Source: an uncultured Gammaproteobacteria bacterium (GTDB taxonomy: Bacteria > Pseudomonadota > Gammaproteobacteria > Steroidobacterales > XN24). From it: DNA of 64,000 bases. How positions within the stretch are numbered: position 1 is the stretch's first letter; each line of letters starts with the position of its first letter. The translations under genes and the position numbers were made by a program. This document shows, piece by piece, positions 1-64,000 of this stretch. Under the pieces are notes generated by a model, which did no database searches, had not been told where the DNA came from, and worked only from the letters and a program-made list of their open reading frames with translations. Where the stretch lies: NCBI GenBank assembly GCA_963809565.1, contig CAWEKE010000001.1, positions 239,452-303,451 of the forward strand. Direction: 5' to 3'.

Positions 1-1
1 T

Positions 2-304
2 CAGGGTCTGCACAATCACCAGAACGCGTCCTGGTCAGGGATCTTCTGCGTCGATCCCGGTGACAGCCCCGAGCAACGGCCGGACAGCGGCCTGGTGCGC
101 TTCCACGACCCGCGTTTTTGCAGCGCGTTTCATGCCGAAGCCGGAAACATGGGGCTGGACATGCCATACAACCACGGCGGATTCGACGTACATCACCGCG
201 CCGGACGGCTGGTGATGTTCCCCTCGTTCATGATGCACGAAATCTTCCCCTACCAGGGCGAGCGTCCGCGAATCGTCATCGCCTTCAACTGCTCGGTCAA
301 TTAG
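2..304 (+). CDS. TIGR02466-type 2OG-Fe(II) oxygenase-like protein, C-terminal part (5' end lies outside the window)
   Basis: Frame 2 is open from the window edge to TAG 302-304. The translation reads ..QGLHNHQNASWSGIFCVDPG...GRLVMFPSFMMHEIFPYQGERPRIVIAFNCSVN. It shows the same H-x-H...SG and ..vMFPS.l.H.v......R.gI.FN pattern as the complete paralogue at 61384-62067. Confidence 0.7.
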   Translation, partial: QGLHNHQNASWSGIFCVDPGDSPEQRPDSGLVRFHDPRFCSAFHAEAGNMGLDMPYNHGGFDVHHRAGRLVMFPSFMMHEIFPYQGERPRIVIAFNCSVN

Positions 305-1935
305 TGGCAACGCCTCCGGACCCGCGGCGGCTTATCCGTGCGCTGGCAGCCGAGGCCGTCAACGATCCGGCCGCCGCCATGGGCCGCTGTCGGCAGATCC
401 TGCAGCGGGCGCCGGCGAGCCTGCCGGTGCTGTGTATCGCGGCCGGCATCCAGAGACGCAGCGGCAAATTTGCCGAAGCTGCCGAACTGCTGGCGCGCGC
501 CGCAGCGGTCGACGCCGAGGCTTCGCCGGTGTTTGCCGAGCGCGCCGCGCTGGCCATGTCCTGTCAGGACTTCGAACTTGCCGCGCAGAGCCTCCGCGCG
601 CTGTTACAGCAGCATCCCGGGCAATCGGATTCGTGGTTCAACCTGGGCCTGGCGGAAGAGCAGCGCGGACGAGTTCAGGCTGCGATCGAGGCATTTGAAA
701 ACGCACTGAATCTGGCGCCGGACGGGTACCCGGCAGCCGGCGCCAGACTGGCTATGTTACTGGCCACGGTCGGTCGCGACGCCGATGCGCGGCAACGCGT
801 CGATCAGGCTCTGGCGGCAGACCCGGACCAGGTCGAAGCCCGCTACGCGCTGGGCATGCTGTTGCTGGCCGAAGGCAGGACGGAGCAGGCGCTGGCTCAG
901 TTCCGGCAGTGTGTGGCACGCCAGCCGGGGCTGGCCGGCGCATGGCAGCAACTGCTCGAGTGCCGCCGCATAGAAGATCCCGACGATCCCGAGTTGGCCG
1001 CGGCGCGTGCGCTTCTCGACCAGCCTGATGTCAGTCCCGCCGAGCGCGAACAACTGGCGATGGCTGTGGGCAAGGCGCTTGATGACCTGCACGACTACGC
1101 AGCCGCATTCGACTGCTTTCACCAGGCCAAACGTTCCAGGCGCAAGCGCTTGCCGGATTTCGACCGCGAGGCCTGGCGCGCAGCTACCGATGCCCGCATC
1201 GCAGCGCCGGTGCCAGCCTCGCCCTTCGCGCCCGGGGCGGCCGTTCAGCCGCTGTTTATCGTCGGCATGCCCCGCTCCGGCACGACGCTGGTGGATCAGA
1301 TCCTCACCGCGCATCCGCAGGCTGAAGGCGTCGGCGAACTCGCGTTTTTCGACCAGGCGGCAGAGCGGTTCTTTGCTGCGGGCCTGGAGCCCGACGCCGG
1401 GGCCGCGTTGCGAGCGGATTACTTGCGCCTACTGACCGCGACCGGGGCAACGGTGGTCAGTAACAAATACCCGGCGAACTTCCGCAACATGCCCTTGCTG
1501 CGCTGGCTGATGCCGGAAGCGCGCTTTGTGCACCTGCGCCGCAGCGCGCTGGATACCTGCCTGTCTGTCTATCTCCAGGACTTTCCGCTGGGCAACCTGT
1601 ACGCCAACGATCTGGAAGACATCGCTGCCTATTACGGCGACTACCGCAGGCTGATGACGCACTGGGCCGGGCGCAAGGATGATGTGCTGGAACTGACCTA
1701 CGAGGCGCTACTGAACGACCAGGCCGGTGTCACCCGACGATTGCTGGACTTTTGTGGTCTGGACTGGGACCCGGCGTGTCTGGACTTTGCCAGTAACCCG
1801 CGTCCGGTCGGAACGCTGAGCCGCTGGCAGGTGCGGCAGCCTATCTATGCGTCGTCGGTAGGCCGCTGGCGGCACTATGAAGCGCAGCTGGAGCCGCTGA
1901 TCAGAGCCCTGGGGCCCTGGGCGGATTCAGCCTAG
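304..1935 (+). CDS. TPR repeat + TPST-like sulfotransferase fusion (paralogue ST1)
   Basis: N-terminal Ala/Leu-rich TPR-like repeats (e.g. WFNLGLAEEQRGRVQAAIEAFENALNLAP). C-terminal sulfotransferase motifs: FIVGMPRSGTTLVDQILTAHP (5'-PSB loop), RFVHLRRSALDTCLSVYLQDF (3'-PB), GLDWDPACLDF, SRWQVRQPIYASSVGRWRHY. Start taken as GTG 304, which shares 1 nt with the upstream TAG; ATG 379 is an alternative. The track start at 118 would overlap the upstream gene. Confidence 0.85.
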   Translation: MATPPDPRRLIRALAAEAVNDPAAAMGRCRQILQRAPASLPVLCIAAGIQRRSGKFAEAAELLARAAAVDAEASPVFAERAALAMSCQDFELAAQSLRALLQQHPGQSDSWFNLGLAEEQRGRVQAAIEAFENALNLAPDGYPAAGARLAMLLATVGRDADARQRVDQALAADPDQVEARYALGMLLLAEGRTEQALAQFRQCVARQPGLAGAWQQLLECRRIEDPDDPELAAARALLDQPDVSPAEREQLAMAVGKALDDLHDYAAAFDCFHQAKRSRRKRLPDFDREAWRAATDARIAAPVPASPFAPGAAVQPLFIVGMPRSGTTLVDQILTAHPQAEGVGELAFFDQAAERFFAAGLEPDAGAALRADYLRLLTATGATVVSNKYPANFRNMPLLRWLMPEARFVHLRRSALDTCLSVYLQDFPLGNLYANDLEDIAAYYGDYRRLMTHWAGRKDDVLELTYEALLNDQAGVTRRLLDFCGLDWDPACLDFASNPRPVGTLSRWQVRQPIYASSVGRWRHYEAQLEPLIRALGPWADSA

Positions 1936-3849
1936 CTGCTGACCACCGGTTTCCGCCAGCTCGCCCAGCGGGCCTAACCAGTCGGCATAATGGCGCCAGC
2001 GGCCGATGGACCGCTGATGCAGGGGTTCCCTTACCTGGGCGTGACTCGCCGTTGCCGTCACCCGCTGCTGCGTGCTGAACTCCAGACACGCCGGATCCCA
2101 GTCCAGACCGCAGAATTGCAGCAGCTCGAGCAGGACCGGTTGCGGGGCCGTCACCAGACGCTCGTAATCCAGCGCAAATACCGGCGAATAATCTGCACAC
2201 CACTTCAGCATCAGCTGGCGATAGTGCGCCAGATAGCTGCTCAGCCAGTCCAGCCGCGTGGCAAATCCCAGTGCCTGATCCGCGAAATCGGTGAACAGGC
2301 ACGACAAGCCGGTATCGCGCAGGTCGCGACGGCAATGCACGATCCGGGCGTCCGGAAACACGCGGCGGATCAGCGGCAGATACCGGAAGTTCAACGGCAT
2401 CTTGTCGCTGATCAGTCGCGTGCCGGTCCCGGATGCCGGCAGACGACGGCGGTATTCATCGCCGAGCCGGCCAAGCAACGCCGGTCGTTCGTCCTCGCTG
2501 GCGCCGATAACCCGATGCACCAGCTCGCCGAAAAACGGCAACTCTCCCGCGCCGTGCACGCCCGGATGAGCCGCCAGCATTTGCTCCAGCAAGCTGGTGC
2601 CCGACCGCGGCAGGCCGATGATGAACAGCAGATCTGCGCCACCCTGACCAGCCGGCGTCTGTCCGGCCAGACGCTCGATCAAACGCGCCTCCCGGATCTG
2701 GGCGCCGGGGTCGAACGTCGCCGGTGTCAGCGCATTGGCCTGCTGATACCAGTCCCAGGCCTGGGCAAAATCGCCGAGCTCGTCACACACGTCACCGAGG
2801 CTGAAACAGAATGCACGACGACTGGAGCCTTCGGCCGGGATCGCCTCGGTGAGAATCGGCCGGGCTCGGGCAGGATCGCCAAGCCGACGCCACAAGCGAG
2901 CCTTCACCAGTGCCGGACCCGGCCGTTGCCGCGCCTGCGCGTCAAGGGTTTCGAGACTGTCCAGCCCGGCCTGGTATCGGCCTTGCCATTCCAGCAGCTC
3001 CGCTCGCCCCACCAGCGCATCCATGTTCCCTGGCATGAGTTCCAGCGCACGCTCGTATGCGGCTCCGGCCTGCGTGTACTCACCCACCGCCTGCAAGGTC
3101 ATCGCCAGACCGGCCTGCCAGCCGGCATGTTCGGGGTCGGCATCCACCGCTGCGCGCCAGGCGGAGAGGGCTTCGGTGAGCCGTCCCTGCTGTTTGCGCA
3201 GCCCGCCCAGCAGCGCGAGCCCGGCGCCATCAGCCGGGCGTCGCCGGAGCACCTCGGCAAGCGTCTGTTCCGCGGTGGCCAGATCGCCGCATTCGATACT
3301 GGCGCCGGCCAGGTTGGTCAACGTCCCGGGATCATCCGGTCGGTGAGACAAGCTGTGTCTGAAGCAGGCCAGCGCTTCCTCATACCTGCCCTGTTCCATC
3401 CGCAGGATGCCGTATTCGTTCCACGCCGGAGCGTGTCCAGGCGCTATTGCGACCGCTTGCGCGAGGGCCTGTTCAGCGATCTCAAGCCGGCCGGCCGCGT
3501 GCTCCAGCTGGCCCTGATAGAAAGTCGCATCGGCCGTCACCCGCGGGTCGCTCCTTGCTTCCGCGAAACACTCCGCTGCCTCACCGGTTTTGCCCTGTTG
3601 CATCAGCACGCGACCGAGCGTGAGGCACGCCGGGCCGTCCTTCCTTGCCTCCACGCAGCGCCGCGCGAGCCCTTCTGCCTGCTCGAGTTCACCGAGTTCA
3701 GCCGACGCCATCGCGGCCAGCAACAACAGATCCGGCTGGCGCGGATCAGACGCCAGCAAGCGACGATAGACCTCCAGCGCAGCCTCGGGCCGGCCATCGC
3801 GATGCCACTGCCTGGCCGAAGCCAGTTCGTCTCCGGGTTTAGTCGCCAT
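1927..3849 (-). CDS. TPR repeat + TPST-like sulfotransferase fusion (ST2)
   Basis: 640-aa ORF with N-terminal TPRs. Motifs: FIIGLPRSGTSLLEQMLAAHPGVHGAGEL, RIVHCRRDLRDTGLSCLFTDF, GLDWDPACLEF, SHAQVREPLHQRSIGRWRHY. Its ATG shares one nt with the stop codon of ST3 (TGATG at 3847-3851). Confidence 0.9.
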   Translation of the reverse strand: MATKPGDELASARQWHRDGRPEAALEVYRRLLASDPRQPDLLLLAAMASAELGELEQAEGLARRCVEARKDGPACLTLGRVLMQQGKTGEAAECFAEARSDPRVTADATFYQGQLEHAAGRLEIAEQALAQAVAIAPGHAPAWNEYGILRMEQGRYEEALACFRHSLSHRPDDPGTLTNLAGASIECGDLATAEQTLAEVLRRRPADGAGLALLGGLRKQQGRLTEALSAWRAAVDADPEHAGWQAGLAMTLQAVGEYTQAGAAYERALELMPGNMDALVGRAELLEWQGRYQAGLDSLETLDAQARQRPGPALVKARLWRRLGDPARARPILTEAIPAEGSSRRAFCFSLGDVCDELGDFAQAWDWYQQANALTPATFDPGAQIREARLIERLAGQTPAGQGGADLLFIIGLPRSGTSLLEQMLAAHPGVHGAGELPFFGELVHRVIGASEDERPALLGRLGDEYRRRLPASGTGTRLISDKMPLNFRYLPLIRRVFPDARIVHCRRDLRDTGLSCLFTDFADQALGFATRLDWLSSYLAHYRQLMLKWCADYSPVFALDYERLVTAPQPVLLELLQFCGLDWDPACLEFSTQQRVTATASHAQVREPLHQRSIGRWRHYADWLGPLGELAETGGQQLG

Positions 3850-5555
3850 CAGGCATTATCTTCCACCTGCTCAAGCAACTGTGCCAATGGCGCCAGGTGT
3901 TGCGCGTAGTCTTTATGGCGGCCGACCGCTGAAGTGTAGATCGGTCGTTGTACCTGCTCGTAGCTGGCCGTCGCGATAATCGGCTCAGCGACCGCGGCCG
4001 GACCTGCAGTGATCGACGGTGCGTCTGCGACACAGGCCGCATCCCAGTCCAGGCCAATAAAATCCAGCAACGCGCGGACCGTGCTTTCGGGCTCAGCCAC
4101 CAGCGACTCGTAGTTCAGCTCGAACAGGCCCACATCCAGCGTGGCCCGCCAGTGCCTCATCAGGCGCCGATAGTCAGCATAGTACGCAGCAATGTCCGGC
4201 AGCCGCCGGCTCCAGGCCAGAGCGGGGGCGCTGAAGTCCTGGCAAAAACAGGACAGCGCGACATCCATCGGCTCGCGCCGCAGGTGGATGATCCGGGCCT
4301 TGGGAAACAACACCTGGATCAAGCCGAGATGAAGAAAGTTAGCCGGCATCTTGTCAGTCACGCGTAAATGCGACCCGGCGCCAATCGAGGCCAGATAGGA
4401 CCGGGCCTCGTCACGCCACCGGGCTGCCGGGACCCGGCTCGTGATCAGCGCCGGATCCGGCGCCGGCCTCGAGCCGCGCAGACGTCGCTCGATATCGCCG
4501 ATACCGGTCGATTCACCGCCAGCATGGATCGATTGATGACGCGACAATATGCGCTCCACCAGGGATGTGCCCGAGCGCGGCATGCCGACGATGAACACCG
4601 GGGCATCGCTGTCGCTGCCGCGGTTCTGCAAGGAATGCAGGGTATCCCGGGTCCAGGTCTGCCGGATCGCAGCAACCCGAGCCCGATGCCGCTCGCAGTC
4701 GAACCCGCCAGGCAGCGCGGCGTTGGCTCGACAGTAGGCTTCGAATGCGGCGTCGAACTCGCCTGCGTCATGGTGCATATCGCCCCTGGCAAACAGCCAG
4801 CGTGCCCGCTGATGACTGGTCAATGTGTCCGGGGTCAACGACTCCAAAATCGCGCGCGCTGCTTCCGGATGCCCCGTCCGGCGCAACAGACGGGCATAGA
4901 CCAAAGCCATCTCGGGAGTACGGCCCTCGGCGGGCCCGTTTGCCCCGGTTGTCATCAACGGCTCGAGCAGCGCCAGGCCATGACGCGGTTGTCCACGCAC
5001 TTCATATTGCGCGGCCAATGCAGTCAGCGCCTCGACATGCCCGGGAGACAGCGCCAGCACGCTCTCCAGTTCTGCCCTTGATTCATCGAATCGCCCCTGG
5101 ATCTGCCATACGCCGGCCCGGCCAACGCGCGGCTCCACGTTACCGGGGGCCAGCGTCAAAGCGCGTTCGTAGGCATCCAGCGCCCGTTGGTAGGCGCCGG
5201 CAGCATGGCAGACCACGCCCAGCCGATACCACAGCCGGGGTCTCCCCGGCGTCTGCTCCAGCGCTTTCTCCAGTAAACGTATTGCGGCATCGAATTGTCC
5301 GGCAGTCATGGCCAGCGCAGCAGCGGTGTCGATCACGCGAGGATCGCCGGGGGCTCTGGCGCGTGCAGTGTCCAGGTCCGCTTTAGCCGCATCCACGCGC
5401 CCGGCACGCAAGTGCAGTTCTGCGCGCGCGCACAGCGCGGACATCGGCAGTGCGTCAGCGGGCAGCAGGCCCAGATCCTGCTCTGCCTCGCGCAGGCGTC
5501 CCGCGCGCAGATGCGCCATGGCTTGTTCCAACCTGGCGGAATCAGCGCGTTCCAT
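3849..5555 (-). CDS. TPR repeat + TPST-like sulfotransferase fusion (ST3)
   Basis: TPR N-terminus. Motifs: FIVGMPRSGTSLVERILSRHQSIHAGGES, RIIHLRREPMDVALSCFCQDF, GLDWDAACV, SYEQVQRPIYTSAVGRHKDY. Start chosen at ATG 5555 (MERADSARLEQ..), a 14-nt overlap with the ST4 stop; the track start at 5633 is the maximal ORF. Confidence 0.85.
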   Translation of the reverse strand: MERADSARLEQAMAHLRAGRLREAEQDLGLLPADALPMSALCARAELHLRAGRVDAAKADLDTARARAPGDPRVIDTAAALAMTAGQFDAAIRLLEKALEQTPGRPRLWYRLGVVCHAAGAYQRALDAYERALTLAPGNVEPRVGRAGVWQIQGRFDESRAELESVLALSPGHVEALTALAAQYEVRGQPRHGLALLEPLMTTGANGPAEGRTPEMALVYARLLRRTGHPEAARAILESLTPDTLTSHQRARWLFARGDMHHDAGEFDAAFEAYCRANAALPGGFDCERHRARVAAIRQTWTRDTLHSLQNRGSDSDAPVFIVGMPRSGTSLVERILSRHQSIHAGGESTGIGDIERRLRGSRPAPDPALITSRVPAARWRDEARSYLASIGAGSHLRVTDKMPANFLHLGLIQVLFPKARIIHLRREPMDVALSCFCQDFSAPALAWSRRLPDIAAYYADYRRLMRHWRATLDVGLFELNYESLVAEPESTVRALLDFIGLDWDAACVADAPSITAGPAAVAEPIIATASYEQVQRPIYTSAVGRHKDYAQHLAPLAQLLEQVEDNA

Positions 5556-7563
5556 GTTCGTAGCCGGCGGCGTCCAGGGCCTCGGCAAACGGCTCCAGGT
5601 GCTCACGGTAGTGACGCCAGGCGCCGACTTCACGTGAGTTGAGCGGCTGCCGGACCGGCGTATCGGCTGCGCTGGTCGCTACCCCGGGTTGATAGAATCG
5701 CAGGCAGGCCGGATCCCATTCCAGACTCAGAAATTCCACCAGCTGCCGACTGTAAGATTCCGGGCTTGTGACCAGTTCTTCATAGCGCAACTCAAACATC
5801 GCCAGCCCGCTGACATCACGCCAATGCCGCATCAGGCGCCGATACAGCTGGAAGTAGCGCACCATCGACTCGAGCTCGAAGGTAAAAGCCAGGCTGCGAC
5901 CAGCAAAGTTTTTCAGCCAACAGCGCAGGACCAGGTCCAGCGGGTGGCGCAGGCAGTGAATCACATGGGCATCAGGAAACAGCATCTCGATCAGACCCAG
6001 ATGGACAAAATTGAACGGCATCGTGTCGGTGACCCGCGCCACGTCGCCTGCGCGGGCATCAAGGCCTGCGAGATAGCGGCTGGCATGACGCTCGAGCTGC
6101 CGCCGATCAAGGCGCGCAACACCATCCGGCCAACCACCGCTCTCGCGGCCCAGGGCCATGCTGATGTCGCCGATCATGGTCAGCTCGCCGGCGCCGTGCA
6201 CCTGCGGATGGCTGCACAGAATCTGTTCCGCCAGCGACTTGCCGCTACGCGGCATGCCGACGATGAATACCGGCCTCGAACTCGGGGTCCGGGCGCGTGG
6301 TAATGCCGCCATGGCCGGTGCCGAGAATGCCCGACGGCTGGCCTCCACGGCGCCTTTCAATGCGTCCAGGTCGCGCCCCGGCACGCCGGCTGGCAGCGAA
6401 CGTCGACGCCATTCGTTGGCCTCGAGCGCGGTGTCCCATGCCTGCTGATACTCGCCACTCTCGTCCAGCACACGGGCCAGCGAAAAGCGTAACTGCGCCT
6501 GGCCCTCGGCCCCGATATGGGTCGACTCCAGTGCAGTCTCCAGCACCCGCCTGGCCTCCTCCAGCCGCCCCGTGTTGCGCAACAACCGCGCCTGGATCGG
6601 AGCCACCACGGCCGGATCGGGAGCAGGCCCGGTATTCAGCATGGCCAGGGCCTCATCATGGCGGCCGCGGTTATCCAGCCACGCCGCCAGGCCCGATCTC
6701 GCCTGGTCGTGGCCGGGGTTTACTGCCAGCGCGCGACGGAAATACTCGCCAGCCTGCGCGGGTTCACCCTGCGCCTGCAGCAGCTTCGCCAGGTTGGCCA
6801 GCGCATCGGCATCCTGCGGGTCTTTTTCCAGCGCTGTGCGGTAACACTCCTCGGCCTGATCAAACCGGCCCTGCAGCTGCAGCGATGCGCCCAGCCAGGT
6901 CCAGCCGACTGCGTTGACCGGATCCTGCTCCAGAAAGCGGCGCAACGCGCGTTCCGCATCGGAGTAACGGCCCAGCGCGTTGAGCACTCCGCCAAGTTGT
7001 AACCAGCCCGCGGCAAGCTCGGGTCGTTGCCGGGTCAATGTCTGCAGCGAACTCAATGCCTGCCCGGTGTCGCCTCTGCCCATTGCGGCCATGGCCAGAT
7101 TGAAATGCGCGGCCGCCAGCGCGGGATCGAGGTCAAGCGCCTGCTGAAACAGGTCCGCGGCCCGGTCCAGATTCCCCAGATTGCCGATGATCTCCCCGGC
7201 CTGATTATTGATCTGCGCCGTGCCCGGCTCCATGGCTACCGCAGACTCGACCTGCTCGATTGCGGCCGCGGTGTCCCCAAGCGAGGCCAGGCTTCGTGCC
7301 AGACTCAGTCGCGTCGGTGCGGAATCCGGATCCAGCCGAAGCGCTCGGTTTAACGCGTCTCTCGCGGCATCGGCTTGTCCCAAACGCTGTAGCAGCTCTC
7401 CGCTCAAACGCCAGGCGCCGGCTTCCTCCGGCGCGTCGGCAAGCGCTTGTTTACAAAGCTCCAGCGCCTGCGCGAGCTGCCCTTGCCTGGCCAGCGTCAT
7501 CGCCTGCCGGACGGTGCGGTCGATCGCCTGTGGCGGGACCTGCCTGGGCGCATCCGGGCTCAC
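5542..7563 (-). CDS. TPR repeat + TPST-like sulfotransferase fusion (ST4)
   Basis: 673 aa with a long TPR N-terminus. Motifs: FIVGMPRSGKSLAEQILCSHPQVHGAGEL, HVIHCLRHPLDLVLRCWLKNF, SLEWDPACLRF, VRQPLNSREVGAWRHY. GTG start overlaps the ST5 stop (GTGA at 7560-7563). Confidence 0.9.
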   Translation of the reverse strand: MSPDAPRQVPPQAIDRTVRQAMTLARQGQLAQALELCKQALADAPEEAGAWRLSGELLQRLGQADAARDALNRALRLDPDSAPTRLSLARSLASLGDTAAAIEQVESAVAMEPGTAQINNQAGEIIGNLGNLDRAADLFQQALDLDPALAAAHFNLAMAAMGRGDTGQALSSLQTLTRQRPELAAGWLQLGGVLNALGRYSDAERALRRFLEQDPVNAVGWTWLGASLQLQGRFDQAEECYRTALEKDPQDADALANLAKLLQAQGEPAQAGEYFRRALAVNPGHDQARSGLAAWLDNRGRHDEALAMLNTGPAPDPAVVAPIQARLLRNTGRLEEARRVLETALESTHIGAEGQAQLRFSLARVLDESGEYQQAWDTALEANEWRRRSLPAGVPGRDLDALKGAVEASRRAFSAPAMAALPRARTPSSRPVFIVGMPRSGKSLAEQILCSHPQVHGAGELTMIGDISMALGRESGGWPDGVARLDRRQLERHASRYLAGLDARAGDVARVTDTMPFNFVHLGLIEMLFPDAHVIHCLRHPLDLVLRCWLKNFAGRSLAFTFELESMVRYFQLYRRLMRHWRDVSGLAMFELRYEELVTSPESYSRQLVEFLSLEWDPACLRFYQPGVATSAADTPVRQPLNSREVGAWRHYREHLEPFAEALDAAGYEHGTR

Positions 7564-9548
7564 GCCGTTCCCGTGCTTTCTGCGAGCTGCGCATCCACCC
7601 GTTCAGCCAGACCGCTGCGTCGCCACGCGTCCCAGTCGATGCCTTCGGTCAGTGGGCCGATCCATTCCCGATAGTGGCGGAAGCGGCCGGCCGAGGTCTG
7701 GTAAATCGGGCGTCGAACCTGCGCATGGCTGGCGGTCGCTACCAGGCGGCCCGATTCATGAAAGCGCAGACAGGCGGGATCCCATTTCAGGCCGAGAAAG
7801 TCGACTAGCTGCCGGCTGATCTTTTCCTGGTCTGACACCAGTTCCTCGTACACGACTTCGTGGAAGGCCAGATTCGTGTGGCGCCGCCAATGCTCCATCA
7901 CCTCGAGGTAGCCGTTGTAATAGGTGACGATGTCCTCGAGGCGATAGGAAAACGGGATTCCCTGACCGGCGAAATCCTGGAAGTAGCAGGACAAGGCGGT
8001 ATCCAGCGGATGACGGACGCAATGGATTACATGGGCCTTGGGAAATAACTGCTCAACAAAGCCGAGAAACAGATGGTTTGCCGGCGTCTTGTCCACCACC
8101 CTCAGCGCCGCGTCGTCGACCGAGGACAGGCAGGCGCTATACTCCCTGGCCGCATTTTCCAGGGCTTCGCGCTTCGCCTTCGCGGCACTGTCGGGAAAGC
8201 GCAGGCGATCGGCCTGACCCAGGCTGATCGCCAGCCGGCTCAGATCGAGAAGCTCGCCCGCTCCGGCTATCTGCGCATGACAGGAAAGAATCTGTTCCAC
8301 CAGCGAGGTGCCGGATCGTGGCATGCCCAATACGAACACCGGGCGCTGATCTTCGCTGTCGGCGCGCGGCAACGCTGCCCGGTTCTCAGCCGCGTAGACC
8401 TGCAGCAATCGCCTCACATCATCACGGTATTCGCTGCCGCTGAATTTCACCGGTTTCAGTTTGTTGCCGCGACGGTAGTGTTCGAAGGCCGGCGCATAGT
8501 CGGCAGCCGCGTTGAGCGCGTGGCCCAGGTTGAAATGCAGGCGCTGTCTCGCGGCATCGTTCAGATCCGGTCGCTCGAGTGCGGCATTGAGGATCTCTGC
8601 TGCGCGTTCGTTGTCGCCGAGATGGCGCTGCAGCTGCGCCCCGGTGATCACCAGTTCAAGCCCGCTGCGCAGCGGATCGAAACCATGCTCCAGCAACGCC
8701 CAGCCTTCCGCATAGCGGCCGCGGCGGTCGAGGTTGGCGGCCAGACCGGCCAGCGCATCCTGATGGCCCGGCGCCAGGCTCAATGCGCGGCGGAAACAGG
8801 CGTCGGCGCTCTCCACGTCACGCAAGCTCTGATATGCCGTGCCCAGGTTGCTGTGGGCCTGCGCGTAGTCGGGGTTCAGCTTCAGCGCGTGCAAGTAGCA
8901 ATCCCGGGCCGAATTCAGATCGCCAAGCATGTGCAACGAGGTGCCGAGACTGGTATGCGCGGCGGGATCATCGGGACGCAGTTGGACCAGCTTTCGATAG
9001 CCACGCACGGCCTGCTGATAGCGACCGAGGGAATGCAGCAGATGAGCAAAGGTCTGCAGCGGCTCCGCTGCATCGGGCGCCAGCTCGACAGCGCGGGCCA
9101 GAGCGCCGGCGGCCGACTCCGGCTGGCCCGCCGCGCGCAGCGCGAGACCAAGGTTGTAGTGCGCGTGCGCGAAATCCGGCCTCAGGTCCACGGCCCGGGC
9201 GAATGCATTGACCGCCTCTTTGATCCGGCCGAGATTGCCCAGTGCCTCGCCAGCGCTGTTCCAGATCATCGCGCTATCGGGCTTGAGATCGAGCGCCTGC
9301 CTTAACGCTGGCAGCGCCTCCTGGAAGCGGCCGAGCCGGTTCAGGGTCGATCCAAGGCGCTCGAATGCCTCTGCGCCAGGACGGATCTGGGTCAGCGTGC
9401 GCAGGCTCTCGGTCGCTGCACCGAGACGGCCGGCCTGGATTTGCAGGCTGGCCAGGCAATTGAGAAGTTGCGGATCGTCCGGCCTCGCTTTGAGTGCCTG
9501 TCGCAGGCTCTCCTCGCTCTGCGGATTCACGGTGTCCGGCTCAGCCAC
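7560..9548 (-). CDS. TPR repeat + TPST-like sulfotransferase fusion (ST5)
   Basis: 662 aa with TPRs. Motifs: FVLGMPRSGTSLVEQILSCHAQIAGAGEL, HVIHCVRHPLDTALSCYFQDF, GLKWDPACLRFH, SHAQVRRPIYQTSAGRFRHY. GTG start has GAGG about 9 nt upstream and overlaps the ST6 stop by 8 nt. Confidence 0.9.
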   Translation of the reverse strand: MAEPDTVNPQSEESLRQALKARPDDPQLLNCLASLQIQAGRLGAATESLRTLTQIRPGAEAFERLGSTLNRLGRFQEALPALRQALDLKPDSAMIWNSAGEALGNLGRIKEAVNAFARAVDLRPDFAHAHYNLGLALRAAGQPESAAGALARAVELAPDAAEPLQTFAHLLHSLGRYQQAVRGYRKLVQLRPDDPAAHTSLGTSLHMLGDLNSARDCYLHALKLNPDYAQAHSNLGTAYQSLRDVESADACFRRALSLAPGHQDALAGLAANLDRRGRYAEGWALLEHGFDPLRSGLELVITGAQLQRHLGDNERAAEILNAALERPDLNDAARQRLHFNLGHALNAAADYAPAFEHYRRGNKLKPVKFSGSEYRDDVRRLLQVYAAENRAALPRADSEDQRPVFVLGMPRSGTSLVEQILSCHAQIAGAGELLDLSRLAISLGQADRLRFPDSAAKAKREALENAAREYSACLSSVDDAALRVVDKTPANHLFLGFVEQLFPKAHVIHCVRHPLDTALSCYFQDFAGQGIPFSYRLEDIVTYYNGYLEVMEHWRRHTNLAFHEVVYEELVSDQEKISRQLVDFLGLKWDPACLRFHESGRLVATASHAQVRRPIYQTSAGRFRHYREWIGPLTEGIDWDAWRRSGLAERVDAQLAESTGTA

Positions 9549-11448
9549 GACTACTTGCCTCAGTCATTGCTTCGCTCTGTGCCTGATCAAGAGCGGCGAG
9601 TACCGGAGCCAGCTGTTCGCGATAGGCGTCGCCCCGGCCCAGCTGGTTTGGATCCAGCGGTCCATGCAGCACTGGCGCTACCGACAGCCTGGATCGGGTC
9701 GGATCGCTATAAGCAGCGCAGCGGTCAGACCACTCCAGGCTCAGGAAATCCAGCATCCGCCTCAATTCACCCTCGGGGTCGGCGACCAGTCGCTCGAATT
9801 CGACATCGAGTATCTGGATATCCAGCGATTGCCAGTAGCTCATCAGGCGTTCGACGTTGGCCAGATACGCGCCGATCCAGGCAGGTGATGTGCTGAACGC
9901 CGTGACCTGGTCAGCAAAACCCCGCGCGTAGCAGGCCAGCGCGAGATCGAGCGGGTGGCGGCGGCAATAGATCACCTTCAGCCCCGGACACAGCGAGGCG
10001 GCCAGTCCTACGTGCATGAAATTCGTCGGCTGCGTATCGCTCAGGTGGGACGCAGAGCGGGCGCGCCGGGCCAGCGAGCTTGCATAGCTCTGAGAGGCCG
10101 TCTCCAGCATCTCCGGCTGCACGTCGGCCATGCATGCCGGATAGGGGTGGCGGGATCCGCTAAGTTCGCGCAAGGTTTCGGTCAGGTTGTTGAGCACACG
10201 CAATTCGCCGGCGCCGCGGACATCAGGATGGCAGGCGAGCATCTGCTCGCAGATGCTTTTGCCAGCCCGCGGCAAACCGACCAGCAAGACCGGCTGTGGC
10301 CCGGTCCAGCCGGCTGGCGCTGGGCTGATCTCCGGAAACGCGCTGATCAGCGCGTCGACAACCGCGGCAAACCGGGCCGGATCGAACCGCGCCGGGACCG
10401 CCTGGTTGGCGCTGGTCCACTCCCTCCACGCATCCTGGTGGCGACCCAGCGCATCCAGCGCGTCCCCGCGCAAACGGTGTAAACCCGCTCTGAGCTCCGG
10501 ACCCACGCGCGGATTGGCGATCCAGTCGCCGAGCCTGTCGACCGCCAGTTGATAGGCCCCTGTGTCCAGCCATAATCGGGCGGCGGTGACCATGATCGGC
10601 AATGCCGGCAAATCCAGTTCCAACGCGGGGGCGAGGAGCTCAAGACCCCGCGCTGCATGGCCGAGATGCAGGTCGAGCTCGGCGCTGCCGGCGAGTGCCA
10701 GCGGATCCCGCGGCCGGTTCTTGAGCACTGCGGAAAACGCGTCCCGCGCCTCTTCAAGTCGACCCACCGACTGCAGCAAACGTCCCAGCGCCGCGCGCCC
10801 GGCCACATCCTCCGGTGCCAGCCTGAGCGCCTGTTCGAGGCTCGCTTCGGCGTCGTCGACCTGATCCAGCGCCATCTGTGCCCGGGCCAGCGCGACCCAG
10901 GCCGGGACCCTGCGTTTGTCCTGCGCCAGCACCGCGCGAAAACAGGATACCGCGCGTTCGGGCCGCCCCTGCTCGAGGCAGATAGCGCCGAGGTTGTAAC
11001 GCGCCTGGAGATGACCAGGATGCTGATCCAGCACTTGCTCGAGGACCTCGGCCGCCTCTGCGGAACGTTGCGCGCGATGCAGCGCGACCGCTAACTGATA
11101 ACGGGCATCGGCAAGGTCCGGGTCCAGTTCCAATGCCCGCCGCAACGCATCGACGGCTGCTGTCGGCTGATCGACCATCAACATGCTGGTGCCCAGACCC
11201 GCATGGCCCTGAGCCTGGTCTGGACTGGCGGCAATAGCTTTGCGAAACGCCTGAGCCGCGGCCGCGTGGTCACCACATTGACCCTCCATGCTGGCCAACA
11301 GGCACCAGGCCCCTGCATCTCGCGGAGATTTTTCAAGATAACGCCGGTACATCGATCTGGCCGAGGCCAGATCCCCTGCCCGGTGCCGGGCCATGGCCGC
11401 GGCCAGTTCGGCTGGCGCGGCGTTATCAGGCACCCAGGAACCCGTCAT
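9541..11448 (-). CDS. TPR repeat + sulfotransferase fusion, most divergent paralogue (ST6)
   Basis: 635 aa with TPRs. Motifs: LLVGLPRAGKSICEQMLACHPDVRGAGEL, KVIYCRRHPLDLALACYARGF, SLEWSDRCAAY. The C-terminal QV(R)xPxY..S.GRW motif is not conserved. ATG 11448 has GGAAGG 8 nt upstream and overlaps the ST7 stop by 23 nt; alternative start at 11394. Confidence 0.85.
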   Translation of the reverse strand: MTGSWVPDNAAPAELAAAMARHRAGDLASARSMYRRYLEKSPRDAGAWCLLASMEGQCGDHAAAAQAFRKAIAASPDQAQGHAGLGTSMLMVDQPTAAVDALRRALELDPDLADARYQLAVALHRAQRSAEAAEVLEQVLDQHPGHLQARYNLGAICLEQGRPERAVSCFRAVLAQDKRRVPAWVALARAQMALDQVDDAEASLEQALRLAPEDVAGRAALGRLLQSVGRLEEARDAFSAVLKNRPRDPLALAGSAELDLHLGHAARGLELLAPALELDLPALPIMVTAARLWLDTGAYQLAVDRLGDWIANPRVGPELRAGLHRLRGDALDALGRHQDAWREWTSANQAVPARFDPARFAAVVDALISAFPEISPAPAGWTGPQPVLLVGLPRAGKSICEQMLACHPDVRGAGELRVLNNLTETLRELSGSRHPYPACMADVQPEMLETASQSYASSLARRARSASHLSDTQPTNFMHVGLAASLCPGLKVIYCRRHPLDLALACYARGFADQVTAFSTSPAWIGAYLANVERLMSYWQSLDIQILDVEFERLVADPEGELRRMLDFLSLEWSDRCAAYSDPTRSRLSVAPVLHGPLDPNQLGRGDAYREQLAPVLAALDQAQSEAMTEASSRG

Positions 11449-13297
11449 CTCGCAGACCTTCCAGCAGCGGACCGAGGTGCTGCCGGTAATGATCGGCGCG
11501 GCCGATGGATGTCGTGTAGACAGGGCGCTTTACCTGGGCGTGACTTGCCGTGCGCACCAATCGCGGGTTCTCGTAAAACCGGAGGCAGCCGGGGTCCCAT
11601 TCCAGACCGATGAACTTCAGCATCCGCCGGGTTGTGTCCTCGGTATCGCTGACCAGATCCTCATAGCGCACATCCAGCATCTGCAGCTCAAGGTGGTCTG
11701 CCCAGTGGTCCATCAGCCGCCGGTACTGGCCATAGTAATGGGCGATATCGCCGAGATCGTAACTGAACGGAGGTCCGGCGGTGCCAAAGCTCTGCTGGAA
11801 ACACGACAAGCCCGTGTCCACCGGATCGCGCAGACAGTGGATCACCCGCGCTCTCGGCAACACCAGCTGGATCAGTCCGAGTTGCTCGAAGTTCTGCCAC
11901 ATCTTGTCGGTAATCCGCTCGGCCTTGCCGCGGTTTCGCATCAAACGCTCGATATAGGCGGCTGTCGCTTCGCCAAGGGAACCGGAATCGATCGTCTCCA
12001 CGCATTCCGGATACGGGATACCGTGCTTGTTGCGCCCCAGGCTCATCGCCGCGAGCCCAAGTTCCCGGAGTTCCCCGGCGCCATAGATATCCTGGTGACT
12101 GGCCAGGATCTGCTCGACGAGAGACGTGCCGGAACGAGGCATACCGACGATAAACACCGGGTACTCGTTGTCCCGGTCACAATGCGGGAGCCGGGACATG
12201 TTGTCCCGGTTGAACACATTCATCAACCGCTCGATCTCGCGCTCCCGACCGGCACGAGAATAATTACCGGAGTGAAACTTGTTCGCGCGGCGGTAGTGAG
12301 CGAAAGCACGATCATAGTCCTGCAGATCGTCGAGCAAATCGCCGAGGGTGAAATGGATCGCTGACCGCTCATGATCAGACAGACCCTCGGCCTTGGCCAG
12401 CGGCGCCAGGTGCAACAGCGCTTCCTTGCTGCGCTCCAGCCGACGCAGCAGGCGAGCGTAGGCGACGTGCATGGTCGGGCTGGCGGTGCCCTGCTTCAGG
12501 TACGGCAACAATATGGCGATGCCGCGTTTGAACTCTCCATTGAGTTCCAGCAATCCCGCCAGTGCCGCCAGTGACGGCGCGTGGTCCGGGTCTATTTCCA
12601 GCGCGGTTTCAAATCCTGCCGCGGCGATCTTCAGCTCGCCCATTGCCATCAATACCGAGGACAAATTGCTGAACACATCAGCATCGCGCTCGCCTTCGGC
12701 GATGACCTGCCGGTAATTGTGCACCGCCTCGTCCAGACGACCGACCTGGTGCTGAGCGATGGCCAGGTTGTAGCGGCCGGGTCGGTTGGTCATCTCCTCC
12801 TTCAGCCCACGCTCAAGATGACGGATGGCCAGTTCGATATGCCCCTGCTCATACAGCATCGAACCCAGATTGAGATTGGCGTTGCCATGGTCGGGTTTGT
12901 GCGAGAGCGCGGTACGGAAACACTGTTCCGCTGCCTCCTTATACCCTTTGCGCCGCAGCACGTGGCCCAGATTGCTGTGCGCGTCAGCGAACTGCGGGTC
13001 CAGTTCCAGAGCCTGTCTGAAATCGCTCTCCGCCTGATCCAGTTCATCGCGATTATTGAGGATGCGCCCGCGAATATTGAACAGCAGCGGATCGCTGGTA
13101 TCCAGATCCAGCGCCTGATTGATGAACTCCCAGGCCAGATCCGGCCGGTTTTGCTTCAGGCGCACCTCGGCCATCAGGCGCAGCGCCCACACATGGTCCG
13201 GCCTTTCGGCGAGTACCGACTGGCAGATCGTTTCCGCTTCGCCCACCCTGCGATCCCGCAGACCGCGCTCCGCCCGTTGCAGATCCATCTGGAACAC
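11426..13297 (-). CDS. TPR repeat + TPST-like sulfotransferase fusion (ST7)
   Basis: 623 aa with TPRs. Motifs: FIVGMPRSGTSLVEQILASHQDIYGAGEL, RVIHCLRDPVDTGLSCFQQSF, GLEWDPGCLRFY, SHAQVKRPVYTTSIGRADHY. GTG start at 13297 has GGAGG 6 nt upstream and lies 20 nt downstream of the preceding stop. Confidence 0.9.
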   Translation of the reverse strand: MFQMDLQRAERGLRDRRVGEAETICQSVLAERPDHVWALRLMAEVRLKQNRPDLAWEFINQALDLDTSDPLLFNIRGRILNNRDELDQAESDFRQALELDPQFADAHSNLGHVLRRKGYKEAAEQCFRTALSHKPDHGNANLNLGSMLYEQGHIELAIRHLERGLKEEMTNRPGRYNLAIAQHQVGRLDEAVHNYRQVIAEGERDADVFSNLSSVLMAMGELKIAAAGFETALEIDPDHAPSLAALAGLLELNGEFKRGIAILLPYLKQGTASPTMHVAYARLLRRLERSKEALLHLAPLAKAEGLSDHERSAIHFTLGDLLDDLQDYDRAFAHYRRANKFHSGNYSRAGREREIERLMNVFNRDNMSRLPHCDRDNEYPVFIVGMPRSGTSLVEQILASHQDIYGAGELRELGLAAMSLGRNKHGIPYPECVETIDSGSLGEATAAYIERLMRNRGKAERITDKMWQNFEQLGLIQLVLPRARVIHCLRDPVDTGLSCFQQSFGTAGPPFSYDLGDIAHYYGQYRRLMDHWADHLELQMLDVRYEDLVSDTEDTTRRMLKFIGLEWDPGCLRFYENPRLVRTASHAQVKRPVYTTSIGRADHYRQHLGPLLEGLRDDGFLGA

Positions 13298-13317
13298 TGT
13301 TCACCTCCGCCCGGTGA

Positions 13318-14970
13318 TTATCGTTCCCCGGGGGCGTCGCGGCCAGCGCCGGCCGCCGCGGGACGGAATACCGGGTGATCCTCGGGCCAGGCACGTGACG
13401 CCGGCTGCTGCCGGCGATAGGCCTCGAGCAACCGTTGGGCCTCCCGGGCCTGCTCCTCGCCCTCGGCTGCAGAGGCCTGATACACACGGGTCTGCATTTG
13501 CACCGCTTGCTGCCAGCGGCCGTTGGCCGCCAGAGCCATGGCCAGGGTTTCGGCATGAGCATAATCGGGTCGTGCCCGGAATATCGTGTTAGCGTATTCC
13601 AGGGCCAGGCGCAGGCGCTCCGCCGTGGCACCAGGGCAGCTCGCGTAGCTGCGCGCCAGGGCCTGCATGACTTCCCCGCTGCCAGGCTGAGCCTCCAGCG
13701 CGCTTTCGAACGCATCCAGGGCGCGCGGACAGTTGCCCGAGGCCAGCGCCGCGAGCCCGGCACGATAGGCGAAGATCGCGACCTGCTCCGGAGGCGGCAC
13801 GGCTGCAGCATAGACCGCCAGGGCCTCTTCGTAGCGTTTCATGCGCATCAGCGCATTACCCAGACGCAGACTCGCCAGCGAGTAGCCGGGATCAGCGCTC
13901 AGCGCGGCGCGATAGTCGTCGACGGCGCCCGCCTCATCACCGAGTTCCTCGCGTATCGCGCCCCGCCGGTATCTGGCCGGACCGAAATCCGGATCGATCT
14001 CGAGTGCCCGCTCAAACTCCGCCAGCGCGGCTGCGCTCTGGCCGGTCTGGAGCAGTCCCTGACCGAGACTGACTCGCGCTGCCGCATCGTCGGGGTTGTA
14101 TTCCACGGCGCGCTGGAACTCCATTACCGCTTCGTCCTCGCGGCCGGCACGTGACGCGGCGTAACCGCGCTCCAGATAATATTGGGCGCTGCGTGAACGA
14201 GCGGCCATATCCGCCAGGATGGGATCGGCCACTGCAGGATCGGTGCTGCCCTTGAGCAGCAAATTGCGCTGCGCCTGCTCCACCTGGCCTTGCTGTCGGT
14301 AAGCCATGGCCAGCGGATAACGCAGCCGGTCAGCGCCCGGATCGGCGGTCAGCGCCTGTTCGAAGAAGCTGATCGCCTGCAGGTATTCGCCACGTTCGAG
14401 CGCCACCTGGCCGAGACCCGCCAGCGCCGCCGGCTGGCCCGGTCGGGCCTCCAGCACGGCGGTGAAATCCACTTGCGCGGCATCCAGCTGGCGCCGCTTT
14501 AACTGCACCTGGGCCCGTCGCAGCAAGCCTGGCAGATAAGCCGGATCGAGTCTCAACGCGATTTCGTAGTTCTCCAGCGCCGCGTCAAGCTCGCCGGTCT
14601 CCTGATACAGATAGCCGAGCAGATAGCGCCAGCGGAACTCCTCCGGCTGGTACTTTGCTGCCACGAGATAGCACTGACGGGCCAGCGACTGCAGATGATG
14701 AGCCTGATAAGTCATGCCCAGCTCGCCCCATGCCGCGCCGGTGTTTGCCGGGTCCGCAATGCTGCTGCGGAAGTCCGTGAGCGCCTGAGCCAAAGCCTGC
14801 CGCACACCAGGCTCAAAATCCTCCAGTGCCGGGGCTGGCGGCGCAGCGGGATCAGCCGCGCTCGCCGCGGCGCTCGCTGCGGCACCGGCCGCCAGGCAAA
14901 GCCAGGCGAGGAAAAGCACTGCGCCAGGCTGGCGCAGGCGCCGCGCGGACGGACAGGCCGGCCGGTTCAT
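13318..14970 (-). CDS. secreted TPR-repeat protein with no catalytic domain
   Basis: N-terminal signal peptide (LFLAWLCLAAGAAASAAASA) followed by TPR-like repeats throughout. ATG overlaps the upstream stop (ATGA at 14967-14970). Confidence 0.85.
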   Translation of the reverse strand: MNRPACPSARRLRQPGAVLFLAWLCLAAGAAASAAASAADPAAPPAPALEDFEPGVRQALAQALTDFRSSIADPANTGAAWGELGMTYQAHHLQSLARQCYLVAAKYQPEEFRWRYLLGYLYQETGELDAALENYEIALRLDPAYLPGLLRRAQVQLKRRQLDAAQVDFTAVLEARPGQPAALAGLGQVALERGEYLQAISFFEQALTADPGADRLRYPLAMAYRQQGQVEQAQRNLLLKGSTDPAVADPILADMAARSRSAQYYLERGYAASRAGREDEAVMEFQRAVEYNPDDAAARVSLGQGLLQTGQSAAALAEFERALEIDPDFGPARYRRGAIREELGDEAGAVDDYRAALSADPGYSLASLRLGNALMRMKRYEEALAVYAAAVPPPEQVAIFAYRAGLAALASGNCPRALDAFESALEAQPGSGEVMQALARSYASCPGATAERLRLALEYANTIFRARPDYAHAETLAMALAANGRWQQAVQMQTRVYQASAAEGEEQAREAQRLLEAYRRQQPASRAWPEDHPVFRPAAAGAGRDAPGER

Positions 14971-16757
14971 CGCTGCCCGGCGATGCTCACGCCCTCGCCT
15001 TGGCGCAGCGTGTGATAACGACTTGTCGCCAATTGCGGAAAGCGCTCCTCGGTCCCGTCAGGCCAGACAATATGCACATCGCGCTTACCGCCGGCGGTCC
15101 CCAGGCCAAATAGAACGCGCGGATCGTTGGCCGAGGCATAGCTGCCATCCGCACGCACCCGGCTCCAGCGTCTGGGGTCGGCGATCAATTCAACCCTGGC
15201 GCCGAGCGCATCGCGGCCGCCGCTGGCAGTGATCAGCCTCAGGCCGAGCCACTCATTGCGGTCGCCGACCAGGTTCTGCAGCACACGCGCGGGGCCGGCG
15301 TTGTTGGAGATCAGCACATCCGTATCGCCGTCGTTGTCGAGGTCGCCGAACGCGGCGCCGCGACTTACCCGCAACGCCTGAAATGCCGGCCCGGCGCTGG
15401 CGCTGACGTCCGCGTAACGGCCATCGCCGAGATTGTGAAACAGCTGATTGGCTTGCCGTAATGGCAGCAGTTCATCCGCCAGCATCTGCTCTTCGATCGC
15501 AGTGACGGCGCCATTGACTACCAGTAAATCCAGCCAGCCGTCGTTGTCATAGTCGATCCAGCCGGTACCAAACCCCGTCGAGGCAAAGCTGGGGCCCGCC
15601 AGACCCATGGCTACGGTCCGGTCCTGGAACCAGCCGTTGCCGTCATTCACGTACAGGGTATTGGTCTCGCGCGCCAGATGAGTCATGAACAGATCTTCGT
15701 CACCGTCGCCGTCAAAATCCGCAGCATCGACGCCCATGCTGGCTTCCGGACTGCCATCCATGTTGACGCTGACACCGGCAAGGACCGCATCGTTGATGAA
15801 CCGTCCATGCTGGTCGTTGATCCAGAGCTGGTTGGGTACGCCGTCATTGGCAACATAAATATCCGGCCAGCCGTCACCATTAAAGTCCGCGGCGATGACG
15901 CCGAGCGCGCCGCCGAAATCGCCACGGATGCCGACCTTGAGGCTGACATCTTCGAACGTCCCGTCGCCGCGATTACGAAACAGGCTGTCTGGCAGCGGTT
16001 CATAGACCAGCGGTGAACAGTAGTCCCGGGCGCTGGTGGATGAGCGGCAGGGCTTGGCATTGGCCAGGGAGAAATCCACGTAATTACCGACATAGAGATC
16101 GAGCCAGCCGTCTCGGTCATAGTCCAGCCAGGCCGCGCTGACGCTCCAGCGCGGGTCGTCGACCCCGGCTTTTGCAGTCACGTCAACGAAACGGCCATTG
16201 CCGGCATTGCGCCATAGCTGATTGGAGCCAAAGTTGGTCACATACAGATCGGGGCGACCATCGTTGTCATAGTCAGCCACCGTCACGCCCATGCCGTAAC
16301 CAGTCGCGTTCAGACCGGATTGTGCGGTGACGTCGACAAACTTCAGCTGCCCGTCTGCGCTGTCGTTACGGTACAGCCGGTCGGTCAGCGGCAATGGATG
16401 GCGCGGTTTGAACGTCGCCTCGCTGAGCGGCTTGTCGCCCAGCATGTGACCCTGGACCAGATAGAGATCCAGATCGCCGTCCCCGTCGTAGTCGAGCAAT
16501 CCGGCACCCGAGCCCATCATCTCGGTGAAATAGAGCTCCCCGCTCATGCCATTGAAGTGTTCAAACTCGAGACCGGAGGCCTCGGTGACATCAGCGAAAA
16601 TCGGCTCCGCGCGGACCGCGGCCGATACCAGCAACAGCCCTCCGAAAAGCGCTATCGCGCAGCGGGTGGCGGGCCTGCCTGTGCGCCTGAACGGCTTGTG
16701 AAACAAGGACTTTGACATCGACAATTGCGCTGACTTCGGGGCGCGAAAGCATACCAC
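14967..16757 (-). CDS. CRTAC1-family protein (FG-GAP/VCBS repeats + ASPIC/UnbV domain), secreted
   Basis: Signal-like N-terminus (AIALFGGLLLVSAAVRA). Repeated Ca-binding FG-GAP loops: LDYDGDGDLDLYLV, ADYDNDGRPDLYVT, LDYDRDGWLDLYVG, ADFNGDGWPDIYVA, ADFDGDGDEDLFMT, IDYDNDGWLDLLVV, GDLDNDGDTDVLIS. C-terminal UnbV/ASPIC-like segment (GARVELIAD..YASANDPRVLFGLG..VHIVWPDGTEERF). The maximal ORF starts at GTG 16757; ATG 16718 (MSKSLFHK..) is a plausible alternative. Confidence 0.85.
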   Translation of the reverse strand: MVCFRAPKSAQLSMSKSLFHKPFRRTGRPATRCAIALFGGLLLVSAAVRAEPIFADVTEASGLEFEHFNGMSGELYFTEMMGSGAGLLDYDGDGDLDLYLVQGHMLGDKPLSEATFKPRHPLPLTDRLYRNDSADGQLKFVDVTAQSGLNATGYGMGVTVADYDNDGRPDLYVTNFGSNQLWRNAGNGRFVDVTAKAGVDDPRWSVSAAWLDYDRDGWLDLYVGNYVDFSLANAKPCRSSTSARDYCSPLVYEPLPDSLFRNRGDGTFEDVSLKVGIRGDFGGALGVIAADFNGDGWPDIYVANDGVPNQLWINDQHGRFINDAVLAGVSVNMDGSPEASMGVDAADFDGDGDEDLFMTHLARETNTLYVNDGNGWFQDRTVAMGLAGPSFASTGFGTGWIDYDNDGWLDLLVVNGAVTAIEEQMLADELLPLRQANQLFHNLGDGRYADVSASAGPAFQALRVSRGAAFGDLDNDGDTDVLISNNAGPARVLQNLVGDRNEWLGLRLITASGGRDALGARVELIADPRRWSRVRADGSYASANDPRVLFGLGTAGGKRDVHIVWPDGTEERFPQLATSRYHTLRQGEGVSIAGQR

Positions 16758-16792
16758 GGCAGACGCTGCCGGCTGTGCTAACCTGCCCGCTC

Positions 16793-17887
16793 ATGAACGG
16801 TCCACATCCGGACTCCATGCCGCCTGGTCAGATGCCGGGCGACCTGCTGCGCGATCTCGCCGACGATCCCGCGTGGTTTCTGCGCGACGTCGACCCGATT
16901 CGTGGCCAGGCGATATTTTCGCCGATGGACGAAGCCAGTTATCAGGCCTCGATCTTCCTCGACAACCGCATCCAACGCGCCGGACCGCGCGACCTCGTGG
17001 TGGACCTGGACGGGCTGCTGCGCCTGGCCCACAAGCTGAATCTGCCGCCGCGCCCGATCCACTATATTTTCCACATCGGGCACTGCGGGTCGACCCTGAT
17101 ATCCACCATCCTCGGCGGGCTCGACGGTTTTCTTGCCTTGCGCGAACCACCGATGCTGATGGGGCTCTCTCGCAGCATGCGCCATCTGGATCAAACCGGG
17201 TTCCCGATCTCCCGCGAGCGCTGGGAGCAACTGTCGCAACTGGCGCTGAGGCTGCTGGGCAGGACCTGGCGGCCGACGCAAACCGTGCTGGTCAAGCCCA
17301 CCAGCCACGCCGGAAACCTGATTCCGCTGTTGATGGGTTTCACCGGGCGGGAACGGGCCCTGCTCCTGCACGTTGGCCCGGAGACGTATCTGACGACCAT
17401 GCTGCGCGCGGAAGTGCGGCGGGAGACGATGCTGTTCGCGAGAGACTTCCGGCTACGCGACTTCGTCACCTTGATGCCGGAAATGCCAGACTCGGTCGAG
17501 GCCTATCGGCCCGGGGAGCTGGCCGCGATGAGCTGGCTGTTGCACGCGCGCGAGCTGGCCGCCGTGATGGAGGCCGGCGCCTTGCACGAGCGCACGCTGG
17601 GACTGGACTTCGATCGCTTTCTCGCGGATCCGGAGCCATCGCTGCGACAAGTGTGTGAGTTCTTCTCGCAGCCCGCTGACGACGCAACATTGCAACGACT
17701 CCTCGCGATTCACGGCAGGCGCAGCGCCAAGGACCCCGGACGCAGTTATGACCACGCCCGGCGGCAGGCCGATCTGGGTGCGGCCAGCAAGACGTACGCG
17801 GAGGAAATCAGCGCCGGGCTGCGCTGGGCTGAACGGATCCAGACTCAGGGTGGTCCGTTCAGCAGGCTGCGCGAGCGCCTGGGCTAG
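16793..17887 (+). CDS. hypothetical protein, possibly a divergent sulfotransferase-like / P-loop-like protein
   Basis: The only recognisable element is IHYIFHIGHCGSTLISTILGG..LREPP, which resembles a PAPS 5'-PSB loop (h-h-G-x-x-R/C-S/G-G-S/T-T-L). I see no clear 3'-PB motif. Start chosen at ATG 16793 to avoid overlapping the divergent gene. Confidence 0.4.
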   Translation: MNGPHPDSMPPGQMPGDLLRDLADDPAWFLRDVDPIRGQAIFSPMDEASYQASIFLDNRIQRAGPRDLVVDLDGLLRLAHKLNLPPRPIHYIFHIGHCGSTLISTILGGLDGFLALREPPMLMGLSRSMRHLDQTGFPISRERWEQLSQLALRLLGRTWRPTQTVLVKPTSHAGNLIPLLMGFTGRERALLLHVGPETYLTTMLRAEVRRETMLFARDFRLRDFVTLMPEMPDSVEAYRPGELAAMSWLLHARELAAVMEAGALHERTLGLDFDRFLADPEPSLRQVCEFFSQPADDATLQRLLAIHGRRSAKDPGRSYDHARRQADLGAASKTYAEEISAGLRWAERIQTQGGPFSRLRERLG

Positions 17888-17924
17888 CGCGATGCGCGCG
17901 ACAGGGCTGAAACAGCCTTGACGA

Positions 17925-19733
17925 TCAGACCAGGCCGTGGCTCCAGGGCTCGTTCAGGGCCTCGGCCAGCGGCTGCAGCCAACGCGAATAATTGCGCCAG
18001 CGGCCGACGCTGCTGGTGTAGATCGGCTGCCGTACCTGTTCGAAGCTGGCCGTGCGCACCAGCCGCGTGCTGCGATGGAAGTCGAGGCAGGCCTGATCCC
18101 ATGGCAGACCGTTGAACTCGATCAGGGCTCGGGCCTCGCGTGCCGGGTCTTCGATCAGTCGTTCGTAATCCAGCACGTAAATCGGGAGTGAAAGATGTTG
18201 CTGCCAGTGCTCCATCAGCCGCCAGCAACCCTGCTGCTGCAGGCCGATGTGGCGCAGGTCGCGCGCGAAATCCATGCCTTCGCTGCGAAAGTTCTGCTGG
18301 AAACAGGACAAACCGGTGTCCATCGGGTCACGCCGGCAATAGACCACCCGCGCACCCGGCAGCAGGACCTGGATCAGGCCGAGATTCAGGTAGTTGGCCG
18401 GCAACTTGTCGGTTATCCGCGCTGGCCCGCGATCCCAGCCCGGAGCGGTCCGCAGATACTCATTGGCCAGCCGTTCGAGCACCCCGGCTTCGACATGCTG
18501 CAGGCACTCCGGCCAGCGCGTGGCCACGTCGCCTTGGCTTAACCGGCGGGGCAAACGGTAAATATCCGTACGCTCGCCGCCGGCCCGGACCTGCGGATGA
18601 CTGGCCAATATCTGCTCCGCGAGCGACGTCCCCGAGCGGGGCATGCCGACAATGAACACCGGCGCCATCGAATCGACCCCGGATGACGGCATCTGCTGCA
18701 GCCGTTCAGCGGTAAAGAAGGCACACAGTCGTTCAACCGTCGTCCGGAAACCCTCCGGATCAAAACGGCTGGGCAGACAGTCGTTGGCGCGAACGAATTG
18801 CTCGAACGCTCCCGCGTAATCGCCGCTGGCGTCGAGCACCTCACCGAGGGTTGCGCTGATCGTTGCGCGGTCCTGATCGGAAGCATGGGTAGCGTCAAAC
18901 CGCTGCAGCAGCGCTTTGGCTTCGTCGCAACGATCCAGGCGGCGCAGCATCCTTCCGGCGGTAATCACTGCCCACGCGGGCGGCGCGGATGCCAGAACCG
19001 GCTTCAGCAGCTCCAGCACGGCTGCGTATTCGCGCTGTAATTCCAGGGTCCAGATCAGGCCGTGATGCGCCACTTCGTGGGTCGGATCGGACTCCAGCAC
19101 CTCGCGGAAGCAATCCGCGGCGGCAGCCTGATCGTCAAGCCGATGATAGACAAGGCCGAGCGCTGCGCGCGCATCATGATTATCCGGCGCACGCCCGATG
19201 CAACTCAGATAAGTTGCCCGGGCCTGCTCGAGGCAACCCTGTCCGCGCAATGCGTCTGCGTATTCGCGCAGGACTTCCGGATCTTCCGGCATGGCCTTGA
19301 GGACTGGCTCGAGCAGCTCGCCGGCCTCCTCCGCCCGACCCTGCAACAAGTATATTGTCGCCAGCAAACGCCGGCCGCGATGCGCCCGGGCCGAGCCCGC
19401 CGAGACCACAGCCATCGCCTGGCGACAGGCTCCGGCAGCATCTTCCAGCTTGCCCAGAGTGCGCTGCACGTGGGCCAGATTAAGCCATGGGTCGGGTGTA
19501 TCGGGATCCAGCTTCACCGCGGTAAGCAGCGCACGCTCTGCGTCCGGCAAGCGGCCGAGATTATTCAGCGCGCGGCCCAGCGCATTCCATGCCGATGCCA
19601 TCGCCGGGGCTGCCAACACCAGTTGCTGCAGGAGTTTTTCCGCCGCCGCCGGATCACGCTGCCGGATCAGCGCCTCCGCCTGGCTTAACTGTTCGGCCGC
19701 CGCCACGGTCGGTGCTCCATCGCCGTTGCTCAT
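17925..19733 (-). CDS. TPR repeat + TPST-like sulfotransferase fusion (ST8)
   Basis: 602 aa with TPRs. Motifs: FIVGMPRSGTSLAEQILASHPQVRAGGE, RVVYCRRDPMDTGLSCFQQNF, GLPWDQACLDFH, SFEQVRQPIYTSSVGRWRNY. Confidence 0.9.
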   Translation of the reverse strand: MSNGDGAPTVAAAEQLSQAEALIRQRDPAAAEKLLQQLVLAAPAMASAWNALGRALNNLGRLPDAERALLTAVKLDPDTPDPWLNLAHVQRTLGKLEDAAGACRQAMAVVSAGSARAHRGRRLLATIYLLQGRAEEAGELLEPVLKAMPEDPEVLREYADALRGQGCLEQARATYLSCIGRAPDNHDARAALGLVYHRLDDQAAAADCFREVLESDPTHEVAHHGLIWTLELQREYAAVLELLKPVLASAPPAWAVITAGRMLRRLDRCDEAKALLQRFDATHASDQDRATISATLGEVLDASGDYAGAFEQFVRANDCLPSRFDPEGFRTTVERLCAFFTAERLQQMPSSGVDSMAPVFIVGMPRSGTSLAEQILASHPQVRAGGERTDIYRLPRRLSQGDVATRWPECLQHVEAGVLERLANEYLRTAPGWDRGPARITDKLPANYLNLGLIQVLLPGARVVYCRRDPMDTGLSCFQQNFRSEGMDFARDLRHIGLQQQGCWRLMEHWQQHLSLPIYVLDYERLIEDPAREARALIEFNGLPWDQACLDFHRSTRLVRTASFEQVRQPIYTSSVGRWRNYSRWLQPLAEALNEPWSHGLV

Positions 19734-19814
19734 CGGATGCTGCTCGTCAGATCCGGCGCCCGACGATGCTCATGCCGGGCCAGGTCAACCGGGACTCATG
19801 GTTTGCCGACCCAT

Positions 19815-20432
19815 TCATCGCAGGGGATAAGAGAAGCGGAAATCGTCGTCAGGATCGCGGAAATTCACGTAGCTGGTAAGAATGTACTTGTCCCCGGATA
19901 CCGGCGCCTCGCCGACATGCTCATACATCCAGTAGGGAGGCATGATCACCAGCCTTCCGGTGCGCGCTGCGACCCGGGTCCCCAATATCGGAAACACCGT
20001 TTCACCGCCCTCATCCACGGTATTCAGGTACCACAAAAAGGCCACGGTTCGCACCGCAGACCGGTGATCGAACACATCCACATGCAACGGGAAGTGGTGC
20101 GGCTCATCACCGCCGGCCAGGTACTTCTTGACCTTCAGATGTTCAAACGCCCGCGGCGCCTTGCGCGCCAGCATTCCGGCTACCGGCAAGGTCGCGTACT
20201 CGGCCAGGTGGCGCACCATGTTTTCGATCAGCGCGCGCTCGACTTCACGCCATTTCGGATTCGGGTTGCGGGTGATCACATACTCGACCCAGGTTCGCTG
20301 CCGGGCGCGCTGGAACTGTTCAGCCGGATCGGCTTCGACCTGCTCGATAATGCGGGCGCACAGCTCCGGATCCAGCGCATCGTCATAGACCCTGATCAGT
20401 TCCGACAGGCGTGGGTCTGAGCTATCGTTCAT
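19815..20432 (-). CDS. 2OG-Fe(II) oxygenase, prolyl-4-hydroxylase-like (P4Hc type)
   Basis: Motifs HHFPLHVDVF (HxD), RTVAFLWYLNTVDEGGETVFP, ARTGRLVIMPP...YEHVGEAPVSGDKYILTSYVNF (distal His, G.KY..t.w). This is the classical P4H-type jelly-roll signature. Its start overlaps the ST9 stop by 11 nt. Confidence 0.85.
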   Translation of the reverse strand: MNDSSDPRLSELIRVYDDALDPELCARIIEQVEADPAEQFQRARQRTWVEYVITRNPNPKWREVERALIENMVRHLAEYATLPVAGMLARKAPRAFEHLKVKKYLAGGDEPHHFPLHVDVFDHRSAVRTVAFLWYLNTVDEGGETVFPILGTRVAARTGRLVIMPPYWMYEHVGEAPVSGDKYILTSYVNFRDPDDDFRFSYPLR

Positions 20433-22551
20433 AGCCGAAGTACTCGAGGTGGGGATCGAGAGCCGGCATCAGCGGCTCCATATAGTGAGCATATGCCTGC
20501 CACCGGCCTCGGGAGCGCTGGTAGAGCGCCTCGGTCACCTGATGATAACTGTTGGTATTGATGTGGCCACGCTGGCGTGCGCGCTCGGCATAGTCCAGGA
20601 CTCGGGGGTCCCACTCCAGACCGAGGAAGTCGAGCAGCTTGCGCGTCTCCGCTTCCAGGTCATCAATCAGGGACTCATAGCGCACCACGTGGACGTTCAG
20701 CGGCAGGCGCCGGTTGTATAACTGCCACAGGCGCATGGTCTTGTCGTAGATACGGGTCGAATCCTCCAGCGTATGGAAATTCGCGAAGGCGTCGCTGACC
20801 GTATAGTGCTGCATGAAGTTTGACAGCACCACATCGCAGGGATGGCGTTGGCAGAAGACGAAGCGCGCGTCCGGAAACAGACGCCAGAGCATCCCGACCT
20901 GAATGGTGCGGATCGGCATCTTGTCGACAATCAACGTGTCCGCGTGGCCAGCCATGAACGGATCGATTGCATCGAAATACAGCTTCCTCAGCCGGGCGAA
21001 CGTCTGCTCATCAAGCTGCGCCAGCGCGCGCGGGAAACCATCTGGCAACTCCTGCAGAGCCTCCAGCGCGGGCAGGATGGTGACCTGCTCTTCTACAGTG
21101 GTGATGCCCGGGTGACTATCGAGAACGACATCCGTCAGCGTCGTGCCCGAACGCGGGAATCCGAGCATGAACACCGGCGACGGGCGCTCGCAGCGCGGGG
21201 CCTCGGTCCACTCTTCCAGGCGGGTCGTGCTGAAAAACTCGTCCAATTCGTCAAGCAGGGCCAGAAACCGCTCCGGTCTTGCCTCCCGGGCCCGGGGGGT
21301 CGCCCGCGCCAGTTCATTGGCCGCGGTGAAATGTTCATAGGCTGCGTCCGCATTCCCGTGACGATCGTGCAGGTAACCAAGCTGGTAATGGAATTGCTCC
21401 GCCAGACGCGGATCCATCTTCGTGGTGTCGAAGCGCATCAGGCGCTGTAACCCCAGAGTCGGTTCACCGCGGCGACGATCGCCCTTGGCCGCTTCCAGAT
21501 TCAGTCGCGGGTGATCCGGCGCCAGTTGCAGGCCCTTTTCCACCATCTGATCAAGCTCTTCGAGCCTGTTTGCTTCCTCGTACAGCGCGGCCAGTTCTGC
21601 GTAGGCCGCGGGCGAGTGAGGGTCGAGTTCCAGCGCCCGCTTGAAGCTGGCCTCGGCCTCATCGCTGCGGCGCTGCTCATTGAGCACCAGGCCCAGGTTC
21701 AGGTGGACCGATGCATTGTCCGGATCCAGCTGCAGCGCGTGGCGGTAACAGATAGCGGACTTCTTGAAGTTGCGCCGCGTGTGATACGCAATACCCAGGT
21801 TGATCAGCGTTTCGGTGTGGCCGGGCTTAAGGCTCAGCGCATGCTCAAATTGCGCGATAGCTGCATCCACGTCGCCCTGACTCATCAGTACCGTGGCCAG
21901 ATTTCGCCTGGCTGAAGCGAAATCCGGGTCGATGGCCACCGCATGTTCAAACGCATCCCGGGCCTCGTCGAGTTCACCCATCGCGCGCAGGGCATGACCG
22001 AGGTGATCATAGGCAACCGCAAACTCCGGCCGGATCAAAACCGCGCGCCGGAACGCATCCGCCGCTTCCGCCAGACGCCCCATGTTGTTAAACGCGCGGC
22101 CAAGATTGTCATAGGCGCCCGCCAGATTGGGGTTGATTTCCAGCGCCTTGACGAAAAACGGAATCGCCTCCTCCGGTTTGCCCTGCCGCAGCAGGGTTTC
22201 ACCGAGATTGCTGTGCGCCATCGCGAACTCGGGCTGCAGCTGGATCGTCTGCTGATACATCGCCGCGGCGTCGTCCAGTCTGTCCCGCGCCTTCATCAGA
22301 TTACCCAGGCTGTTGATAAAGCTGGCTTTTAACGGATCGAGCTGGATCGCGCGCCGGATCAGTCGCTCGGCGTCTTCCAGCCGTCCCTGGCGGGCGTCGA
22401 TATTGCCCAGGCAATGCAGGGCATCCGCATGCGCCGGTTCGCGCTTGAGCACCTCCAGATACTGGGCCTTGGCCGACTCCAGATCACCCTCATGCTGGGT
22501 CTGCTGGGCCTGATGATAAAGCTCTGCCGTAGATAGGGACTGAGCAGCCAT
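20422..22551 (-). CDS. TPR repeat + TPST-like sulfotransferase fusion (ST9)
   Basis: Long TPR N-terminus. Motifs: FMLGFPRSGTTLTDVVLDSHPGITTVEE, RFVFCQRHPCDVVLSNFMQHY, GLEWDPRVLDY, SYHQVTEALYQRSRGRWQAY. Start chosen at ATG 22551 (GGAG about 12 nt upstream); the maximal ORF reaches 22608. Confidence 0.85.
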   Translation of the reverse strand: MAAQSLSTAELYHQAQQTQHEGDLESAKAQYLEVLKREPAHADALHCLGNIDARQGRLEDAERLIRRAIQLDPLKASFINSLGNLMKARDRLDDAAAMYQQTIQLQPEFAMAHSNLGETLLRQGKPEEAIPFFVKALEINPNLAGAYDNLGRAFNNMGRLAEAADAFRRAVLIRPEFAVAYDHLGHALRAMGELDEARDAFEHAVAIDPDFASARRNLATVLMSQGDVDAAIAQFEHALSLKPGHTETLINLGIAYHTRRNFKKSAICYRHALQLDPDNASVHLNLGLVLNEQRRSDEAEASFKRALELDPHSPAAYAELAALYEEANRLEELDQMVEKGLQLAPDHPRLNLEAAKGDRRRGEPTLGLQRLMRFDTTKMDPRLAEQFHYQLGYLHDRHGNADAAYEHFTAANELARATPRAREARPERFLALLDELDEFFSTTRLEEWTEAPRCERPSPVFMLGFPRSGTTLTDVVLDSHPGITTVEEQVTILPALEALQELPDGFPRALAQLDEQTFARLRKLYFDAIDPFMAGHADTLIVDKMPIRTIQVGMLWRLFPDARFVFCQRHPCDVVLSNFMQHYTVSDAFANFHTLEDSTRIYDKTMRLWQLYNRRLPLNVHVVRYESLIDDLEAETRKLLDFLGLEWDPRVLDYAERARQRGHINTNSYHQVTEALYQRSRGRWQAYAHYMEPLMPALDPHLEYFGYER

Positions 22552-22771
22552 AAGTGTTTGATTCTCCGCCTGATGCAGGCAAAACATATAATTATCCCCT
22601 TTTGCCACGCAGGCGCAAGAAAGGCCGGTGGACCGCAGCGGGACCGTCGTAACGGAACGTATCCGGCGAATCAGGGGTCGGGAAATCCAGCATGGCGGGT
22701 GACATCGGGCCCATGGGCGCGGTGCCCCGATTCTGCTACCGTGACGCGCAGTCGAAGTTCAGGACAACCGG

Positions 22772-23368
22772 ATGAGCAGAACCAAAATCTTCGTTTGCCT
22801 GGCAATCCTGCTGGGCGCGGCCCCGATCCAGGCGGCCGAGGAATCCGATTCGGCGGCGTCCGCCTTTATCAAATGCGCCCGCATTGCCAGCGATGGCCAG
22901 CGCCTGCTGTGCTATGACCGGCTGGCAACAGAGTTGATCGAGCTCGGGCTGAACAGCCGGGGTGGCCTCCCCACCGCTCAGCCGCTCCCGCAGGCGTCAA
23001 CGGCGGGGGCGACGGAGACGGCGACAGCAGACACCGGCTCGCCATCCGTACAGACACCGGCCGCGGACCAGCCGGCGCCTGAAGCCACCGCTGCTGTATC
23101 TCCGGTCGACAAGTTTGGCGCCGAACGGGTGGAGGATGAGACCAATCTGAAGAAGATCCAGAGTCGTTTTGTCGGCGACTTCACCGGTTGGGATGGCAAG
23201 ACGGTTTTCGAACTCGAGAACGGCCAGGTCTGGCAGCAAGCCGAGTCCGGTCGTTTCACTTATCGCGCGGTGAATCCGATGATCACGATCAAGCGCGGGT
23301 TTCTTGGTAGTTATATCCTGACCGTGGATGACATGAATACCACCGTGCGGGTTAAACGCATCAAGTAA
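22772..23368 (+). CDS. secreted hypothetical protein with a Pro/Ala/Thr-rich linker
   Basis: Signal peptide MSRTKIFVCLAILLGAAPIQA, a small Cys-containing N-domain, a low-complexity linker (TAQPLPQASTAGATETATADTGSPSVQTPAADQPAPEATAAVSP), and a C-terminal beta-rich domain. No family recognised. Confidence 0.7.
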   Translation: MSRTKIFVCLAILLGAAPIQAAEESDSAASAFIKCARIASDGQRLLCYDRLATELIELGLNSRGGLPTAQPLPQASTAGATETATADTGSPSVQTPAADQPAPEATAAVSPVDKFGAERVEDETNLKKIQSRFVGDFTGWDGKTVFELENGQVWQQAESGRFTYRAVNPMITIKRGFLGSYILTVDDMNTTVRVKRIK

Positions 23369-23371
23369 AGC

Positions 23372-23839
23372 TCAGCTGTCGGCCACCAGCGGACCTTCGG
23401 TGAGCTCCCAGATTTCTTCCCGCTCTACCAGGCCATAGAGCCCTTCTGCCTGACCGCGCAGGCCGGCCGCCACCTTCTGCCAGTCCACATCATCACCCGG
23501 CGATGCGTCGCCTTTGGAGCCGAGCTGTTCGAGGCGGGCGCTTTGCAGCTGCCATTTCATTACGAAATGACGCGCAGCGTCGCGCGCGGTATCCGCGACT
23601 TCCATATCGACATGATCCGAAGGGATATCTACCCCTGAAATCACCCAGTAGGCGCGGTTCCTGTTTGCCTGAGACCAGGCCTTGCCGATGAACAACTGGT
23701 GCGGCAGTGTCCACACGGCATGGCCGACGACTTCATCCTGGATCAGGTCGCTGTTGCGAACATGTTGCGCCATGTTCTGTAACTGTCCCTTTGCCCATTC
23801 GGCATAGGCCTGCAATTCCTGTTCGTTCCTGAATGCCAT
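23372..23839 (-). CDS. conserved hypothetical cytoplasmic protein (possibly DUF4826-like)
   Basis: 155-aa ORF with coding-like composition and no signal peptide. The family assignment is from memory only and is weak. Confidence 0.55.
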   Translation of the reverse strand: MAFRNEQELQAYAEWAKGQLQNMAQHVRNSDLIQDEVVGHAVWTLPHQLFIGKAWSQANRNRAYWVISGVDIPSDHVDMEVADTARDAARHFVMKWQLQSARLEQLGSKGDASPGDDVDWQKVAAGLRGQAEGLYGLVEREEIWELTEGPLVADS

Positions 23840-23860
23840 ATCGCTGTCACCTCTGCTTGA

Positions 23861-25549
23861 TTACTGCCCAGCCTGGTCTGCTGGCCTGGCCCCGTCTGCC
23901 ATCGGCGTGAGGACAGGCGGCGGACCCTGCACCGGCCGCGGCTTGAATACCTCGGCGTCGGGGCTCCAGGCCTGCCGGGCCGGCTTGTTCTCCTGATACA
24001 AAGCCATATTGGTCTGTAGCCATTCCAGGTCTGCATCCTTATCGGTCTTCAGGGCTTCGAAGATAGCCTGCGCCTGAAAATCCACCGCGGCGTTGAACTT
24101 GCCATTGGCCGCCGAGGCCATCGCCAGGGTCTCCGCGTTGCGCATGCTCGGGTTCTTCAGATACAGCGCAGTCGCGGTCTCCAATGCCTGAATCTTCTGC
24201 TCGTCGGTACTGTCATCACAGATTGCAAATGCCCTGGTCGCGGCCACCACCATCTGCTCATCACCGGGGCTCAGTTTCAGACCCCTGGCCAGAACAGGAT
24301 GCGCCCACTGGCAATCGCCGGATGCCAGCCACGCCATACCCAGCAGATAGGTCACCTCTGCATTTGTCGGCAGCACATGCGCGATCTGTCCGTAGTTCTC
24401 TCCTGCCTCGGAGAACGCTTTGCGTCGCATCAGGCTGTTGGCCAGCAACAGACGCGGCTCGACCAGCTGGGGCTCCGCCTCCAGCGCCTTGCGATAAGCG
24501 ACCTCGGCCTCGGCGTCATTGCCGGTCTGCTCGAACAGCAAGCCGACGAAATAGTTTGCTTTCGCATTGTCCGGCTCGATGGCCAGCAGCCGCGAGAACG
24601 CGACCATCGCCGCGTCCAGCCGGCCCGTGGCCGCGTTCATCTCGCCGAGGTTCATCAGCGCCTCGATGTTGCCCGGCTGGATCGATGCGGCAAGCTCATA
24701 GGCCTGAATAGCCGCATCCGGGCTGTTGTATTGCCTTGCCTGGGCCGCCGCTGCCATATAGCGGTCAAAGTCTCCCGTATGCGAGCGAACAAACGTCATC
24801 AGCGGATCGTCAACGCGCGGTTTGCGATCTCCCGATTTGGCCTGCTCGCTTGCCGCCTTGCTGTCTTCGCCCATCGCCCGATACACCGCCGCCAGTTGCC
24901 CGTGGATCGAATTCGCCTCGGGATCGAGATCCAGCGCTTTTTGCAGCGCATCCAGGGCCTCAGCGTATTTACCCTGAAGGAACAGCGCCTGGCCGAGTCC
25001 AGCCAGCGCGGCCGGGTCGTCAGGATTGCGCCGGACGGCAACGAAAAACCCGGTTTCCGCTTCCTCGGGCTGATTCAGCAACAGCTGCATCTGGCTGCGA
25101 TGGATCAGCGCCGGGGTGAAGCTGAAGGCCAGATCCAGTGCATGACCAAAGCTGGCGGCGGCGGCCTCCGGATCACCGGTCTGTTCGTAGTGGATGCCGA
25201 GCAGATAGGGCCACCGTGGATTAGTCGTGTCCAGAGCCATGGCATTGTAGAAACAGGCTCCGGCCGCTGCTTGCTGACCGTTGGCCAGATAATTGATCCC
25301 CATGCGCCCATAGGCCAGTCCCAGCGGGACCCCTTCCAGACTCATGCGCTGATCGCGAAAAAAATCGACCGCCGGCTGCAAGCGCCGGCTGACCTCCGGA
25401 TCAAGCTTCGACAGATCGGGATGAGGCACCAGCTTGAGGTCGGGCAGATTGGCTTCCTGTTGCGCCGACACCTGGGCCAGCGGCGCAATCAGAAGCACCA
25501 GAACCGCGGTCAGCGCCAGGCAAAATGAAGTTCTCAGGGTATTTTTCAT
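23861..25549 (-). CDS. secreted TPR-repeat protein (second copy of this type)
   Basis: Signal peptide (CLALTAVLVLLIAPLAQVSA) followed by TPR repeats throughout. Same architecture as 13318-14970. Confidence 0.85.
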   Translation of the reverse strand: MKNTLRTSFCLALTAVLVLLIAPLAQVSAQQEANLPDLKLVPHPDLSKLDPEVSRRLQPAVDFFRDQRMSLEGVPLGLAYGRMGINYLANGQQAAAGACFYNAMALDTTNPRWPYLLGIHYEQTGDPEAAAASFGHALDLAFSFTPALIHRSQMQLLLNQPEEAETGFFVAVRRNPDDPAALAGLGQALFLQGKYAEALDALQKALDLDPEANSIHGQLAAVYRAMGEDSKAASEQAKSGDRKPRVDDPLMTFVRSHTGDFDRYMAAAAQARQYNSPDAAIQAYELAASIQPGNIEALMNLGEMNAATGRLDAAMVAFSRLLAIEPDNAKANYFVGLLFEQTGNDAEAEVAYRKALEAEPQLVEPRLLLANSLMRRKAFSEAGENYGQIAHVLPTNAEVTYLLGMAWLASGDCQWAHPVLARGLKLSPGDEQMVVAATRAFAICDDSTDEQKIQALETATALYLKNPSMRNAETLAMASAANGKFNAAVDFQAQAIFEALKTDKDADLEWLQTNMALYQENKPARQAWSPDAEVFKPRPVQGPPPVLTPMADGARPADQAGQ

Positions 25550-25690
25550 GAATCTGATTTCCCGTTCCCGGTGTCGGGAACTCCGTCCTCCATTATGGCG
25601 GTTTCGCTCCGCTTACGCAGAATTCATCATCGTGGAAGGATGACCGTGGCGGAATCCGGAACACGCGCTCCCGCAAGACGCGAGAGGGGA

Positions 25691-27574
25691 TCAGGTAGCC
25701 GGACGCCCGCCTCCGGGCGCCGCCTGCTCGATGACCAGTTCCTGGCCTGCCTCGATGCCCTCGAGGACCTGAACAGTCCCGTCTGGCCAGTGGATCTCGA
25801 GCCGCAGCGCCGATTGTGAGTCTCCGAGCCCAAAAGTCTGGACAAGTTCCGTCTGCGACAGATAACTCCGCGCGCTGTTTATCTGGCGCTCCTGAAGCCG
25901 CTCGCCCTCGGCCAGCACCAAGCGCGCACCGACAGCGCCGGTGTTCGGGGCTGTTCCGCGCAAGCGCACACGCAGCCATCGATGTCCCAGCACCTGATCA
26001 TTGCGCAACAGGTGCGGCGCGCCACCGACCTGGGTGATCACCACGTCAAGATCGCCATCGCTATCGATGTCTGCGTAGCTGGCGCCCCGGCCCACCATGG
26101 GTTGCGTCAGATCGCCAGTATTCGCAGCCGGCATTGGAATGAATTGCCGGTCGCAATCATATCCGCAATTCCAGAACAACTGTGCGGACTGGGCATGCTG
26201 CTGGCTGGGTTGAACACGGTTGATCTCATCCTCGACGTGACCGTTGGCCTGCAACAGATCCAGACGTCCGTCCAGATCGGCATCAAACAGGAACAGGCCG
26301 AAACTCAGCACGCTGCGGCTGGCCGGGCCGATACCGGTAACGATGGCTTCATCGTTGAACAACACGCTGCGCGCCGGATCGACAAAAAACGAGGTCATCT
26401 CGTTGGCGAAATTGCCCATCGCCACAGCATATTCGCCCTGATCGCCGATGCGGCCGCCGTCGATACCCATCGCGCCGGTGGCGCTGCCGGTGTTGTCAAA
26501 AGCCAGCCCGGCATTGACGCCCTGCTCCTCGAACTGTCCACCGACGTTGCGAAACAGGAAGTTACGCACGGTGTCGTTGGCCACTACCAGGTCCGTCCAG
26601 CCATCCAGATCCAGGTCCTCGGCCAACACCGCCAGGCCCTTGCCGACCGGGACGCCGGTATCGGCGTTGCGCACATGGATGCCGCTTCCGGCACCAAGCT
26701 CGGTGAATCGACCCTGGCCGTCATTGCGAAACAGATAGCTGTCGGTGCCGGCAAAATTCGTCGGCGGGCCATAGGCACGGCCAATCCCCGCGAGGCGATA
26801 GTCGACCTCGAAATCCAGTTCCCGCGACCACTGCACGTAATTCACCACGAACAGGTCCAGGTCACCGTCCCGGTCGTAATCAAGAAACGCCGCGCTGCTG
26901 CTCCAGGTGTCGGCACCGCCGGCGACGCCGGCTTTCGCGGTCACATCCTCGAAGCGGCCGTCGCCGAGATTCCGCAACAGCCGATTGGGGCCGACCGCGG
27001 TCAGGTAGACATCGACCCGGCCGTCGCCATCATAGTCGCCGGTGGCAATCCCCATCCCGTACAGCGGCTTGTCCAGGCCCGAGCCGGCAGTGACATTCTG
27101 AAATTGTCCCCCGCCGAGATTCCGATACAGCTCGGGCGTCGATGGCCGGTCTGAATCTTCCGACCAGGGCCAGGCAGTCGAGTTGACGAACAACAGATCG
27201 GGCAGATCGTCCTGGTCCAGCGAAAAGAACGCGACGCCACCACCCATGGTCTCGGGCAACAGCCGTTCGCCGGCAGCGCCGCTGTCATGGTGAAAACTGA
27301 TACCCGCAGCGCCGGTGATGTCGGTAAACGGGATCTGCGGAGCGTCCGGCTCAGCCACCGTGACCGCGGGTTTCGACAGGGCCTGCTCGTTCACCGGGGC
27401 CTGTTCGGCGGGCCGGCCGCGCCACCAGAGCATTGCCGATACCAGCGCGATGAAAACGACGATCGCGATCAGCGACCGGCGCAGTGCAACGCCGATGACT
27501 GCGTCATCCTGGACCAGATCCGTTTCCGGGTCCCGGTCATCGGTCAAGGCTGGCTCAACGGGTTCCTGTCTCAA
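25691..27574 (-). CDS. CRTAC1-family protein (FG-GAP/VCBS + ASPIC/UnbV), N-terminally membrane-anchored
   Basis: N-terminal TM segment (LIAIVVFIALVSAMLWW). FG-GAP loops: GDYDGDGRVDVYLT, LDYDRDGDLDLFVV, EDLDLDGWTDLVVA, FDADLDGRLDLLQA, ADIDSDGDLDVVIT. UnbV-like C-terminus (GARLVLAEGERLQERQINSARSYLSQTELVQTFGLG..LEIHWPDGTVQVL). ATG overlaps the upstream stop (27571-27574). Confidence 0.85.
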   Translation of the reverse strand: MRQEPVEPALTDDRDPETDLVQDDAVIGVALRRSLIAIVVFIALVSAMLWWRGRPAEQAPVNEQALSKPAVTVAEPDAPQIPFTDITGAAGISFHHDSGAAGERLLPETMGGGVAFFSLDQDDLPDLLFVNSTAWPWSEDSDRPSTPELYRNLGGGQFQNVTAGSGLDKPLYGMGIATGDYDGDGRVDVYLTAVGPNRLLRNLGDGRFEDVTAKAGVAGGADTWSSSAAFLDYDRDGDLDLFVVNYVQWSRELDFEVDYRLAGIGRAYGPPTNFAGTDSYLFRNDGQGRFTELGAGSGIHVRNADTGVPVGKGLAVLAEDLDLDGWTDLVVANDTVRNFLFRNVGGQFEEQGVNAGLAFDNTGSATGAMGIDGGRIGDQGEYAVAMGNFANEMTSFFVDPARSVLFNDEAIVTGIGPASRSVLSFGLFLFDADLDGRLDLLQANGHVEDEINRVQPSQQHAQSAQLFWNCGYDCDRQFIPMPAANTGDLTQPMVGRGASYADIDSDGDLDVVITQVGGAPHLLRNDQVLGHRWLRVRLRGTAPNTGAVGARLVLAEGERLQERQINSARSYLSQTELVQTFGLGDSQSALRLEIHWPDGTVQVLEGIEAGQELVIEQAAPGGGRPAT

Positions 27575-30384
27575 TCGCCTGTGATCCTCGAGATCTGTTC
27601 CTGAAGTCCATAGGCGCCAGCGCGCTGCAGATCGTAGATCACGACCGGCTCGGCGGCGTGGTTCGCCGCGTCATTGTTTCGGCGCGCCAGCGCAATCGCC
27701 CGGTCGCGGGCATTGTCGTCGGTTTTATAGCGCGCATGAAGCGCACGCTGGATCTCAGCTTGCTGCTCCTGCCCTGTGCGTGCATAGATCTGGGCCAGAC
27801 CCCAATGCGCCTCGGCATTCTCCGGATCCAGCTGCAGCACTCGTTGATAAGTTGCCACCGCTTCATCCAGCAACTGTTGCGCGCGCTCCGCGGCGGCGCT
27901 TCCGCGCAGTGCCCGCGCGCGCTCGAACAAGGTCCCGGCAAACTCATTCAGTGCCCGGTAATCACGGCTGAAATCCAGACCCCGCGCGCGCGCATCGACA
28001 AAACGCGTCTCCAGCACGCTGCGCATACCGTCGATAGCCTGGTCCAGATAGCCGTTCTGCCGATCCAGCAGTGCGGTAAACCAGGCCACGGTCCACGGGT
28101 ACGCCGGCGGATCAAAACCAATGGCCCGATCCAGCGCGGCGCGAGCATCATCCAGTCTGCCTTCTCGAAGGTAGACCCGGGCAAGATTCAGCGCTCCGTG
28201 AGACTGGCCCATGAACTCGACCGCGGCAAACGCCTCCTCCGCCTGGCGCAGTTCGCCGGTGCCGCGCTTGCGCAGCAAGCCGATACCGTAGTCGTTCAGC
28301 CGCTGCCACGCCGCTATATCGGGTGCGGGCTGTGCGGGCGGCGCTGGCCCGCCGGCAACCGGGAATACGATCTCATCGCTGGCAATTTCTACCACCGGCA
28401 GGTCATTGCGCCGGAATTCGTCACCCTGGAAGTACTGCAGATACGTCGTGTCGAATTTCCGATAGTTGAGGCGCGCTCTTACCACCACCGGCTCGCTCAC
28501 CCACGCGGGCACGGTCAGCCGATAATGCACCACATCGGCGGCGCCCGGCGGAATCTGGTTGTTGTACAGCGCGGTGAAAATGTCCTCGGCGTTGCGGCGA
28601 TCGATACGCCGGCCATCCCGGTCAACGACCCAGGAATTCACAAAATGAGACCAGGGATCGACCCGCCGCTGCTCAGGCTCCATGGCGCCGCTTCTGCCGA
28701 TCAGCGCGTCGCCGCTATAGACCTCGACGTCAACCCATATCTGGTTAGAGTCCGAGGTGCCCTGGGTAAACAGGTGACCCAGCGTCAGCGTCCGGATCAC
28801 AGTCTCCAGCAAGTAACTCTCACCAGGCACCAGCGCCGGCACCTGCGGCCGCAGCGGGGCATGCAGCGCGCCGTCGACACTGCCCCCTTGCTTCAGACCG
28901 ACAATGTCCAGGCGTAAGGAACCCTGGAGAAATTCGCGATGCGCCTCGATCACCGATTCCGGCAGCCCCAGAAGGTAAGGAATGGCAGTGTTGGCCGAGG
29001 GAAACTGGTGATCGTGGACCTGGAGCTCGCCGCTGTCGTCAAGCTGCCGCGCGCCAAAGTCATCGGAGACAAGGGCGGGCATATGGCAGCCGTTGCAATT
29101 TTCCTGCGCCCGCTCGGGGTAATAAAAGCTCTGTGTGCTGTGACCGGAGACGCCGCTGAGCAGGAAGCTGTCGTAGTGATTCTGTCCGCGCAGCCAGCGA
29201 TAGCCATTAAGGGCTTCCGGTAGCCCCACCTTGTGGCAAGTGCCACAAAATTCCGGGCTGCGATGCAGTGGCTTGAGGAAGGTCTTGCGGTGAAACTCCG
29301 GCTTGGCTTTGATCAGCGCCCGGTTTATCCATTGCAGGGCCGCATTTTCAGAATAGACAAACGGGTAATGCAGCGGCTCCTCGATGGTGTAATCCGCATT
29401 GCCGCGCGGACTGTTGATGTGGGTGATCGCATGGCAGCCGGTACAGGTGATGCCTGCCTGTGCGGTCGGATGGCCAACATCGTCGAATTCCGGGTCGTCG
29501 AAAGCGCCGGAGAAAAACGGCACCAGATCGTGACATCCGGCGCAAAAGCGCGAGGCTTGAACGTCGCCGTCGCGTTCCAGCATGGCCTGACGCGTGTTAC
29601 GTACCGAGAACAGGTAGGCAGGATTGTTAAACGACGCAAAGCGATGGACGCTGTGGGACCATCGTTGATGAATGTCGCCGTGGCATTCGGCACAATACTG
29701 ATCCTGCATCAGCGCCCGTGCCGGGATGAAATTGCCGCTGGCGGTACGCGCAAGAGAGGGCTGGAAGTACCGCTCTCCCGAGGCCGGTCCTGCCTGGTCC
29801 CAACGCCTTGGATCCTGTGCCTGGACGACGATCAACAGCGCAGAAAACAGCACTGCGACCAAGGCTACGGTCGCCCCTGCACGCCAGTTGATCGCACTCC
29901 CCGCCAGCCTGTGCAATACGAAAAGCCAGATCGCGGCCAGCGGCGTGATCACATGCAGCCAGTAAGCGAGGTTTCGCGCTGCCGGGGCACGCACCTCGAT
30001 CACCGGGATGCCGCGGGTCAGCACCAGTCCGCTGACTATCAGCAGCAATGCGACGCTGAACAAGGCATAGCCCACGGCCACGGCGCGACGGTTGGGCCGG
30101 TGGCGAGCTACCTTCAGGTGCAGGACCCCGTAGACGACCACCGGAAGCACCAGAATCAGCCCCAGCACCAGGTGTCCGAGAAACATCAGCTGGTAGAAAT
30201 ATCCCTGAAACGTCTCGCCACGCAGCCATTCCAGCAGCGTCACGCCGCCAAGATAGCCGGCATTGATAGTCAGCAGCGAAAACAGGCCGAAAACCACGTA
30301 GAGCAACTTGCGCAGACGCGGGCCCACGACCGGAACATATTTCCGTCGGCGTGCAGGTCCTGTTTGAGCTCGCTGGGTCATCAC
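27571..30384 (-). CDS. polytopic membrane domain + pentaheme c-type cytochrome + C-terminal TPR fusion protein
   Basis: About five N-terminal hydrophobic helices (several with His), then five CXXCH motifs (CAECH, CAGCH, CTGCH, CGTCH, CNGCH), then a TPR-like C-terminal third. Both ends overlap the neighbouring genes by 4 nt. Confidence 0.85.
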   Translation of the reverse strand: MMTQRAQTGPARRRKYVPVVGPRLRKLLYVVFGLFSLLTINAGYLGGVTLLEWLRGETFQGYFYQLMFLGHLVLGLILVLPVVVYGVLHLKVARHRPNRRAVAVGYALFSVALLLIVSGLVLTRGIPVIEVRAPAARNLAYWLHVITPLAAIWLFVLHRLAGSAINWRAGATVALVAVLFSALLIVVQAQDPRRWDQAGPASGERYFQPSLARTASGNFIPARALMQDQYCAECHGDIHQRWSHSVHRFASFNNPAYLFSVRNTRQAMLERDGDVQASRFCAGCHDLVPFFSGAFDDPEFDDVGHPTAQAGITCTGCHAITHINSPRGNADYTIEEPLHYPFVYSENAALQWINRALIKAKPEFHRKTFLKPLHRSPEFCGTCHKVGLPEALNGYRWLRGQNHYDSFLLSGVSGHSTQSFYYPERAQENCNGCHMPALVSDDFGARQLDDSGELQVHDHQFPSANTAIPYLLGLPESVIEAHREFLQGSLRLDIVGLKQGGSVDGALHAPLRPQVPALVPGESYLLETVIRTLTLGHLFTQGTSDSNQIWVDVEVYSGDALIGRSGAMEPEQRRVDPWSHFVNSWVVDRDGRRIDRRNAEDIFTALYNNQIPPGAADVVHYRLTVPAWVSEPVVVRARLNYRKFDTTYLQYFQGDEFRRNDLPVVEIASDEIVFPVAGGPAPPAQPAPDIAAWQRLNDYGIGLLRKRGTGELRQAEEAFAAVEFMGQSHGALNLARVYLREGRLDDARAALDRAIGFDPPAYPWTVAWFTALLDRQNGYLDQAIDGMRSVLETRFVDARARGLDFSRDYRALNEFAGTLFERARALRGSAAAERAQQLLDEAVATYQRVLQLDPENAEAHWGLAQIYARTGQEQQAEIQRALHARYKTDDNARDRAIALARRNNDAANHAAEPVVIYDLQRAGAYGLQEQISRITGD

Positions 30385-33300
30385 CGCGCAGATTGATAAC
30401 GGGTGTTGTACTGCTGGTGAAGTTCTTCCCGCCGCATCTCTGCGGCATCGTCTCCCAGAGCGCTGCGCGGCAACGGGCCCAGCTGCCCGCCGTCACGGGT
30501 AAACAGATCCATGTCCTTGGCCCAGCCCCGGGCTTCGAGCACGAACCTGCGCGTCCAGTCATGCGCCACTGCATCTGGTGCATTGAACTCAAGGTGCACC
30601 TCTTCACCGGAGCCGATAATCGCTACCGCATCGTCTGCCTGCTCAAGCAACGGTTCCACGGGGCCTGTCCGGGTGTAAAAGCCGTCGAGATAACGGGCGT
30701 CCCAGAACGCATCGCGCACCTGATAATCGTAATCAGGCACGCGCTGGGCTGCCGTAGTTCTTGTCGCAAAGCCGGTAATCGCCAGACGCGCGGCTGTCGG
30801 AGTCATCACTTGATGGACCATCGCCGGCGGCGCGTCTTCCTCGAATACGATACGAATACGATCCCAATACACTTCGAGATTGGTCGACAGGCGCAACGCA
30901 ACTGTCTTTGCTGGCAGGTCGCCCAGCGGCAGGGCCATCTCCCTCGGCATCCCGGCCGGATAGCCGAAGCCGGTGTAGACGCGATGCCAGACGCCATCGA
31001 CGCTCAGCGCATCCAGACTCGGGGCCTGGTAATCAGCGCCAGCCTGCCAGGCGGCAAACACGGTCTGCGAATACGGGTATTCGACCCAGCCATCGGCGAC
31101 CAACACCGGGCGACTGCCGGCCGGATTGATTTCACGGTCAAATTCGAGCAGCAAACGATGTTCCTGTTGCAGGCGGCCGATAAACCGATGATCGACCTCG
31201 CCCACCGGCGCCGCCACACGGTCAGCGGTCCTGACCGTGTCGAGGACGTCCTCACCGCCGGCATTGCTCGCGGATACCGGGCTGAGGCTGCGCTCGGGAC
31301 GGAAAAAGATCGGGCGGCCGGTGACCGCCGGACCGCCTGTGGCCATGCGCTCATCGACGGCCATGTCCCAGCCTGGCGGCAAATCGAACCCATGCAGCCG
31401 CACCACATCGAGATAAGCGCTCTCCTCCATCGGCTCCGCTATCTTCAGCGCGTAAACCCCTTCCTTTGGCACCAGGCTGCCTGCGGGCATCAGAAAATAC
31501 TCCCACGGTCGCGGCTCGGCATACTCTCCCGGCGCAACCAGAAAACCCAAACCTCCGACGCCGAGCACGTCGCTGACGAAGCCGTAATGCGTCCCGTTCC
31601 AGGCAAATATCACCGGACAGCTGGACAGCTGACGCTGGGTCTCGGCGATCCGGTGCAATTCGCCCTGAGCCAGAGACAATTCGGTCTGGAACACGCCGTC
31701 GGACCAGTCTATCGCCACATAGTCAGCGGCAGGCAATCCGGCCAGACCCATCAGCAAGGGCTGCAGACTTTGACCCGGCGCGGAATTGTGATCCAGCGTG
31801 GTGGTCATGGTCCAGCGATCGAGCAGGCGCAGGGACACCCGGGTGCCGATGCCGGAACGATTCGAACGCATGGAGTCGGCCTTGTCTTCCTTGCCGCTGA
31901 AGCTCAGGCCCAGAAACGGCAGGCGCCCGGGCCCCGGCGGCCAGCGTCTCAGGGCTTCTTCGGTCGGCGCTACGATTTCCGGGCCGGCCTGGATATCGGC
32001 ATTCAATATCAGCAGCGGCCCGGTCAGCCCGGCGCTGTCCTGCAATTGCAGCATGCCGCCGGCATGGTGGCGGATCGAAACGCCGGCGCTGCTGGCGATG
32101 ACAAGTTTCAGACTGCCGTCACCGTCAAAATCGGAGACCGCAAGCTGCGGCTTACTGCCGGCAACGGTGTCCAGTGTATCCAGGGACCAGGACCCCGGAC
32201 GCCAGCTCCAGCGCAACAAGCGTCCGTCTTCGTCCACTGCGTAGATCTCGGGGCGGCCATCGCTGTCCAGGTCGGCGATGGCCGCGGCCTGCAGCGATGC
32301 CTGGCGAAAACTGTCCAGCCCGGTCGCCCGGCGATATTCCCAGAGCCGGTCGTTGATCCAGATATCATTGCCGCCGCCTTCGTTCACCACAATCAGGTCG
32401 AGATCCCGGTCCAGGTCCAGATCAGCGGCGAGAAACTGGCGGCCGGCACCAGCACCGGCGATCCCCTGGCTGGCCCCGAGGCGACGAAAACTGCCGTTGC
32501 CGTTGTTGCTGAACAGCTCGTCCGGCCCATCCGCATTGACCACGAATATGTCGAGATCGCCGTCATGATCTGCATCGATCATGCCGCCATCCACACAGTC
32601 TCCGGCATCATCCGTCGCGGTGTCCGCGCCACGCTCGCGCCACTCGCCCCGGTCCGCGCCCAGCCATAGCTGGTTAGGTCCCTTCCGGCACAGATACAGA
32701 TCCAGATCGCCATCGTTGTCGACATCGCCCCACAATGCGGCGGTGGCGTTGCGGATTCCGGCCAGCGGATGATCCGCGAGATCCGCAAAGCGCCCGTCCG
32801 CCTGGCCGATGATCACGCGCGTGCCGACGGTCGTGGCGGCAAAGATGTCGAGGACGGTATCGGCATCGATGTCGGCAGCCGTCAGCGACAAGACCTGGCC
32901 GCTGATGTCGGCTGCGAGCGGCACCGCCTGCGCGAACAGCGGGCCGGGCGGAAGCGTCGCCGGTTCTATCCGCTCGCGACCCACTGCAAGCGCCTCGGCC
33001 TTGGGACCCAGTTTCGTGTATTTGAACTCGGCCAGACGCGCCCGCGGATTGTCCGCAAATCGCTCGTAAACGGCGAGCATGTCCCGGGCCTCCTGCGGCT
33101 GTCCCGTCCGGCGCAGCACCAGGGCAGCACCGTAGTAGGCGCTGCGCAGATACGGATCCAGATCGATGGCGCGACGGTACCAGTCCAGAGCGCCTTCCAT
33201 GTCGCCCTGCTGCAGCAACGCCTGGCCGGAGAAATATGCGGCATAGGCATCCTCCGGATCGCCCGCGGTCACGACATTCAAGTGCTCCAGCGCCGCGGCC

Positions 33301-33671
33301 GTGTCGCCCAGATACAGTCGCAGCAGACCGGTAATGTAATTGGCACGCAGATCATCCGGTTCCGCTGCCAGCACCGTGGCAACGATGTCCAGTGCGCGTT
33401 GTTCATCACCCTCCTGCTGGCGATTCAGCGTAGCGATGGCGAGATTAAGACGCGCATCACGCCAGTCCGGATTTCTTTGCGCAACTTGCTCAAACGTATC
33501 TCGGGCCGCCGCATAGTCGAAATTACCCATCAGCGCGACGCCGCGATTATTGGCTGCGATGTCCGCTGCGCTGATGTCGTCATCAGCCCTTTCGCAACCA
33601 GTGCCTGAGAGCAAACTCAGCAGGACCGGTATCGCCCACAGCGGGCCGGACATTCCTCTTGCTGCGGTCAT
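30381..33671 (-). CDS. large secreted (possibly lipoprotein) TPR + FG-GAP/VCBS + UnbV-like protein with a long uncharacterised C-terminal region
   Basis: Signal peptide with a possible lipobox (LLSLLSGTGC). N-terminal TPRs. FG-GAP loops: GDVDNDGDLDLYLC, IDADHDGDLDIFVV, ADLDLDRDLDLIVV, ADLDSDGRPEIYAV, SDFDGDGSLKLVIA. UnbV-like segment (GIGTRVSLRLLDRWTMTTTLDHNSAPGQS). I recognise no family in the final ~450 aa. Confidence 0.8.
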   Translation of the reverse strand: MTAARGMSGPLWAIPVLLSLLSGTGCERADDDISAADIAANNRGVALMGNFDYAAARDTFEQVAQRNPDWRDARLNLAIATLNRQQEGDEQRALDIVATVLAAEPDDLRANYITGLLRLYLGDTAAALEHLNVVTAGDPEDAYAAYFSGQALLQQGDMEGALDWYRRAIDLDPYLRSAYYGAALVLRRTGQPQEARDMLAVYERFADNPRARLAEFKYTKLGPKAEALAVGRERIEPATLPPGPLFAQAVPLAADISGQVLSLTAADIDADTVLDIFAATTVGTRVIIGQADGRFADLADHPLAGIRNATAALWGDVDNDGDLDLYLCRKGPNQLWLGADRGEWRERGADTATDDAGDCVDGGMIDADHDGDLDIFVVNADGPDELFSNNGNGSFRRLGASQGIAGAGAGRQFLAADLDLDRDLDLIVVNEGGGNDIWINDRLWEYRRATGLDSFRQASLQAAAIADLDSDGRPEIYAVDEDGRLLRWSWRPGSWSLDTLDTVAGSKPQLAVSDFDGDGSLKLVIASSAGVSIRHHAGGMLQLQDSAGLTGPLLILNADIQAGPEIVAPTEEALRRWPPGPGRLPFLGLSFSGKEDKADSMRSNRSGIGTRVSLRLLDRWTMTTTLDHNSAPGQSLQPLLMGLAGLPAADYVAIDWSDGVFQTELSLAQGELHRIAETQRQLSSCPVIFAWNGTHYGFVSDVLGVGGLGFLVAPGEYAEPRPWEYFLMPAGSLVPKEGVYALKIAEPMEESAYLDVVRLHGFDLPPGWDMAVDERMATGGPAVTGRPIFFRPERSLSPVSASNAGGEDVLDTVRTADRVAAPVGEVDHRFIGRLQQEHRLLLEFDREINPAGSRPVLVADGWVEYPYSQTVFAAWQAGADYQAPSLDALSVDGVWHRVYTGFGYPAGMPREMALPLGDLPAKTVALRLSTNLEVYWDRIRIVFEEDAPPAMVHQVMTPTAARLAITGFATRTTAAQRVPDYDYQVRDAFWDARYLDGFYTRTGPVEPLLEQADDAVAIIGSGEEVHLEFNAPDAVAHDWTRRFVLEARGWAKDMDLFTRDGGQLGPLPRSALGDDAAEMRREELHQQYNTRYQSAR

Positions 33672-34666
33672 TTCGCATCTCCGCGCAGCGCTTTCTTGGC
33701 CCGCGCAATACGCTGCTCGAGCGAGGCAATGTCGATCTCGCCGGGATCAGCCGGCGCCAGGCGGCGGGTTTGCAGGTAAGTATAAAGCTCTGAGCGCAAA
33801 TGGGCGCGCATGTCATGACCCCGGCGGCGTTCACGTTCCTGGCGCAGGCGTCCGATGTCTATCGGCGCCACCACGACTTTCTCACCCGGACCGGGCTCGG
33901 CCTGGGCCAGAATGCGCCCGTCATAGTCGACAACCATGCTCGCTCCCGGCCAGCTGAACGGGGGATAGTTGCTCATCGCCGCCCCCTGGTTGGCGGCTAC
34001 GACATAAGCGGTGTTTTCCAGTGCCCGGGTACGATTGATCAGGGTCCACCAGTCCATCGGTTCGCTCGCGCCCCAGGGATCCATGTAGGCCGAGATGCGC
34101 ACCAGGATCTCGGCCCCGCGGAAGCTCAATTCGCGGATGGTCTCCGGGAACAACCAGTCATAACAGGTCGCGACCGCGATTTTACCCAACTCGGTATCGG
34201 CCACCGGAAACGGATCCGGCTGATAGTCCGGGATGTCGTGCGGACTGGCATGCACTTCCCAGGGAATCCACGGATTGACCTTGCGGTATTTGCTCAGCAC
34301 GCCATCGGCTCCGATCAGCACCGTGGTATTGAACACATGCTCGGGATAATCCGGGTCGCTTTCCAGGAACGAACCAGTCTGGATATAGCAGCCGAACTGG
34401 CGCGCGAGCGCTGCGTACCGCTCGGTGAACTCGTTGGGTACAGGCAGCGCCAGCTTGCGACGCAATTCGCCGACACTCTGATAGATCGGCACGGCATGCG
34501 CGAACTCCGGGAATGCCAGCAGTCTGACATCGAAAAACGGCTCGTAGCCGACGACAGTCTGGGCGACCATTTCACACATTCGCTCGACCCGGGAGGAGAT
34601 TTCTTCGCGGGTCTGCGCTGCGGGGAAATCGGTCTGACAGGCTGCAGCGTAAAACAAGTTACTCAT
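33668..34666 (-). CDS. carbon-nitrogen hydrolase (nitrilase superfamily, amidase-like)
   Basis: Glu-Lys-Cys triad contexts: LLAFPEFA, SKYRKVNPW, KIAVATCYDWLFPE. Start chosen at ATG 34666 (MSNLFYAAACQ..). The stop overlaps the start of the downstream gene by 4 nt. Confidence 0.85.
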   Translation of the reverse strand: MSNLFYAAACQTDFPAAQTREEISSRVERMCEMVAQTVVGYEPFFDVRLLAFPEFAHAVPIYQSVGELRRKLALPVPNEFTERYAALARQFGCYIQTGSFLESDPDYPEHVFNTTVLIGADGVLSKYRKVNPWIPWEVHASPHDIPDYQPDPFPVADTELGKIAVATCYDWLFPETIRELSFRGAEILVRISAYMDPWGASEPMDWWTLINRTRALENTAYVVAANQGAAMSNYPPFSWPGASMVVDYDGRILAQAEPGPGEKVVVAPIDIGRLRQERERRRGHDMRAHLRSELYTYLQTRRLAPADPGEIDIASLEQRIARAKKALRGDAK

Positions 34667-34810
34667 CTGTCTTTTTGACCCCGGTTGGCAACAGCGGCAG
34701 GCGGCGGATGCGTAAGACTGAATTTGTATTCTAAACGTTGCGTCGCCGCAGGCGCAGCGGGAGCGGCGCATGGCGATGCGGAAGTCTTTGTACTATAGTC
34801 TTGAGCTGAA

Positions 34811-34828
34811 CTTGTCGTTTTCGACAAG
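34811..34828 (+). promoter_or_regulatory. inverted repeat CTTGTCG-TTTT-CGACAAG in a divergent promoter region
   Basis: Perfect 7-bp arms with a 4-nt spacer, followed by CAATGTTTTTT, located 39 nt upstream of ATG 34867. It could be an operator or a leader hairpin. Confidence 0.3.
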
Positions 34829-34866
34829 CAATGTTTTTTAGTCAGGAACCCCGGGAGACTTCGTCG

Positions 34867-35568
34867 ATGACCAATCACCTCAGCGATCTGGAAAAGGCGT
34901 TCCATGACGCCCGTGCCCAGTTTTCCAAATCCGCCAGTCAGACCTACAAACGACTTAATCGTGAGCTGCAGGCCCTGATCAAGCGCGGCAACCGCTCCGC
35001 GGCAAGGGTGAAGTCACTGCGGCAGCGCTTGCAGGCCCAGGCCGAGCGGGCCGCGCGTACCGGCACCAAGGCAGCGCAGCAGCAGATGAAGAAGCTGGAC
35101 AAGATGCTCGCGGATGCTCGCGACGAGCTGCGCATCACTGAAGAAGACAAGCGCCGGGTACGCCAGCTGGCAACCGATGCCCGGGCGTATTTCATCAAGG
35201 CCACGCATACCGAAAAGGCGTTTGCCGCCCTCGAGAAGGAGTGGGCGAAGGCTTTCGGCGAAACGAAAAAGCCGGCGCGCAAGAAGAAAGCCGCCAAGAA
35301 GAAGGCTGCGAAGAAGAAAGTGGCAAAGAAGAAGGGCGTCGCGAAGAAGCGTACCGGCGGCAAGAAGAAGACCGCTGCCCGGAAGAAGGCGACAGCGAAA
35401 AAACGGCCGGCCGCGAGGAAGAAACCGGCAGGCAAGAAGAAGGCTGCGAAGAAGAAAGCGACGACCAAGCGGCGTCCGGCGCGGAAGAAGACCGCCGCCA
35501 AAAAGCGCCCCGTCAGTCGCAAGAAGGCGAGCAGCAAGAAGCGCGTGTCGAAAAAGCGCAGCGCCTGA
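34867..35568 (+). CDS. histone H1-like / AlgP-type lysine-alanine-rich nucleoid-associated protein
   Basis: GGGAG lies 9 nt upstream of the ATG. The N-terminal ~130 aa look like a helical or coiled-coil domain. The C-terminal 100 aa consist of KKAAKKK / ARKK repeats. Confidence 0.8.
   Translation: MTNHLSDLEKAFHDARAQFSKSASQTYKRLNRELQALIKRGNRSAARVKSLRQRLQAQAERAARTGTKAAQQQMKKLDKMLADARDELRITEEDKRRVRQLATDARAYFIKATHTEKAFAALEKEWAKAFGETKKPARKKKAAKKKAAKKKVAKKKGVAKKRTGGKKKTAARKKATAKKRPAARKKPAGKKKAAKKKATTKRRPARKKTAAKKRPVSRKKASSKKRVSKKRSA
35266..35565 (+). repeat. AAG/GCN-rich degenerate tandem coding repeats (KKAA-type tail)
   Basis: Repeated aagaagaaagc(c/g)gc(c/g)aagaagaag units are visible in the DNA and create spurious ORFs in all other frames. 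Confidence 0.8.
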
Positions 35569-35587
35569 ATCACAAGCCGCGTCAACG

Positions 35588-35617
35588 AAAACGCCGCCCT
35601 CCGGGCGGCGTTTTTTT
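35588..35617. terminator. rho-independent terminator, probably bidirectional, between convergent genes
   Basis: AAAA-CGCCGCCC-tcc-GGGCGGCG-TTTTTTT. An 8-bp GC stem flanked by an A-run and a T-run. Confidence 0.75.
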
Positions 35618-35660
35618 GAGTCAGACTCGCCACCGGGAAGGCATGTCGTTCAGCGGCGGG

Positions 35661-37880
35661 TCAGAATGGCCGCCCGAGAATCAGGTACGCAGAAGAATGG
35701 CCGCCCTCGGCAGTGCCTGCACCAAGATACAGAGGACCGATGAACGAATCCACGCCGAGGAACAGACTGCCCGCGCCTCGCATGTTGGCCAGATTCAGAT
35801 TATTGGTGGCGTCCCCGTATTCGAGTGATCCGCCGACAAACACTGGCAATAGCGCCGAATCGTTGATCCGCCGGTAATAGATGATTTCCGCCAGCGCGAA
35901 TGCTTCACCGGAAAGCGCGTTGTTCTCGAAACCGGACAGGTTCAGGAACCCGCCGCCGCGGTACAGCGCATAGATCGGCGGATCCCCCCTGACGGTTTGC
36001 TCGAAACGAAGCTGAGGCAGGAGCGTGTTGCGGCCCCAGGTAAACGCACGTCTGAATTCCGCCCGTACCTGATCAAAACCCGAATCCTCGCCGAGTTCGG
36101 ACCGATGCACCGTGTAACGCACTACTCCGCTGTAGCCCCGGGTGGGGAAATTCACGTTGTTCAGACGATCGACGCTGAACTGGAGAAACACAGAGCCGGA
36201 GTTGAAGTCCTGGGTCGGCAGTGTTGCGGGATCGCCGACCCGTCGGCTGGCATTGACCCAGCGACGCGTGTAGCCGACCCTGACCTCGCCATAGGTGGAT
36301 AGTTCGCGTCCTCCCGCAAGTTCCAGCTGCCAGTTAGTCAGCCGGTATTCGCCGATCTTGTCGTCGGCATTGTCATCAAAGATATTGATGCTGCTCTTGC
36401 CGAAAGATACGGAAGGATTGATGAAGTAACGCAGGTCCCGGTCCAGCGGCTGGTACCACTCCGTCCCGAGGCCGGGGTCCTGACCGATCCCGCCAAAACT
36501 GCGCCACTCCGCACCGAGTCGGTTGAGGCCGGTCCTCAGATATGCCACTCGCAGGTTGTACTGGTTGTCGCCCTCGAAATCGTCTTCCAGCTGCAGGCCG
36601 AATTGCAGGTAGTCCGGGCCCCAGGGCTTGGCGCTGCCTTCCACCACCACACCGCTGCGACCGTCCTCCTGGACAATTTCGTAAGAGACTTTTTCGAATA
36701 CGTCGAGGCCATAGATGCGACCAACATCCCGATCCAGCTTGTCAGCGTCCAGGGGCTCGCCGATACGCTGCCGGATCATGCCCGAGAGCAGCCCCGGATC
36801 CAGCCCGGCGTTATTCTCCACCCGGATGAACTCCACGACCGGCACCCCCGCCGGTCGGCTGGCCCGCCGCGCCAGCCACTGCTGATATTCGTCCTCCGGC
36901 ACCGACAGGGCACTGAGCTGCTCACGCAGCCTTGAGGCCGCCTCGTAACCAGCCGGCACCGCTTCGATGGCGCGGTCGAAGTCGGTGGAGCCGATATCAC
37001 CCAGGTCCGGGATGATCTGGATATCCCGCTCGTCCAGCGTCGCCAGCTGGGCCTCGGTATTTCCGCGGGTCATGATGTTGATCAGCTGGTCAGTGATGCT
37101 GATCAGCGAATCGACCTCCTGAGGATCACGCAATGGCGTGCTGATATCGACGACGATCAGGATTTCGGCACCCATGTCTCGCGCCACGTTGACCGGCAGG
37201 TTGTTGGTGACACCACCATCGACCAGCAGGCGGCCATCCAGCTTGAGCGGAGCGATGGCCCCGGGAACCGACATACTCGCGCGCATCGCGTCCGCCAGGT
37301 TGCCGTTGCCGATGACGTAGGTGGTGCCCGCACCGATGTCAGTGGTCACCGCGCGGAAGGGGATGGGCAGGCGATCAAAATCCGATACTCCGGATACCGG
37401 CAGGGTCAGGTCGCGCAACAACAATCCTATCTTCTGTCCCTGGATCAATCCGGCCGGCAGCTCCAGTTCGGCTCCGCGCAGATCGACTCCGGGCTTCGCC
37501 TTGACCGGCAGCAAGCGATCATCGCCCTTACGTCTGAAGCTCCGATCCTTACGCTCCTCACGATCGTCCAGGACTGCTTCCCAATCTATCGCCTGCAGCG
37601 CGGCCAGGATTTCTGCGGGACTCATGCCTGACGCGTAAAGCCCGCCGGCGGTCGCCCCCATACTGGTCCCGGCGATGTAATCAATCGGCACCCGCATTTC
37701 CTCCAGGACCTGCAACACGCCCACATGCGCGCCGCCGCGGGCGCCGCCGCCGCTGAGTACCAGACCTACTGTAGGTCGCGCCGGCTGTTCTGCGCTGTCT
37801 GGCGTGTCGGCGCCAGCTGGTGGGGCCAGAACAAGACTGAACATCAGGATTGCCCGGATATGAGTTCGCAGGAACATCAC
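35661..37880 (-). CDS. patatin-like phospholipase with POTRA/Omp85-type C-terminal beta-barrel (PlpD-like, type Vd secretion architecture)
   Basis: Signal peptide. Patatin motifs: LVLSGGGARGGAHVGVL (oxyanion), GTSMGA (GxSxG), DGGVTNNLP (DGG). The C-terminal ~400 aa are beta-strand-rich and end in ..YLILGRPF (terminal aromatic). Confidence 0.9.
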   Translation of the reverse strand: MMFLRTHIRAILMFSLVLAPPAGADTPDSAEQPARPTVGLVLSGGGARGGAHVGVLQVLEEMRVPIDYIAGTSMGATAGGLYASGMSPAEILAALQAIDWEAVLDDREERKDRSFRRKGDDRLLPVKAKPGVDLRGAELELPAGLIQGQKIGLLLRDLTLPVSGVSDFDRLPIPFRAVTTDIGAGTTYVIGNGNLADAMRASMSVPGAIAPLKLDGRLLVDGGVTNNLPVNVARDMGAEILIVVDISTPLRDPQEVDSLISITDQLINIMTRGNTEAQLATLDERDIQIIPDLGDIGSTDFDRAIEAVPAGYEAASRLREQLSALSVPEDEYQQWLARRASRPAGVPVVEFIRVENNAGLDPGLLSGMIRQRIGEPLDADKLDRDVGRIYGLDVFEKVSYEIVQEDGRSGVVVEGSAKPWGPDYLQFGLQLEDDFEGDNQYNLRVAYLRTGLNRLGAEWRSFGGIGQDPGLGTEWYQPLDRDLRYFINPSVSFGKSSINIFDDNADDKIGEYRLTNWQLELAGGRELSTYGEVRVGYTRRWVNASRRVGDPATLPTQDFNSGSVFLQFSVDRLNNVNFPTRGYSGVVRYTVHRSELGEDSGFDQVRAEFRRAFTWGRNTLLPQLRFEQTVRGDPPIYALYRGGGFLNLSGFENNALSGEAFALAEIIYYRRINDSALLPVFVGGSLEYGDATNNLNLANMRGAGSLFLGVDSFIGPLYLGAGTAEGGHSSAYLILGRPF

Positions 37881-38013
37881 AGAGAACCTCGGTGTATGGG
37901 TCGTCGCCAGTGAGGGGACGATGCCGTAGAAAGCGCCGCTTTCGGCTTTCCGCCAGTGTATATGACCGTCGCGGCCGGATATTTGCGTGGATAGATTTTC
38001 GCACTCAGACGGA

Positions 38014-38031
38014 GGAAAATAGCGATTTTCC
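38014..38031. promoter_or_regulatory. inverted repeat GGAAAAT-AGCG-ATTTTCC upstream of 38058 CDS
   Basis: Perfect 7-bp arms lying 27 nt upstream of the ATG in a divergent intergenic region. A related GATTTTCGC lies at about 37993. Confidence 0.25.
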
Positions 38032-38057
38032 GCGACAGATCAGGGCAGGGCCTCGTT

Positions 38058-38969
38058 ATGGAGAGCAACAAACCCACCGTATTCATCCACACCAACCACA
38101 AACAGTGGCTGGGGGCCGTCGTCAGCAAGTACTCATTCGAGCGCAATTCGAAGCACGCCGGCGAGTTCGAGGTGAAGTTCATCCACACCCGGGATTATCC
38201 GTTCATGCACCGCCGTGAAGGCGAGCTGTACCTGCGCGACGGAGACAAGCGCGCGTGGCTCAACGACGATCTGCAGTCGTTCACGCCCTTGCGTTTCATG
38301 CCGCCCGAGCTGATGGGCTATCAGGGCCGGGCGGTGGTCGTGGATCCGGATGTATTCGCGGTCGGCGACGTCTGGGACCTGCTCAACCGGGATATGGGTG
38401 GGGCCGCTATCATGTGCCGGCCCAAATCCGGGTCTAAGGGCAAGCGCGGCTGCATGGCCAGCAGCGTAATGCTGCTGGACTGCGCCAAACTCGGCCATTG
38501 GAAAGTCGAAGAGCAATTCAACGCGATGTTCGATTTTACCCGCGACTATATGGACTGGGTCTGTCTGAAGCTGGAAGACCCCGACCTCATCGGCTTCTTT
38601 GAAGAGTACTGGAACGACTTCGATCACCTGGACCAGAACACGCGCCTGTTGCACAACACCAAGCGCAAGACGCAGCCGTGGAAGACCGGCTTGCCGGTGG
38701 ATTATCGCCAGGCCGATACCTTCCAGTTGTTCCCGCCCAGGCACTGGATCCGCCGCGCCCGGCGCGCGCTGTTCGGCGACTACGGCATGGCTGGCCGTTA
38801 TGCGGCCCACCCGGATCCCGGGCAGGAACGCTTCTTCTTTGGGCTGGTCCGCGAATGCCTGGATAAAGGCGTCATCACCGAGGAATTACTGCGCGAGGAG
38901 ATGAGCAAAAACCATCTCCGCCACGACGCCCTGGAACTGGTCAAGCAGGTCCCGCCGCTGGCAGCATGA
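38058..38969 (+). CDS. putative GT-A fold glycosyltransferase (GT8-like)
   Basis: The overall pattern resembles GT8: N-terminal TVFIHTNHKQWLGAVVSKYSFERNS, RFMPPELMGYQGRAVVVDPDVFAVGDVWDLL (DxD-like DPD), ASSVMLLDCAKL, LLHNTKRKTQPWKTG. Motif-level only. Confidence 0.45.
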   Translation: MESNKPTVFIHTNHKQWLGAVVSKYSFERNSKHAGEFEVKFIHTRDYPFMHRREGELYLRDGDKRAWLNDDLQSFTPLRFMPPELMGYQGRAVVVDPDVFAVGDVWDLLNRDMGGAAIMCRPKSGSKGKRGCMASSVMLLDCAKLGHWKVEEQFNAMFDFTRDYMDWVCLKLEDPDLIGFFEEYWNDFDHLDQNTRLLHNTKRKTQPWKTGLPVDYRQADTFQLFPPRHWIRRARRALFGDYGMAGRYAAHPDPGQERFFFGLVRECLDKGVITEELLREEMSKNHLRHDALELVKQVPPLAA

Positions 38970-39009
38970 GCCTGCCTGCAGGCGCAGCAAGCCTGTTTTC
39001 GATCGGCAG

Positions 39010-39963
39010 CTAGCCGGCGACCTGAGTGGTCGCCGGCTGCGGATCGCTCAGCGGCTCCACCGAATAACCGAAAAGCGATGACAGATGCTCGGCCATATAG
39101 GCGTCGATTTCTGCAATCTGCTCATCGGTGTAGTAGTCCCGATAACCGCCGACCTTGGCGCGGCGCACCTTGAATGAATCAGGATTGCTTGCGTCGCCGG
39201 GCTTCATGCGACCACCAGACAGGCGAAACGCCCGCTTTTCTTCCAGTTTCTTCATGTTTTCGTAGGCCGCGTAATCGACTGCAGCCTGGATGTTCTCGTC
39301 GCTGCCCGGTGTGCCGGTGAAGTCCAGAATCCGCTTCAAAGTCTCGGCCGGCCGCGCCTTCATATCTTCGTAGCGCACGATCAGCAGATCCGGCAGTCTC
39401 TCCATGTCCGCGGCCCAGCCGTTGAAGTACTCGACGATCCGCGGCATCCCCTGCTGTTGATGCATCATGAAGTCGTACATGGAAATGTCCGAACCATGCT
39501 CCGGATAATCGTTAAGACGCTTCTTGCGCGGGCGCATGCGGTACTTCCACTGGAAGAACTGCGATACGGTCACATCACGCGGGTCGCGCACCAGCAGCAC
39601 AATTTTTTTCCCGTAGAAGTCGCGTTTGTCCTCGGTATGGCCGGTGTAATCCTTTAGATAGTTGCCGTGGGTAAAAAACACCTTCGGCGCCCCGGGATTG
39701 CGCTTGTGCATATTGTCGAAGCCAATCAGCATGCCCTCCGGCAAGTCGAAGTTGAGCTGGTAAAAGCGCGACAGCATCACGCGCAGCCAGGTACGTCCGC
39801 TCTTGCCCCAGGACACGAGCACCCAGTCCGCCTCGGCGATCTTGTTGGCCTCCCAGCGGCCACGCAGCCAGCGTTCGACCTTGCGCCGCTTTTCGTAGGG
39901 GAGGAAAAATACGAGGCTGAGCACCGCATATCGTGAGAACTTCTTCCAGATCGACTGAAACAT
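39010..39963 (-). CDS. sulfotransferase-domain protein (classical Sulfotransfer_1-like)
   Basis: 5'-PSB loop VLVSWGKSGRTWLRVML and 3'-PB LLVRDPRDVTVSQF. A short N-terminal hydrophobic stretch is present. The C-terminus FKVRRAKVGGYRDYYTDEQIAEIDAYM is shared with 41965-42972. Confidence 0.85.
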   Translation of the reverse strand: MFQSIWKKFSRYAVLSLVFFLPYEKRRKVERWLRGRWEANKIAEADWVLVSWGKSGRTWLRVMLSRFYQLNFDLPEGMLIGFDNMHKRNPGAPKVFFTHGNYLKDYTGHTEDKRDFYGKKIVLLVRDPRDVTVSQFFQWKYRMRPRKKRLNDYPEHGSDISMYDFMMHQQQGMPRIVEYFNGWAADMERLPDLLIVRYEDMKARPAETLKRILDFTGTPGSDENIQAAVDYAAYENMKKLEEKRAFRLSGGRMKPGDASNPDSFKVRRAKVGGYRDYYTDEQIAEIDAYMAEHLSSLFGYSVEPLSDPQPATTQVAG

Positions 39964-40113
39964 GGCTATCCTGACCTTTGCTGTCTGACCGGCATGGGTG
40001 CCGGTTCGCCCGCGGTCCCGGGCCTGAGGGGCCCCCGGATCGCCGGGCGGCAGTGTCGAAAACTGCGTTATTGTCCTCCGTTTGGCCCCTTCAGTAAAAC
40101 TGGCAGGCTAATC

Positions 40114-40800
40114 ATGAACAGCGCGAGCACATCCGCCGCACACGCTCCGGTGGCGACGCAGGAAAACCTGTTAAATATCGACAAGCTGGCTGCTGCCCGG
40201 CTGGAGCGCGATCCCTATGATCACCTGGTGGTGCCCGGTTTCCTCGACCCGGAAGTCGTGGACGCGATCAACCACGACTATCCGCAGATACCCAGCGCCG
40301 GGAACAAGGACTATGAAACCTACCCGCACGGACCGGTCTTCGATGCCTTCATCGAGCAACTGACCAGCCCGCAGATGTACAAAGCCCTGGGCGATAAATT
40401 CGGCGTCGATCTCTCCGACTGCACCACTACCGTCACGGTAAGGACGTTCTCGGAGCTGAGCGACGGCCATATCCATACTGACCACTGGAGCAAGATCATT
40501 ACCGTACTGGTCTACTTCAACGAAGGATGGTCCGGTGACGGAGGGCAGTTGCGCATCCTGCGCTCCAAGGACGATATCGACGATTATGCGGCGCAGATTC
40601 CGCCGCTCGCCGGCGGCCTCACCGCCTTCCGCCGCTGCGATCATTCCTACCACGGCTATGTGCGTTATGCCGGACCAAGACGCATGGTGCAGATGAGCTG
40701 GATCCGGCCGTCGAAAGTGGCCAGCGTCTCACAGCGCCTGAGCCGGCTGGCAACCCGGGCGATGAAGCTGATCACGCGGGGCAGCGGCCGCCAGATGTAA
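40114..40800 (+). CDS. 2OG-Fe(II) oxygenase family protein (P4H/Tpa1-like)
   Basis: HIHTDHWSKIITVLVYFNEGWSGDGGQLRIL (HxD and GG.l motifs) and a distal CDHSYHGYV. Start chosen at ATG 40114 (MNSASTS..). Confidence 0.7.
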   Translation: MNSASTSAAHAPVATQENLLNIDKLAAARLERDPYDHLVVPGFLDPEVVDAINHDYPQIPSAGNKDYETYPHGPVFDAFIEQLTSPQMYKALGDKFGVDLSDCTTTVTVRTFSELSDGHIHTDHWSKIITVLVYFNEGWSGDGGQLRILRSKDDIDDYAAQIPPLAGGLTAFRRCDHSYHGYVRYAGPRRMVQMSWIRPSKVASVSQRLSRLATRAMKLITRGSGRQM

Positions 40801-40804
40801 TTGC

Positions 40805-41902
40805 TCAGGCCGCTATCAGCAAACGAATACGCTCGACGATATGCTCCACGTCGGCCTGCGGTGAGGCAGTCGGTTTGATAAACGGCTGACCCGCCCAGAC
40901 CGCCTGCCCGGCCCGCACCAGATGACGCTGGAAGGCCGGGAAGTGCCGGCTCTGGTAGACCAGGCGCGCCCGGTAAAGCCACCGCGCCAGACCCTGGCGC
41001 AACGGCCCCGCGCCATCCTCGCGGGTAGCGAACAGCCAGGCCAGCGCATCGCGACGGGCCAGATCCAGCCTGCCGGTCAACCCGACCGGCAGAGGCAACA
41101 CAGCCGCGGGCCGCCCCAGGCCAATAGCCTCTACCAGCATCGAAATGCTGTCCGCGGTAACCACCAGTCCGTCGGCAAGGCCCAGAATGCCCCTGTATGG
41201 ATTGTCAGTGGCGTCGGGTGACCATCTGAACAGCTGCGCTCCAGCCGGCAATTGCTGCTCAAGCGCCTCACTGAACCAGTCGGGAGTCCGTCGGCTGGTG
41301 CTCAAATAAGCAGTGCCACCCTGTATCCCGGTGACATCGCCGGCCAGGGCCAGGACTCGCTCAAGCACGTCGCGATTGAAGATAAACGGCTTGGTCGGGC
41401 CGCCGAGCAGAAATCCAACCAGCGGTCGGGGCAGCGGCGCAAAGCGCTGACGCCAGTGCTCCAGTTCAGCGGGGTCCTGGGTGACCCTCATCAGCGGTAA
41501 TTCCGTGCGGATGACATTTGCCAGCGGCGGCATCAGGATCTCGCCGCTGACCGCGACCAGATCGAACCGCTCTACCCGCGTCGATGGCTTTCCAAGATAG
41601 ACGATCCGCGTGTTGCCATCGGATTGTTGCTGAATCCACAGGGCCACCGACGAGGGCCGGCGGCCGACGGTCAGGATCAGATCCGGCCACGGTGGCTCGA
41701 GCGGATCCGACTTGTCACGATCAATATGATCGAGTGACGGCCGAACCGGAGGCTTGCCGTACACCCATTCCGGACGCATCTGGACAAACCGGCGCTCCCA
41801 CGGCCACGGCAGACCGGCGGCGACAGCCTCCACCTGACCGTTATCGCCCTTCTTGTCGCCCAGCACCAGCCAGGTTCGCGGCGGCTTGGTGGCACGGTCC
41901 AT
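40805..41902 (-). CDS. ELM1/DUF1022-family protein (predicted GT-B-like, envelope biogenesis associated)
   Basis: N-terminus ..TWLVLGDKKGDNGQVEAVAAGLPWPWERR.. and overall length are typical of bacterial ELM1-family proteins. Assigned from memory. Confidence 0.6.
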   Translation of the reverse strand: MDRATKPPRTWLVLGDKKGDNGQVEAVAAGLPWPWERRFVQMRPEWVYGKPPVRPSLDHIDRDKSDPLEPPWPDLILTVGRRPSSVALWIQQQSDGNTRIVYLGKPSTRVERFDLVAVSGEILMPPLANVIRTELPLMRVTQDPAELEHWRQRFAPLPRPLVGFLLGGPTKPFIFNRDVLERVLALAGDVTGIQGGTAYLSTSRRTPDWFSEALEQQLPAGAQLFRWSPDATDNPYRGILGLADGLVVTADSISMLVEAIGLGRPAAVLPLPVGLTGRLDLARRDALAWLFATREDGAGPLRQGLARWLYRARLVYQSRHFPAFQRHLVRAGQAVWAGQPFIKPTASPQADVEHIVERIRLLIAA

Positions 41903-41964
41903 AAGTCCTCTCCTGCCTCAGCTCTTGCCTGAGCCCCGGCCTGCGCTACGACCGCATTCAGCGC

Positions 41965-42972
41965 CTAGGCCGGGGTCCCCGTCGCCGCAGCACCGGTACC
42001 GGTATCGGTATCGGTATCGGGCGGGTCGACGTATACCGCGGGCGCCACGGGCGTATATCCGAACACCGGCGACAGTCGGTCATCGACCAGTGCTTCCAGT
42101 TCGGCGACCTGCTCCGGTGAAAAATAATCACGGTAACCGCCCACCTTGGCGCGCCGGACTTTGAAGCTCTCTTCGTCCTTCTTGTTGCGCAAAGTCATGC
42201 CGCCCTGGCGGAAGAATCCCTCCACTTCGAGCTTGCGCAGATTCTCAAACGAGCCCCACTGCACCGCGGCCTCGATCTCCTGCTCGCTGAATGTCGCGCC
42301 CATCAGCTCGAGGACCCGGGCAAGAGTCTCAGCGGTGTGCTGCCGCAGGTCCTCGTAGCGAACAATACTCCCTCGCGGCAATGCGTCGATATTCCGGGCC
42401 CAGGTATTCAGATAGTCGATCAGAAACGGCAGACCGATCTCGCTGTGACGGACGAAGTCCCACATTTCGACGGTGCGCCGATCGATAGGCCGGCGCAGGT
42501 TGTGGTTGATCAATTCCTGCTTGCGCGCGGATTGCCGCTTGGTGAATTGCATATACCAGGAGACTGCGATATCCAGCGGGTTGCGTGCCAGCAGCATGAC
42601 GGCCTTGTGCTTGAGCGGATTATCCGCAGCCTCCGGCGCCAGCGCCCGACCCACCGCCCCTTCATAGCTGTAGCACGCATTGGTCGCCGCCATGCGGGGG
42701 ATCTCGGGATTACGCCGGGAATACTCATCGGATTTATTGACCAGTCTCTCCGGCATCCCGTAGCGGACCTGATACAGCCGCGACAACATCGCTTTCAGCC
42801 AGGTATTGCCGCTTTTCGGATGCCCGACGATCAACAGCTCGGACCGATCAGCGATACCCATCTCCAGATCGGCCAGCATTCGCTCACGGGCGCGGATGCG
42901 CAGGCTGCGCGGCAGTGGTCCGGTACTGCCGATGATCAGAATTTTCTTCACCGCATCGCTCAGGATCGGCAT
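41965..42972 (-). CDS. sulfotransferase-domain protein (paralogue of 39010-39963)
   Basis: LLIVGHPKSGNTWLKAML (5'-PSB), LLARNPLDIAVSWY (3'-PB), FKVRRAKVGGYRDYFSPEQVAELEALV. The C-terminal tail DTDTDTGTG is encoded by a hexanucleotide repeat. Confidence 0.85.
   Translation of the reverse strand: MPILSDAVKKILIIGSTGPLPRSLRIRARERMLADLEMGIADRSELLIVGHPKSGNTWLKAMLSRLYQVRYGMPERLVNKSDEYSRRNPEIPRMAATNACYSYEGAVGRALAPEAADNPLKHKAVMLLARNPLDIAVSWYMQFTKRQSARKQELINHNLRRPIDRRTVEMWDFVRHSEIGLPFLIDYLNTWARNIDALPRGSIVRYEDLRQHTAETLARVLELMGATFSEQEIEAAVQWGSFENLRKLEVEGFFRQGGMTLRNKKDEESFKVRRAKVGGYRDYFSPEQVAELEALVDDRLSPVFGYTPVAPAVYVDPPDTDTDTGTGAAATGTPA
41993..42020. repeat. hexanucleotide microsatellite (C/T)CGGTA x ~5 inside the 3' end of the sulfotransferase CDS
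   Basis: The sequence ccggtaccggtatcggtatcggtatcgg is directly visible. It encodes ..DTDTDTGTG.. on the minus strand. Confidence 0.85.
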
Positions 42973-42985
42973 GCCTGGTCTCCCT

Positions 42986-43978
42986 TCATTTGTCTGGCAA
43001 CCCGTTTCGGGGCGTGCTGCTGCGCGCGCTTGACCCGCCTGCGGGTCTGTCCTTGGGCCAGCGCCGGTTACCGCAAAACCACTGGCCTGGATCCTCGCGG
43101 ATCCAGCGCTCGAACAGCTGGTTGACCCGGATCATCATCTGTCTGGCCGTCTCGACTTCTCCGCCACGCGCGGATTCAACCGGTATCGGTTCGCAGATCG
43201 TGGCGCGGAACGTGGAACCAGCCAATCGCTGTATCCGGATCGGCACCAGTTCCAGCCCGTGGCGAAGCGCCAGCCTGGCCGGGATCAAAGTCGTCATTTT
43301 ATCCCTTCCGAAGAACGGCAGGGGATCTCCATTCTCTACCTTCTGATCGACCAGCAGGCCGATCGAGCGGCCGGCTTTGAGCTCGGTGAGCAGCGGGCGC
43401 ATGCTGTCTGCCCGGGGCACCAGATGACAGCCGAGGACCTCCCGATATCTGGCCAGGCGCTGGTCCAGCCCCGGGTTCTGCAACGGGGAATAGACCGCGG
43501 TTACGGGGATGCGCTGTTGCGCGACGGCCAGAGCAGCCAATTCCCAGTTTCCGTAATGCGCGGTGACGAAGATTGCCGGTCGATCACGCGCTTCAAGCGC
43601 GCGGATGCCCGGCGCAACCACATACTCGACACCGGCGCCTCTGCGGCCCCGGGCGATATGGTCGAGGTGCGCGTACTCGGTCATGCAGGCGCCGAAATTG
43701 CTCCACGCAGCCCGCACCAGAGCCTCTATCTGCTGCTTGTCCAAATCAGGGAACGCGATAGAGAAGTTGCGGCGCAGATGTTTGCTCTTGCCCTGACGGG
43801 GGCCCACGCTGCGCAGCATCCATGCGCCGAAGGCCGCTGCGCTGGCCGGGGGCAGCAGGCGCAACAGCCAGAACACCACCCCGAACAGCGCGTTCTCGAT
43901 ACCCCACAAGACGCGCCGGAATACCGGGTAGCGACGCATCAACTGCTTCGCTCGGTCGCCAAAGAGTGACTCTGCCAA
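42986..43978 (-). CDS. LpxL/HtrB-family (lipid A late / lysophospholipid) acyltransferase
   Basis: N-terminal TM segment followed by FVTAHYGNWELAA (H(x)4E/D-type acyltransferase motif). Length and layout are typical of PF03279-type enzymes. Confidence 0.75.
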   Translation of the reverse strand: MAESLFGDRAKQLMRRYPVFRRVLWGIENALFGVVFWLLRLLPPASAAAFGAWMLRSVGPRQGKSKHLRRNFSIAFPDLDKQQIEALVRAAWSNFGACMTEYAHLDHIARGRRGAGVEYVVAPGIRALEARDRPAIFVTAHYGNWELAALAVAQQRIPVTAVYSPLQNPGLDQRLARYREVLGCHLVPRADSMRPLLTELKAGRSIGLLVDQKVENGDPLPFFGRDKMTTLIPARLALRHGLELVPIRIQRLAGSTFRATICEPIPVESARGGEVETARQMMIRVNQLFERWIREDPGQWFCGNRRWPKDRPAGGSSARSSTPRNGLPDK

Positions 43979-44364
43979 GGGGATCCCCGTGGACCAGGTG
44001 CCAGGTGCCGATGCGACGGCCTGACAACGGTGTGCCTGTGTCTAAAGCCGATAAATACCACGGCCTCGGGCCGCATGTTCGCCCATGCTCCATGCCCGGG
44101 GCAAGGCAGGCGAGTGCTTTTTCCGCTGCCCGCTTGCCTGCGAGCCGGGGCTTGTTATGCTGCCCGCGCTGCAATCCGGCGCGCGGGGGCCGCCAACAAC
44201 GCTGCCCGCTCGCGGCATGCCGGGAGCGGTCGGCCGGTGGTTGAGTGTCGAGGACCGCAACTGGCCTGCCGACAGCCGGGCGGGTCAATTTCAAGCAAAT
44301 CGGATGCCGCCCATTCATGGCTGGCGACCATCGCGGACAAGGTGCACATCGAGGGAAACAGGCT

Positions 44365-45750
44365 ATGCAAAACGGGACATCATTTATTGCCACATGGATG
44401 GCCACATGCATGGCCACATGGCTGAAACCGCTGGCATGGCTGGTGCTTGCCATGGCGCCGGCGGGCCTGATGGCGGCGGAAACCAAAGCCCTGGTGGGCG
44501 GCACGTTGATCGACGGCTATGGCGGACGGCCGATCCATGACAGCGTGATACTGATCGAAGACGAGCGCATCGTCGCGGTCGGTCAAATTGACACCCTGCC
44601 GGTGCCCGAGGGCGCCGAGCTCATCTCTACCGAAGGCATGAGCGTGCTGCCGGGTCTGTGGGATATGCATGTGCACCTGATGATCAACGGTCATACCGAC
44701 TACGAGCATTGGGACAAGACTTACCTGGACCAGCTGGAAAGCTTGATCATGCCTGCCTCCGCGCATCAGCTGCTGCTGGCAGGCGTTACCAGCGCACGTG
44801 ATCTGGGCGCGCCGCTGGAAGCCAGCATCGCGGTCCGCGACGCGATCAACGCGGGAGAGATCCCGGGGCCGACCATGTATGTGTCGGGTCCTTTTATCCA
44901 GAAGACGCCCTATCCGGGGACCGAGGCTTTTCGGTGGGGTGTCAGCGGCGCGCGGGATGCCCGCGCCAAGGTCAAACGCCTGGCGGATGCCGGCGTGGAT
45001 GTGATCAAACTGATCGACCAGGATCAGATGAGCATGGAAGAACTGGAAGCCATCGTCGACGAGGCGCACGATCAGGGTCTGATTGTCGTGGCTCACGCGC
45101 ATCGCCCTGACGAGATACGTCGTGGACTGGTCGCCGGGGTGGACAACTTCGAACATACCGGTTTATCGACTGCGCCGGAGTATCCGCCGGACGTGATGAC
45201 CATGATCGAGGAGCGCACTGCGCAGATGAACCTGGGGCCGTTGTTCTGGACCCCGACGATCGAGGGTCTCTACAACTACGAGTATCTGCGCGACAACCCG
45301 GAAGAACTGGACAACACCTCCTGGCACCTCGATCTGCCGCAATCGATCATCGACGACATCCAGGCCTCATTCGCGCACCCGGATCGCTTGTCCTACTTCC
45401 AGATCACGCCGGCCCGCAAACCCACTTTGGCCCGCAAGTTCCAGCAGCTGAATGACGCAGGCGTGGTGCTGCTGATCGGCACCGACAGCGGCATCCCGAT
45501 GAAATTCCACAGCCAGTCGACCTGGCACGAGCTGGACGTCTGGGTCAACGAGCTGGATTATCCGGCGATGCAGGCGATCAGGGCGGCCAGCTACTGGCCT
45601 TCAGTGCTGATGGGCGTGGACGATCAGGTCGGCACCATCAGCGAGGGCAAGTACGCCGACATCATCGCGGTCAAAGGGGATGTGCTGCGCCATATCGCGC
45701 TGCTCCAGGATGTGGACCTCGTGATCAAACACGGGCAGCGCTACAAGTAA
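44365..45750 (+). CDS. amidohydrolase-family metallohydrolase, secreted
   Basis: GAGGGA about 9 nt upstream of ATG 44365. Signal peptide present. LVGGTLIDGYGG.., LPGLWDMHVHL (HxH metal motif), VAHAH. Confidence 0.85.
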   Translation: MQNGTSFIATWMATCMATWLKPLAWLVLAMAPAGLMAAETKALVGGTLIDGYGGRPIHDSVILIEDERIVAVGQIDTLPVPEGAELISTEGMSVLPGLWDMHVHLMINGHTDYEHWDKTYLDQLESLIMPASAHQLLLAGVTSARDLGAPLEASIAVRDAINAGEIPGPTMYVSGPFIQKTPYPGTEAFRWGVSGARDARAKVKRLADAGVDVIKLIDQDQMSMEELEAIVDEAHDQGLIVVAHAHRPDEIRRGLVAGVDNFEHTGLSTAPEYPPDVMTMIEERTAQMNLGPLFWTPTIEGLYNYEYLRDNPEELDNTSWHLDLPQSIIDDIQASFAHPDRLSYFQITPARKPTLARKFQQLNDAGVVLLIGTDSGIPMKFHSQSTWHELDVWVNELDYPAMQAIRAASYWPSVLMGVDDQVGTISEGKYADIIAVKGDVLRHIALLQDVDLVIKHGQRYK

Positions 45751-45786
45751 CGCAGCGCGCCCCCGGGTCCGGGCCCGACAGGGCTG

Positions 45787-47358
45787 CTATCGTGGCCGCG
45801 GGTGCCCGGGACGCGGGCGTCCACGCTCATCGACGATCAGCGAGCGGGTCCCGGGCGGCAGCACCTGCAGGCTTTTCAGGAACTCGATCACCGCATCCCG
45901 ATCCGTCGCCGGCAGGCCCGCGAACGCCTGACGCGATACCGATGCCTCGCCCGCGTGAGCCATTACCGCCTCCCTCAAGGTCGTGAACTTGCCGTGATGG
46001 AAATACGGCGGTTCGCTGGCGACCCCCCAGAGCTTGCGGGTCAGGAACCGGCAGTTGCCGGCGAAGAACTCGGCGGAGCCGGCGGCCTGCTGCATATCCA
46101 GTGGTTCGGCGTTGGCATCCTCCGGTCCATCGCACATGTGGTGCAGTTTGAGGTCCGTGTAGGCAGGCACGTCCACCACGCCCCGTCGATCCGGCCGCAA
46201 ACGCGGCAACGGTAGTGAGCGACTTGCCAGGTCGACGATCAGCTCGGGTGCGTCACCAGGCTGCAGATTGCCTGGCGGGTTATATGGATTCGGCTCTGAA
46301 TACTGGTCGCCATGCGGGCCCAGCGACAGGCTGGGAAGATGGCAATCGCTGCAGCCGATCTCGGCGAACCGGTCTTCGCCCAGCGCGATAGCCGCCTCGA
46401 TCTCCCGCTCGCGCGGGATGACCTGTCCGGGTACCGGCAAGGTCGCCTGGAATATCGTTACCGCGGTGATATCCGCCCGGGTCAGTTCATCAGCGAAACC
46501 GTCGCCGTCCGGGTCCATGCCGGACCCGAAACGCTCGGCGGATTGCATGCCGTGATGGTGATTGAACGCGTTGTTGCTGAACTGTCTCAGCGACACCACG
46601 GCACCGGCCTGGTGGAACGGCCGAATGACGAGATCCGGCGGTGAGTCAGGTCCGGCGCTGTGCAGGCTGGGCGCGGGCAGGCCCTCCACCGCCGTGGTGT
46701 CCCACTGACCCTGCGGATCGCGGCTCAAGCGCCCGAAGTCGACACCCTTGGTTACCAGTCGCTGTTGACCGCCGGGCGCGATCGAGTCGCGGATCGCCTG
46801 CAGGTCACGGGTCATCTCCCGGGCCAGCATCTCGATATAGCCGGAGCCGAACATGCCCAGCGTCGCCCGCTCGTTGGCAATGGATTGCAAAGTGGCGGAT
46901 CGCCCGGCTTCATCGACAGCTCCGCCGGTCGGCACCGGGTCGAGCGGATCGAAACTGGCGAAGTCAAAGCGCTGTCCGAGCACGAAGACATTGGTCACGA
47001 TGTCGCCGCCGCCGCCAATCCGCGGCTGCGCATGGCAACCCGCACAGGCATTGGAGTCCGGACCGGAGACGCGATTGAAATTGCGCGGAAACACCAGCGG
47101 AGCAGAAAAATCTGTCAGGTTTGCGCCGGTGCCCTTGCTCAAGGGACGCCCACCACCATCCTGGACGGTCCACGGCGCCCTGAACAGGGCCTCACCGAAG
47201 TCGATCAGCTCCATCAGCGGGAGATCGAATTCCTGCCCGTCCTGCAGATGCAGTGGCACCGCCTTTTCGCTGCCGATCTCGGCCGCGTTCACTCCGCCGC
47301 TGACGGCGAGCGCTACGGCCAACATTGATGCCAAGCTGCGCGTTTCAAACATAGTCAC
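45787..47358 (-). CDS. DUF1111-family di-heme oxidoreductase / putative peroxidase
   Basis: Signal peptide and two CXXCH motifs (NACAGCHAQPRIGGGGD and IGCSDCHLP). C-terminus HHGKFTTLREAVMAHAGEA is typical of the family. Confidence 0.85.
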   Translation of the reverse strand: MTMFETRSLASMLAVALAVSGGVNAAEIGSEKAVPLHLQDGQEFDLPLMELIDFGEALFRAPWTVQDGGGRPLSKGTGANLTDFSAPLVFPRNFNRVSGPDSNACAGCHAQPRIGGGGDIVTNVFVLGQRFDFASFDPLDPVPTGGAVDEAGRSATLQSIANERATLGMFGSGYIEMLAREMTRDLQAIRDSIAPGGQQRLVTKGVDFGRLSRDPQGQWDTTAVEGLPAPSLHSAGPDSPPDLVIRPFHQAGAVVSLRQFSNNAFNHHHGMQSAERFGSGMDPDGDGFADELTRADITAVTIFQATLPVPGQVIPREREIEAAIALGEDRFAEIGCSDCHLPSLSLGPHGDQYSEPNPYNPPGNLQPGDAPELIVDLASRSLPLPRLRPDRRGVVDVPAYTDLKLHHMCDGPEDANAEPLDMQQAAGSAEFFAGNCRFLTRKLWGVASEPPYFHHGKFTTLREAVMAHAGEASVSRQAFAGLPATDRDAVIEFLKSLQVLPPGTRSLIVDERGRPRPGHPRPR

Positions 47359-47637
47359 GTCCTCCGGTCGGCATTGATTCGTCCTTCACGAGGCATCGTC
47401 GGACACGGTGCTCTCATTGCCCATGACACAAATGTTGCGAGTTGACTCGGAAACGCTTCCGGGCAACGACTGGCGGCCTGACATCCGGAACCGATCCGAC
47501 TCCCATCCTCCAGAAACAAGTGACCAACGAAACCTGAACAGCATCCGGAACAGCGCGTTGGATTACGACGATCGGTGCGGTCTCGTACCAAACCATGCGC
47601 TTCCGGGCATGGCGCACGCATTGGGAATGCGAGCTGG

Positions 47638-47680
47638 AAAAAAGGTGGTGCGCGGCTGTCCGCAATGCCGCCCGCGCACC
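47638..47680 (-). terminator. rho-independent terminator for the 47695-48300 gene
   Basis: Minus strand reads GGTGCGCGG-(16 nt loop)-CCGCGCACC followed by ACCTTTTTTCC. Confidence 0.6.
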
Positions 47681-47694
47681 CAATACCAACCTCG

Positions 47695-48300
47695 TTAATC
47701 GATGGCAAACACGCTCACCGCCACCGGGTAGCCCAGACCGCCGTCCACGAAGTTGCCGAGATGCGGAGCTCCGGCGTTGGGATCCTCGGGCGTCAACAGC
47801 TGGCGAGCGAGGCGATCCCCGTCGCTGTAGTCCGCGGGTCCATGCCCGAACGCCAGCAGCCACACTTCCGCGCCGGCGCTGGGTTGCATACCGGGAATGT
47901 TGCCGTAGAAGTGCAGGGTTCCCCGACGCGGAGCAACACCCGAGTCCATACGTCCGAAAATGACGGGTGGTTTGTCGCCCGCGAAGTCGGCAAAGCCGCA
48001 GCGACCAACATCCGGGAATCCACCGACACATGTATCCGGGTCGTCGATGTAGACCCACCAGACCGTGTATGCGTTGCCGGATGCCAGGCCATTTATCTTC
48101 ATATGCCCTTTGAATCCGTTGTGGTTGGCACAAAATGTCGTGCTGCCACTGGCCCCTGCCTCGACAAATGCCAGCTCGGCAACGCGGTCGCGATCGCAGT
48201 TGCGATGACCGCCATCGCCGCCATCGCCGGCCGAGACAGGCATGGTGATGAATGCCATGAACATCAGCCACATCAGGTGTACTGGACGATATCTGAGCAT
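47695..48300 (-). CDS. secreted hypothetical protein (Cys-containing, about 200 aa)
   Basis: AGGGGGAAGGA SD-like sequence upstream of ATG 48300. Signal peptide MLRYRPVHLMWLMFMAFITMPVSAG. No family recognised. Confidence 0.6.
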   Translation of the reverse strand: MLRYRPVHLMWLMFMAFITMPVSAGDGGDGGHRNCDRDRVAELAFVEAGASGSTTFCANHNGFKGHMKINGLASGNAYTVWWVYIDDPDTCVGGFPDVGRCGFADFAGDKPPVIFGRMDSGVAPRRGTLHFYGNIPGMQPSAGAEVWLLAFGHGPADYSDGDRLARQLLTPEDPNAGAPHLGNFVDGGLGYPVAVSVFAID

Positions 48301-48520
48301 GTTCCTTCCCCCTTTATCTGTTATCCGGCGCGGTGTCCGGCGCCAGCGCTGTGAGCACAACCAGCCCCGCAGCTTGAAGTTCCGGCCGACCCCAGCCGTC
48401 GAGCTGCGGCCCCAACCGAGCCTGCAGCGTAGATTTCCACTCCAATCCGGTCACGAAAAAGGAGCGAAAAATCTGCTATAAATGCCTGATATTTTTGGAA
48501 AGTTGTCGGTTTGACGGGGT

Positions 48521-50422
48521 ATGACCGAACAAGGCAAGAATCTGGTCAAGGCGGCTTCGGCATATGTTTTCGGGGAATACACCCTGGATCTGGTGCGCGG
48601 CGCCCTGTTGAAAGATGGCGCCGAGATCAAGCTGCGACCGCAATCCTATGAGGTGCTGGTCTATTTGCTGCAGCGGCCGGGAAAGCTGGTATCCCGGGAT
48701 GAGCTGGTCCGGGCGATCTGGGGCCAGACCGTCGTCACCGATGACTCCGTGACCCACTGTGTGATTGATATCCGCAAGGCCATCGGCGACAAATCGCAAA
48801 AAGTGATCCGCACCATCCCGAAGCGGGGCTACATATTCGATCTGGATGTTGCGATACAAGGCGAGGGGCATGCCGGGGATCAGCTGTCCGGCGAGGCGCC
48901 AGATACCAGAACCGGAGACATGGGCCTCAGGCGTCTGGCGCCAGCGCTTGTCGTGTTATTGCTTGCGGCCGCTGCGTGGTGGCAGGCAGATCGCTTTGCA
49001 TCCCGCCCAATCGAGTCCGGCAACGACATCGGCGGTCCGGCAGCGAATACCATCGCCGTTCTGCCCTTTGTCGACATGAGCACTGAGCAGGATCAGGGCT
49101 ATTTCGCCGAGGGCGTCTCCGAGGAAGTGATACACCTGCTGGCACAAACGCCTGATCTCCTGGTGATTGCGCGGACGTCGTCTTTTTCCTTCGGCGAGAA
49201 CACGCCCGACATCGCCACGGTGGCAAAGGCATTGAATGTCGCCCATGTACTGGAGGGCAGCGTACGCAAGACCGAGGACCAGGTCCGCGTCACCGCGCAA
49301 CTGGTAGACGCCGCGACCAGCGCTCATGTCTGGTCGCACGTTTACGAGCGGGACCTGGGCGACATGATGAAAATCCAGACTGATATCGCACGCTCGGTCG
49401 CCGCTCAGCTTCAGGCCACGCTGACAGCCGGGGGAACACGCCTTGTCGGGATGTCCCACGACCCGAAGGCATACGAAAGCTATTTGCGAGCCAATTTCTT
49501 CTTCAATCGTCGCGCTCCAGGCGATGTGGCCCGGGCTCGGGACTATTACCAGCAGGCCATCGACCTGGATCCCGGCTTCGCACGTGCATGGGCCGGTCTT
49601 GCCGGTGCCTATTGGGTGCTCACCGCGGGCGAGGGTGAGATCCCGTTTGAGCAGGGCATGAAAATGCTTCGACAGGCGGCAGATCGATCCCTGGCCCTGG
49701 ATCCGGATCTGGTCGAAGGCCATCTGCGGGCGAGAGCTTACTGGTGGGCGACCGGGGACGACGAGGCAGCACGCAGGCATCTGGACGCTGCATTGGCTAT
49801 CGATCCAAACAATGAGCTGTTGCTGGGTATTCTGGCAGGCAATTACGCGTGGGACGGCGACATGCAGCAGGCGGTCGAGTTGCAGCGCAAGCTTGTGCGC
49901 AGGGATCCGCTGGCCGCAACGCACCGCCATAATCTGGCATCTTACCTTCTCACCGCCGGCCGTCTTGAAGAGGCCAGCAGCGAGTACACACGCGCGCTCG
50001 AACTTAACCCGTCAGAATCCTACGAGCTGGAATTCAGCGCTATCGCGATCCTTCAGGGTCGGCTGGACGAGGCTCTGTTCATGGTCGAATCCTGGCCAGA
50101 AGGGCCAGACCGGCAGCAGGCGCTGTCAATGATCCATCAGGCGCTGGGTCGGGATGCCGAGGCGGCGGCCGAATTCGAGAAGCTGACCAGGCACCCCGAT
50201 GCGGTCACAGCAGTCCGACTGGCCGAGATCTGCGCCTATCGCGGAGACGTCGACGGAGCGTTTGAGTGGCTGTCAACGGTGGTGGGGCCTGCGTACCGGT
50301 CCGAAGAGCGCTCCAGCCCGGGCATGCAGGCGCTGGACCGCATACGCCAGTCTGCATTTCTTTTCGCTCTGCGTGATGACCCACGCTGGAATACGCTGCC
50401 CGCAGAGCCGCGCCGGAGCTAA
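48521..50422 (+). CDS. CadC/ToxR-like membrane-bound transcriptional regulator (OmpR-type wHTH + TM + TolB-like + TPR)
   Basis: wHTH domain: YVFGEYTLDLVRGALLKDGAEIKLRPQSYEVLVYLLQRPGKLVSRDELVRAIWG...IRTIPKRGYIF. Single TM segment (LAPALVVLLLAAAAWW). Then IAVLPFVDMS..YFAEGVSEE and C-terminal TPRs. Confidence 0.85.
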   Translation: MTEQGKNLVKAASAYVFGEYTLDLVRGALLKDGAEIKLRPQSYEVLVYLLQRPGKLVSRDELVRAIWGQTVVTDDSVTHCVIDIRKAIGDKSQKVIRTIPKRGYIFDLDVAIQGEGHAGDQLSGEAPDTRTGDMGLRRLAPALVVLLLAAAAWWQADRFASRPIESGNDIGGPAANTIAVLPFVDMSTEQDQGYFAEGVSEEVIHLLAQTPDLLVIARTSSFSFGENTPDIATVAKALNVAHVLEGSVRKTEDQVRVTAQLVDAATSAHVWSHVYERDLGDMMKIQTDIARSVAAQLQATLTAGGTRLVGMSHDPKAYESYLRANFFFNRRAPGDVARARDYYQQAIDLDPGFARAWAGLAGAYWVLTAGEGEIPFEQGMKMLRQAADRSLALDPDLVEGHLRARAYWWATGDDEAARRHLDAALAIDPNNELLLGILAGNYAWDGDMQQAVELQRKLVRRDPLAATHRHNLASYLLTAGRLEEASSEYTRALELNPSESYELEFSAIAILQGRLDEALFMVESWPEGPDRQQALSMIHQALGRDAEAAAEFEKLTRHPDAVTAVRLAEICAYRGDVDGAFEWLSTVVGPAYRSEERSSPGMQALDRIRQSAFLFALRDDPRWNTLPAEPRRS

Positions 50423-50515
50423 ACGTAAATCCGGCTGCTTATCGCCAGGTGCATGGCCTTTATGGTCGCGTGGCGCTGTCGGACAGGATTAAACGAACCC
50501 CGCCCGGTCAGGCCC

Positions 50516-51889
50516 CTAATACATCCCGGAGACCAGCATGCCGCGTTCCTGTTCCGCTTCGCTGAGCTTGGGACAATAGTGAGAAATATTCCGCAGCAGC
50601 CATATCAGATAGGGCAAATGCAGGCCGACGATCAATTTGCCGGTGGTCAGCAGTGCCACCGAGATATCGCGCTCCGGGTCTGCCCATATCAGATTGTTGG
50701 TAAAGCCCAGATGCCCGAACGCCTTGTCGGTGTCCGGCCCATATAGGCCGACACTGGCGCTGCCGCGCATCATCCCGGCGGAATATCGCACCGGCACCAG
50801 CAATGAGCGATCAAATTCCATCTTGCCCACCTCGGCGACCGCGCGGCGTACGGTCAGCGGCTGGAATACGCGGACGCCGTCCAATTCACCCCCGTTGAGC
50901 AGGCACTGGAAAAAGCGCGCGCATTGATCGGCGGTGCCGACGCCATTGCCGGCCGGGATCACCGCGGCATAGAAGCGCGGATCGTTGGAAATCTCTACCG
51001 CCCGTCGCAAGCTGGTGCCGATCGCCCGGCGCAGATAGACATCTCCGGGTGCGTTCAAGCGCAAACCGGTCACATAGTTGGTGGCCAGCTTCGACAGCAC
51101 CGCACCCCGGGCGCCAAAATCCAGACCACGCAGGCCGAGCGGGAGCGCAATATTCTCGCGGAAAAACCGGCGGAATCGGATCCCGGCGACCCGCTCCACG
51201 AGGTCGGCGATCACGAAGCCCGCGGTCAAGGCGTGATAAGCATGATGGTGGCCGGGTTTCTCCGGCGCGGCCGCGTACAAACGACGCAGGATCTCCGGTC
51301 GATCCAGCAATAGCTCGGCGACATCCTCGTCGTCGCCCGCTGTGACGGTCGGGATCCCGGCCTTGTGACACAGCAGCTGGTAGATGGTGATGTCCTGCTT
51401 GCCGTTTTGCGCAAACTCAGGAATGTAATGACTGACCGGATCCAGCAGGCTGAGTTGCTTGCGTTCGGACAGCAGATGAACGGTCATCGCCGCCATCGCC
51501 TTGCTCGCCGAATACAGACACACCGGCGTCTCGGGAGTCATCGGCACCGGGTCGGCGGTTTCGTCGCCCGGGCCGTTACCGCGCGCATGGCCGATGGCGC
51601 GCTTGAGGACGACTTTGCCATGGCGCCGGAGCACAAAAGAAATTCCCGGATGCATACCGGTGGCGTAGATGTCCTCGATGCAGCCCCAGATTGCATCGAT
51701 GCCAGCCTGTTGCATGCCGACCGACTCTGGCTCCGCCTCCAGCGCCGGCTTGAACGAGGTCACGCTGGCCAGATCTCCGGGCACCGACGCGGAGTCGGTA
51801 ATCAGGCCACGCAGGGGCCGGGGAACAAAACGCACGGCGGTCAGCAAATCCATCTCCCGCGACGATGTCTGCACGGGAAGATACCGCAA
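50516..51889 (-). CDS. serine hydrolase (beta-lactamase / esterase family)
   Basis: SxxK motif in VCLYSASKAMAAM. Length and overall pattern fit class-C-like or EstB-like hydrolases. Confidence 0.8.
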   Translation of the reverse strand: MRYLPVQTSSREMDLLTAVRFVPRPLRGLITDSASVPGDLASVTSFKPALEAEPESVGMQQAGIDAIWGCIEDIYATGMHPGISFVLRRHGKVVLKRAIGHARGNGPGDETADPVPMTPETPVCLYSASKAMAAMTVHLLSERKQLSLLDPVSHYIPEFAQNGKQDITIYQLLCHKAGIPTVTAGDDEDVAELLLDRPEILRRLYAAAPEKPGHHHAYHALTAGFVIADLVERVAGIRFRRFFRENIALPLGLRGLDFGARGAVLSKLATNYVTGLRLNAPGDVYLRRAIGTSLRRAVEISNDPRFYAAVIPAGNGVGTADQCARFFQCLLNGGELDGVRVFQPLTVRRAVAEVGKMEFDRSLLVPVRYSAGMMRGSASVGLYGPDTDKAFGHLGFTNNLIWADPERDISVALLTTGKLIVGLHLPYLIWLLRNISHYCPKLSEAEQERGMLVSGMY

Positions 51890-52018
51890 ATCCGGTAAAA
51901 CTCCCTGGATGGACTGCTCAATTCGAACAATCAGGCAGGGCGCGGCCTGGCCGGCCCGACCTGGGCATACGAACCAAAACGTACCAGCGCAAGGCTCGCG
52001 GAAACGTCCGCTGGCCGC

Positions 52019-53533
52019 TTACAACTTGCGGCCCGACTCTTCATCCCGCTCTGCCCGTCGCGCGATGGCGGTAGTGAGACCCTTGAACAAGAATAAATGC
52101 GCCGGTAGCAAGGCATACCAGTACAACAGGCCCAATGGCCCGGCCGGATGCCAGTAGGCTGTGGCGCTGACCGCTCGTTTGCCGTCCAGGTCACGGATCA
52201 CGAATTCCAGCACACCCGCACCTGGCGCTTTCATTTCCATCAACAAGGTCAGCTTCTTTTCTGGCTCTACCGCGATGGCGCGCCACGAATCCACCACGTC
52301 ACCGACGCGCAAGTCGTCCGGGTGGCGCCGGCGACGGCGGAAGCTGGGCCCTCCTACCGACCAGTCCATCAAGCGACGCAGAAACCAGAGAAAGTCTGCG
52401 TAGTAGTAGCCTCGCTTGCCACCGAAGGCCGTCACCTGCCGCCACAACGCGTCCGCGCTGGCGCTGGTGACGGCCTCATCTCCGGCCTTCTTTGCGTAGA
52501 ACGCATATTCGGGATGAAAGTTACGACACACAATGGATCCCTCTACCCAGTGGGCAACCACCGCGTTTTCCTGCTCGGCCTGCATCGCCGCACGCACGGA
52601 TTGTTTGAAATCCATCAGCTGCATCGGGATCAGCGCGCGGATATCCGCGTCATCAGCGATCACGTCATGCTCGAGCCCGTCGATCAACGCGCGGGCGATA
52701 TTTGTCGGTACGGCGGTGACAAATCGGAGCCAGTAAGAAGACAAACGCGGCGTCAGTACCGGCAGGCTGAGCAAGCGAAAATGCCTGCCGGCCAGCTCGC
52801 CGTATTGGCGCATCAACTGTTCATAGGTGAGGACTTCCGGTCCGCCAACGTCGTAGGTCTTACCTGCCGCCTCGGGCAATGCCGCAACCCCGGCGAGATA
52901 ATCCAGCAGGTTGTCGAGCGCGATAGGCGTGGATCGCGATTGAACCCAGCGCGGGGTAATCATCAGCGGCAAATAATTGACCAGATCACGGATCACCTCG
53001 TAGGCGGCCGAGCCGGGCCCGACGATCATCCCTGCGCGGATCTCGGTGACCGGCACCGGCCCCTGGCGCAGGACATCACCGGTTGCCGCGCGGGAAGCGA
53101 GATGCTGGGATTTCGGCCGCTCAGGAATCAACCCGCCCAGATAGACAATGCGGGACACTCCGGCTTTGGCGGCCGCGCTGGCAAAATTGCGCGCCGCTTC
53201 AATGTCCAGGTCGGCAAAGCGGCTCCCGGCGGCCATGGAGTGCACCAGGTAGAAGGCAACATCCACGCCAGTCAGGACTGCGTCGAGACTCTGCGGACGC
53301 AACGCGTCTGCCTCGACCAGGTCGACGTCCTGCCAACTGCGCGCCTCCAGCACTTCGCGATGCCGGGCCGCGGCGCGCACCCGCCAACCCCCGGCCAGCA
53401 GGCGCGGGGTCAGATTGGTACCGATGTAGCCACTGGCGCCAAACACCAGGGCAAGCCCCAGGGGCGGTGCGGCCCGGGCCGCGCCAGCGCCTGGCCCGGG
53501 CCGCACCGGGGTCGCCGGCTGAGTTGTCTCCAT
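52019..53533 (-). CDS. NAD(P)-binding SDR-family protein with C-terminal DUF2867-like domain
   Basis: Rossmann motif LVFGASGYIGTNLTPRLL. The long C-terminal extension is typical of SDR + DUF2867 fusions. Confidence 0.75.
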   Translation of the reverse strand: METTQPATPVRPGPGAGAARAAPPLGLALVFGASGYIGTNLTPRLLAGGWRVRAAARHREVLEARSWQDVDLVEADALRPQSLDAVLTGVDVAFYLVHSMAAGSRFADLDIEAARNFASAAAKAGVSRIVYLGGLIPERPKSQHLASRAATGDVLRQGPVPVTEIRAGMIVGPGSAAYEVIRDLVNYLPLMITPRWVQSRSTPIALDNLLDYLAGVAALPEAAGKTYDVGGPEVLTYEQLMRQYGELAGRHFRLLSLPVLTPRLSSYWLRFVTAVPTNIARALIDGLEHDVIADDADIRALIPMQLMDFKQSVRAAMQAEQENAVVAHWVEGSIVCRNFHPEYAFYAKKAGDEAVTSASADALWRQVTAFGGKRGYYYADFLWFLRRLMDWSVGGPSFRRRRRHPDDLRVGDVVDSWRAIAVEPEKKLTLLMEMKAPGAGVLEFVIRDLDGKRAVSATAYWHPAGPLGLLYWYALLPAHLFLFKGLTTAIARRAERDEESGRKL

Positions 53534-53719
53534 GTGTAAGTCTCTCCGTATTACAACCTGCAGTCAGCCGGCTGGCAGTAAAGACGCCTGCTCACCGCCT
53601 CGGTCGGCTCTGGATGGGCCAACATTCCAGTACAATGGCGATTAGCCAGCCCGCGTTCAATATGCGCAAGTTTGCCAGACCGTCTGTTCCCAGCCCGCCC
53701 AACGTGCAGTCGAACCATC

Positions 53720-55039
53720 ATGCCGGACACTCTGCTAAAGACCAATCCGCTGCGCAGCGAGCTCTACGAGGAACTGCACGCGCGACCGTTTCCCGAGATC
53801 GCCGCGCCCGCCTGCGTATCGCATATCGCGATTCCAGCGGAGGGTGTCGATATTCCTGCTCACATTGCGCACCTGTCCGAACTTGCCCGGCGCTACAGCA
53901 CCAACCCACCGTCGGCGGACGCCGGATGCTACTACCAGACGTTTCCCGGATTCGAGCTGCGCTGGGAGCGCCACACCGAGTTTTGCACTTACACCTTTAT
54001 CCGCAACCGCTGTGAAGCGACGCCGTTTGCGCGGACCGCGATGGAATTGCTGCCAATCGACTGGCGCGCGGCCGGGCCCGGCCACAGCGTCGCCGCCGCG
54101 CATCTGGTCATGCTGCCAGGCGAACCGCCCGAGCCGCACGTTGAATCGATGCGCGAGATGTTTGAGGAGCAGCTGGTCTTTGGCAGCAATATCGTCGATC
54201 GGCGCGCAGCGATCTTCACCAGTTTCCGCCTGCACAGCGATGGCTTTGCCCGCTTCCTGGTTTACAACCGTCAACTCAGCGACTTTCAGGCCGGACGCAC
54301 GACCCAGCGGGTGCTCGAGGTAGAAACCTATCGCATCATGGCCTTGCTCGGCTTTCCCGTGGCCAAGGCGATATGGCCCCGGGCGCAACGCATAGACGCC
54401 CAACTCGGGGACATCATTGAAGACAATTCGCGCCTCCAGTCTGCCGCAGACGAGCGCACCATGTTGAACAGGATCAGCGGGCTGGCGGACGAAATCGAGC
54501 ATTTTCGCAGTCGGACCAATTACCGCTTCTCCGCGACACGCGCCTATCACCACCTGGTGACTCGCCGTCTCGCCGATCTGCGCGAGGAAGCGTTGCCCGG
54601 GATGTCGAGTCTGGCCAAGTTTGTCGACCGCCGGCTGTCGCCTGCCGTGGACACCTGCAGTGCGCTGGAAGAACATCTCAAGGACATGTCGAAACGCGTG
54701 GCAAGAGCGACGGAAATGCTGCGCACCCGGGTCGAGATGACCATCGAGACCCAGAACCAGAATCTGCTGGAAGGCCTGAACCGGCGTGGGCAGCAGCAGA
54801 TCAAACTGCAGCAGACGGTAGAAGGCCTTTCCGTGGCGGCAATCAGTTATTACGTGGTCGGCTTGCTGCATACGGGGATCAAGGCTGGCGCGGATGCCGG
54901 CTGGCCGGTGAACGTTGAGATCGCCACCGGGGTCCTGGTGTTGCCGGTCGTGGCCGCGGTCTGGTGGCTGATCCGCCTGCGCCGCCGCCGGATCCAGGGG
55001 GATATCGACAGTAAGGCCGGCAACGGGGACAGCGATTGA
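53720..55039 (+). CDS. DUF3422-family membrane-anchored protein
   Basis: N-terminus NPLRSELYEELHARPFPEI.., long helical middle region, two C-terminal TM segments. Start chosen at ATG 53720. Confidence 0.7.
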   Translation: MPDTLLKTNPLRSELYEELHARPFPEIAAPACVSHIAIPAEGVDIPAHIAHLSELARRYSTNPPSADAGCYYQTFPGFELRWERHTEFCTYTFIRNRCEATPFARTAMELLPIDWRAAGPGHSVAAAHLVMLPGEPPEPHVESMREMFEEQLVFGSNIVDRRAAIFTSFRLHSDGFARFLVYNRQLSDFQAGRTTQRVLEVETYRIMALLGFPVAKAIWPRAQRIDAQLGDIIEDNSRLQSAADERTMLNRISGLADEIEHFRSRTNYRFSATRAYHHLVTRRLADLREEALPGMSSLAKFVDRRLSPAVDTCSALEEHLKDMSKRVARATEMLRTRVEMTIETQNQNLLEGLNRRGQQQIKLQQTVEGLSVAAISYYVVGLLHTGIKAGADAGWPVNVEIATGVLVLPVVAAVWWLIRLRRRRIQGDIDSKAGNGDSD

Positions 55040-55183
55040 TCGGACGCCGACGGCGGTGGACGCTCGCGGTCCGCGGCCGCAGTTCAGATCACCATTGTTT
55101 CCATCATCGCTGCTGGCCAGGACCGGCCACCGATCAGGCCAGTGCAGACGCCGAGAGTCGAATCGTGCGGGCCGCGACCCGAT

Positions 55184-55212
55184 AAAAAAGTCCCCGCCCA
55201 CCGGGCGGGGAC
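55184..55212 (-). terminator. rho-independent terminator for the DUF4397 gene
   Basis: Minus strand reads GTCCCCGCCC-ggt-GGGCGGGGAC followed by TTTTTT. Confidence 0.7.
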
Positions 55213-55239
55213 AAACGTTGCGCTCTCGGGGCAGAGCGA

Positions 55240-56598
55240 CTAGGGAACAAAATCGTCCATCAGGATCAGGCCGAGTGGCGCACCGCCACCCGCGGCATCG
55301 CGGGCAATAGCGGTGTAGATGCCACCGCCGGCGACCGAGATAGCGGCCGGACCGATGGCCGGCGTCTTGGTCCCGGTCGGCACAACGGTAACCTCATAGT
55401 CTCCGGCAGCCAGGGACAAGAACCCGGTGTTGGCCTTGAACGGAACATTGGTCAGGTTCGCAGCGGGCGAAACCGTATTGATGTCGGTGCCCGGAGCGGT
55501 GACGTAGATGTCCACGTTCTGCGCAGCCGGTGAAGCATGGATGATCCGAACCTTCGCTTCGGTAGCAACCCGGCGGGGATCATCAGCGGCGATCAGCGGC
55601 TCCAGACTGGCCAGTTCGCCGACCGCCAGTACGGTGTAGCGGGTCGCGGCGTCGAGGGTGACGTCGACATCGATCGGGACCAGGGTCTGGGTAGCTGCGT
55701 CGGTCACTTTGACGTTGTAGCTGGCCGCCGGAACGCTGGCATACGGCGTGAAGTCGGGGAACGTGAGGTCGCTCACCAGAGGCGCGGCAAAATCGTCATT
55801 GACCACGACGTCGACCGCCGGCGCATCGGGGGACGCATGGACGAAGCGGAGGTCAGCGGGAGTAGCGCTGTCGAACAGTTCCGCGGAACCGGTGCCGTCC
55901 TGAAGCACCAGGCTGATCGGCGACGCGCCGGTGGCGGTATTCTCCACAGCAGTCAGCAGCAGGTTGGCGCCATCGGTCAAGGTAATGGTGCCGGAATCGA
56001 ACACGACGGCGGCGGGGTCGCCGGCGGCGGTAACCCGGGCCTGGTATTCGGTGGCGGGCACTTCTACCGGACCGAGGTCTTCGCCGAAAGCAAAGCTGCC
56101 GACCGGCGTCACCGTGCTCAGATCGACACCCGGCGCGGTCAGGTAAACATCAACCGGGGGGGCCAGCGGTGCGGCATGAACCACGCGCAGACGCGTCGAC
56201 CCTGCCGGGACGGCAGTCGCGGGCTGGTCCAGCACCAGCGGCTGGATATTGGCGACATCGCCGATGGCGATGATGCTGTAGAGCGTGTCCGCGGCGAAGG
56301 TCAGATCGACCGGCCCGATCACGGTTGCGGTGCCTCCGGGCACGATACCGTCGACCTGCACACTGTAGGTGCCGGCGTCGAGCTCGATCACGCCGGTCCC
56401 GGATTTGTAGTCGACGTCCGGGATGGTCGCCGCGCCGACAACCAGATTGACGGCCGGAGCATCAGGGGAAGCATGCAGGGCCTGGATATTAGTGGTCTGC
56501 GTCTCGTTTGCTGCCGGAGGAGGTCCGTCGCTGGAACCTCCGCAGCCGGCCAGCAACAGGAGAGCACCTGCGGTGGCGATGTGTTTGCGGTAATTCAT
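55240..56598 (-). CDS. DUF4397-repeat lipoprotein
   Basis: Lipobox LLLAGCGG. Repeated (R)VxHASPDAPAVDVxV / DIYVTAPG modules. Confidence 0.8.
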   Translation of the reverse strand: MNYRKHIATAGALLLLAGCGGSSDGPPPAANETQTTNIQALHASPDAPAVNLVVGAATIPDVDYKSGTGVIELDAGTYSVQVDGIVPGGTATVIGPVDLTFAADTLYSIIAIGDVANIQPLVLDQPATAVPAGSTRLRVVHAAPLAPPVDVYLTAPGVDLSTVTPVGSFAFGEDLGPVEVPATEYQARVTAAGDPAAVVFDSGTITLTDGANLLLTAVENTATGASPISLVLQDGTGSAELFDSATPADLRFVHASPDAPAVDVVVNDDFAAPLVSDLTFPDFTPYASVPAASYNVKVTDAATQTLVPIDVDVTLDAATRYTVLAVGELASLEPLIAADDPRRVATEAKVRIIHASPAAQNVDIYVTAPGTDINTVSPAANLTNVPFKANTGFLSLAAGDYEVTVVPTGTKTPAIGPAAISVAGGGIYTAIARDAAGGGAPLGLILMDDFVP

Positions 56599-56767
56599 TG
56601 GTCATTCCCGTTTTTGTATGTGGAGTTTCAGCGGTGGATAAATCGTCGAGGGGGAGTTTGCCCTGCTCCCGCAGGCATTGGGTTTCAGCTCCGTAACGAT
56701 TTGTAACGATTGGTAACAGCCGCAAGCAGAGGCGCCGCCGGGCCTGATATCAGGGTAAGATTCATGC

Positions 56768-57466
56768 ATGATCAGAGTGCTATTGATTGATGACGACGAG
56801 CGCCACTCCGAACTGCTGAAGACCTTTCTCAGCCGCTATGGAATCCAGCTCGATTGCGCCCCCGAAGCCGAGTCGGGTCTGGCGAAACTCGAGGCCAATA
56901 GTCCGGATCTGTTGTTGCTCGACGTGATGCTCCCGGGGAAGGACGGCTTCGAGATTTGCCGCGAGGTTCGCAAGACCAGCGACATCCCGATCATCATGCT
57001 CACCGCTCGCGGCGACGTCATCGACCGGGTCTCGGGTCTCGAGCTGGGTGCCGACGACTACATTGGCAAACCTTTCGAGCCGCGCGAGCTGGTCGCCCGG
57101 ATCCAGACGATTCTGCGTCGTATCGGGGCACGCACGGACGATGACTCCACTACGCTGCGTTTTGATGGCATCACGGTCGATACCGATGCGCGCACGGTCG
57201 CGATCGAAGGGGAGATCATTGACTTGACCTCAATGGAGTACGAGTTGCTGAACCTGCTGGCGCGTAACGCAGGCAAGAAGATGTCGCGAGATGAGATTCT
57301 GTCCGAACTGCGCGGTATCGATGCACACATCCAGACTCGCTCCGTCGACATCATGGTGAGTCGGGTGCGTCAGAAGATCGGGGACACTGCCAAGCCGCCG
57401 CGTTTTATCCAGACCGTCTGGGGCCGCGGCTATGTATTCGTCGGGCGTCGCAGCAAACATGTTTAG
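56768..57466 (+). CDS. OmpR-family response regulator (CpxR-like)
   Basis: Receiver domain (LLIDDD.., LLLLDVMLPGKDG, MLTARGDVIDRVSGLELGADDYIGKPFEPRELVARIQTILRR) plus a wHTH output domain (..VWGRGYVF). Confidence 0.95.
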   Translation: MIRVLLIDDDERHSELLKTFLSRYGIQLDCAPEAESGLAKLEANSPDLLLLDVMLPGKDGFEICREVRKTSDIPIIMLTARGDVIDRVSGLELGADDYIGKPFEPRELVARIQTILRRIGARTDDDSTTLRFDGITVDTDARTVAIEGEIIDLTSMEYELLNLLARNAGKKMSRDEILSELRGIDAHIQTRSVDIMVSRVRQKIGDTAKPPRFIQTVWGRGYVFVGRRSKHV

Positions 57467-58802
57467 GCGGCTCGCGCGGTCGCTGTCATTTCGACTGCTG
57501 GCGATCTTCCTGGTGATGGGGGCTCTGTTCGCGTACGGCGCGATTCTCGGCATCCGCTGGGTCTACGCGACTGATCAGCTGCGCGAACTGGTCAGCGGCC
57601 ACCTTTCTCTGCATGTCGAGTACGTAAAGAGCGATATCGGCAACCCGCCACGGATCACTAACGCGCTGGAGATCACCAGGAAGGTGCCGGTGGACATTCG
57701 CATCACAGGGCCCGAGCTGGACTGGGCCTCGGATGCCGCGTTTCCAAGGCTCGAGCAACTGGAGTTCGGCAGAGCCGGCGTATTCAGCGAAGAAACCGAG
57801 GCGTGGCTGCGAGGGGTAGACGGGGTCCAGTTTGCGTCTGATGGCGGGCACGGCTATCTGAAGATCGATCAGGACCCGTACGCGATCATCGTGTCGACGC
57901 CGAAGATCTCTGACCAGGCCGTGGTCCGTCAGCTTACCCCGATCATCATGGGCTTCGGTCTGTTCCTGGTCCTGCTGGCCTATCTGGCCGTGCGCTGGCT
58001 GTTCAAACCGATAGGCGCGATCCAGCACGGTGCGGCTGAGATCGGCAGCGGCAACTTTCAGTACCGGATTACCGATATCCGCCGCGATCAGCTTGGTGAT
58101 CTGGCCACCGATATCAATCAGATGGCTGACGACGTTCAGCGCATGCTCGATGCCAAACGCCAGCTGCTGCTCGGCATCAGCCACGAACTACGCTCACCTC
58201 TTTCGCGTCTGACTCTGGCGCTGGCGCTTGCCGACGACACGCCAGGTATTGAGGGCCTGAAGCAAGACGTCAGGGAGATGGAGAAAATCATCACCACGCT
58301 GCTCGAAGCCGAGCGCCTGAACAGCCGCCATGCGGGGCTTAGCTTGTCGCGGGTATCGGCTGCGGAGCTCGCCGGCAGCCTGGTGGATAATTTCTTCAGT
58401 CGGGAACGGGAGCGTATCCGCTTGTTCGCGCCGGATTCGCTGTGGATCAATGTGGATGAGGCTCGAGCGACGCTGATGCTGAAAAATCTGGTCAGCAACG
58501 CGCTGCGGTATTCGAGCCCCGAGGATGGTCCGGTTTCCGTCGAGTTCGAATTGGCTGAAGACGCGTGGATTATTCGCGTTCGAGATCATGGCCCCGGAAT
58601 CCCGGACACGCAGGTCGAGTTCATTGGCGAACCGTTTTACCGCGGCGACCCCTCCCGGACCCGCCATACCGGCGGCAGTGGTCTCGGCCTGTATCTGGCG
58701 AGGCTTGTAGCCGAGGCGCATGACGGGACCCTCGAACTCGACCGCAGCTATCGAGACGGCGCCTGTTTTGTGGTGAGGCTCCCGTTCGAGCTGCGGCACT
58801 AG
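57459..58802 (+). CDS. sensor histidine kinase (HAMP-HisKA-HATPase)
   Basis: Two TM segments, a HAMP-like segment, H-box SHELRSPLSRL, N-box NLVSNALRYS, G-boxes DHGPGIP and GGSGLGLYLAR. The start overlaps the response-regulator stop by 8 nt. Confidence 0.9.
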   Translation: MFRRLARSLSFRLLAIFLVMGALFAYGAILGIRWVYATDQLRELVSGHLSLHVEYVKSDIGNPPRITNALEITRKVPVDIRITGPELDWASDAAFPRLEQLEFGRAGVFSEETEAWLRGVDGVQFASDGGHGYLKIDQDPYAIIVSTPKISDQAVVRQLTPIIMGFGLFLVLLAYLAVRWLFKPIGAIQHGAAEIGSGNFQYRITDIRRDQLGDLATDINQMADDVQRMLDAKRQLLLGISHELRSPLSRLTLALALADDTPGIEGLKQDVREMEKIITTLLEAERLNSRHAGLSLSRVSAAELAGSLVDNFFSRERERIRLFAPDSLWINVDEARATLMLKNLVSNALRYSSPEDGPVSVEFELAEDAWIIRVRDHGPGIPDTQVEFIGEPFYRGDPSRTRHTGGSGLGLYLARLVAEAHDGTLELDRSYRDGACFVVRLPFELRH

Positions 58803-58850
58803 ATGACCGGCAGGTCCTCTATTGAAGCCCCGGCACCCGTATTGTCCTGA

Positions 58851-58863
58851 TTGTCAAAGACAA
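58851..58863. promoter_or_regulatory. candidate TetR operator: palindrome TTGTC-AAA-GACAA
   Basis: Lies 45 nt upstream of the TetR-family gene. An adjacent direct repeat ATTGTC occurs at 58841 and 58850. Confidence 0.3.
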
Positions 58864-58907
58864 CGCGGGATGGTAATTTGTACCGAACGTTCTAACTGAG
58901 AGCCGCG

Positions 58908-59471
58908 ATGCCCGCAGCGCTGATGCCAAAAACGGAAGTATTGGACCGCCTGACCACGGTATTCCGGGAATATGGCTATGACGGGGCCAGCATCGCCAGA
59001 TTGTCGGCCGCCACGGGTCTGGGCAAAGCCAGCCTCTATCACTACTTCAAGGGCGGAAAACAGGAAATGGCCGGCGCCGTGCTGGCCCACGTCGGCAGCA
59101 GGTTCAGCACTCTGGTCATCGCCCCGCTCAAGCAACGCGCCGACCCCGAGCGGCGGCTGCGCGTAATGACCGACGGCTTGAACGAGTTTTACAACCAGGG
59201 CGGCGCTTCGTGCACGCTGGACCTGTTCGGCTTCGGCAGCGCCGGCGAGCTGTTCCAGCCCCAGCTCAAGGGTTCGATCCATCGCTTCCGGAACGCGCTG
59301 GCCGAGGTCATACAAGCAGCTGGCCTGGAACACGCAGCAGCCGAAACGCGGGCCGAAGACGCCATAGTTGCGATTCAGGGCGCTCTGGTGCTCGGCCGTG
59401 CCACTGGTGAAAAAAGCGTGTTCCAGCGAGTGTTGAGAGAACTGCCGGACCGGCTGCTCCAGCCGGCCTGA
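58908..59471 (+). CDS. TetR/AcrR-family transcriptional regulator
   Basis: N-terminal HTH: FREYGYDGASIARLSAATGLGKASLYHYFKGGKQEM. Confidence 0.9.
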   Translation: MPAALMPKTEVLDRLTTVFREYGYDGASIARLSAATGLGKASLYHYFKGGKQEMAGAVLAHVGSRFSTLVIAPLKQRADPERRLRVMTDGLNEFYNQGGASCTLDLFGFGSAGELFQPQLKGSIHRFRNALAEVIQAAGLEHAAAETRAEDAIVAIQGALVLGRATGEKSVFQRVLRELPDRLLQPA

Positions 59472-59501
59472 GCGATCCGCTGCAATCCGCTCCGGGGATG
59501 A

Positions 59502-60692
59502 CTAATCTCCGGCAGCAACCCTCGGATCAGCCGCTGGCAATGCCGCCCTGAGCACGAAATACCCGGCCGCGCCAGACAGCAGCGAGCCGATGATGATGCC
59601 CAGACGCTCATCAAACAGCTGATTCAGGCCCGTATTCTCGAACGCGAGCGAACTGATAAACATACTCATCGTGAAACCCACACCGCACAACAGACCCACG
59701 CCATAGATATGCAGCCACGACAGCTCCCTGGGTAAGCGAGCCAGGCCTGTCAGCACCCCCAGCCAGGCGAACAGAACCACCCCGACCTGCTTGCCGAAGA
59801 ACAAGCCTGCGAACACGCCCAGCGGAACCGGGTGCAGCAAATATTCAAGCGTGACTCCGCCGAGTGGAATGCCGGCGTTGGCAAACGCAAACACCGGCAG
59901 GATGCCGAAAGCCACCGCGGTGTGCAGATCGTGCTCCAGATCGTGTAGCGGCGAGGGCTCTTTCTCGGAGTCACGGATCGGGATAAAGAACGCCAGCACA
60001 ACGCCAGCCAGAGTCGCGTGAACGCCGGATTTCAGCAAGGCAGCCCACATCACCAGCCCGATCAGCAGATACGGCGTCAGTTCAAGGACCTTGCGGCGAT
60101 TCAGAAAATAAAGCAGCGGCAGACATCCGGCCGCGACCGTCAGGCCGGTCAAAGACAGGTCACTGGTATAGAACAACGCGATGATGGCGATCGCACCGAC
60201 GTCGTCGAAGATAGCGATCGACACCAGCAGGACACGCAGCGACAACGGAACCCGGTCACCGAGCAAGGCCAGAATAGCGAGTGCAAAAGCGATGTCCGTT
60301 GCGGCCGGTATCGCCCAGCCCTGCAAGGCCGCTGGATCCCCCAGATTGATCCAGGCGTAAATGAGCGCCGGAATCAGCATGCCGCCGATCGCGGCCAGCG
60401 CGGGCAAGACAATCTGGCTGGAGTCGGACAGCTCTCCATCGATAAACTCGCGCTTGAGCTCAAGGCCAACCACCAGGAAGAACACTGCCATCAGGCCATC
60501 GTTGACCCAAAGCAGCAAGGGCTTTGCAATCTCGAAAGTGCCGATCCGGATTTCGACCGGGATGTTCAGCAGGGAGCCATACAGACCACCCAACGGCGAG
60601 TTCGCGACGATCATGGCCAGCGCGGCGGCGCCTACCAGAAGGATGCCGCTGGCGGTCTCCAGCTTCAGAAAGTCGCGTAGTCCTTTTAGCAT
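59502..60692 (-). CDS. nhaA: Na+/H+ antiporter NhaA
   Basis: Collinear with E. coli NhaA as recalled: [89 protein letters not shown] lies 6 nt upstream of ATG 60692. Confidence 0.95.
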
Positions 60693-60743
60693 TGGATCTC
60701 CAACAACGATAAGCAAGCACAGCCTCGGCGACTCGAGCCACAA

Positions 60744-60761
60744 GGCGCTGTGCACAGCGCC
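60744..60761. promoter_or_regulatory. perfect 18-bp palindrome GGCGCTGTGCACAGCGCC upstream of nhaA
   Basis: Directly visible, 52 nt upstream of the nhaA start in the nhaA/csp divergent region. Possible regulator site or hairpin. Confidence 0.3.
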
Positions 60762-61051
60762 GCCCAGGCGTCGCGCAGCGACGATTATCTCAGGACTTCC
60801 CATGTACGGCACGAGGCGGACTGCTGATGCCGCCCCGATCCCGGTTTGCCAGGCCACCACCGCTCGAATCCGTCGGCTTGCGGCTTGCTTTGCGACGCAA
60901 CATCCCTCACACTGCGCCCGCGATCTACGTTTTGGCCTGCCTTTCAGCTATCCGCCTGGTTCCCGGGCGTTCGTTTCAAGCCACCCACTACGACCAGGTT
61001 GTTCGTTACCGCGCCCGATTTGCGCGCGGCTTTTTGATATGGAGGCCAAAC

Positions 61052-61255
61052 ATGGCTATTGGAACTGTAAAGTGGTTCGACCCCGCCAAGGGATTCGGAT
61101 TCATCCAGCCGGAGTCCGGTGATAAAGACGTTTTCGTGCACGTGAGCGCCGTTGAGCGTTCTGGCATGGGCTCACTGGCCGAAGGCCAGCGCGTCAGCTA
61201 CGACGTCGTCACCGAGCGTGGCAAACAGGCAGCCGACAACCTGAAAGCTGCCTGA
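61052..61255 (+). CDS. cold-shock protein (CspA family)
   Basis: GGAGG lies 6 nt upstream. [34 protein letters not shown].. contains the RNP1 and RNP2 motifs. 67 aa. Confidence 0.95.
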
Positions 61256-61297
61256 TTACGAAGTGTCGCGCCTTGACGGCGCACATCGAGTAACAAA

Positions 61298-61329
61298 AGG
61301 GGCGGTCCGGATGGACCGCCCCTTTTTTT
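61298..61329. terminator. rho-independent terminator (bidirectional) after csp
   Basis: AAAAGGGGCGGTCC-ggat-GGACCGCCCCTTTTTTT. Confidence 0.8.
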
Positions 61330-61383
61330 GCCCGAATGCTGCCGCCAGGACAACGACGAGCGCGGCAGCCGCGCAAATCATGT

Positions 61384-62067
61384 TCAGTATTGCGGCACGG
61401 CTGCCTTGCCCGGCACGCGCGCCGGGTCGATCAGGTCCAGATTGAACGTGATCCCGACCCGCGGCTTTTCGCCCATGTGCACGGCTACCGAATGTTCCAG
61501 GTAAGACGGGAACATCACCAGAACCCCCGAACGCGGCTGGACTGAGAATTCCAGTGCACTAAACGGTGTCTGCGCGGCGAACCCGCCGGGCTCATGCATG
61601 CGAAAACCGGCCTTGGGATCAAGGAAGGAAATCTTGGACGACGTCTTGTCCGCCGACACATAGTAAGTGCCGCTGATCAGGCTGTTGCGGTGCCGGTGCA
61701 ATTCGTGGCTCGAGCCAGTCACATTGATGGTGCCGAACATCAGGTTGAAATTGAGCGGTGGATCATCGATCGCATAACCCACGGCTCGGGCGAAAGCCCG
61801 GCCATGACGGAGGATATGTTCGGCGATCTCAGAAAAATCGGATTCCTGATGAATCTGGTTACGGCTGAAAAAAGAGGTGTATCCGATCCGGTACTCGCGC
61901 TCGCAGATTTCGATACCTTTTGGGTCATCGTCCCTCAGCGCCTCGATCTTGCGCACCAGGTCCAGATTGAATTCCTCATCGTCGACGACCGCCCGGATAT
62001 AGACGGGCACCGGGAATATCGGGAAAACGTGCTTTTGTGCTTCTTTCTCGGGAATCAGCTTGGACAT
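61384..62067 (-). CDS. TIGR02466-type 2OG-Fe(II) oxygenase-like protein (complete copy)
   Basis: HELHRHRNSLISGTYYV and GVLVMFPSYLEHSVAVHMGEKPRVGITFN. Paralogue of the truncated gene at 2-304. Confidence 0.8.
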   Translation of the reverse strand: MSKLIPEKEAQKHVFPIFPVPVYIRAVVDDEEFNLDLVRKIEALRDDDPKGIEICEREYRIGYTSFFSRNQIHQESDFSEIAEHILRHGRAFARAVGYAIDDPPLNFNLMFGTINVTGSSHELHRHRNSLISGTYYVSADKTSSKISFLDPKAGFRMHEPGGFAAQTPFSALEFSVQPRSGVLVMFPSYLEHSVAVHMGEKPRVGITFNLDLIDPARVPGKAAVPQY

Positions 62068-62203
62068 CTTGCTCGAGCGCCCCCAGCGGCCGTATTGGAA
62101 ATACCAGGTACCACATCAATAGCCGAAACATCCCGACCAGTGATAAGCCGCGACCTCAGCGGATCGAGCTTCGCGTCGGGGCGACTCGAGATTGATCGGA
62201 CAA

Positions 62204-62587
62204 CTAGGGCTCCTCGTCCGATACGCCCTCGGGCATCACGTAGGGCGTCGCAAACGGCGCGGGTGCCTGCAATACGATGCCCCCGCCCGGGCGCCCGATG
62301 TTGGCCTTGTCGCAGACGAAGTCGAACACCTCTTGTGCCTCGTTTTCTGCCACCAGCACCTCGACGATCCGTACCAGTTTCGGCACTGGCAACTTGCCGC
62401 GCCGGGATCTGGCTTCGGCCAGGATGGAGCTTCCGTAGCAAGAGATGCTATTGGCCCGAATGATGCCTTTCTCCTCGCGCAGGGCCCGCATCAGGGTCAG
62501 GTCGCTGCCGTCATCAGGCACCACAGCGGTAATCAACTTGCACGGCTCACCGGGAACCGACGGCAAGCGCATAACAGGCATGGTCAT
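62204..62587 (-). CDS. PII-like (GlnB-fold) small protein
   Basis: 127 aa, translationally coupled to the upstream gene by a 4-nt overlap. The pairing with DUF1538 genes recalls the 'P-II family nitrogen regulator' annotation. Sequence-level support is weak. Confidence 0.45.
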   Translation of the reverse strand: MTMPVMRLPSVPGEPCKLITAVVPDDGSDLTLMRALREEKGIIRANSISCYGSSILAEARSRRGKLPVPKLVRIVEVLVAENEAQEVFDFVCDKANIGRPGGGIVLQAPAPFATPYVMPEGVSDEEP

Positions 62588-62967
62588 GATCCGCCGCCCT
62601 CTCCGCGACCTTTCTTCAGTCTGCTGACGACCGCATCCGGCACATAGGTCGCGGCCTTTTCGACCGGCGAGATGTACATGATTCCGACGCCGGGCCGGTC
62701 CAGGCCACCAGCCCTGAACATGGTTTCGAATACGATGTCACGCTGTTCGGTGGAGACCAGCACATTGATGACATCCTTTTCTGCCTCGACCGCAACCGCC
62801 AGCGCGCCGAGGCGCTCCCGGGCCCCATAACCACGCGCGTGATAGCCGACCGCGCCCTGGGCGCCCACATCTCTCGCCGCCAGAAGCATCTTTTCGACCT
62901 GTTTGCTCCCCGTCGAAACGATGCAGGTAATCATCCACACATCGGTCAAATAGACGATATTGCTCAT
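62584..62967 (-). CDS. PII-like (GlnB-fold) small protein
   Basis: 127 aa. The beta-alpha-beta pattern (ITCIVSTGSKQVEKMLLAARDVGAQGAV..VINVLVSTEQRDIVFETMFRAGGLD..GIMYISPVEKA) is compatible with the PII/ferredoxin-like fold. 4-nt overlaps on both sides. Confidence 0.5.
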   Translation of the reverse strand: MSNIVYLTDVWMITCIVSTGSKQVEKMLLAARDVGAQGAVGYHARGYGARERLGALAVAVEAEKDVINVLVSTEQRDIVFETMFRAGGLDRPGVGIMYISPVEKAATYVPDAVVSRLKKGRGEGGGS

Positions 62968-64000
62968 ACGATTGCCTGGACCTCGTTTGCAGCTGAAATG
63001 GCGGGCCCGGTGGTCGCGGCCCGGGCCTCACGTCTGGCCTGATAACGCGACCAAAGACCGGTCAACATCACGGTGATAATCGGACCGATAGACGCCATGC
63101 ACAGGATCCCGAAACCCTCTACCGCATCAGTCGCGTTGCCAAACCCGAGACCCATCGCCAGCACCAGTGGAACCGTGATCGGCCCTGTGGTCACGCCCGC
63201 ACTGTCCCATGCCACGTTGACGAATGTCTCATCCGACAGGAAGGTGAGCACAATCGCGACCAGGTAACCCGGCACGATCATCCACACCAGCGGCAGATTG
63301 AAGATCAACTTGCACAAGCCCGCAGCGATGCCGAATGCGACTCCGGTCGATACCGCATAGATCAGAGTTTTCTTCTTGAATACACCGTTGGTCAGGTCCT
63401 CTGCGGTGACGCCGAGCGCATTCAGCGCGGGTTCCGCGATGGTGGCGCCAAAACCAAGCACCCAGGCAAACACGATCGCCACCGTCAGACCGACCGTATA
63501 GACATAGATCGGCGATCGCGGCGCACCCTCGATCGCCATGAATGCGGACGGCACCATGCTGCCTGCGTTGGCGCCCAGCTGTGACAAGCCGTAGGTAAGC
63601 CCGATATTGAAGATGCACATGCCGATGATGGTCAGCGTGATGCCGTAGAGAATCTCGCCAATATGTGGCAATGACTCACGCAGAACCAGCTTGAGCACAA
63701 TGAACAGAAAAATAACCAGCGGCAGAATGGCCCGGATGCCGAGAATAATCTCCACGCCCGGGCTGGTTTCGTACCAGGCTGGCACTGCGCCAGTCATCGC
63801 CTGCGCGGCCTGCGCGGCCTGCGCGGCCTCGATGATTTCAGCGGGACTCACCGTGGTCGAAACGTAGAACCCCAGTAGCAAAACGCCGATCACCGGAAAC
63901 AGCGAAGCCAGCGTGACGATGCCGAAACCGGAAAGACCCGAGTCACCTTTGCCTGCTGCCGCGGCGATACCGATGCCCAGGGATAAGACCAGAGGGACCG
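62964..64000 (-). CDS. DUF1538-type polytopic membrane protein, apparently a tandem double domain (5' end outside the window)
   Basis: The reading frame stays open upstream of the track's GTG at 63893 to the window edge (..VPLVLSLGIGIAAAAGKGDSGLSGFGIVTLASLFPVIGVLL..). That segment repeats the motif at the C-terminal end of the ORF (TGPITVPLVLAMGLGFGNATDAVEGFGILCMASIGPIITVML). This indicates two DUF1538-like halves joined by an (AAQ)3 linker. Confidence 0.65.
   Translation of the reverse strand, partial: VPLVLSLGIGIAAAAGKGDSGLSGFGIVTLASLFPVIGVLLLGFYVSTTVSPAEIIEAAQAAQAAQAMTGAVPAWYETSPGVEIILGIRAILPLVIFLFIVLKLVLRESLPHIGEILYGITLTIIGMCIFNIGLTYGLSQLGANAGSMVPSAFMAIEGAPRSPIYVYTVGLTVAIVFAWVLGFGATIAEPALNALGVTAEDLTNGVFKKKTLIYAVSTGVAFGIAAGLCKLIFNLPLVWMIVPGYLVAIVLTFLSDETFVNVAWDSAGVTTGPITVPLVLAMGLGFGNATDAVEGFGILCMASIGPIITVMLTGLWSRYQARREARAATTGPAISAANEVQAIV
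63799..63828. repeat. 9-nt tandem repeat GCCTGCGCG x3 (encodes AAQAAQAAQ linker)
   Basis: Directly visible: gcctgcgcggcctgcgcggcctgcgcggcc. Confidence 0.85.

Follow-up and report, generated by a model that had tools for sequence, protein, structure and literature searches.

Characterised bacterial sulfotransferases, such as NodH, LpsS, KpsS and Stf0, act mostly on glycans or lipids. Polypeptides are also among the described acceptors: RaxST reportedly modifies RaxX and Omp1X, an outer-membrane protein, in the cytoplasm ahead of their export (PMC4892823). For lanthipeptides the sulfotransferases SslST and SscST have been characterised, and the methanobactin enzyme MbnS has been proposed (PMC11143521); the characterised peptide sulfotransferases of bacteria thus extend beyond RaxST, the one bacterial tyrosine sulfotransferase that an earlier note on this DNA knew to be characterised. 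For some bacterial operons, Iyer et al. (2010) predicted that co-encoded secreted proteins are first hydroxylated by oxygenases and then sulfated by sulfotransferases (PMC2938197). The locus described here encodes nine proteins that join a TPR array to a domain resembling animal tyrosylprotein sulfotransferases (TPSTs). This architecture is extremely common (17,547 family clusters at 50% identity) and already named in NCBI annotation; our literature search found no paper on TPR-fused TPST-like sulfotransferases.

The window, that is, the whole stretch of DNA analysed, spans 64,000 nucleotides and comes from an uncultured gammaproteobacterium. Its conserved sulfotransferase block comprises nine genes, about 12 with neighbours, and all nine open reading frames lie where the earlier note had placed them. 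The features are as follows.

2..304, plus strand: 3' end (100 codons) of a stand-alone PF13759 / TIGR02466-type 2OG-Fe(II) oxygenase gene (PF13759 E 4e-14)
304..1935, plus strand: ST1, TPR and TPST-like sulfotransferase, canonical catalytic residues (PF13469 E 2.7e-36)
1927..3849, minus strand: ST2, TPR and TPST-like sulfotransferase, canonical site (PF13469 E 1.3e-33)
3849..5555, minus strand: ST3, TPR and TPST-like sulfotransferase, canonical site (PF13469 E 7.6e-42)
5542..7563, minus strand: ST4, TPR and variant sulfotransferase domain (PF13469 E 6.6e-36)
7560..9548, minus strand: ST5, TPR and TPST-like sulfotransferase, canonical site (PF13469 E 8.6e-42)
9541..11448, minus strand: ST6, TPR and variant sulfotransferase domain (PF13469 E 5.3e-33)
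11426..13297, minus strand: ST7, TPR and TPST-like sulfotransferase (PF13469 E 1.5e-46)
13318..14970, minus strand: TPRa, exported TPR-only protein with a signal peptide (Pfam TPR families only)
14967..16757, minus strand: FGa, exported beta-propeller with six FG-GAP repeats and UnbV/ASPIC, CRTAC1-like (PF13517 E 1.5e-53, PF07593 E 2e-14)
16712..17887, plus strand: orfX, 391 aa, without TPR (68, 59 and 52% conserved in relatives L001, L004 and L009)
17925..19733, minus strand: ST8, TPR and TPST-like sulfotransferase, canonical site (PF13469 E 1.8e-37)
19815..20432, minus strand: 2OGa, 205-aa 2OG-Fe(II) oxygenase (PF13640 E 3e-8)
20422..22551, minus strand: ST9, TPR and canonical sulfotransferase domain (PF13469 E 8.7e-35)
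22772..23368, plus strand: orfY, secreted, 198 aa, with a Pro/Ala/Thr-rich linker (44-68% conserved in L001, L004, L009 and L008)
23372..23839, minus strand: DUF4826 protein (PF16108 E 2e-22)
23861..34771, minus strand: associated tightly packed gene string (from Pfam, N-termini, CxxCH motifs and spacing)

A Pfam search matched many TPR families over the N-terminal 320-463 residues of each of the nine proteins and Sulfotransfer_3 (PF13469) over the C-terminal ~190-250 residues, at 115-160 bits (E about 1e-33 to 1e-46; gathering cut-off 27 bits), bearing out the predicted architecture and both expected families in 9/9. Lengths of 543-709 aa are counted from the start codons of the earlier note; the longest open reading frame starts farther upstream for three genes, at 118 (not 304), at 5633 (not 5555; an alternative GTG start of ST3) and at 22608 (not 22551). 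Kyte-Doolittle analysis detected no hydrophobic segment, N-terminal or internal, in the nine sulfotransferases; the maxima in 15-residue windows of the first 60 aa (0.2-1.6 versus 1.7-3.1 for the exported neighbours) agree with the claimed lack of signal peptides. The proposed limits of 304 and 22551 do enclose the nine genes, but the array is truncated by the left window edge and its true extent is wider. ST1 is the final gene of a plus-strand operon that begins outside the window, and the PF13759 oxygenase gene before it is cut by the edge; the frame-2 translation of that gene matches the C-terminus of its L032 orthologue, and its TAG stop overlaps the ST1 GTG start (TAGTG).

Profile and fold comparisons agree on the affinity of the catalytic domain. 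The consensus of the nine domains reproduces the four motif blocks of the earlier note, PVFIVGMPRSGTSLxEQILxxHPxxxGAGE, DKMPxNFxxLGLIxxLFPxARVIHCRRxPxDTxLSC, YExLVxDPExxxRxLLDFxGLxWDPACL and TASxxQVRxPxYxxSxGRWRHY, which ST4 and ST6 match incompletely. A profile of these domains had TPST1 and TPST2 as its best matches (E 6e-24 to 7e-22), at least 11 orders of magnitude ahead of any other sulfotransferase class: the CurM/OLS sulfotransferases followed at E 1e-11, while cytosolic SULTs reached E 6e-8 at best and heparan-sulfate 3-OST E 1e-5. For the ST7 catalytic domain, an AlphaFold model (pLDDT 95) likewise had TPSTs as its best 13 PDB matches (TM 0.63-0.70), every non-TPST match scoring TM 0.57 or less. 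The likeness to animal TPSTs that had been noted from the letters is thus upheld, and these comparisons place the catalytic domain as a bacterial relative of the animal enzymes. Seven orthogroups, covering up to six genomes, keep the equivalents of TPST2 Arg78, Glu99, Lys158, Arg183, Ser191 and Ser285 without exception; the first three residues are catalytic in TPST2 (PMC10951654). Seven paralogues are accordingly predicted from their residues to be active sulfotransferases. The CurM/OLS enzymes, likewise Sulfotransfer_3 members, use acyl-ACP, a non-protein acceptor, which counts against a protein acceptor here.

These comparisons also bear on glycan or glycolipid sulfation (exopolysaccharide, capsule or LPS core) on the cytoplasmic side of the inner membrane, with TPRs tethering the enzymes to assembly machinery and the exported FG-GAP/TPR proteins handling the polymer outside. 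Such acceptors are the usual ones for characterised bacterial sulfotransferases, one distant relative (L035) has Wza/Wzz polysaccharide-export genes ~8 kb away, and a separate cluster at 39-44 kb of the window holds two sulfotransferases, a putative glycosyltransferase and a lipid A acyltransferase. However, those two enzymes are of another class (PF00685, SULT-like), carbohydrate sulfotransferases are distant matches to the array domains (HS 3-OST E 1e-5; TM 0.53 or less), and no glycosyltransferase, flippase, polymerase or polysaccharide exporter was found in or beside the array, in the window or in syntenic relatives. We consider this quite improbable.

ST4 and ST6 depart from the canonical active site. 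Relative to TPST2, ST4 carries T81->K, K158->T, S191->R and S285->A/G, all kept in 5/5 orthologues, and ST6 has an identical K/T/loss signature. Their P-loops read GMPRSGKS and GLPRAGKS, DT replaces DK, LRC or LAC replaces LSC, and the final motif block lacks its Ser. Both genes lie directly downstream of canonical ones, ST5 and ST7; ST5 is the closest paralogue of ST7 (catalytic domains 48% identical). To judge from these residues, ST4 and ST6 are probably altered or non-catalytic partner subunits.

The TPR arrays point to selection of protein clients. The full-length AF2 model of ST7 (pLDDT 93.5, pTM 0.83) contains about ten helix pairs at residues 2-340, and the best fold matches of this part are the TPR superhelices of SPINDLY and OGT (E about 1e-13), taking the OGT-like layout proposed earlier beyond a remembered analogy. 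In both of those enzymes, the superhelix selects protein clients. The arrays are 27-36% identical between paralogues versus 35-93% between orthologues; ST9 has the longest (about 460 aa) and the most divergent of the canonical sulfotransferase domains. An asparagine ladder of the OGT type is present only in part, in ST7 and ST9, which counts against this reading, as does the use of TPR arrays elsewhere as mere scaffolds. We infer that the TPR array is a client selector.

Comparison with related MAGs indicates an old and stable set. Each paralogue has 1:1 orthologues in conserved gene order, with ST3 missing from L009 and ST6, the fastest-evolving member, absent in L002; ST1 orthologues are 48-74% identical in L024, L026, L009 and L002. 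Recent in-situ duplication, which the earlier note had suggested checking with the catalytic domains, is rejected: paralogues share 24-48% identity versus 40-90% for orthologues, and proteins from other taxa interleave with them in the sulfotransferase tree. By this measure the paralogues are ancient. Family proteins with 2-6 tandem TPR-sulfotransferase units exist, which suggests that the paralogues act together, and one member fuses two sulfotransferase domains to a GT41 protein-glycosyltransferase domain (E 6e-54).

The array is one part of a larger locus with oxygenases and exported proteins, features that the first reading had missed along with the TonB-receptor link. FGa, TPRa, ST7, ST6, ST5, ST4, ST3 and ST2 form, in that order, one gene string with abutting or overlapping start and stop codons, TPRa lying between FGa and ST7. 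The FGa-TPRa pair is not always within the array (exceptions L009 and L008), which counts against the protein reading. The true FGa start is probably Met-14, at 16718. Similar pairs of FG-GAP/ASPIC and exported TPR proteins recur next to TPR-sulfotransferases in distant relatives. ST9, 2OGa and ST8 make up a second string, ST9 first, in which 2OGa and the end of ST9 share 11 nt; relatives keep 2OGa at this position. 2OGa has an H117-x-D119...H172 triad, and a PDB search found Bacillus anthracis P4H and human C-P4H alpha-2 as its nearest solved relatives (E 3.5e-5 to 1.3e-4). orfX matches PF13469 weakly (E 0.009) and aligns colinearly with the nine catalytic domains across 175 columns (hhalign probability 45%, E 2e-4); its P-loop, HIGHCGSTL, lacks the 5'-PSB Arg, and it may be a highly divergent TPR-less sulfotransferase-fold protein. 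The DUF4826 gene accompanies the array in every related locus examined, and orfY invariably adjoins it. The string at 23861..34771 begins, in order of transcription, with a CN-hydrolase and a TPR and FG-GAP lipoprotein (1096 aa), followed by a membrane penta-haem and TPR protein (937 aa), FGb (FG-GAP/ASPIC) and TPRb (exported TPR).

Three relatives have the operon order TonB receptor, TPR-PF13759 oxygenase-TPR-sulfotransferase fusion, PF13759 oxygenase and ST1; the first two map just past the window edge. A TonB receptor heading the ST1 operon suits metabolite uptake better than protein modification, and a small secreted or re-imported metabolite (peptide-derived, siderophore-like or phenolic) might be hydroxylated, sulfated, possibly many times, and taken up through TonB, the TPRs only assembling the complex. 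Where TonB receptors have Syn9-gp52-like oxygenases, sulfotransferases and SapC as neighbours, Iyer et al. (2010) predicted siderophore-like metabolites (PMC2938197). Distant family members adjoin SapC (L036) or TauD and methyltransferases (L035), and the acyl-ACP sulfotransferases of curacin and olefin synthase come second among the structural relatives. We nevertheless think it unlikely. The TonB receptor is lacking at the equivalent position in L034, where a TPR-PRMT-like gene adjoins the array; the 64-kb window and the syntenic flanks examined yielded no NRPS, PKS, ATP-grasp ligase, precursor-peptide ORF or exporter; nine or more distinct long TPR superhelices, conserved among orthologues, are hard to square with a small-molecule pathway; and the GT41 fusion and the PRMT-like and P4H-like partners indicate proteins. 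The receptor could alternatively import plant or algal phenolics, humic material or peptides that are sulfated for detoxification or for activation before breakdown, one compound class per paralogue. A CN-hydrolase (33668-34771) and an amidohydrolase (44245-45750) lie nearby, and several MAG relatives seem, from isolate names only, to derive from soil or sediment rich in such compounds. PAPS, however, is a costly donor for catabolism, the locus holds neither an inner-membrane transporter nor a sulfatase, the paralogue-specific superhelices would have no obvious role, and strict 1:1 orthology with fixed gene order suggests a machine of fixed parts, not a flexible detoxification battery, which makes this very improbable.

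Protein or peptide O-sulfation, with the client chosen by the TPR array, is the best-supported reading, and we give it an even chance of being right; the GT41 fusion, the PRMT-like and P4H-like partners and the oxygenase fusion count for protein modification. The nine genes would encode cytoplasmic PAPS-dependent O-sulfotransferases, each TPR superhelix docking a separate polypeptide client, or a separate stretch of one client, and offering a hydroxyl-bearing side chain to the TPST-type active site. The acceptor could be tyrosine or a hydroxy-residue made beforehand by the 2OG-Fe(II) oxygenases of the locus. Glu would serve as the base, and Arg, Lys and Ser would stabilise sulfuryl transfer from PAPS, with the rewired ST4 and ST6 as altered or non-catalytic partners beside canonical ST5 and ST7. 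The products' likely destination would be the cell envelope, because six sulfotransferase genes (ST7 to ST2) share an overlapping string with an exported TPR protein and with the FG-GAP/ASPIC propeller, itself Sec-exported. Signal peptides of the exported neighbours are of Sec type, not Tat type (RR is not conserved), so these proteins, if clients, would need to be modified unfolded, before export. We infer the substrate class, what ST4 and ST6 do and the link to hydroxylation. Given the oxygenases, the exported FG-GAP/TPR proteins and the TonB link, hydroxylate-then-sulfate chemistry and metabolite tailoring also come into consideration for such an array.

All nine paralogous genes described in the earlier note (ST1 to ST9) are real, and each encodes a TPR array followed by a Sulfotransfer_3 (PF13469) domain. 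As expected, a Pfam scan returned PF13469 together with TPR families in every protein. PF13469 matched all nine C-terminal parts over profile positions 1 to 216 at E values of 1e-33 to 1e-46 (115 to 160 bits; the curated gathering cut-off is 27 bits), and numerous TPR families matched the 320 to 463 residues ahead of the catalytic domain. No NCBIfam model scored above its cut-off for the nine proteins, which drew sub-threshold matches to generic TPR models only. The homologous TPR-Sulfotransfer_3 proteins P0063, P0069, and P0096 from our database searches carry the NCBI name [quoted passage not shown] The GC content of the window is 59 to 66%, which accounts for the many long shadow ORFs on the opposite strand. 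Positions 304 and 22551, originally taken as the limits of the array, are not its ends, as the array extends past these coordinates:

2-304, C terminus of a PF13759/TIGR02466 2OG-Fe(II) oxygenase
304-1935, plus strand, sulfotransferase ST1
1927-13297, minus strand, sulfotransferases ST2 to ST7
13318-14970, minus strand, exported TPR protein TPRa
14967-16757, minus strand, exported FG-GAP/ASPIC protein FGa
16712-17887, plus strand, orfX
17925-19733, minus strand, sulfotransferase ST8
19815-20432, minus strand, 2OG-Fe(II) oxygenase 2OGa
20422-22551, minus strand, sulfotransferase ST9
22772-23368, plus strand, orfY
23372-23839, minus strand, DUF4826 gene

A hydrophobic N terminus and membrane segments are absent from all nine proteins, unlike their exported neighbors, which bears out the initial reading that they lack signal peptides. 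They are predicted to be soluble and cytoplasmic, and the cytoplasm is also where bacteria make PAPS. A consensus built from the nine catalytic domains recovers the four motif blocks first described. The statement that all nine share them holds for seven paralogs, which carry the PRSGT[ST] 5'-phosphosulfate-binding P-loop and the R...S 3'-phosphate-binding motif, but not for ST4 and ST6, which depart from the motifs.

The domain had been assigned to a tyrosylprotein sulfotransferase (TPST)-like class rather than a carbohydrate or cytosolic class, and TPSTs were indeed the best matches in both profile and fold searches of solved structures. In a PDB search with a profile of the nine domains, TPST1 (E = 5.6e-24) and TPST2 (about 6e-22; range for the two, 6e-24 to 7e-22) ranked first, with about 220 of the 250 positions aligned, ahead of the CurM/olefin-synthase sulfotransferases (about 1e-11), cytosolic SULTs (at least 6e-8), and heparan-sulfate 3-O-sulfotransferase (1e-5). 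Searched alone, the ST7 catalytic domain also ranked tick and human TPSTs first (E = 7e-7). Its AlphaFold2 model (pLDDT 95.1, pTM 0.93) retrieved TPSTs as all of the top 13 Foldseek matches (3AP1, 5WRJ, 8W5Z; TM scores of 0.63 to 0.72), with the olefin-synthase (OLS)/CurM sulfotransferases as runners-up (TM scores of 0.55 to 0.57) and all else lower. The CurM/OLS domains (4GBM and 4GOX) are likewise bacterial, of the Sulfotransfer_3 type, and fused to other modules. However, these second-best matches in sequence and fold score far below the TPSTs and act on beta-hydroxyacyl-ACP inside polyketide synthases, and neither a PKS nor an ACP is encoded at the locus.

HMMER alignments pair TPST2 Arg78 with the Arg of the P-loop, Glu99 with the GAGE Glu, and Lys158 with the DKMP Lys. 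A study of tick TPST reports all three as catalytic, their Ala mutants being inactive (TPST2 numbering; PMC10951654). The equivalents of these three residues and of Ser285 are invariant in the ST1, ST2, ST3, ST5, ST7, ST8, and ST9 orthogroups, though not in those of ST4 and ST6. Our assignments of Arg183, Ser191, and Ser285 follow what we take to be those of the TPST2 structure paper. The residues beside the catalytic Glu differ among the paralogs, at the position of TPST2 Arg101, presumably a substrate contact. The seven canonical paralogs, in which the TPST catalytic residues are kept, share the 5'-PSB, the 3'-PB, and the Arg/Glu/Lys(/Ser) catalytic set with TPST1, TPST2, and tick TPST (5WRI, 5WRJ, 3AP1, and 8W5Z); the C-terminal S..QV..P element is shared as well. 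Identity to the TPSTs is only about 20%, however, and TPSTs sit in the Golgi membrane with type II topology, act in the lumen, and lack TPRs, whereas the window proteins are predicted to be soluble and cytoplasmic, carry a TPR superhelix of 320 to 460 aa, and have no hydrophobic segment in any of the nine that would correspond to a TPST-type membrane anchor.

The likeness to TPSTs is specific to the TPR-fused set, since the two TPR-less sulfotransferases at 39 to 43 kb belong to PF00685 and are closest to plant and animal small-molecule SULTs and to Teg12. This pair lies in a second, different sulfation cluster at 39010-43978:

39010-39963 and 41965-42972, minus strand, TPR-less PF00685 sulfotransferases with plant steroid/flavonol SULTs and Teg12 as nearest solved structures
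39994-40800, plus strand, PF13640 2OG oxygenase
40805-41902, putative glycosyltransferase of the ELM1/GtrOC1 family
42986-43978, LpxL-like lipid A acyltransferase

Judged by its gene content, this cluster looks like a set for modifying lipid A, LPS, or another lipid, sulfation included. Two other multidomain genes were observed in the window. One (35661-37880, minus strand) encodes a 739-aa protein in which a patatin-like phospholipase domain precedes an Omp85-type barrel at the C terminus, an arrangement typical of type Vd secreted lipases such as PlpD. The other (48521-50422, plus strand) encodes a 633-aa protein, possibly a membrane-linked one-component regulator, that begins with a winged-helix DNA-binding domain of the OmpR/CadC type and ends in TPRs.

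The two departing paralogs are rewired rather than simply degraded. Four positions are changed together in ST4, ST6, and all of their orthologs:

second Thr of the P-loop, changed to Lys
equivalent of Lys158, changed to Thr
Ser of the 3'-PB, lost (Arg in ST4, Ala in ST6)
equivalent of Ser285, lost

All four positions are invariant in the remaining seven orthogroups. ST4 and ST6 keep the Arg residues of both motifs, with P-loops reading PRSGKS/PRAGKS, and the signature is maintained at 48 to 79% overall identity, which argues against decaying pseudogenes. The relocated Lys may restore activity, or the two proteins may be noncatalytic partners. Canonical and variant genes alternate across 5542-13297 (ST7 canonical, ST6 variant, ST5 canonical, ST4 variant), and canonical/variant heterodimers are possible. 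ST4 and ST6 group together in an unbootstrapped neighbor-joining tree, and no two canonical paralogs are closer to each other than ST5 and ST7 (48%). From this grouping, the closeness of ST5 to ST7, and the shared four-residue signature, it is reasonable to infer a possible duplication of a canonical-plus-variant two-gene unit (ST7-ST6 and ST5-ST4). ST6 is absent from the related locus L002.

We assessed the age of the array by comparing it with related loci in other genomes. Gene order is kept in related MAGs as DUF4826-ST9-2OG-ST8-(FGa-TPRa)-ST7-ST6-ST5-ST4-ST3-ST2-ST1, with ST1 convergent (loci L001, L004, L009, L008, L002, L032, and L034; ortholog identities of 40 to 90%). Each protein of these loci matches one window paralog best, with the second best well behind. 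The paralogs themselves are only 24 to 48% identical in their catalytic domains and 27 to 36% identical in their TPR regions. Every orthogroup is monophyletic in the unbootstrapped neighbor-joining tree, in which TPR-sulfotransferases of one representative each of Bradyrhizobium, Burkholderiaceae, and Geminicoccales fall among the window orthogroups. The synteny and identity of the orthologs, the pattern of best matches, and the interleaved foreign taxa thus indicate that the array is an old, maintained set of distinct subfamilies and not a recent local amplification. Recent tandem duplication in situ, for which the earlier note had proposed a catalytic-domain tree, is contradicted by the identities, the 1:1 orthology, and the tree, and we rule it out. 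One fully syntenic array of the gammaproteobacterial type (L008; 42 to 63% identity to the window) lies on a contig labeled Phycisphaerae bacterium SG8_4 (LJTR01000038.1), reflecting either mis-binning or lateral transfer into a planctomycete.

The TPR arrays are also conserved between orthologs, at 35 to 93% identity, usually slightly below the catalytic domains; among close relatives, the arrays of ST7 and ST6 are more conserved than their catalytic domains. Such conservation fits paralog-specific partners. A full-length AlphaFold2 model of ST7 (pLDDT 93.5, pTM 0.83) consists of 20 helices forming about ten TPR-like pairs (residues 2 to 340), a linker helix, and the alpha/beta domain. Its best fold matches in the PDB are SPINDLY (7Y4I; E = 2e-13) and the TPR superhelix of OGT (1W3B and 6EOU; TM scores to target of 0.57 to 0.65). 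OGT and SPINDLY share with the array an N-terminal superhelical TPR region followed by a nucleotide-donor transferase domain, and the bacterial protein glycosyltransferase FlmG is TPR fused as well. The likeness to OGT is one of layout and not of family: the catalytic domain of OGT and SPINDLY is a GT-B glycosyltransferase, whereas the window enzymes are P-loop sulfotransferases, and none of the nine proteins matches the GT41 model PF13844, although the distant family member P0160 contains a GT41 fusion. We also considered an OGT-like asparagine ladder as evidence of peptide binding and dropped it, as the ladder is partial and confined to two paralogs: Asn-h-[GAS] recurs at 34-residue spacing only in ST7 (four times) and ST9 (three times) and is sparse or missing in the others.

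Oxygenases accompany the sulfotransferases at the locus. The PF13759 gene at 2-304 abuts ST1, its TAG stop overlapping the ST1 GTG start, and the PF13640 gene 2OGa (19815-20432) lies between ST9 and ST8 in the window and in all relatives. The 205-aa 2OGa protein has an intact His-Asp-His triad, and its nearest solved relatives are prolyl 4-hydroxylases (P4Hs). Far from the array, a second, complete PF13759/TIGR02466 oxygenase gene (61384-62067, minus strand; TIGR02466 E = 7e-37) belongs to the same uncharacterized family as the gene abutting ST1. The left flank was reconstructed from relatives with 48 to 74% ST1 identity. Upstream, L024, L026, L018, L032, and L034 encode a fusion of 970 to 1,020 aa in the order TPR, PF13759 oxygenase, TPR, Sulfotransfer_3, and in the first three of these loci the operon runs from a TonB-dependent receptor through this fusion and a PF13759 oxygenase to ST1. 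In L024 the receptor-headed operon lies in the stretch 1549-11542, and its receptor is 957 aa long. No TonB receptor is encoded within the window or at the syntenic place in L034. Farther out, the relatives carry a (SAM-)methyltransferase-like gene, another TPR-sulfotransferase gene, and an OmpA protein gene with thrombospondin type 3 (TSP3) repeats. In the soil MAG locus L034, a gene at 20978-21770 combining TPRs with PrmA/PRMT_C (protein arginine methyltransferase-like) adjoins the fusion gene, placing another TPR-fused, putatively protein-modifying enzyme in the neighborhood.

In the closest published proposal, based on comparative genomics, Iyer, Abhiman, de Souza, and Aravind predicted in 2010 that bacterial operons of oxygenases and sulfotransferases hydroxylate and then sulfate co-encoded secreted proteins, and they proposed that TonB-receptor-linked oxygenase neighborhoods make siderophore-like metabolites (PMC2938197). 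The loci studied here share with those neighborhoods the linkage or fusion of sulfotransferases to 2OG-Fe(II) oxygenases, including Syn9-gp52-like/PF13759 proteins, and the TonB receptors of relatives. However, that work, which consists of predictions only, described neither TPR-fused TPST-like enzymes nor multi-paralog arrays, and its halogenase, SapC, collagen-like, and tail-collar partners have no counterpart in the window. The receptor is central to the main rival reading, in which the enzymes would tailor a small metabolite tied to TonB-dependent uptake; but no scaffold-building enzyme or exporter is encoded at the locus, and we consider this reading unlikely. Sulfation of imported compounds is a further reading in the context of such a receptor, and we regard it as very improbable.

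The remaining neighbors encode exported proteins. From FGa through TPRa and ST7 down to ST2, and likewise from ST9 to 2OGa, each gene stop lies -23 to +20 nt from the next start. Because these genes overlap or abut, six sulfotransferases are very probably co-transcribed with the FGa propeller and the exported TPRa protein. FGa has a signal peptide and a propeller of six FG-GAP repeats plus UnbV/ASPIC (CRTAC1-like). The next packed string encodes a second such pair (FGb and TPRb), a TPR+FG-GAP lipoprotein, a membrane penta-heme/TPR protein, and a CN-hydrolase. The heme protein (27571-30384, minus strand; 937 aa) has N-terminal membrane helices, five CxxCH motifs (residues 231 to 434), C-terminal TPRs, and a weak cytochrome c554-like match, and its gene overlaps those of FGb and the lipoprotein by 4 nt; it would be a redox partner within this string of envelope genes. 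Pairs of FG-GAP/ASPIC and exported TPR genes, as well as DUF4826, adjoin TPR-sulfotransferases even at 30 to 45% identity (L012, L023, and L034). Tat export of folded FG-GAP/TPR clients was ruled out, as the RR of FGa and TPRa is not conserved among orthologs and the signals are of the Sec type. A promoter and terminator scan of 13 to 26 kb gave counts not above those of shuffled sequence, and Rfam and tRNA scans of the window returned no matches. Sulfation of a glycan or lipid by the array is hard to reconcile with a locus that holds no glycosyltransferase or export genes, and we judge it quite unlikely.

Xanthomonas RaxST offers a bacterial parallel in mode of action: it is cytoplasmic and PAPS dependent and acts on a polypeptide before export, and its authors built their model of it on TPST2 (PMC6637879). 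It is a single short enzyme without TPRs, however, and its gene accompanies those of a precursor peptide with a leader and of a type I exporter with a peptidase domain, whereas the window has neither a small precursor ORF to match RaxX nor an ABC/MFP exporter to match RaxAB. The array genes overlap or abut, the largest gaps of 81 to 220 nt leave no space for a small ORF, and the 1.2-kb gap between FGa and ST8 (16758-17924) is filled by orfX, a conserved 391-aa gene on the opposite strand with weak, colinear similarity to the sulfotransferase domain (PF13469 E = 0.009; hhalign probability of 45%, E = 2e-4). Pfam scans of the window found no ABC or MFP genes. With no room for a precursor and no type I exporter, a RiPP system is ruled out here. 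Small ORFs beside the distant relative L036 proved to be pieces of a secreted protein.

The architecture reaches well beyond these loci. Among 1.84 billion proteins, the catalytic-domain profile matched 17,547 cluster representatives (clustering at 50% identity) with E values of 1e-30 or below and a further 16,000 between 1e-30 and 1e-10; by scaling of their PDB score, TPSTs are expected at about 1e-20 in that database. Many top matches contain two to six sulfotransferase domains per protein, as in the giant proteins P0155, P0158, and P0160, in which TPR arrays separate the domains. P0155 comprises four tandem TPR-sulfotransferase units, and P0160 (1,769 aa) joins TPRs and two sulfotransferase domains to a GT41 (OGT-family) domain (E = 6e-54). 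These tandem fusions suggest that the paralogs may act jointly on a shared substrate or complex. Our literature search found no functional study of TPR-fused sulfotransferases, of PF13759 function, or of a link between sulfotransferases and FG-GAP/ASPIC proteins.

We give the array about an even chance of carrying out protein or peptide O-sulfation, possibly after hydroxylation. This reading is favored because the nearest characterized relatives of the TPST-like domain, the OGT/SPINDLY-like TPR region, and the P4H-like oxygenase act on polypeptides, as do the families fused or adjacent elsewhere (GT41 and PRMT-like), and because paralog-specific, ortholog-conserved TPR superhelices are expected of client selectors. 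Tyrosine is a plausible acceptor from homology to TPSTs, and hydroxylated residues are equally live given the oxygenase fusions. Candidate clients would be the exported products of genes within or beside the array. Since their signals are of the Sec type, they would be modified before export, as RaxST is reported to do with RaxX and Omp1X (PMC4892823). TPSTs (EC 2.8.2.20) sulfate peptidyl tyrosine, mostly where the surrounding residues are acidic. Tyr residues in acidic context are present in FGa, FGb, and the TPR+FG-GAP lipoprotein, within the calcium loops of their FG-GAP repeats, which are generic fold motifs. In its fullest form, which is tentative and on the doubtful side, this reading has environmental proteobacteria running a cytoplasmic, multi-enzyme protein sulfation system in which TPRs would pick the clients, partner oxygenases would add hydroxyproline-type hydroxyls for the TPST-like domains to sulfate, and the products would be exported, matrix-like envelope proteins such as the integrin/CRTAC1-like FG-GAP propellers. 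If true, bacteria would widely use a post-translational modification that has escaped notice, and the system would be a prokaryotic forerunner of the animal TPST/prolyl-hydroxylase matrix toolkit.

The PAPS sulfotransferase class (TPST/RaxST-like) and the TPR-then-catalytic layout are already known, and the fused architecture is named in annotation. What is new is a conserved, syntenic multi-paralog system with canonical and rewired members, oxygenase fusions, exported propeller and TPR partners, and a TonB-receptor link. Protein O-sulfation is generally regarded as very rare in bacteria, RaxST and several natural-product enzymes being the examples that our searches returned. The family described here is nearer to TPSTs than to other solved sulfotransferases, has an OGT-like build, and comprises 17,500 or more 50%-identity clusters, with no studied member in the literature searched. 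Should it act on a metabolite or glycan, the locus would still represent an extensive sulfation pathway that awaits exploration. Should it act on proteins, an entire level of protein modification in bacteria, and the sulfur it costs in soils and sediments, has gone unnoticed. The array provides an experimental panel of seven canonical and two rewired enzymes with oxygenase partners and co-encoded exported candidate clients, and it bears on the origin of the enzymes that modify the animal extracellular matrix (TPST and P4H).

Follow-up and report, generated by a model that had tools for sequence, protein, structure and literature searches.

TPR-fused sulfotransferases, a prolyl 4-hydroxylase-like oxygenase and CRTAC1-like envelope proteins are encoded together in a cluster conserved within one clade of uncultured Gammaproteobacteria

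Introduction

Bacterial homologs of three protein families known from animal matrix maturation, TPST, P4H and CRTAC1, are encoded side by side in a stretch of 64,000 nucleotides from an uncultured gammaproteobacterium (hereafter the window), which raises the question of whether these genes act together and, if so, on what. The initial annotation had suggested, from gene content, that they may build a modified protein matrix or adhesion layer outside the cell or in the periplasm, as a prokaryotic counterpart of matrix maturation in animals; in its specific form, this layer would be sulfated and hydroxylated, with the CRTAC1-like proteins as its matrix component. The general idea of operons that hydroxylate and then sulfate secreted proteins is not new: bacterial operons in which a hydroxylase and a sulfotransferase modify co-encoded secreted proteins were predicted in 2010, as forerunners of extracellular matrix maturation (Iyer et al. 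2010, PMC2938197).

Results

The genes form a conserved cluster at positions 118-34771 of the window, ending at 34771 and not at 34666. It encodes nine TPR-fused TPST-like sulfotransferases (ST) and a tenth, TPR-less sulfotransferase-fold protein, together with a P4H-like oxygenase. Each of two CRTAC1-family propeller genes is followed by the gene for a periplasmic TPR protein, and other genes specify an amidase, a membrane pentahaem cytochrome and a large lipoprotein of the TPR/FG-GAP type. In the list below, E values for ST1-ST9 refer to Sulfotransfer_3.

118..1935, plus: ST1, TPR and TPST-like sulfotransferase, 605 aa (E 2.7e-36, TPR families)
1927..3849, minus: ST2, TPR and sulfotransferase, 640 aa (E 1.3e-33, motifs); last gene of a long minus-strand operon
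3849..5633, minus: ST3, TPR and sulfotransferase, 594 aa (E 7.6e-42, motifs)
5542..7563, minus: ST4, TPR and sulfotransferase, 673 aa (E 6.6e-36, motifs)
7560..9548, minus: ST5, TPR and sulfotransferase, 662 aa (E 8.6e-42)
9541..11448, minus: ST6, TPR and sulfotransferase, 635 aa (E 5.3e-33)
11426..13297, minus: ST7, TPR and sulfotransferase, 623 aa (E 1.5e-46)
13318..14970, minus: TPRp1, TPR-only protein with N-terminal signal peptide, 550 aa (TPR families only, hydrophobic N-terminus)
14967..16757, minus: CRTAC_a, exported CRTAC1-family protein, 596 aa (FG-GAP_3 E 1.5e-53, UnbV_ASPIC E 2e-14)
16817..17887, plus: U391, TPR-less divergent sulfotransferase-fold protein, 356 aa (hhalign, AF2 and Foldseek)
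17925..19733, minus: ST8, TPR and sulfotransferase, 602 aa (E 1.8e-37)
19815..20432, minus: P4H-like 2OG/Fe(II) oxygenase, 205 aa (2OG-FeII_Oxy_3 E 3.1e-8, Pfam)
20422..22608, minus: ST9, long TPR and sulfotransferase, 728 aa, called as 709 aa (E 8.7e-35)
22772..23368, plus: U198, small secreted protein with signal peptide and Pro/Thr/Ala-rich linker (hydrophobic N-terminus; syntenic in relatives)
23372..23839, minus: DUF4826 protein without export signal, 155 aa (PF16108 E 2.3e-22); position kept in relatives
23861..25549, minus: TPRp2, second signal-peptide TPR protein, downstream of CRTAC_b, 562 aa (TPR families only)
25691..27574, minus: CRTAC_b, membrane-anchored CRTAC1-family protein, 627 aa (FG-GAP_3 E 3.4e-28, UnbV_ASPIC E 5.9e-17)
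27571..30384, minus: membrane pentahaem c-type cytochrome with C-terminal TPR, 937 aa (five CxxCH motifs)
30381..33671, minus: large lipoprotein-like TPR and FG-GAP protein, 1096 aa (FG-GAP_3 E 5.7e-27, TPR)
33668..34771, minus: carbon-nitrogen hydrolase, amidase/formamidase-like, without export signal, 367 aa (CN_hydrolase E 3e-37)

The three family assignments of the initial annotation (TPST-like, P4H-like and CRTAC1-like) are correct, and its counts of nine TPST-like domains, one P4H-like oxygenase and two CRTAC1-family proteins, both with FG-GAP_3 and UnbV_ASPIC by Pfam, were reproduced. It had overlooked the sulfotransferase-fold protein at 16817-17887(+), the two signal-peptide TPR partners, the pentahaem cytochrome-TPR protein, the DUF4826 protein and the CN-hydrolase. 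It had also described a larger FG-GAP/UnbV protein, which was confirmed in part, for FG-GAP_3 (E 6e-27) clearly and for UnbV only weakly: the UnbV-like segment of the 1096-aa protein is weak, with a domain E value of 1e-4 by a home-made HMM only, and is absent from the Pfam output at 1e-5, and its C-terminal 407 aa gave no Pfam match.

In all nine TPR-sulfotransferases, of which ST1 lies on the plus strand, convergent with ST2, and the other eight on the minus strand, Pfam placed Sulfotransfer_3 (PF13469) C-terminal to the TPR arrays at E values of 1e-33 to 1e-46. By sequence, the only solved-structure relatives of the isolated domain were TPST1, TPST2 and tick TPST (E 7.5e-7 to 1e-3), followed among PDB matches by two polyketide/olefin synthase sulfotransferase domains, including that of CurM; TPSTs were the best PDB matches of the ST7 domain. 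Three features are invariant in all nine domains: the P-loop PR(S/A)G(T/K)(S/T), the R...D motif for the 3'-phosphate and a Glu that aligns with the catalytic base of TPST. For instance, ST1, whose 605 aa correspond to the longest ORF and for which a later true start is possible, conserves the P-loop GMPRSGTT and the catalytic Glu, and the most divergent paralog, ST6, has PRAGKS and 24-36% identity to the other ST domains. The TPR regions, which resemble those of OGT (ST7, for example), have diverged more than the catalytic domains (median identity 29.5% vs 41.8%). Every paralog has a 1:1 ortholog in the nearest relative, L006 (67-85%; 73% for the reciprocal-best ortholog of ST2), and ST7, ST9, ST8 and ST1 are reciprocal best matches in 7-10 of 13 related loci (10 each for ST7 and ST9). 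The best reading of these comparisons is that the nine paralogs are anciently diverged, individually conserved and probably non-redundant. For solo ST relatives in other taxa, the only recurrent neighbours were the PAPS synthesis genes cysNC and cysD.

U391, which has 356 aa according to gene finders and whose longest ORF begins at 16712, had no Pfam match at 1e-3, but it aligned to the ST profile with hhalign (probability 57%, E 1e-4), and many of its homologs carry PF13469. The Foldseek top 50 for its AF2 model (pLDDT 93.3) were all sulfotransferases or sulfotransferase-fold enzymes, led by the CurM sulfotransferase, TPST2 and TPST1. Its variant P-loop, FHIGHCGSTL, is invariant, and the protein is kept in the core module of relatives.

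The P4H-like enzyme is, by sequence and predicted fold, a peptidyl-prolyl hydroxylase. Its best PDB sequence matches were all prolyl 4-hydroxylases, and the Foldseek top 50 for its AF2 model (pLDDT 88.8) were all peptidyl-prolyl hydroxylases, the best being a viral collagen P4H (E 2e-11, TM 0.68/0.77). Across 50 homologs, its HxD...H...K residues (H117, D119, H172 and K182) do not vary. Its gene is translationally coupled to the sulfotransferases, as it starts 11 nt before ST9 ends; in relatives the P4H gene always lies directly downstream of ST9, and the ST(709)-P4H overlap recurs. Furthermore, hydroxylase and sulfotransferase were found fused in single polypeptides (TPR+2OG-FeII_Oxy_5+ST and Asp_Arg_Hydrox+Sulfotransfer_3).

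As for the envelope proteins, CRTAC_a has a signal peptide, an FG-GAP propeller and UnbV_ASPIC; its sole PDB sequence match was cartilage acidic protein 1 (9etn, E 2e-21), and its homologs are named 'CRTAC1 family protein' in source annotations. CRTAC_b has an N-terminal TM segment and groups in the tree separately, with the cytochrome-linked copies of relatives. The propeller repeats of the CRTAC1 type are of the Ca-binding DxDxDG kind, and well over 100 columns are invariant across 25 relatives of 59-87% identity, an unusual degree of conservation that in our view is more suggestive of an enzyme or receptor than of a matrix filler. CRTAC_b overlaps the pentahaem cytochrome gene by 4 nt; the cytochrome matches Cytochrome_C554 (30.2 bits, cut-off 20.8) and, weakly, a cytochrome c552 in the PDB, and L001, L002 and L084 likewise have its gene upstream of CRTAC_b. 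The CN-hydrolase, whose formamidase and aliphatic amidase matches were below the NCBIfam cut-offs, is the first gene of this operon, which continues with the FG-GAP, cytochrome and CRTAC_b genes through 4-nt overlaps. U198 has no Pfam family above threshold, and homologs of it were found in L001-L003, L008, L010, L017, L019, L020 and L089.

CRTAC_a heads a single run of overlapping or nearly touching ORFs, in which it is translationally coupled to TPRp1 (4-nt overlap) and followed by the six sulfotransferases ST7 to ST2; ST5 and ST6, for example, overlap by 8 nt (start and stop, respectively). Among the cluster proteins scanned, hydrophobic N-termini were found only in the CRTAC, TPR-only, U198, cytochrome and FG-GAP proteins. 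No export signals were found in the sulfotransferases and the P4H-like enzyme, which are therefore apparently cytoplasmic, and since the propellers do have such signals, any modification would have to precede export. No site stood out as a likely modification target: of the proteins scanned for Tyr in an acidic context, CRTAC_a had two such sites, whereas CRTAC_b and the TPR partners had none. The cluster contains no collagen-like repeat and has no room for a precursor-peptide gene.

The expectation that the families co-occur beyond this genome was borne out in part, as the same genes are co-localised in at least 12 other assemblies, all within one clade. The arrangement recurs in L001, L002, L003, L006, L010, L011, L017, L019, L067, L082, L084, L086 and L089, with linked orthologs as divergent as 52% identity for P4H, 59% for CRTAC1 and about 45-50% for ST. 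The genes remain together through rearrangements, down to a minimal five-gene form, P4H-ST8-U391-CRTAC-TPR, in L082, a 2.9-Mb gammaproteobacterial genome, whose only TPR-ST in this module is the reciprocal best match of ST8 (64%). Nine paralogs within 23 kb and synteny kept in at least 12 independent assemblies argue that the cluster is not due to chance. Outside the clade, profiling of CRTAC1 against sulfotransferase genes was negative: a TPR-ST was near CRTAC1 in 1 of 80 CRTAC1-relative loci (1 of the 34 informative ones, which are metagenome loci of at least 12 kb), and CRTAC1 was near a TPR-ST in 7 of 76 TPR-ST loci from other species. All 34 of these long loci contain a TPR-protein match, and of 55 evaluable loci, 31 have a TPR ORF immediately after the CRTAC1 relative on the same strand. 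What usually accompanies CRTAC1 is thus a TPR protein and neither a hydroxylase nor a sulfotransferase, and sulfotransferase coupling is not a general requirement of CRTAC1 proteins. The tree shows the linked CRTAC1 genes to be monophyletic and the association therefore to have a single origin, one evolutionary event followed by retention, and phylogenetic inertia may be the cause of the co-occurrence.

Discussion

The region is best read as a composite of two parts, an enzyme battery without export signals and a set of envelope proteins, kept together in one clade of uncultured Gammaproteobacteria. We tentatively propose, with a probability of roughly 40%, that the battery carries out TPR-guided protein hydroxylation and sulfation in the cytoplasm and has become coupled to the envelope proteins in this clade only. 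The TPR superhelix of each enzyme would recruit a particular protein or peptide segment, for which OGT, AspH and the peptide-binding domain of collagen P4H serve as models; the P4H-like enzyme would hydroxylate this segment, and the ST domains would then move sulfate from PAPS onto Tyr or the newly made hydroxyl. All of these steps would take place in the cytoplasm, which provides PAPS, 2-oxoglutarate and Fe(II). We infer that proteins, rather than other molecules, are the substrates and that hydroxylation comes first; the most likely targets in the clade would be co-transcribed envelope-destined proteins modified before export, with the CRTAC1-like propeller, its TPR partner and the small secreted protein as candidates. 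On this reading, the CRTAC1-TPR pair and the amidase-cytochrome-CRTAC1 operon are autonomous modules that do their work in most other bacteria with no sulfotransferases, and the coupling is therefore an addition particular to this clade. A Sec substrate that is sulfated or hydroxylated before its export would, to our knowledge, be without precedent. RaxST is needed to sulfate the RaxX precursor, and the peptidase-transporter RaxB then processes and secretes RaxX (PMC4646787, 10.1101/442517). In our reading, this sulfation probably comes before export.

Alternatively, the neighbouring modules may be functionally independent, which we regard as plausible although we lean against it. The battery would then modify targets encoded elsewhere, the CRTAC1-TPR pair and the amidase-cytochrome-CRTAC1 operon would serve an unrelated periplasmic function, such as redox or nitrogen-compound chemistry or ligand binding, and adjacency would be inherited clade synteny, in keeping with the monophyly of the linked CRTAC1 genes. 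CRTAC1-TPR pairs without any ST occur in L083, L085 and 33 of the 34 long metagenome loci; one metagenome locus, L118, has the amidase, FG-GAP giant, cytochrome, CRTAC and TPR genes without ST; and TPR-ST arrays of 4-8 genes exist without CRTAC1, e.g. in Thiogranum, Burkholderiales and Chromatiaceae MAGs. In other bacteria, the neighbours of CRTAC1-family genes also include haem-propeller hydrazine-synthase homologs (PMC12758564). However, independence does not readily account for the run of overlapping ORFs that CRTAC_a and TPRp1 share with six sulfotransferases, for a togetherness that survives rearrangement, or for a proximity that outlasts the divergence of P4H and ST.

We consider it unlikely that the sulfotransferases have a non-protein substrate, for instance a polysaccharide, glycolipid, lipid A or small metabolite. 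In that case the TPRs would serve assembly or scaffolding, and the propeller and TPR proteins of the periplasm would handle the product, e.g. a sulfated envelope polymer. Sulfotransfer_3 also holds glycan, polysaccharide and small-molecule (metabolite) sulfotransferases, and the substrate class cannot be read from sequence; moreover, the best structural match of U391 is the polyketide sulfotransferase CurM, and a Sulfotransfer_1/lipid-A acyltransferase block lies in the same window. Nevertheless, glycosyltransferase, Wzx/Wzy/Wza, ABC exporter, NRPS and PKS genes were not found within 118-34771, the solved structures closest to the nine ST domains are those of protein-tyrosine sulfotransferases, the coupled oxygenase is of the peptidyl-prolyl hydroxylase fold, and a catalytic domain fused to TPRs is a typical feature of enzymes that, like OGT, modify proteins. 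The matrix proposal itself is very doubtful: its three families were all confirmed, their linkage is kept within a clade and the operons predicted in 2010 offer a conceptual precedent, but repetitive, collagen-like or adhesin-type proteins were not found in the cluster, a secretion system for surface display is absent, the conservation of the CRTAC1 relatives looks more enzyme- or receptor-like, the association is missing in nearly all other CRTAC1-bearing bacteria, and membrane-anchored CRTAC_b shares its operon with an amidase and a multihaem cytochrome, an arrangement that suggests chemistry in the periplasm and not a matrix.

Separate from the cluster, the block at 38-44 kb of the window comprises two Sulfotransfer_1 genes and genes for a 2OG oxygenase, an ELM1-like protein and a lipid-A acyltransferase.

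Organization of the cluster and its most probable role

We propose that the cluster at 118-34771 encodes a cytoplasmic, TPR-guided battery for protein hydroxylation and sulfation. In one clade, the genes of this battery are transcribed together with those of envelope-destined proteins, which would most probably be its targets before their export. This reading is tentative, and we assign it a probability of about 0.4. The P4H-like enzyme would hydroxylate a protein first and the sulfotransferases would sulfate it afterwards; the substrates would be proteins, with CRTAC_a, TPRp1 or U198 as candidate targets, and these co-transcribed, envelope-destined proteins would be modified in the cytoplasm prior to export. 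The cluster is coding almost without gaps, lies on the minus strand for the most part, and is located in a window with a G+C content of about 63%. Its ORFs overlap or nearly abut, which delimits three likely minus-strand transcription units.

Genes and likely transcription units of the cluster
ST1-ST9 (among them ST1, 118-1935, plus; ST7, 11426-13297, minus; ST8, 17925-19733, minus; ST9, 20422-22608, minus): nine proteins of 594-728 aa, N-terminal TPR array and C-terminal Sulfotransfer_3, Pfam E 1e-33 to 1e-46
14967-16757, minus: CRTAC_a, 596 aa, FG-GAP_3 + UnbV_ASPIC
25691-27574, minus: CRTAC_b, 627 aa, FG-GAP_3 + UnbV_ASPIC
13318-14970, minus: TPRp1, TPR only, signal peptide
23861-25549, minus: TPRp2, TPR only, signal peptide
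19815-20432, minus: P4H-like protein, 205 aa, 2OG-FeII_Oxy_3
16817-17887, plus: U391, 356 aa, without Pfam match
22772-23368, plus: U198, small secreted protein
In unit 3, minus: cytochrome protein, 937 aa, N-terminal membrane segments, five CxxCH motifs, C-terminal TPR
30381-33671, minus: FG-GAP giant, 1096 aa, lipoprotein-like, TPR + FG-GAP
In unit 3, minus: CN-hydrolase (CNhyd) and DUF4826 protein
16757 down to 1927, minus: likely unit 1, CRTAC_a - TPRp1 - ST7 - ST6 - ST5 - ST4 - ST3 - ST2
22608 to 17925, minus: likely unit 2, ST9 - P4H - ST8, with an 11-nt overlap of ST9 and P4H
34771 to 23372, minus: likely unit 3, CNhyd - FG-GAP giant - cytochrome - CRTAC_b - TPRp2 - DUF4826, with 4-nt overlaps at the first three junctions

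A hydrophobic N-terminal segment is present in CRTAC_a, CRTAC_b, TPRp1, TPRp2, U198, the cytochrome and the FG-GAP giant, whereas such a segment was looked for and was absent in all of ST1-ST9, U391, the P4H-like protein, the DUF4826 protein and the amidase. The enzymes thus seem to reside in the cytoplasm, which contains PAPS, 2OG and Fe(II), and the non-enzymatic proteins seem to be exported.

A six-frame scan of the window yielded no collagen-like G-X-Y runs, no PAPS synthetase, collagen-like or tail-collar gene was found in the window, and the cluster has no room for a precursor-peptide gene, its biggest intergenic gap being 163 bp. When acidic-context tyrosines were scanned in all locus proteins and compared with the other proteins of the window, CRTAC_a had two strict sites, whereas CRTAC_b, the TPR partners and U198 had none. 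The absence of a recognisable target motif and of a collagen-like or precursor gene counts against the action of the battery on envelope proteins. To our knowledge, there is also no precedent for modifying Sec substrates before export, which likewise counts against it. NCBIfam gave only sub-threshold, generic TPR matches for the TPR proteins and no match for the CRTAC, P4H and U391 proteins.

Conservation of the cluster and the case for independent modules

Synteny was searched with P4H orthologs of 52-91% identity as seeds, then with CRTAC_a homologs, a genome scan with a sulfotransferase (ST) profile and a metagenome scan; the ST profile for the genome scan came from an alignment of four paralogs, since all nine are too divergent for one. 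The counts that follow rest on six-frame HMM matches or on the gene calls of the sequence collection; greedy ORF calling misplaced some genes of high-GC loci. The P4H seeds recovered the cluster neighbourhood in loci L001, L002, L003 and L086 and in two short contigs (by the collection's gene calls), with the representative order cytochrome-CRTAC-CRTAC-TPR-DUF4826-U198-ST(709)-P4H-ST-U391-CRTAC-TPR-ST-ST, and the CRTAC_a seeds recovered L084, at 59% identity and with the layout of the window. L082 (CP070833.1, a 2.9-Mb gammaproteobacterial genome) contains a minimal P4H - TPR-ST - U391-like - CRTAC - TPR version, whose lone TPR-ST is orthologous to ST8. Scanning genomes with the ST profile added L006, L010, L011, L017, L019 and L067, and the metagenome scan added L089.

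The initial annotation had asked whether CRTAC1 genes co-occur with sulfotransferase and P4H genes, and the answer is that they do so within the clade but not in general. Among 76 TPR-ST loci from distinct genomes, which include Alphaproteobacteria, Planctomycetota, Burkholderiales, Chromatiales and Desulfobacterota, a CRTAC1 gene was present in the flanks of seven, and all seven are MAGs labelled Gammaproteobacteria or "Proteobacteria"; arrays of 4-8 TPR-STs without CRTAC1 exist. Conversely, a TPR-ST or U391 accompanied the CRTAC_a relative (48-73% identity) in one of 80 metagenome loci, that is, in 1 of the 34 that are at least 12 kb long. All 34 of the latter contained a TPR-protein match, and a TPR ORF lay directly downstream of the CRTAC relative on the same strand in 31 of 55 evaluable loci. 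CRTAC-TPR pairs are also found in unrelated contexts (L083, L085). Furthermore, a soil-metagenome contig (L118:3389-15335) carries an amidase, an FG-GAP giant, a multihaem cytochrome, two CRTAC1-like genes and a TPR gene without a sulfotransferase, indicating that the amidase-cytochrome-CRTAC1 operon is an autonomous module. As a rule, CRTAC1-type proteins do not need the enzymes of the locus.

In a neighbour-joining tree of 109 CRTAC sequences, all ST-linked CRTAC_a proteins fell into one clade, sister to the ST-less ones, and the cytochrome-linked CRTAC_b proteins formed a second such clade. As the ST-linked proteins form a single clade, the association arose once and was kept through considerable divergence and several rearrangements. 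It also means that differences in Tyr or Pro sites between the ST-linked and ST-less sets would be confounded by phylogeny.

The clade restriction and the single origin count against a battery acting on envelope proteins, and the possibility that the modules are functionally separate and are adjacent only through inherited synteny is a serious one, if still somewhat doubtful. Each module is autonomous elsewhere, and in other bacteria CRTAC1-family genes are associated with haem-propeller hydrazine-synthase homologs (PMC12758564). If the modules are indeed independent, the CRTAC1-TPR pair and the amidase-cytochrome-CRTAC1 operon would still be defined as widespread autonomous units.

The TPR-sulfotransferases

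The nine proteins scored 115-160 bits against Sulfotransfer_3 (PF13469), for which the cut-off is 27. When the isolated ST domain of ST7 was compared with solved structures, only sulfotransferases were matched, led by tick TPST (E 7.5e-7), TPST1 (6e-6) and TPST2 (7.5e-4) and followed by two polyketide/olefin synthase sulfotransferase domains, including that of CurM. All nine share a PRSGT(S/T)-type 5'-phosphosulfate-binding loop and a 3'-phosphate-binding R...D motif; G9, P11, R12, G14, E33, R114 and D118 are invariant in 9 of 9 domains, and the invariant Glu aligns with the GEE of TPST1/2, the catalytic base of TPST. A TPST-like sulfotransferase identity is thus assigned to all nine, with tyrosine sulfation itself being putative. 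Animal TPST1 and TPST2 are type II Golgi membrane proteins that are active in the secretory lumen. Among solved structures they come closest to the ST domains of the locus, with which they have the loop, the catalytic Glu and the 3'-phosphate-binding motif in common, but sequence identity is low (E about 1e-6) and the locus proteins are fused to TPRs and lack a signal or anchor sequence: in ST1-ST9 no type II membrane anchor was found, and a TPR region of 340-470 aa stands in its place. For the N-terminal half of a TPR-ST, the TPR region of O-GlcNAc transferase (OGT) scored best among the natural proteins in the PDB. OGT and SPINDLY likewise combine an N-terminal TPR superhelix with a C-terminal protein-modifying transferase that depends on a nucleotide or nucleotide sugar; however, their catalytic fold and chemistry are unlike those of the TPR-STs, so that the likeness is architectural only.

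Pairwise identity among the nine ST domains is 24-48%, and the TPR halves have diverged further (median identity 29.5%, vs 41.8% for the ST domains), indicating old paralogs rather than a recent amplification. Reciprocal best matches identified a 1:1 ortholog, at 67-85% identity, for each of the nine in L006, an uncultured gammaproteobacterial MAG that is the nearest genome, and ST7, ST9, ST8 and ST1 were each traceable by the same method in 7-10 of 13 related loci. This argues for non-redundant roles. An extended version of our proposal, in which each TPR-guided enzyme would be specific for a site or substrate and the clade's envelope-destined proteins (with the CRTAC1-like propeller and the TPR partner as candidates) would undergo cytoplasmic hydroxylation followed by O-sulfation, is quite improbable.

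The family is very large. In a search of 1.84 billion representatives, the ST profile matched 17,477 clusters (50% identity) at E <=1e-30 and 33,159 at <=1e-10, and TPR-STs were found in several phyla, among them Proteobacteria and Planctomycetota. Fusions of two or more TPR-STs are frequent among these clusters. Many of the matches combine two TPR-ST units in about 1250 aa, and giant multi-ST proteins were also seen (P0361-P0364), for example one of 2492 aa with four ST domains and one of 2819 aa with six matched stretches. Among 130 proteins encoded next to solo TPR-STs of distant taxa, the only recurrent neighbours were cysNC (5 loci) and cysD (4 loci), which supports PAPS dependence; these neighbourhoods are otherwise heterogeneous and gave no general association with a 2OG oxygenase, a TonB receptor or CRTAC1. 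Our literature searches found no paper characterising any TPR-sulfotransferase.

The P4H-like oxygenase, U391 and their coupling to sulfotransferases

All PDB sequence matches of the P4H-like protein are prolyl 4-hydroxylases (B. anthracis, human C-P4H alpha-2 and Chlamydomonas). Across 50 homologs, H117, D119, H172 and K182 do not vary, and the best 50 Foldseek matches to the AF2 model (pLDDT 88.8) are all peptidyl-prolyl hydroxylases, with the PBCV-1 collagen P4H at the top (E 2e-11, TM 0.68/0.77); the EF-Tu-hydroxylating PPHD and PHD2 score nearly as high as the collagen-type enzymes. The protein is thus predicted to have a DSBH fold with an HxD...H Fe(II) triad and a 2OG-binding Lys, and prolyl hydroxylation is its putative activity. 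It shares fold and HxD...H...K site with the collagen-type and bacterial P4Hs (PBCV-1 vCPH, Chlamydomonas P4H, B. anthracis P4H and human C-P4H), which are its best matches in both sequence and structure, but unlike the collagen-type enzymes it consists of a 205-aa catalytic core without a peptide-substrate-binding domain and without a PDI partner. Substrate recognition may instead be supplied by the products of the TPR-ST genes that overlap the P4H gene.

Oxygenase and sulfotransferase domains are joined in single proteins of related loci. For instance, L084:1-1634 encodes one 982-aa protein made up of TPR, 2OG-FeII_Oxy_5 and ST, and the contig of P0115 encodes a 609-aa Asp_Arg_Hydrox + Sulfotransfer_3 protein beside a TPR + Asp_Arg_Hydrox protein and a P4H-like gene. 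The array of L003 also contains a TPR + Asp_Arg_Hydrox protein. Such natural fusions are Rosetta-stone evidence for hydroxylation and sulfation on one substrate, and they argue for a two-step chemistry. It is unlikely that the sulfotransferases of the locus act on something other than a protein, in view of the TPST and P4H affinities of the enzymes and of the absence of glycan, lipid or NRPS/PKS machinery from the cluster.

U391, which has no TPR region, resembles the ST profile remotely (hhalign E 1e-4), and PF13469 is found in many of its homologs. The best 50 Foldseek matches to its AF2 model (pLDDT 93.3) are all sulfotransferases or of sulfotransferase fold, led by the CurM ST, TPST2 and TPST1, and its variant P-loop, FHIGHCGSTL, is invariant. 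U391 is therefore, as judged from the predicted model, the tenth sulfotransferase fold of the cluster. In L088, a U391-like protein is accompanied by both a 2OG oxygenase and a TPR-ST. In the cultured alphaproteobacterium Sphingorhabdus arenilitoris (JBHSDH010000013.1, L087:9338-11041), a U391-like gene is closely paired with a 2OG-FeII_Oxy_3 gene directly downstream of rpsF-rpsR-rplI, a position that hints at a possible connection with ribosomal proteins, and this pair could serve as a tractable model. Orthology of its oxygenase with the P4H of the window was considered and rejected (BLASTP E 0.013), so that the pairing is analogous and not orthologous.

As a separate observation, L004:6146-13023 contains seven 2OG oxygenase genes around a P4H-like homolog of 41% identity, several of them Sel1- or TPR-fused. 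This cluster adjoins a TonB-dependent receptor, is without sulfotransferases, and recalls the tandem-dioxygenase arrays of Iyer et al. 2010 (PMC2938197).

The CRTAC1-like proteins and their partners

The sole PDB sequence match of CRTAC_a is cartilage acidic protein 1 (9etn, E 2e-21), and its homologs are labelled "CRTAC1 family protein" by their sources. In both CRTAC_a and CRTAC_b, FG-GAP_3 and UnbV_ASPIC are above the Pfam cut-off, and an N-terminal signal-like or anchor segment is indicated by hydropathy only. The FG-GAP propeller, UnbV_ASPIC and the signal peptide are features of the CRTAC1/ASPIC family. The locus proteins differ from animal CRTAC1 in that each has a periplasmic TPR protein as its partner and one of the two copies also has a multihaem cytochrome; no EGF family, such as the C-terminal Ca-binding domain of animal CRTAC1, was found by Pfam in the proteins of the locus. 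The family was already known to have bacterial members ("from cyanobacteria to man"; Redruello et al. 2010, as cited in PMC3123361), and our literature searches found no functional study of bacterial CRTAC1. The labels TPST-, P4H- and CRTAC1-like, which the initial annotation had given from inspection, were thus borne out by Pfam, PDB sequence matches, catalytic residues and Foldseek. Its inventory of nine STs, one P4H and two CRTAC1 proteins holds and is slightly extended by U391, but the UnbV domain that it placed in the larger FG-GAP protein (30381-33671) amounts to a weak UnbV-like segment.

Among 25 CRTAC_a relatives of 59-87% identity, well over 100 columns are invariant, including H67, E79, C237, C247 and H360 in the motifs HFNGMSGE and SARDYCSPLVY. 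These residues may have a ligand or active-site role rather than a purely structural one, and in our view this strong conservation makes the family look more like an enzyme or receptor than structural filler. From the three families together, the initial annotation had drawn the hypothesis of a modified protein matrix or adhesion layer. The linkage behind that interpretation is real, but it is limited to a clade and its concept was anticipated in 2010. As a special case of the hydroxylation and sulfation battery, a matrix or adhesion layer is very improbable, given the enzyme- or receptor-like conservation, the absence of any locus feature specific for a matrix, and the fact that one CRTAC copy (CRTAC_b) is membrane-anchored and in an operon with the pentahaem cytochrome and the amidase.

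The C-termini of TPRp1 and TPRp2 share a similar motif, R.AWP.D..VFRP and RQAWSPDAEVFKP, and the signal region of TPRp1 contains SARRLRQ, which is faintly Tat-like.

Comparison with known sulfation systems

The closest precedent for the locus is computational. Iyer, Abhiman, de Souza and Aravind (2010, NAR 38:5261, PMC2938197) described bacterial neighbourhoods of beta-hydroxylase-type 2OG oxygenases and sulfotransferases, in which phytanoyl-CoA-hydroxylase/methyltransferase fusions and PAPS synthetases are also found, with collagen-like or tail-collar proteins as candidate substrates; they predicted that co-encoded secreted proteins are hydroxylated and that the new hydroxyl is then sulfated, and proposed such systems as forerunners of eukaryotic ECM modification. 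Here too, a prolyl/aspartyl-type 2OG/Fe(II) hydroxylase is linked or fused to a P-loop sulfotransferase, through the ST9/P4H overlap in the window and through the fusions in relatives. [quoted passage not shown] A further difference is that the STs of the locus are TPR-fused, form nine conserved paralogs and are linked to CRTAC1-like propellers. The locus can thus be regarded as a TPR-fused, nine-paralog, CRTAC1-linked variant of the hydroxylase and sulfotransferase systems predicted in 2010.

The only experimentally supported bacterial tyrosine (or protein) sulfation system found in our literature searches is RaxST/RaxX. RaxST of Xanthomonas is a TPST-like, PAPS-dependent sulfotransferase needed for sulfation of the later-exported peptide RaxX; it lacks a TPR domain, and its substrate is a 60-residue precursor encoded adjacent to it and exported by the dedicated peptidase-transporter RaxB. 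The locus resembles this system in its bacterial TPST-like enzymes, for which PAPS dependence is likewise predicted, but it has no precursor gene, and Pfam detected no ABC transporter or peptidase domain, and nothing of the RaxB type, in 118-34771.

Although the organism is uncultured, the locus offers an experimental handle on a very large uncharacterised enzyme family, in the form of a minimal five-gene module with candidate substrates in the operon. If pre-export hydroxylation and sulfation took place, it would represent a new bacterial protein-modification pathway, possibly including sulfated hydroxyproline or another enzymatically introduced hydroxyl, a first function for the TPR-sulfotransferase family, and a bacterial analogue of animal matrix-protein maturation. 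With protein substrates confirmed, bacterial protein sulfation and hydroxylation would become a field of study, and the 2010 proposal of a bacterial origin of ECM-type modification systems would be put to the test.

Other features of the window

A second, separate sulfation-type block is located at 38058-43978, which may be involved in a sulfated or hydroxylated glycolipid or LPS.

Genes of the second block
38058-38969: 303-aa ORF, no assigned family
39010-39963: Sulfotransfer_1 protein
39994-40800: 2OG-FeII_Oxy_3 oxygenase
40805-41902: ELM1-like protein
41965-42972: Sulfotransfer_1 protein
42986-43978: lipid-A biosynthesis acyltransferase

Between the two blocks, 34831-35568 encodes a 245-aa protein without a significant Pfam family; a basic tail, extremely rich in Lys and Ala (KKAAKKKAAKKK...) and similar to that of histone H1, makes up its C-terminal half. 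The segment 35661-37880, directly after the cluster, encodes a 739-aa patatin-like phospholipase with a signal peptide, fused to an Omp85-type beta-barrel. A stand-alone 2OG-FeII_Oxy_5 oxygenase is encoded at 61384-62067, and the same domain is fused to the TPR-ST in L084. A DUF4397 lipoprotein is encoded at 55240-56598, and DUF4397 genes also flank the pair of U391-like protein and TPR-ST in L088.

Follow-up and report, generated by a model that had tools for sequence, protein, structure and literature searches.

Described relatives of the locus

Tyrosine sulfation ranks among the major modifications of secreted animal and plant proteins, and, to our knowledge, its bacterial counterpart is known essentially from one enzyme–substrate pair, RaxST/RaxX. 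As described, RaxST of Xanthomonas oryzae is a bacterial cytoplasmic, PAPS-dependent, TPST-like enzyme that modifies a polypeptide before export; it stands alone as one small enzyme that has no TPRs, encoded beside the precursor gene raxX and the peptidase-containing ABC exporter raxA/raxB. The eukaryotic TPST1 and TPST2 are Golgi-lumen type II membrane proteins, also without TPRs and encoded by one or two genes. TPSTs assemble into homodimers and heterodimers (PMC5562738), and replacing Arg78, Glu99, or Lys158 of TPST2 by Ala substantially lowers its activity (PMC10951654). The enzymes of another family, OGT and SPINDLY (SPY), carry a long TPR superhelix at the N-terminus and a transferase domain, here a GT41 glycosyl/fucosyl transferase, at the C-terminus.

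The locus described here lies in a 64,000-nucleotide stretch of DNA (the window) from an uncultured Gammaproteobacteria bacterium, and its sulfotransferases (STs) recall each of these systems in part. They share with eukaryotic TPST1/TPST2 and tick TPST the GxPRSGT[TS] 5'-PSB, the Glu base, the Lys158 equivalent, and the R...S 3'-PB; unlike TPSTs, they are predicted to be cytoplasmic, carry ~10 TPRs, and come in ordered batteries of 6–10 paralogues that include a conserved degenerate clade. Their layout is that of OGT and SPY, but because the catalytic domains come from different families, a sulfotransferase in one case and a GT41 enzyme in the other, the likeness is an analogy of design and not membership. 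As to the partners of a RaxST-type enzyme, Pfam annotation of large ORFs from across the window revealed neither an ABC transporter nor a C39 peptidase or HlyD-type protein, and neither a precursor-peptide gene nor a dedicated exporter turned up there or in the syntenic loci. Our search turned up no literature on the cluster. The features are as follows:

118–1935, plus strand: ST1, canonical TPR-sulfotransferase (Pfam, orthology); true start probably downstream of 118
1927–3849, minus strand: ST2, canonical TPR-sulfotransferase, last gene of the string (ORF scan, Pfam, motifs, orthology)
3849–5555, minus strand: ST3, canonical TPR-sulfotransferase (Pfam, motifs); full ORF 3849–5633, with the internal ATG at 5555 as start
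5542–7563, minus strand: ST4, variant-clade TPR-sulfotransferase (GMPRSGKS motif, orthology)
7560–9548, minus strand: ST5, canonical TPR-sulfotransferase (Pfam, motifs, orthology)
9541–11448, minus strand: ST6, variant-clade TPR-sulfotransferase (motifs, GLPRAGKS loop)
11426–13297, minus strand: ST7, canonical TPR-sulfotransferase, ~10 TPRs and a TPST-like domain (Pfam E 1.5e-46, AF2, motifs)
13298–13317, minus strand: 20-nt spacer between TPR gene and ST7, containing GGAGG (junction inspection, orthologue alignment)
13318–14970, minus strand: TPR-only protein, predicted to be exported (Pfam); its start shares 4 nt (ATGA) with the CRTAC1 stop
14967–16757, minus strand: CRTAC1-like ORF as scanned, six FG-GAP_3 repeats and UnbV_ASPIC (ORF scan, Pfam); revised to 14967–16718
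16751–16780, minus strand: non-coding bipartite motif TAGCACAG-N14-CCGTGGTAT in the divergent promoter region (conservation across loci)
16793–17887, plus strand: U391, cryptic sulfotransferase-fold protein, divergent from the CRTAC1 operon (AF2, Foldseek); start M28 by alignment
17925–19733, minus strand: ST8, canonical TPR-sulfotransferase of the upstream unit (Pfam, orthology)
19815–20432, minus strand: 2OG-Fe(II) oxygenase, PF13640, prolyl-hydroxylase-like, 205 aa (Pfam); conserved neighbour in relatives
20422–22608, minus strand: ST9, canonical TPR-sulfotransferase of GFPRSGTT type (Pfam, orthology)

Organization and predicted expression of the gene string

The eight minus-strand ORFs listed in a preliminary description of this DNA, together with their domains and seven junction strings, were all reproduced by ORF scan, Pfam, and junction check. 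Each of ST2–ST7 consists of an N-terminal TPR region and a Sulfotransfer_3 domain, and all of ST1–ST9 match PF13469 (Sulfotransfer_3) over the catalytic domain at E 1e-33 to 1e-46 (cut-off, 27 bits). Sulfotransfer_3 also holds non-protein sulfotransferases and TPR domains can be scaffolds of a general kind, properties of the two domains that count against a protein-directed explanation. Read 5' to 3', the junctions are CRTAC1/TPR −4 (ATGA, 14967–14970), TPR/ST7 +20 with GGAGG, ST7/ST6 −23, ST6/ST5 −8 (GTGGCTGA), ST5/ST4 −4 (GTGA, 7560–7563), ST4/ST3 −14, and ST3/ST2 −1 (TGATG, 3847–3851); the 3' end of ST2 overlaps the convergent ST1 by 9 nt. The genes thus share one strand, their junctions are too short for a terminator plus a promoter, and the arrangement is conserved across genomes, as expected of the single compact, co-directional unit that had been proposed. 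As to the accompanying remark that no hairpin with a T-tract is visible inside the string, promoter and terminator motifs show no excess, terminator-like matches number 11 against 10.8 expected by chance, and the best of them (14937–14919) is unremarkable (z −0.25) and is not conserved in relatives.

Where does this unit begin, and which of its genes are translated together? The CRTAC1 start had been placed at GTG 16757; since that GTG falls within the conserved non-coding bipartite motif, and its frame relative to the ATG is shifted in L009 and L015, we consider ATG 16718 most likely to be the start on alignment grounds. The motif occurs once in the window (0 expected) and exactly once, in the same place, in every locus with the divergent gene pair; its half-sites are invariant and the spacer between them varies. 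It is a candidate operator plus extended −10 (TGgTATGCT) of the CRTAC1 operon. Among the other starts, the ST7 GTG aligns with an ATG in L009, the ST3 ATG at −14 is kept in the window, L001, L003, and L009, and the ST6 start may be a GTG at −8 instead of the ATG at −23, a choice favoured because L003 has the GTG at −8 only.

The coupled arrangement had been called unusual for six paralogous enzymes; the overlaps in themselves are ordinary. Prokaryotic genes meet most often in overlaps of 1, 4, and 8 nt (PMC10666635), and similar ones occur between unrelated genes of the window (27571–27574, 30381–30384, and 33668–33671). Such overlaps are enriched among genes of heteromeric complexes, and termination–reinitiation has been shown for spacings of −8 to +10 nt and is almost abolished at +20 (PMC10666635). 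The −8, −4, and −1 junctions here lie inside that interval (ST7–ST6 only if its GTG start is real); the −14 overlap of ST4 and ST3, the possible −23 overlap of ST7 and ST6 (−23 or −8), and the +20 spacer lie beyond the spacings supported by experiment. Of E. coli pairs of this class, only ~30% encode complex subunits. The GGAGG 7 nt before the ST7 GTG is the sole canonical Shine–Dalgarno sequence among the junctions, and the ST block, judged from this spacer, is predicted to initiate independently there. Coupling had been proposed along the whole string; given the +20 spacer with its own GGAGG, we predict it between CRTAC1 and TPR and among the STs, with a break between the two groups.

Conservation, fusions, and neighbouring genes

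The preliminary description had named absence of this synteny elsewhere as grounds for abandoning its proposal; the order is instead found repeatedly in independent assemblies of uncultured bacteria. CRTAC1-TPR-ST7-ST6-ST5-ST4-ST3-ST2 recurs with tight junctions in L001, L003, L014, L009, and L015, and in part in L010 and L011; across these lineages the junctions range from −23 to +22 nt, and the orthologues are 43–70% identical to those of the window. All genes have dN/dS values of 0.05–0.22. Every ST paralogue has a 1:1 positional orthologue in the same order, which argues that the array is an old, ordered set. Fusions of two to four ST units occur in 61 of 148 top representative clusters. 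A canonical unit is fused to a variant one in L011, in P0365 (85% identity), and in P0363, a protein of another assembly with 42% identity and colinearity over 1016 aa, and 2OG_Oxy_5, TPR, and ST regions are fused in L010 and L014. These orthologues and fusions, above all the maintained canonical-plus-variant fusion, lend real support to the idea that the STs act together.

It is also conceivable, and in our judgement unlikely, that the array is a tandem expansion whose members work independently on separate clients, the overlaps being ordinary compaction with no complex and no need for stoichiometry. The −4, −1, and −8 overlaps are indeed commonplace, ST1 lies on the other strand, and the array varies in length from six units in the window to four in L010 and none in L005. 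Independence does not, however, sit easily with strict positional orthology kept over deep divergence, with a conserved alternation with a degenerate clade that is unseen outside such arrays among the hits examined, or with recurrent multi-unit fusions.

Treatment of the eight genes as a self-contained unit proved too narrow, as ST1, ST8, ST9, the 2OG oxygenase, and U391 belong to the same conserved system. U391 has no Pfam match at default settings and a weak match to PF13469; its AF2 model (pLDDT 92.5) has TPST1 as its best Foldseek match, and the top 50 are all PAPS sulfotransferases. In L014 the ST1 orthologue ends a convergent operon (TPR-2OG-TPR-ST fusion, 2OG_Oxy_5, ST1). With ST1 on the opposite strand here, not every member needs to be co-transcribed.

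Canonical enzymes and their relationship to TPSTs

When a canonical ST-domain profile was compared with the PDB, the seven best matches were TPSTs without exception (TPST1, TPST2, or the tick enzyme; E 1.8e-22 to 8.7e-21), followed by the ST domains of OLS (7.7e-12) and CurM (2e-10); a single-sequence search likewise places TPSTs closest. Equivalents of TPST2 Arg78, Glu99, and Lys158 align and recur in every canonical paralogue and orthologue, and the 5'-PSB loop GxPRSGT[TS] and 3'-PB R...S are found in ST1, ST2, ST3, ST5, ST7, ST8, and ST9. The most conserved ST is ST7 (dN/dS 0.05), whose AF2 model (pLDDT 90) shows helical repeats over residues 2–340 and then an alpha/beta domain; structurally, its TPR arm is nearest to the TPRs of OGT and SPY. 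By sequence, the ST family of this locus is an undescribed set of putative protein-tyrosine-sulfotransferase-like enzymes.

Might the acceptor be something other than a protein? The STs could sulfate an envelope glycan, LPS/lipid A, an exopolysaccharide, or a small metabolite, with the TPR arms acting only as scaffolds and the exported pair binding or processing the product outside the cytoplasm. PF13469 spans enzymes of this kind, with the OLS and CurM domains the second-best solved relatives; two plain Sulfotransfer_1 genes, an ELM1-like gene, and an LpxL-like lipid A acyltransferase lie in the window, 20–25 kb away; and the missing precursor peptide and exporter would also fit. We nevertheless hold a non-protein acceptor to be unlikely: TPSTs outscore all other solved sulfotransferases by ~10 orders of magnitude, genes for glycosyltransferases, polysaccharide export, or lipids are absent from the core conserved in seven lineages, and a TPR arm joined to a catalytic domain, like the P4H-like/2OG fusion, is typical of protein-modifying architecture.

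The variant clade

The array follows, from ST7 to ST2, the pattern canonical-variant-canonical-variant-canonical-canonical. In the variant clade the 5'-PSB reads GxPRxGK[ST], with Thr replaced by Lys, and the catalytic Glu is kept; the Lys158 equivalent, the 3'-PB Ser, and the C-terminal TASxxQV motif are missing, a loss conserved in all lineages. ST6 has the loop GLPRAGKS, DK changed to DT, Ser to Ala in the 3'-PB, and a degenerate C-terminal motif (dN/dS 0.19), and ST4 has GMPRSGKS, DT, and Ser to Arg (dN/dS 0.22); the Arg78/Glu99/Lys158 set is accordingly incomplete in both, with Lys replaced by Thr. The clade is ancient and rare (11 of 120 hits) and, among the hits examined, does not occur outside such arrays. 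With respect to a possible pseudo-enzyme role, the ST4/ST6 clade shows conserved residue loss, dN/dS of ~0.2, and conserved canonical-plus-variant fusions. Judging from gene order and these fusions, ST6 and ST4 are most likely non-catalytic or altered-function partners of the preceding canonical enzyme; that such pairs are fused as one protein in other organisms argues for heteromers.

Because the Glu is kept and the 5'-PSB is altered and not lost, the clade might still bind nucleotide or catalyse another reaction. In the strongest form of this idea, ST6 and ST4 are not pseudo-enzymes at all and carry out a distinct step with altered chemistry or nucleotide preference, for example with APS or ATP, or on a 2OG-hydroxylated residue. 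Their G-x4-G-K-S sequence resembles a Walker A loop, and purifying selection on both genes would suit a working enzyme. We think this decidedly unlikely, given the joint loss of the Lys158 equivalent, 3'-PB Ser, and TASxxQV motif and the effect of the TPST2 alanine substitutions cited above (PMC10951654), and we continue to regard ST6 and ST4 as probable partner subunits.

A proposed protein-modification system

We judge the chances to be about even that this region makes up the core of a conserved multi-operon system for protein modification in uncultured Gammaproteobacteria, in which TPST-type STs with canonical and variant partners act on shared clients. The polycistronic unit would probably start at the 16751–16780 element and run CRTAC1, TPR, ST7, ST6, ST5, ST4, ST3, ST2; CRTAC1 and TPR would be coupled via ATGA and exported, and the ST block would re-initiate at GGAGG and be chained by overlaps of −23 or −8, −8, −4, −14, and −1 nt. 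With a fold and motifs of TPST type, the STs are presumably cytoplasmic PAPS-dependent O-sulfotransferases, each of whose OGT-like TPR superhelices most likely grips an extended polypeptide client. ST7, ST5, ST3, and ST2 retain the full catalytic set, and ST6 and ST4 would pair with the preceding canonical enzyme in the manner of TPST dimers. Further modifications of the same clients may be contributed by ST8, ST9, ST1, U391, and the 2OG oxygenases.

One candidate client is the co-encoded exported pair. Like vertebrate CRTAC1/ASPIC and bacterial UnbV_ASPIC proteins, the first gene product combines an FG-GAP propeller with a C-terminal UnbV_ASPIC domain and is predicted to be exported; we know of no function for the bacterial members. 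CRTAC1 paired with a dedicated TPR protein and a sulfotransferase array had no description in the literature searched. Hydrophobic, signal-peptide-like N-termini are found in CRTAC1 and TPR only and in none of the STs, which agrees with the earlier division into secreted and cytoplasmic proteins as far as predicted export goes. CRTAC1 has dN/dS of 0.06–0.07, and its ATGA overlap with TPR is conserved in L001, L003, L005, and L009. The functional link that had been drawn between STs and exported proteins recurs across loci but is not obligatory: L013 has the CRTAC1-TPR pair without any ST, and L005 retains the pair, ST8, 2OG, and U391 with no ST array downstream of the pair, so the exported pair can do without the STs.

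The locus shows that some bacteria retain an ordered, conserved set of 6–10 TPST-like enzymes with putative substrate-binding arms, a set that includes linked hydroxylases and partner subunits that appear to be inactive. If the STs act on other molecules, the locus would still represent a novel way for Gammaproteobacteria of sediment and soil to make sulfated compounds of the envelope or for secretion. If they act on proteins, they would constitute a new bacterial post-translational modification system, a tractable model of site choice by active/pseudo-enzyme sulfotransferase pairs, and a way into a very large uncharacterised enzyme family. A bolder and doubtful version is that this is the first bacterial multi-enzyme protein-sulfation machine, in which an ordered set of cytoplasmic TPST-like enzymes with OGT-like TPR arms, its active subunits matched with dedicated pseudo-sulfotransferases as ST7:ST6 and ST5:ST4 pairs and assisted by 2OG hydroxylases, would put several sulfate (and hydroxyl) groups on unfolded pre-secretory proteins, most plausibly CRTAC1 and TPR, before export, to yield an extracellular-matrix-like sulfoprotein; we know of no sulfated Sec substrates in bacteria. 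Since the wider TPR-ST family comprises >30,000 representative clusters, such a machine, if real, would imply a large hidden bacterial sulfoproteome.

An eight-gene string and its relatives

The noteworthy result of this analysis is an apparently undescribed, conserved battery of TPR-sulfotransferases (STs) resembling tyrosylprotein sulfotransferases (TPSTs), with dedicated degenerate members and with links to 2OG oxygenases as well as to an exported pair, one propeller and one TPR protein; its substrate class and clients are ones that we infer. Literature searches combining CRTAC1, ASPIC or UnbV with sulfotransferase, RaxST with TPR, and repeat-containing sulfotransferase found no paper on this cluster. 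The preliminary description had reported a string of eight minus-strand genes at 1927-16757, and as an observation this is confirmed, while the interpretation placed on it is partly supported. All eight open reading frames (ORFs) reappear at the same coordinates in a six-frame ORF list, and Pfam agrees with the domain content assigned to them, the first two being as follows.

14967-16757, minus: CRTAC1, with six FG-GAP_3 stretches and UnbV_ASPIC, i.e. the CRTAC1/ASPIC architecture
13318-14970, minus: TPR gene, with TPR alone

Each of the six ORFs that follow (ST7, ST6, ST5, ST4, ST3 and ST2) begins with a TPR region and ends in a Sulfotransfer_3 domain (E 1e-33 to 1e-46), and hydrophobic, signal-peptide-like N-termini are indeed confined, among the eight, to CRTAC1 and TPR. 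An NCBIfam scan gave merely generic, sub-threshold TPR matches, and an exact-match look-up of the window's TPR protein returned no record. A 639-aa ORF antisense to ST2 (1990-3909, plus) lies wholly within the Pfam-supported ST2 gene and is a high-GC shadow of it, no gene; similar long antisense ORFs lie opposite other genes. ST2 and ST1 are convergent, their 3' ends overlapping by 9 nt (1927-1935) with no intergenic room for terminators, and a convergent overlap of this kind recurs in the related loci L014 and L015 (4 nt).

How widely is this arrangement kept? Related contigs, all independent assemblies, were reached via homologues of the exported TPR protein and of ST6, and CRTAC1-TPR followed by six TPR-STs was found in these loci:

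L001: 88% TPR identity
L003: 79% TPR identity
L014: 65% ST6 identity
L009: 51% TPR identity
L015: 44% ST6 identity

The divergently transcribed U391, a cryptic sulfotransferase gene, and an upstream ST8-type gene accompany the array in 5/5, and in L001, L003, L014 and L009, not in L015, the upstream STs flank a 2OG oxygenase. The order is partly present in L010 (44%) and L011 (45%, labelled Burkholderiales), where the exported TPR gene precedes four to six ST units; the CRTAC1 gene is visible in L010, and the contig of L011 starts at the TPR gene. Because it recurs in independent assemblies, the CRTAC1-TPR-ST synteny, whose absence elsewhere the preliminary description had named as a refutation, is no peculiarity of one genome. 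Junction distances stay between -23 and +22 nt almost throughout the syntenic loci, and every gene shows a dN/dS of 0.05-0.22 when compared with L001 and L003. Taxonomic breadth was taken from metagenome contigs, since a genome scan with the U391 family gave three species only.

The exported pair's link to STs is not obligatory. Locus L005 keeps 2OG-ST8-U391-CRTAC1-TPR followed by just a 119-aa TPR remnant, and a 33%-identical CRTAC1-TPR pair adjoins a nos cluster and T2SS without any ST. When tyrosine conservation was compared between ST-linked and unlinked CRTAC1, 6/14 invariant Tyr were Phe or Leu in the sole unlinked orthologue, a comparison that is too weak to use because it has a single outgroup.

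Kinship of the sulfotransferases and a degenerate clade

TPR matches dominated the whole-protein PDB sequence search and the Foldseek search made with ST7, so the ST domain was queried alone; its best PDB matches are then tyrosylprotein sulfotransferases. When the seven canonical domains of the window, i.e. those with the full catalytic motif set, are combined into a profile, its best matches are TPST1, TPST2 and tick TPST, with E values from 1.8e-22 to 8.7e-21, followed by OLS/CurM ST domains at ~1e-11 and cytosolic SULTs at 1e-8 or worse. In the alignments GMPRSGTS coincides with the TPST 5'-PSB, Glu99/100 is paired with the Glu of 'GAGE', and Lys158/159 with the Lys of 'TDK'; alanine mutants of Arg78, Glu99 and Lys158 in TPST2 have substantially lowered activity (PMC10951654). 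The AF2 model of ST7 (pLDDT 90) comprises about ten TPRs and then an alpha/beta domain, and in structure the modelled TPR arm comes closest to the TPRs with which OGT and SPINDLY bind their substrates.

By ST-domain tree and best-hit typing, every window ST paralogue is matched one to one by an orthologue in the corresponding position of L001, L014, L009 and L015, and in L010 and L011 the ST types keep their relative order, which makes the array an ordered set of ancient paralogues. ST6 and ST4 form a separate clade whose coordinated changes are kept in every lineage: the 5'-PSB becomes GxPRxGK[ST], DK becomes DT (the Lys158 equivalent is gone), the 3'-PB Ser is Ala or Arg, and the C-terminal TASxxQV motif is degenerate, while the Glu is retained. 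For the variant loop, a Walker-A/kinase interpretation is a minor rival only. As judged from a dN/dS of about 0.2, the variant clade is under purifying selection. With ST6 and ST4 both variant, the array therefore runs canonical-variant-canonical-variant-canonical-canonical. The variant type is rare, making up 11/120 of the ST6 matches, all of them array members or near them.

Fusions and proposed cooperation between paralogues

Do the paralogues act together, as the preliminary description proposed? An exhaustive profile search put the representative clusters with this kind of ST at 30,742, and 61 of the 148 top clusters carry two to four TPR-ST units per polypeptide. A canonical unit is fused to a variant one in L011 (1175 aa). 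A frameshift or assembly artefact was considered for it and rejected, given two further fused homologues: P0365, 85% identical across the joint, and P0363, from another assembly, which is colinear along 1016 aa at 42% identity. Three occurrences indicate that the canonical+variant fusion is maintained. TPST1 and TPST2, moreover, form homodimers and heterodimers (PMC5562738). The proposed joint action of the paralogues gains support from the ordered orthologues, the fusions and TPST dimerisation, which further suggest that each variant subunit may pair with the preceding canonical one.

A 2OG_Oxy_5 + TPR + ST fusion occurs in L010 and L014. These proteins (L010 19592-21587, minus; L014 21676-21872, minus), of about 966-969 aa, read TPR + 2OG-FeII_Oxy_5 + TPR + Sulfotransfer_3 and are encoded beyond the last unit of the ST array, on the other strand; a window counterpart would fall just past the left edge. 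The L014 ST1 orthologue closes a convergent operon containing a 2OG oxygenase and the triple fusion.

Proposed translational coupling

The junctions were correctly described as ATGA, a GGAGG-containing spacer of 20 nt, and thereafter -23, -8, -4, -14 and -1 nt, the -14 value resting on the choice of ATG 5555. In a set of 2.66 million gene pairs, the genes are most often spaced at -4, -1 or -8 nt; termination-reinitiation is effective from about -8 to +10 nt and nearly lost around +20 nt; and only about 30% of E. coli pairs in that class encode complex subunits (PMC10666635). Of the coupling claimed for the whole string, the CRTAC1/TPR junction and most ST/ST junctions are within reinitiation range, whereas the TPR/ST7 junction, at +20 with its own GGAGG, is outside it. 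Given these statistics and the overlapping junctions of unrelated neighbouring window genes, the overlaps are supportive but ordinary.

A candidate control region and upstream genes

U391 (16793-17887, plus, 364 aa) has no Pfam match at default settings. Its model (pLDDT 92.5) has a sulfotransferase fold with TPST1 as best structural match, and on that modelled fold U391 is a cryptic sulfotransferase. A homologue in Marinicauda algicola adjoins a 2OG-Fe(II) oxygenase. The minus strand carries, upstream, ST8, a PF13640 oxygenase and ST9.

U391 and CRTAC1, which are divergent, flank a conserved 30-bp bipartite non-coding element, TAGCACAG-N14-CCGTGGTAT (16751-16780, minus), whose half-sites form an imperfect inverted repeat. 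It is single-copy per locus wherever the U391/CRTAC1 pair is present (ten loci on related contigs, representing seven distinct genomic places). The CRTAC1 ORF stands, and its start probably moves: GTG 16757, the start originally chosen, falls within this conserved motif, whose frame relative to the downstream ATG differs among lineages, which makes ATG 16718 the likely start. The protein then begins MSKSLFHK..., followed by a good signal peptide. The right half, CCGTGGTAT, reads as a putative extended -10 facing CRTAC1, and transcription would be predicted to start near 16740, ~7 nt beyond TGGTATGCT. On inspection, the motif's spacing did not fit a sigma-54 promoter, a reading that was rejected.

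A sigma-70 scan found no minus-strand promoter, terminator-like and promoter-like matches showed no excess over shuffled sequence, and Rfam and tRNA scans of the window gave no matches. The strongest hairpin, 14937-14919, was rejected as a terminator or attenuator (z -0.25, unconserved).

Other genes in the window

A second, diverged module lies on the same strand at 23861-34771, three of its junctions being 4-nt overlaps.

33668-34771, minus: CN-hydrolase
30381-33671, minus: TPR+FG-GAP fusion, 1096 aa
27571-30384, minus: membrane protein, 937 aa, with a cytochrome c554-like region and TPR
25691-27574, minus: second CRTAC1-like gene
23861-25549, minus: second exported TPR paralogue

Beside it are two smaller genes; in L001, L003 and L010 the second TPR paralogue likewise neighbours a DUF4826 gene and an unannotated ORF, placed and oriented as here.

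22772-23368, plus: small exported protein, 198 aa, with a low-complexity linker and no Pfam match
23372-23839, minus: DUF4826 protein

The 0.9-kb gap between the CN-hydrolase and patatin-Omp85 genes is occupied by a gene whose product has a long C-terminal tail, rich in Lys and Ala (AKKK repeats) and resembling histone H1.

34831-35568, plus: AKKK-tail protein, 245 aa
35661-37880, minus: fusion of a patatin-like phospholipase with a beta-barrel of the Omp85 type, 739 aa, immediately upstream of the island

A further sulfation-related block, at 38058-43978, may relate to envelope or LPS modification.

39010-39963 and 41965-42972: two plain Sulfotransfer_1 genes
39994-40800: second PF13640 oxygenase
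40805-41902: ELM1-like gene
42986-43978: LpxL-like lipid A acyltransferase
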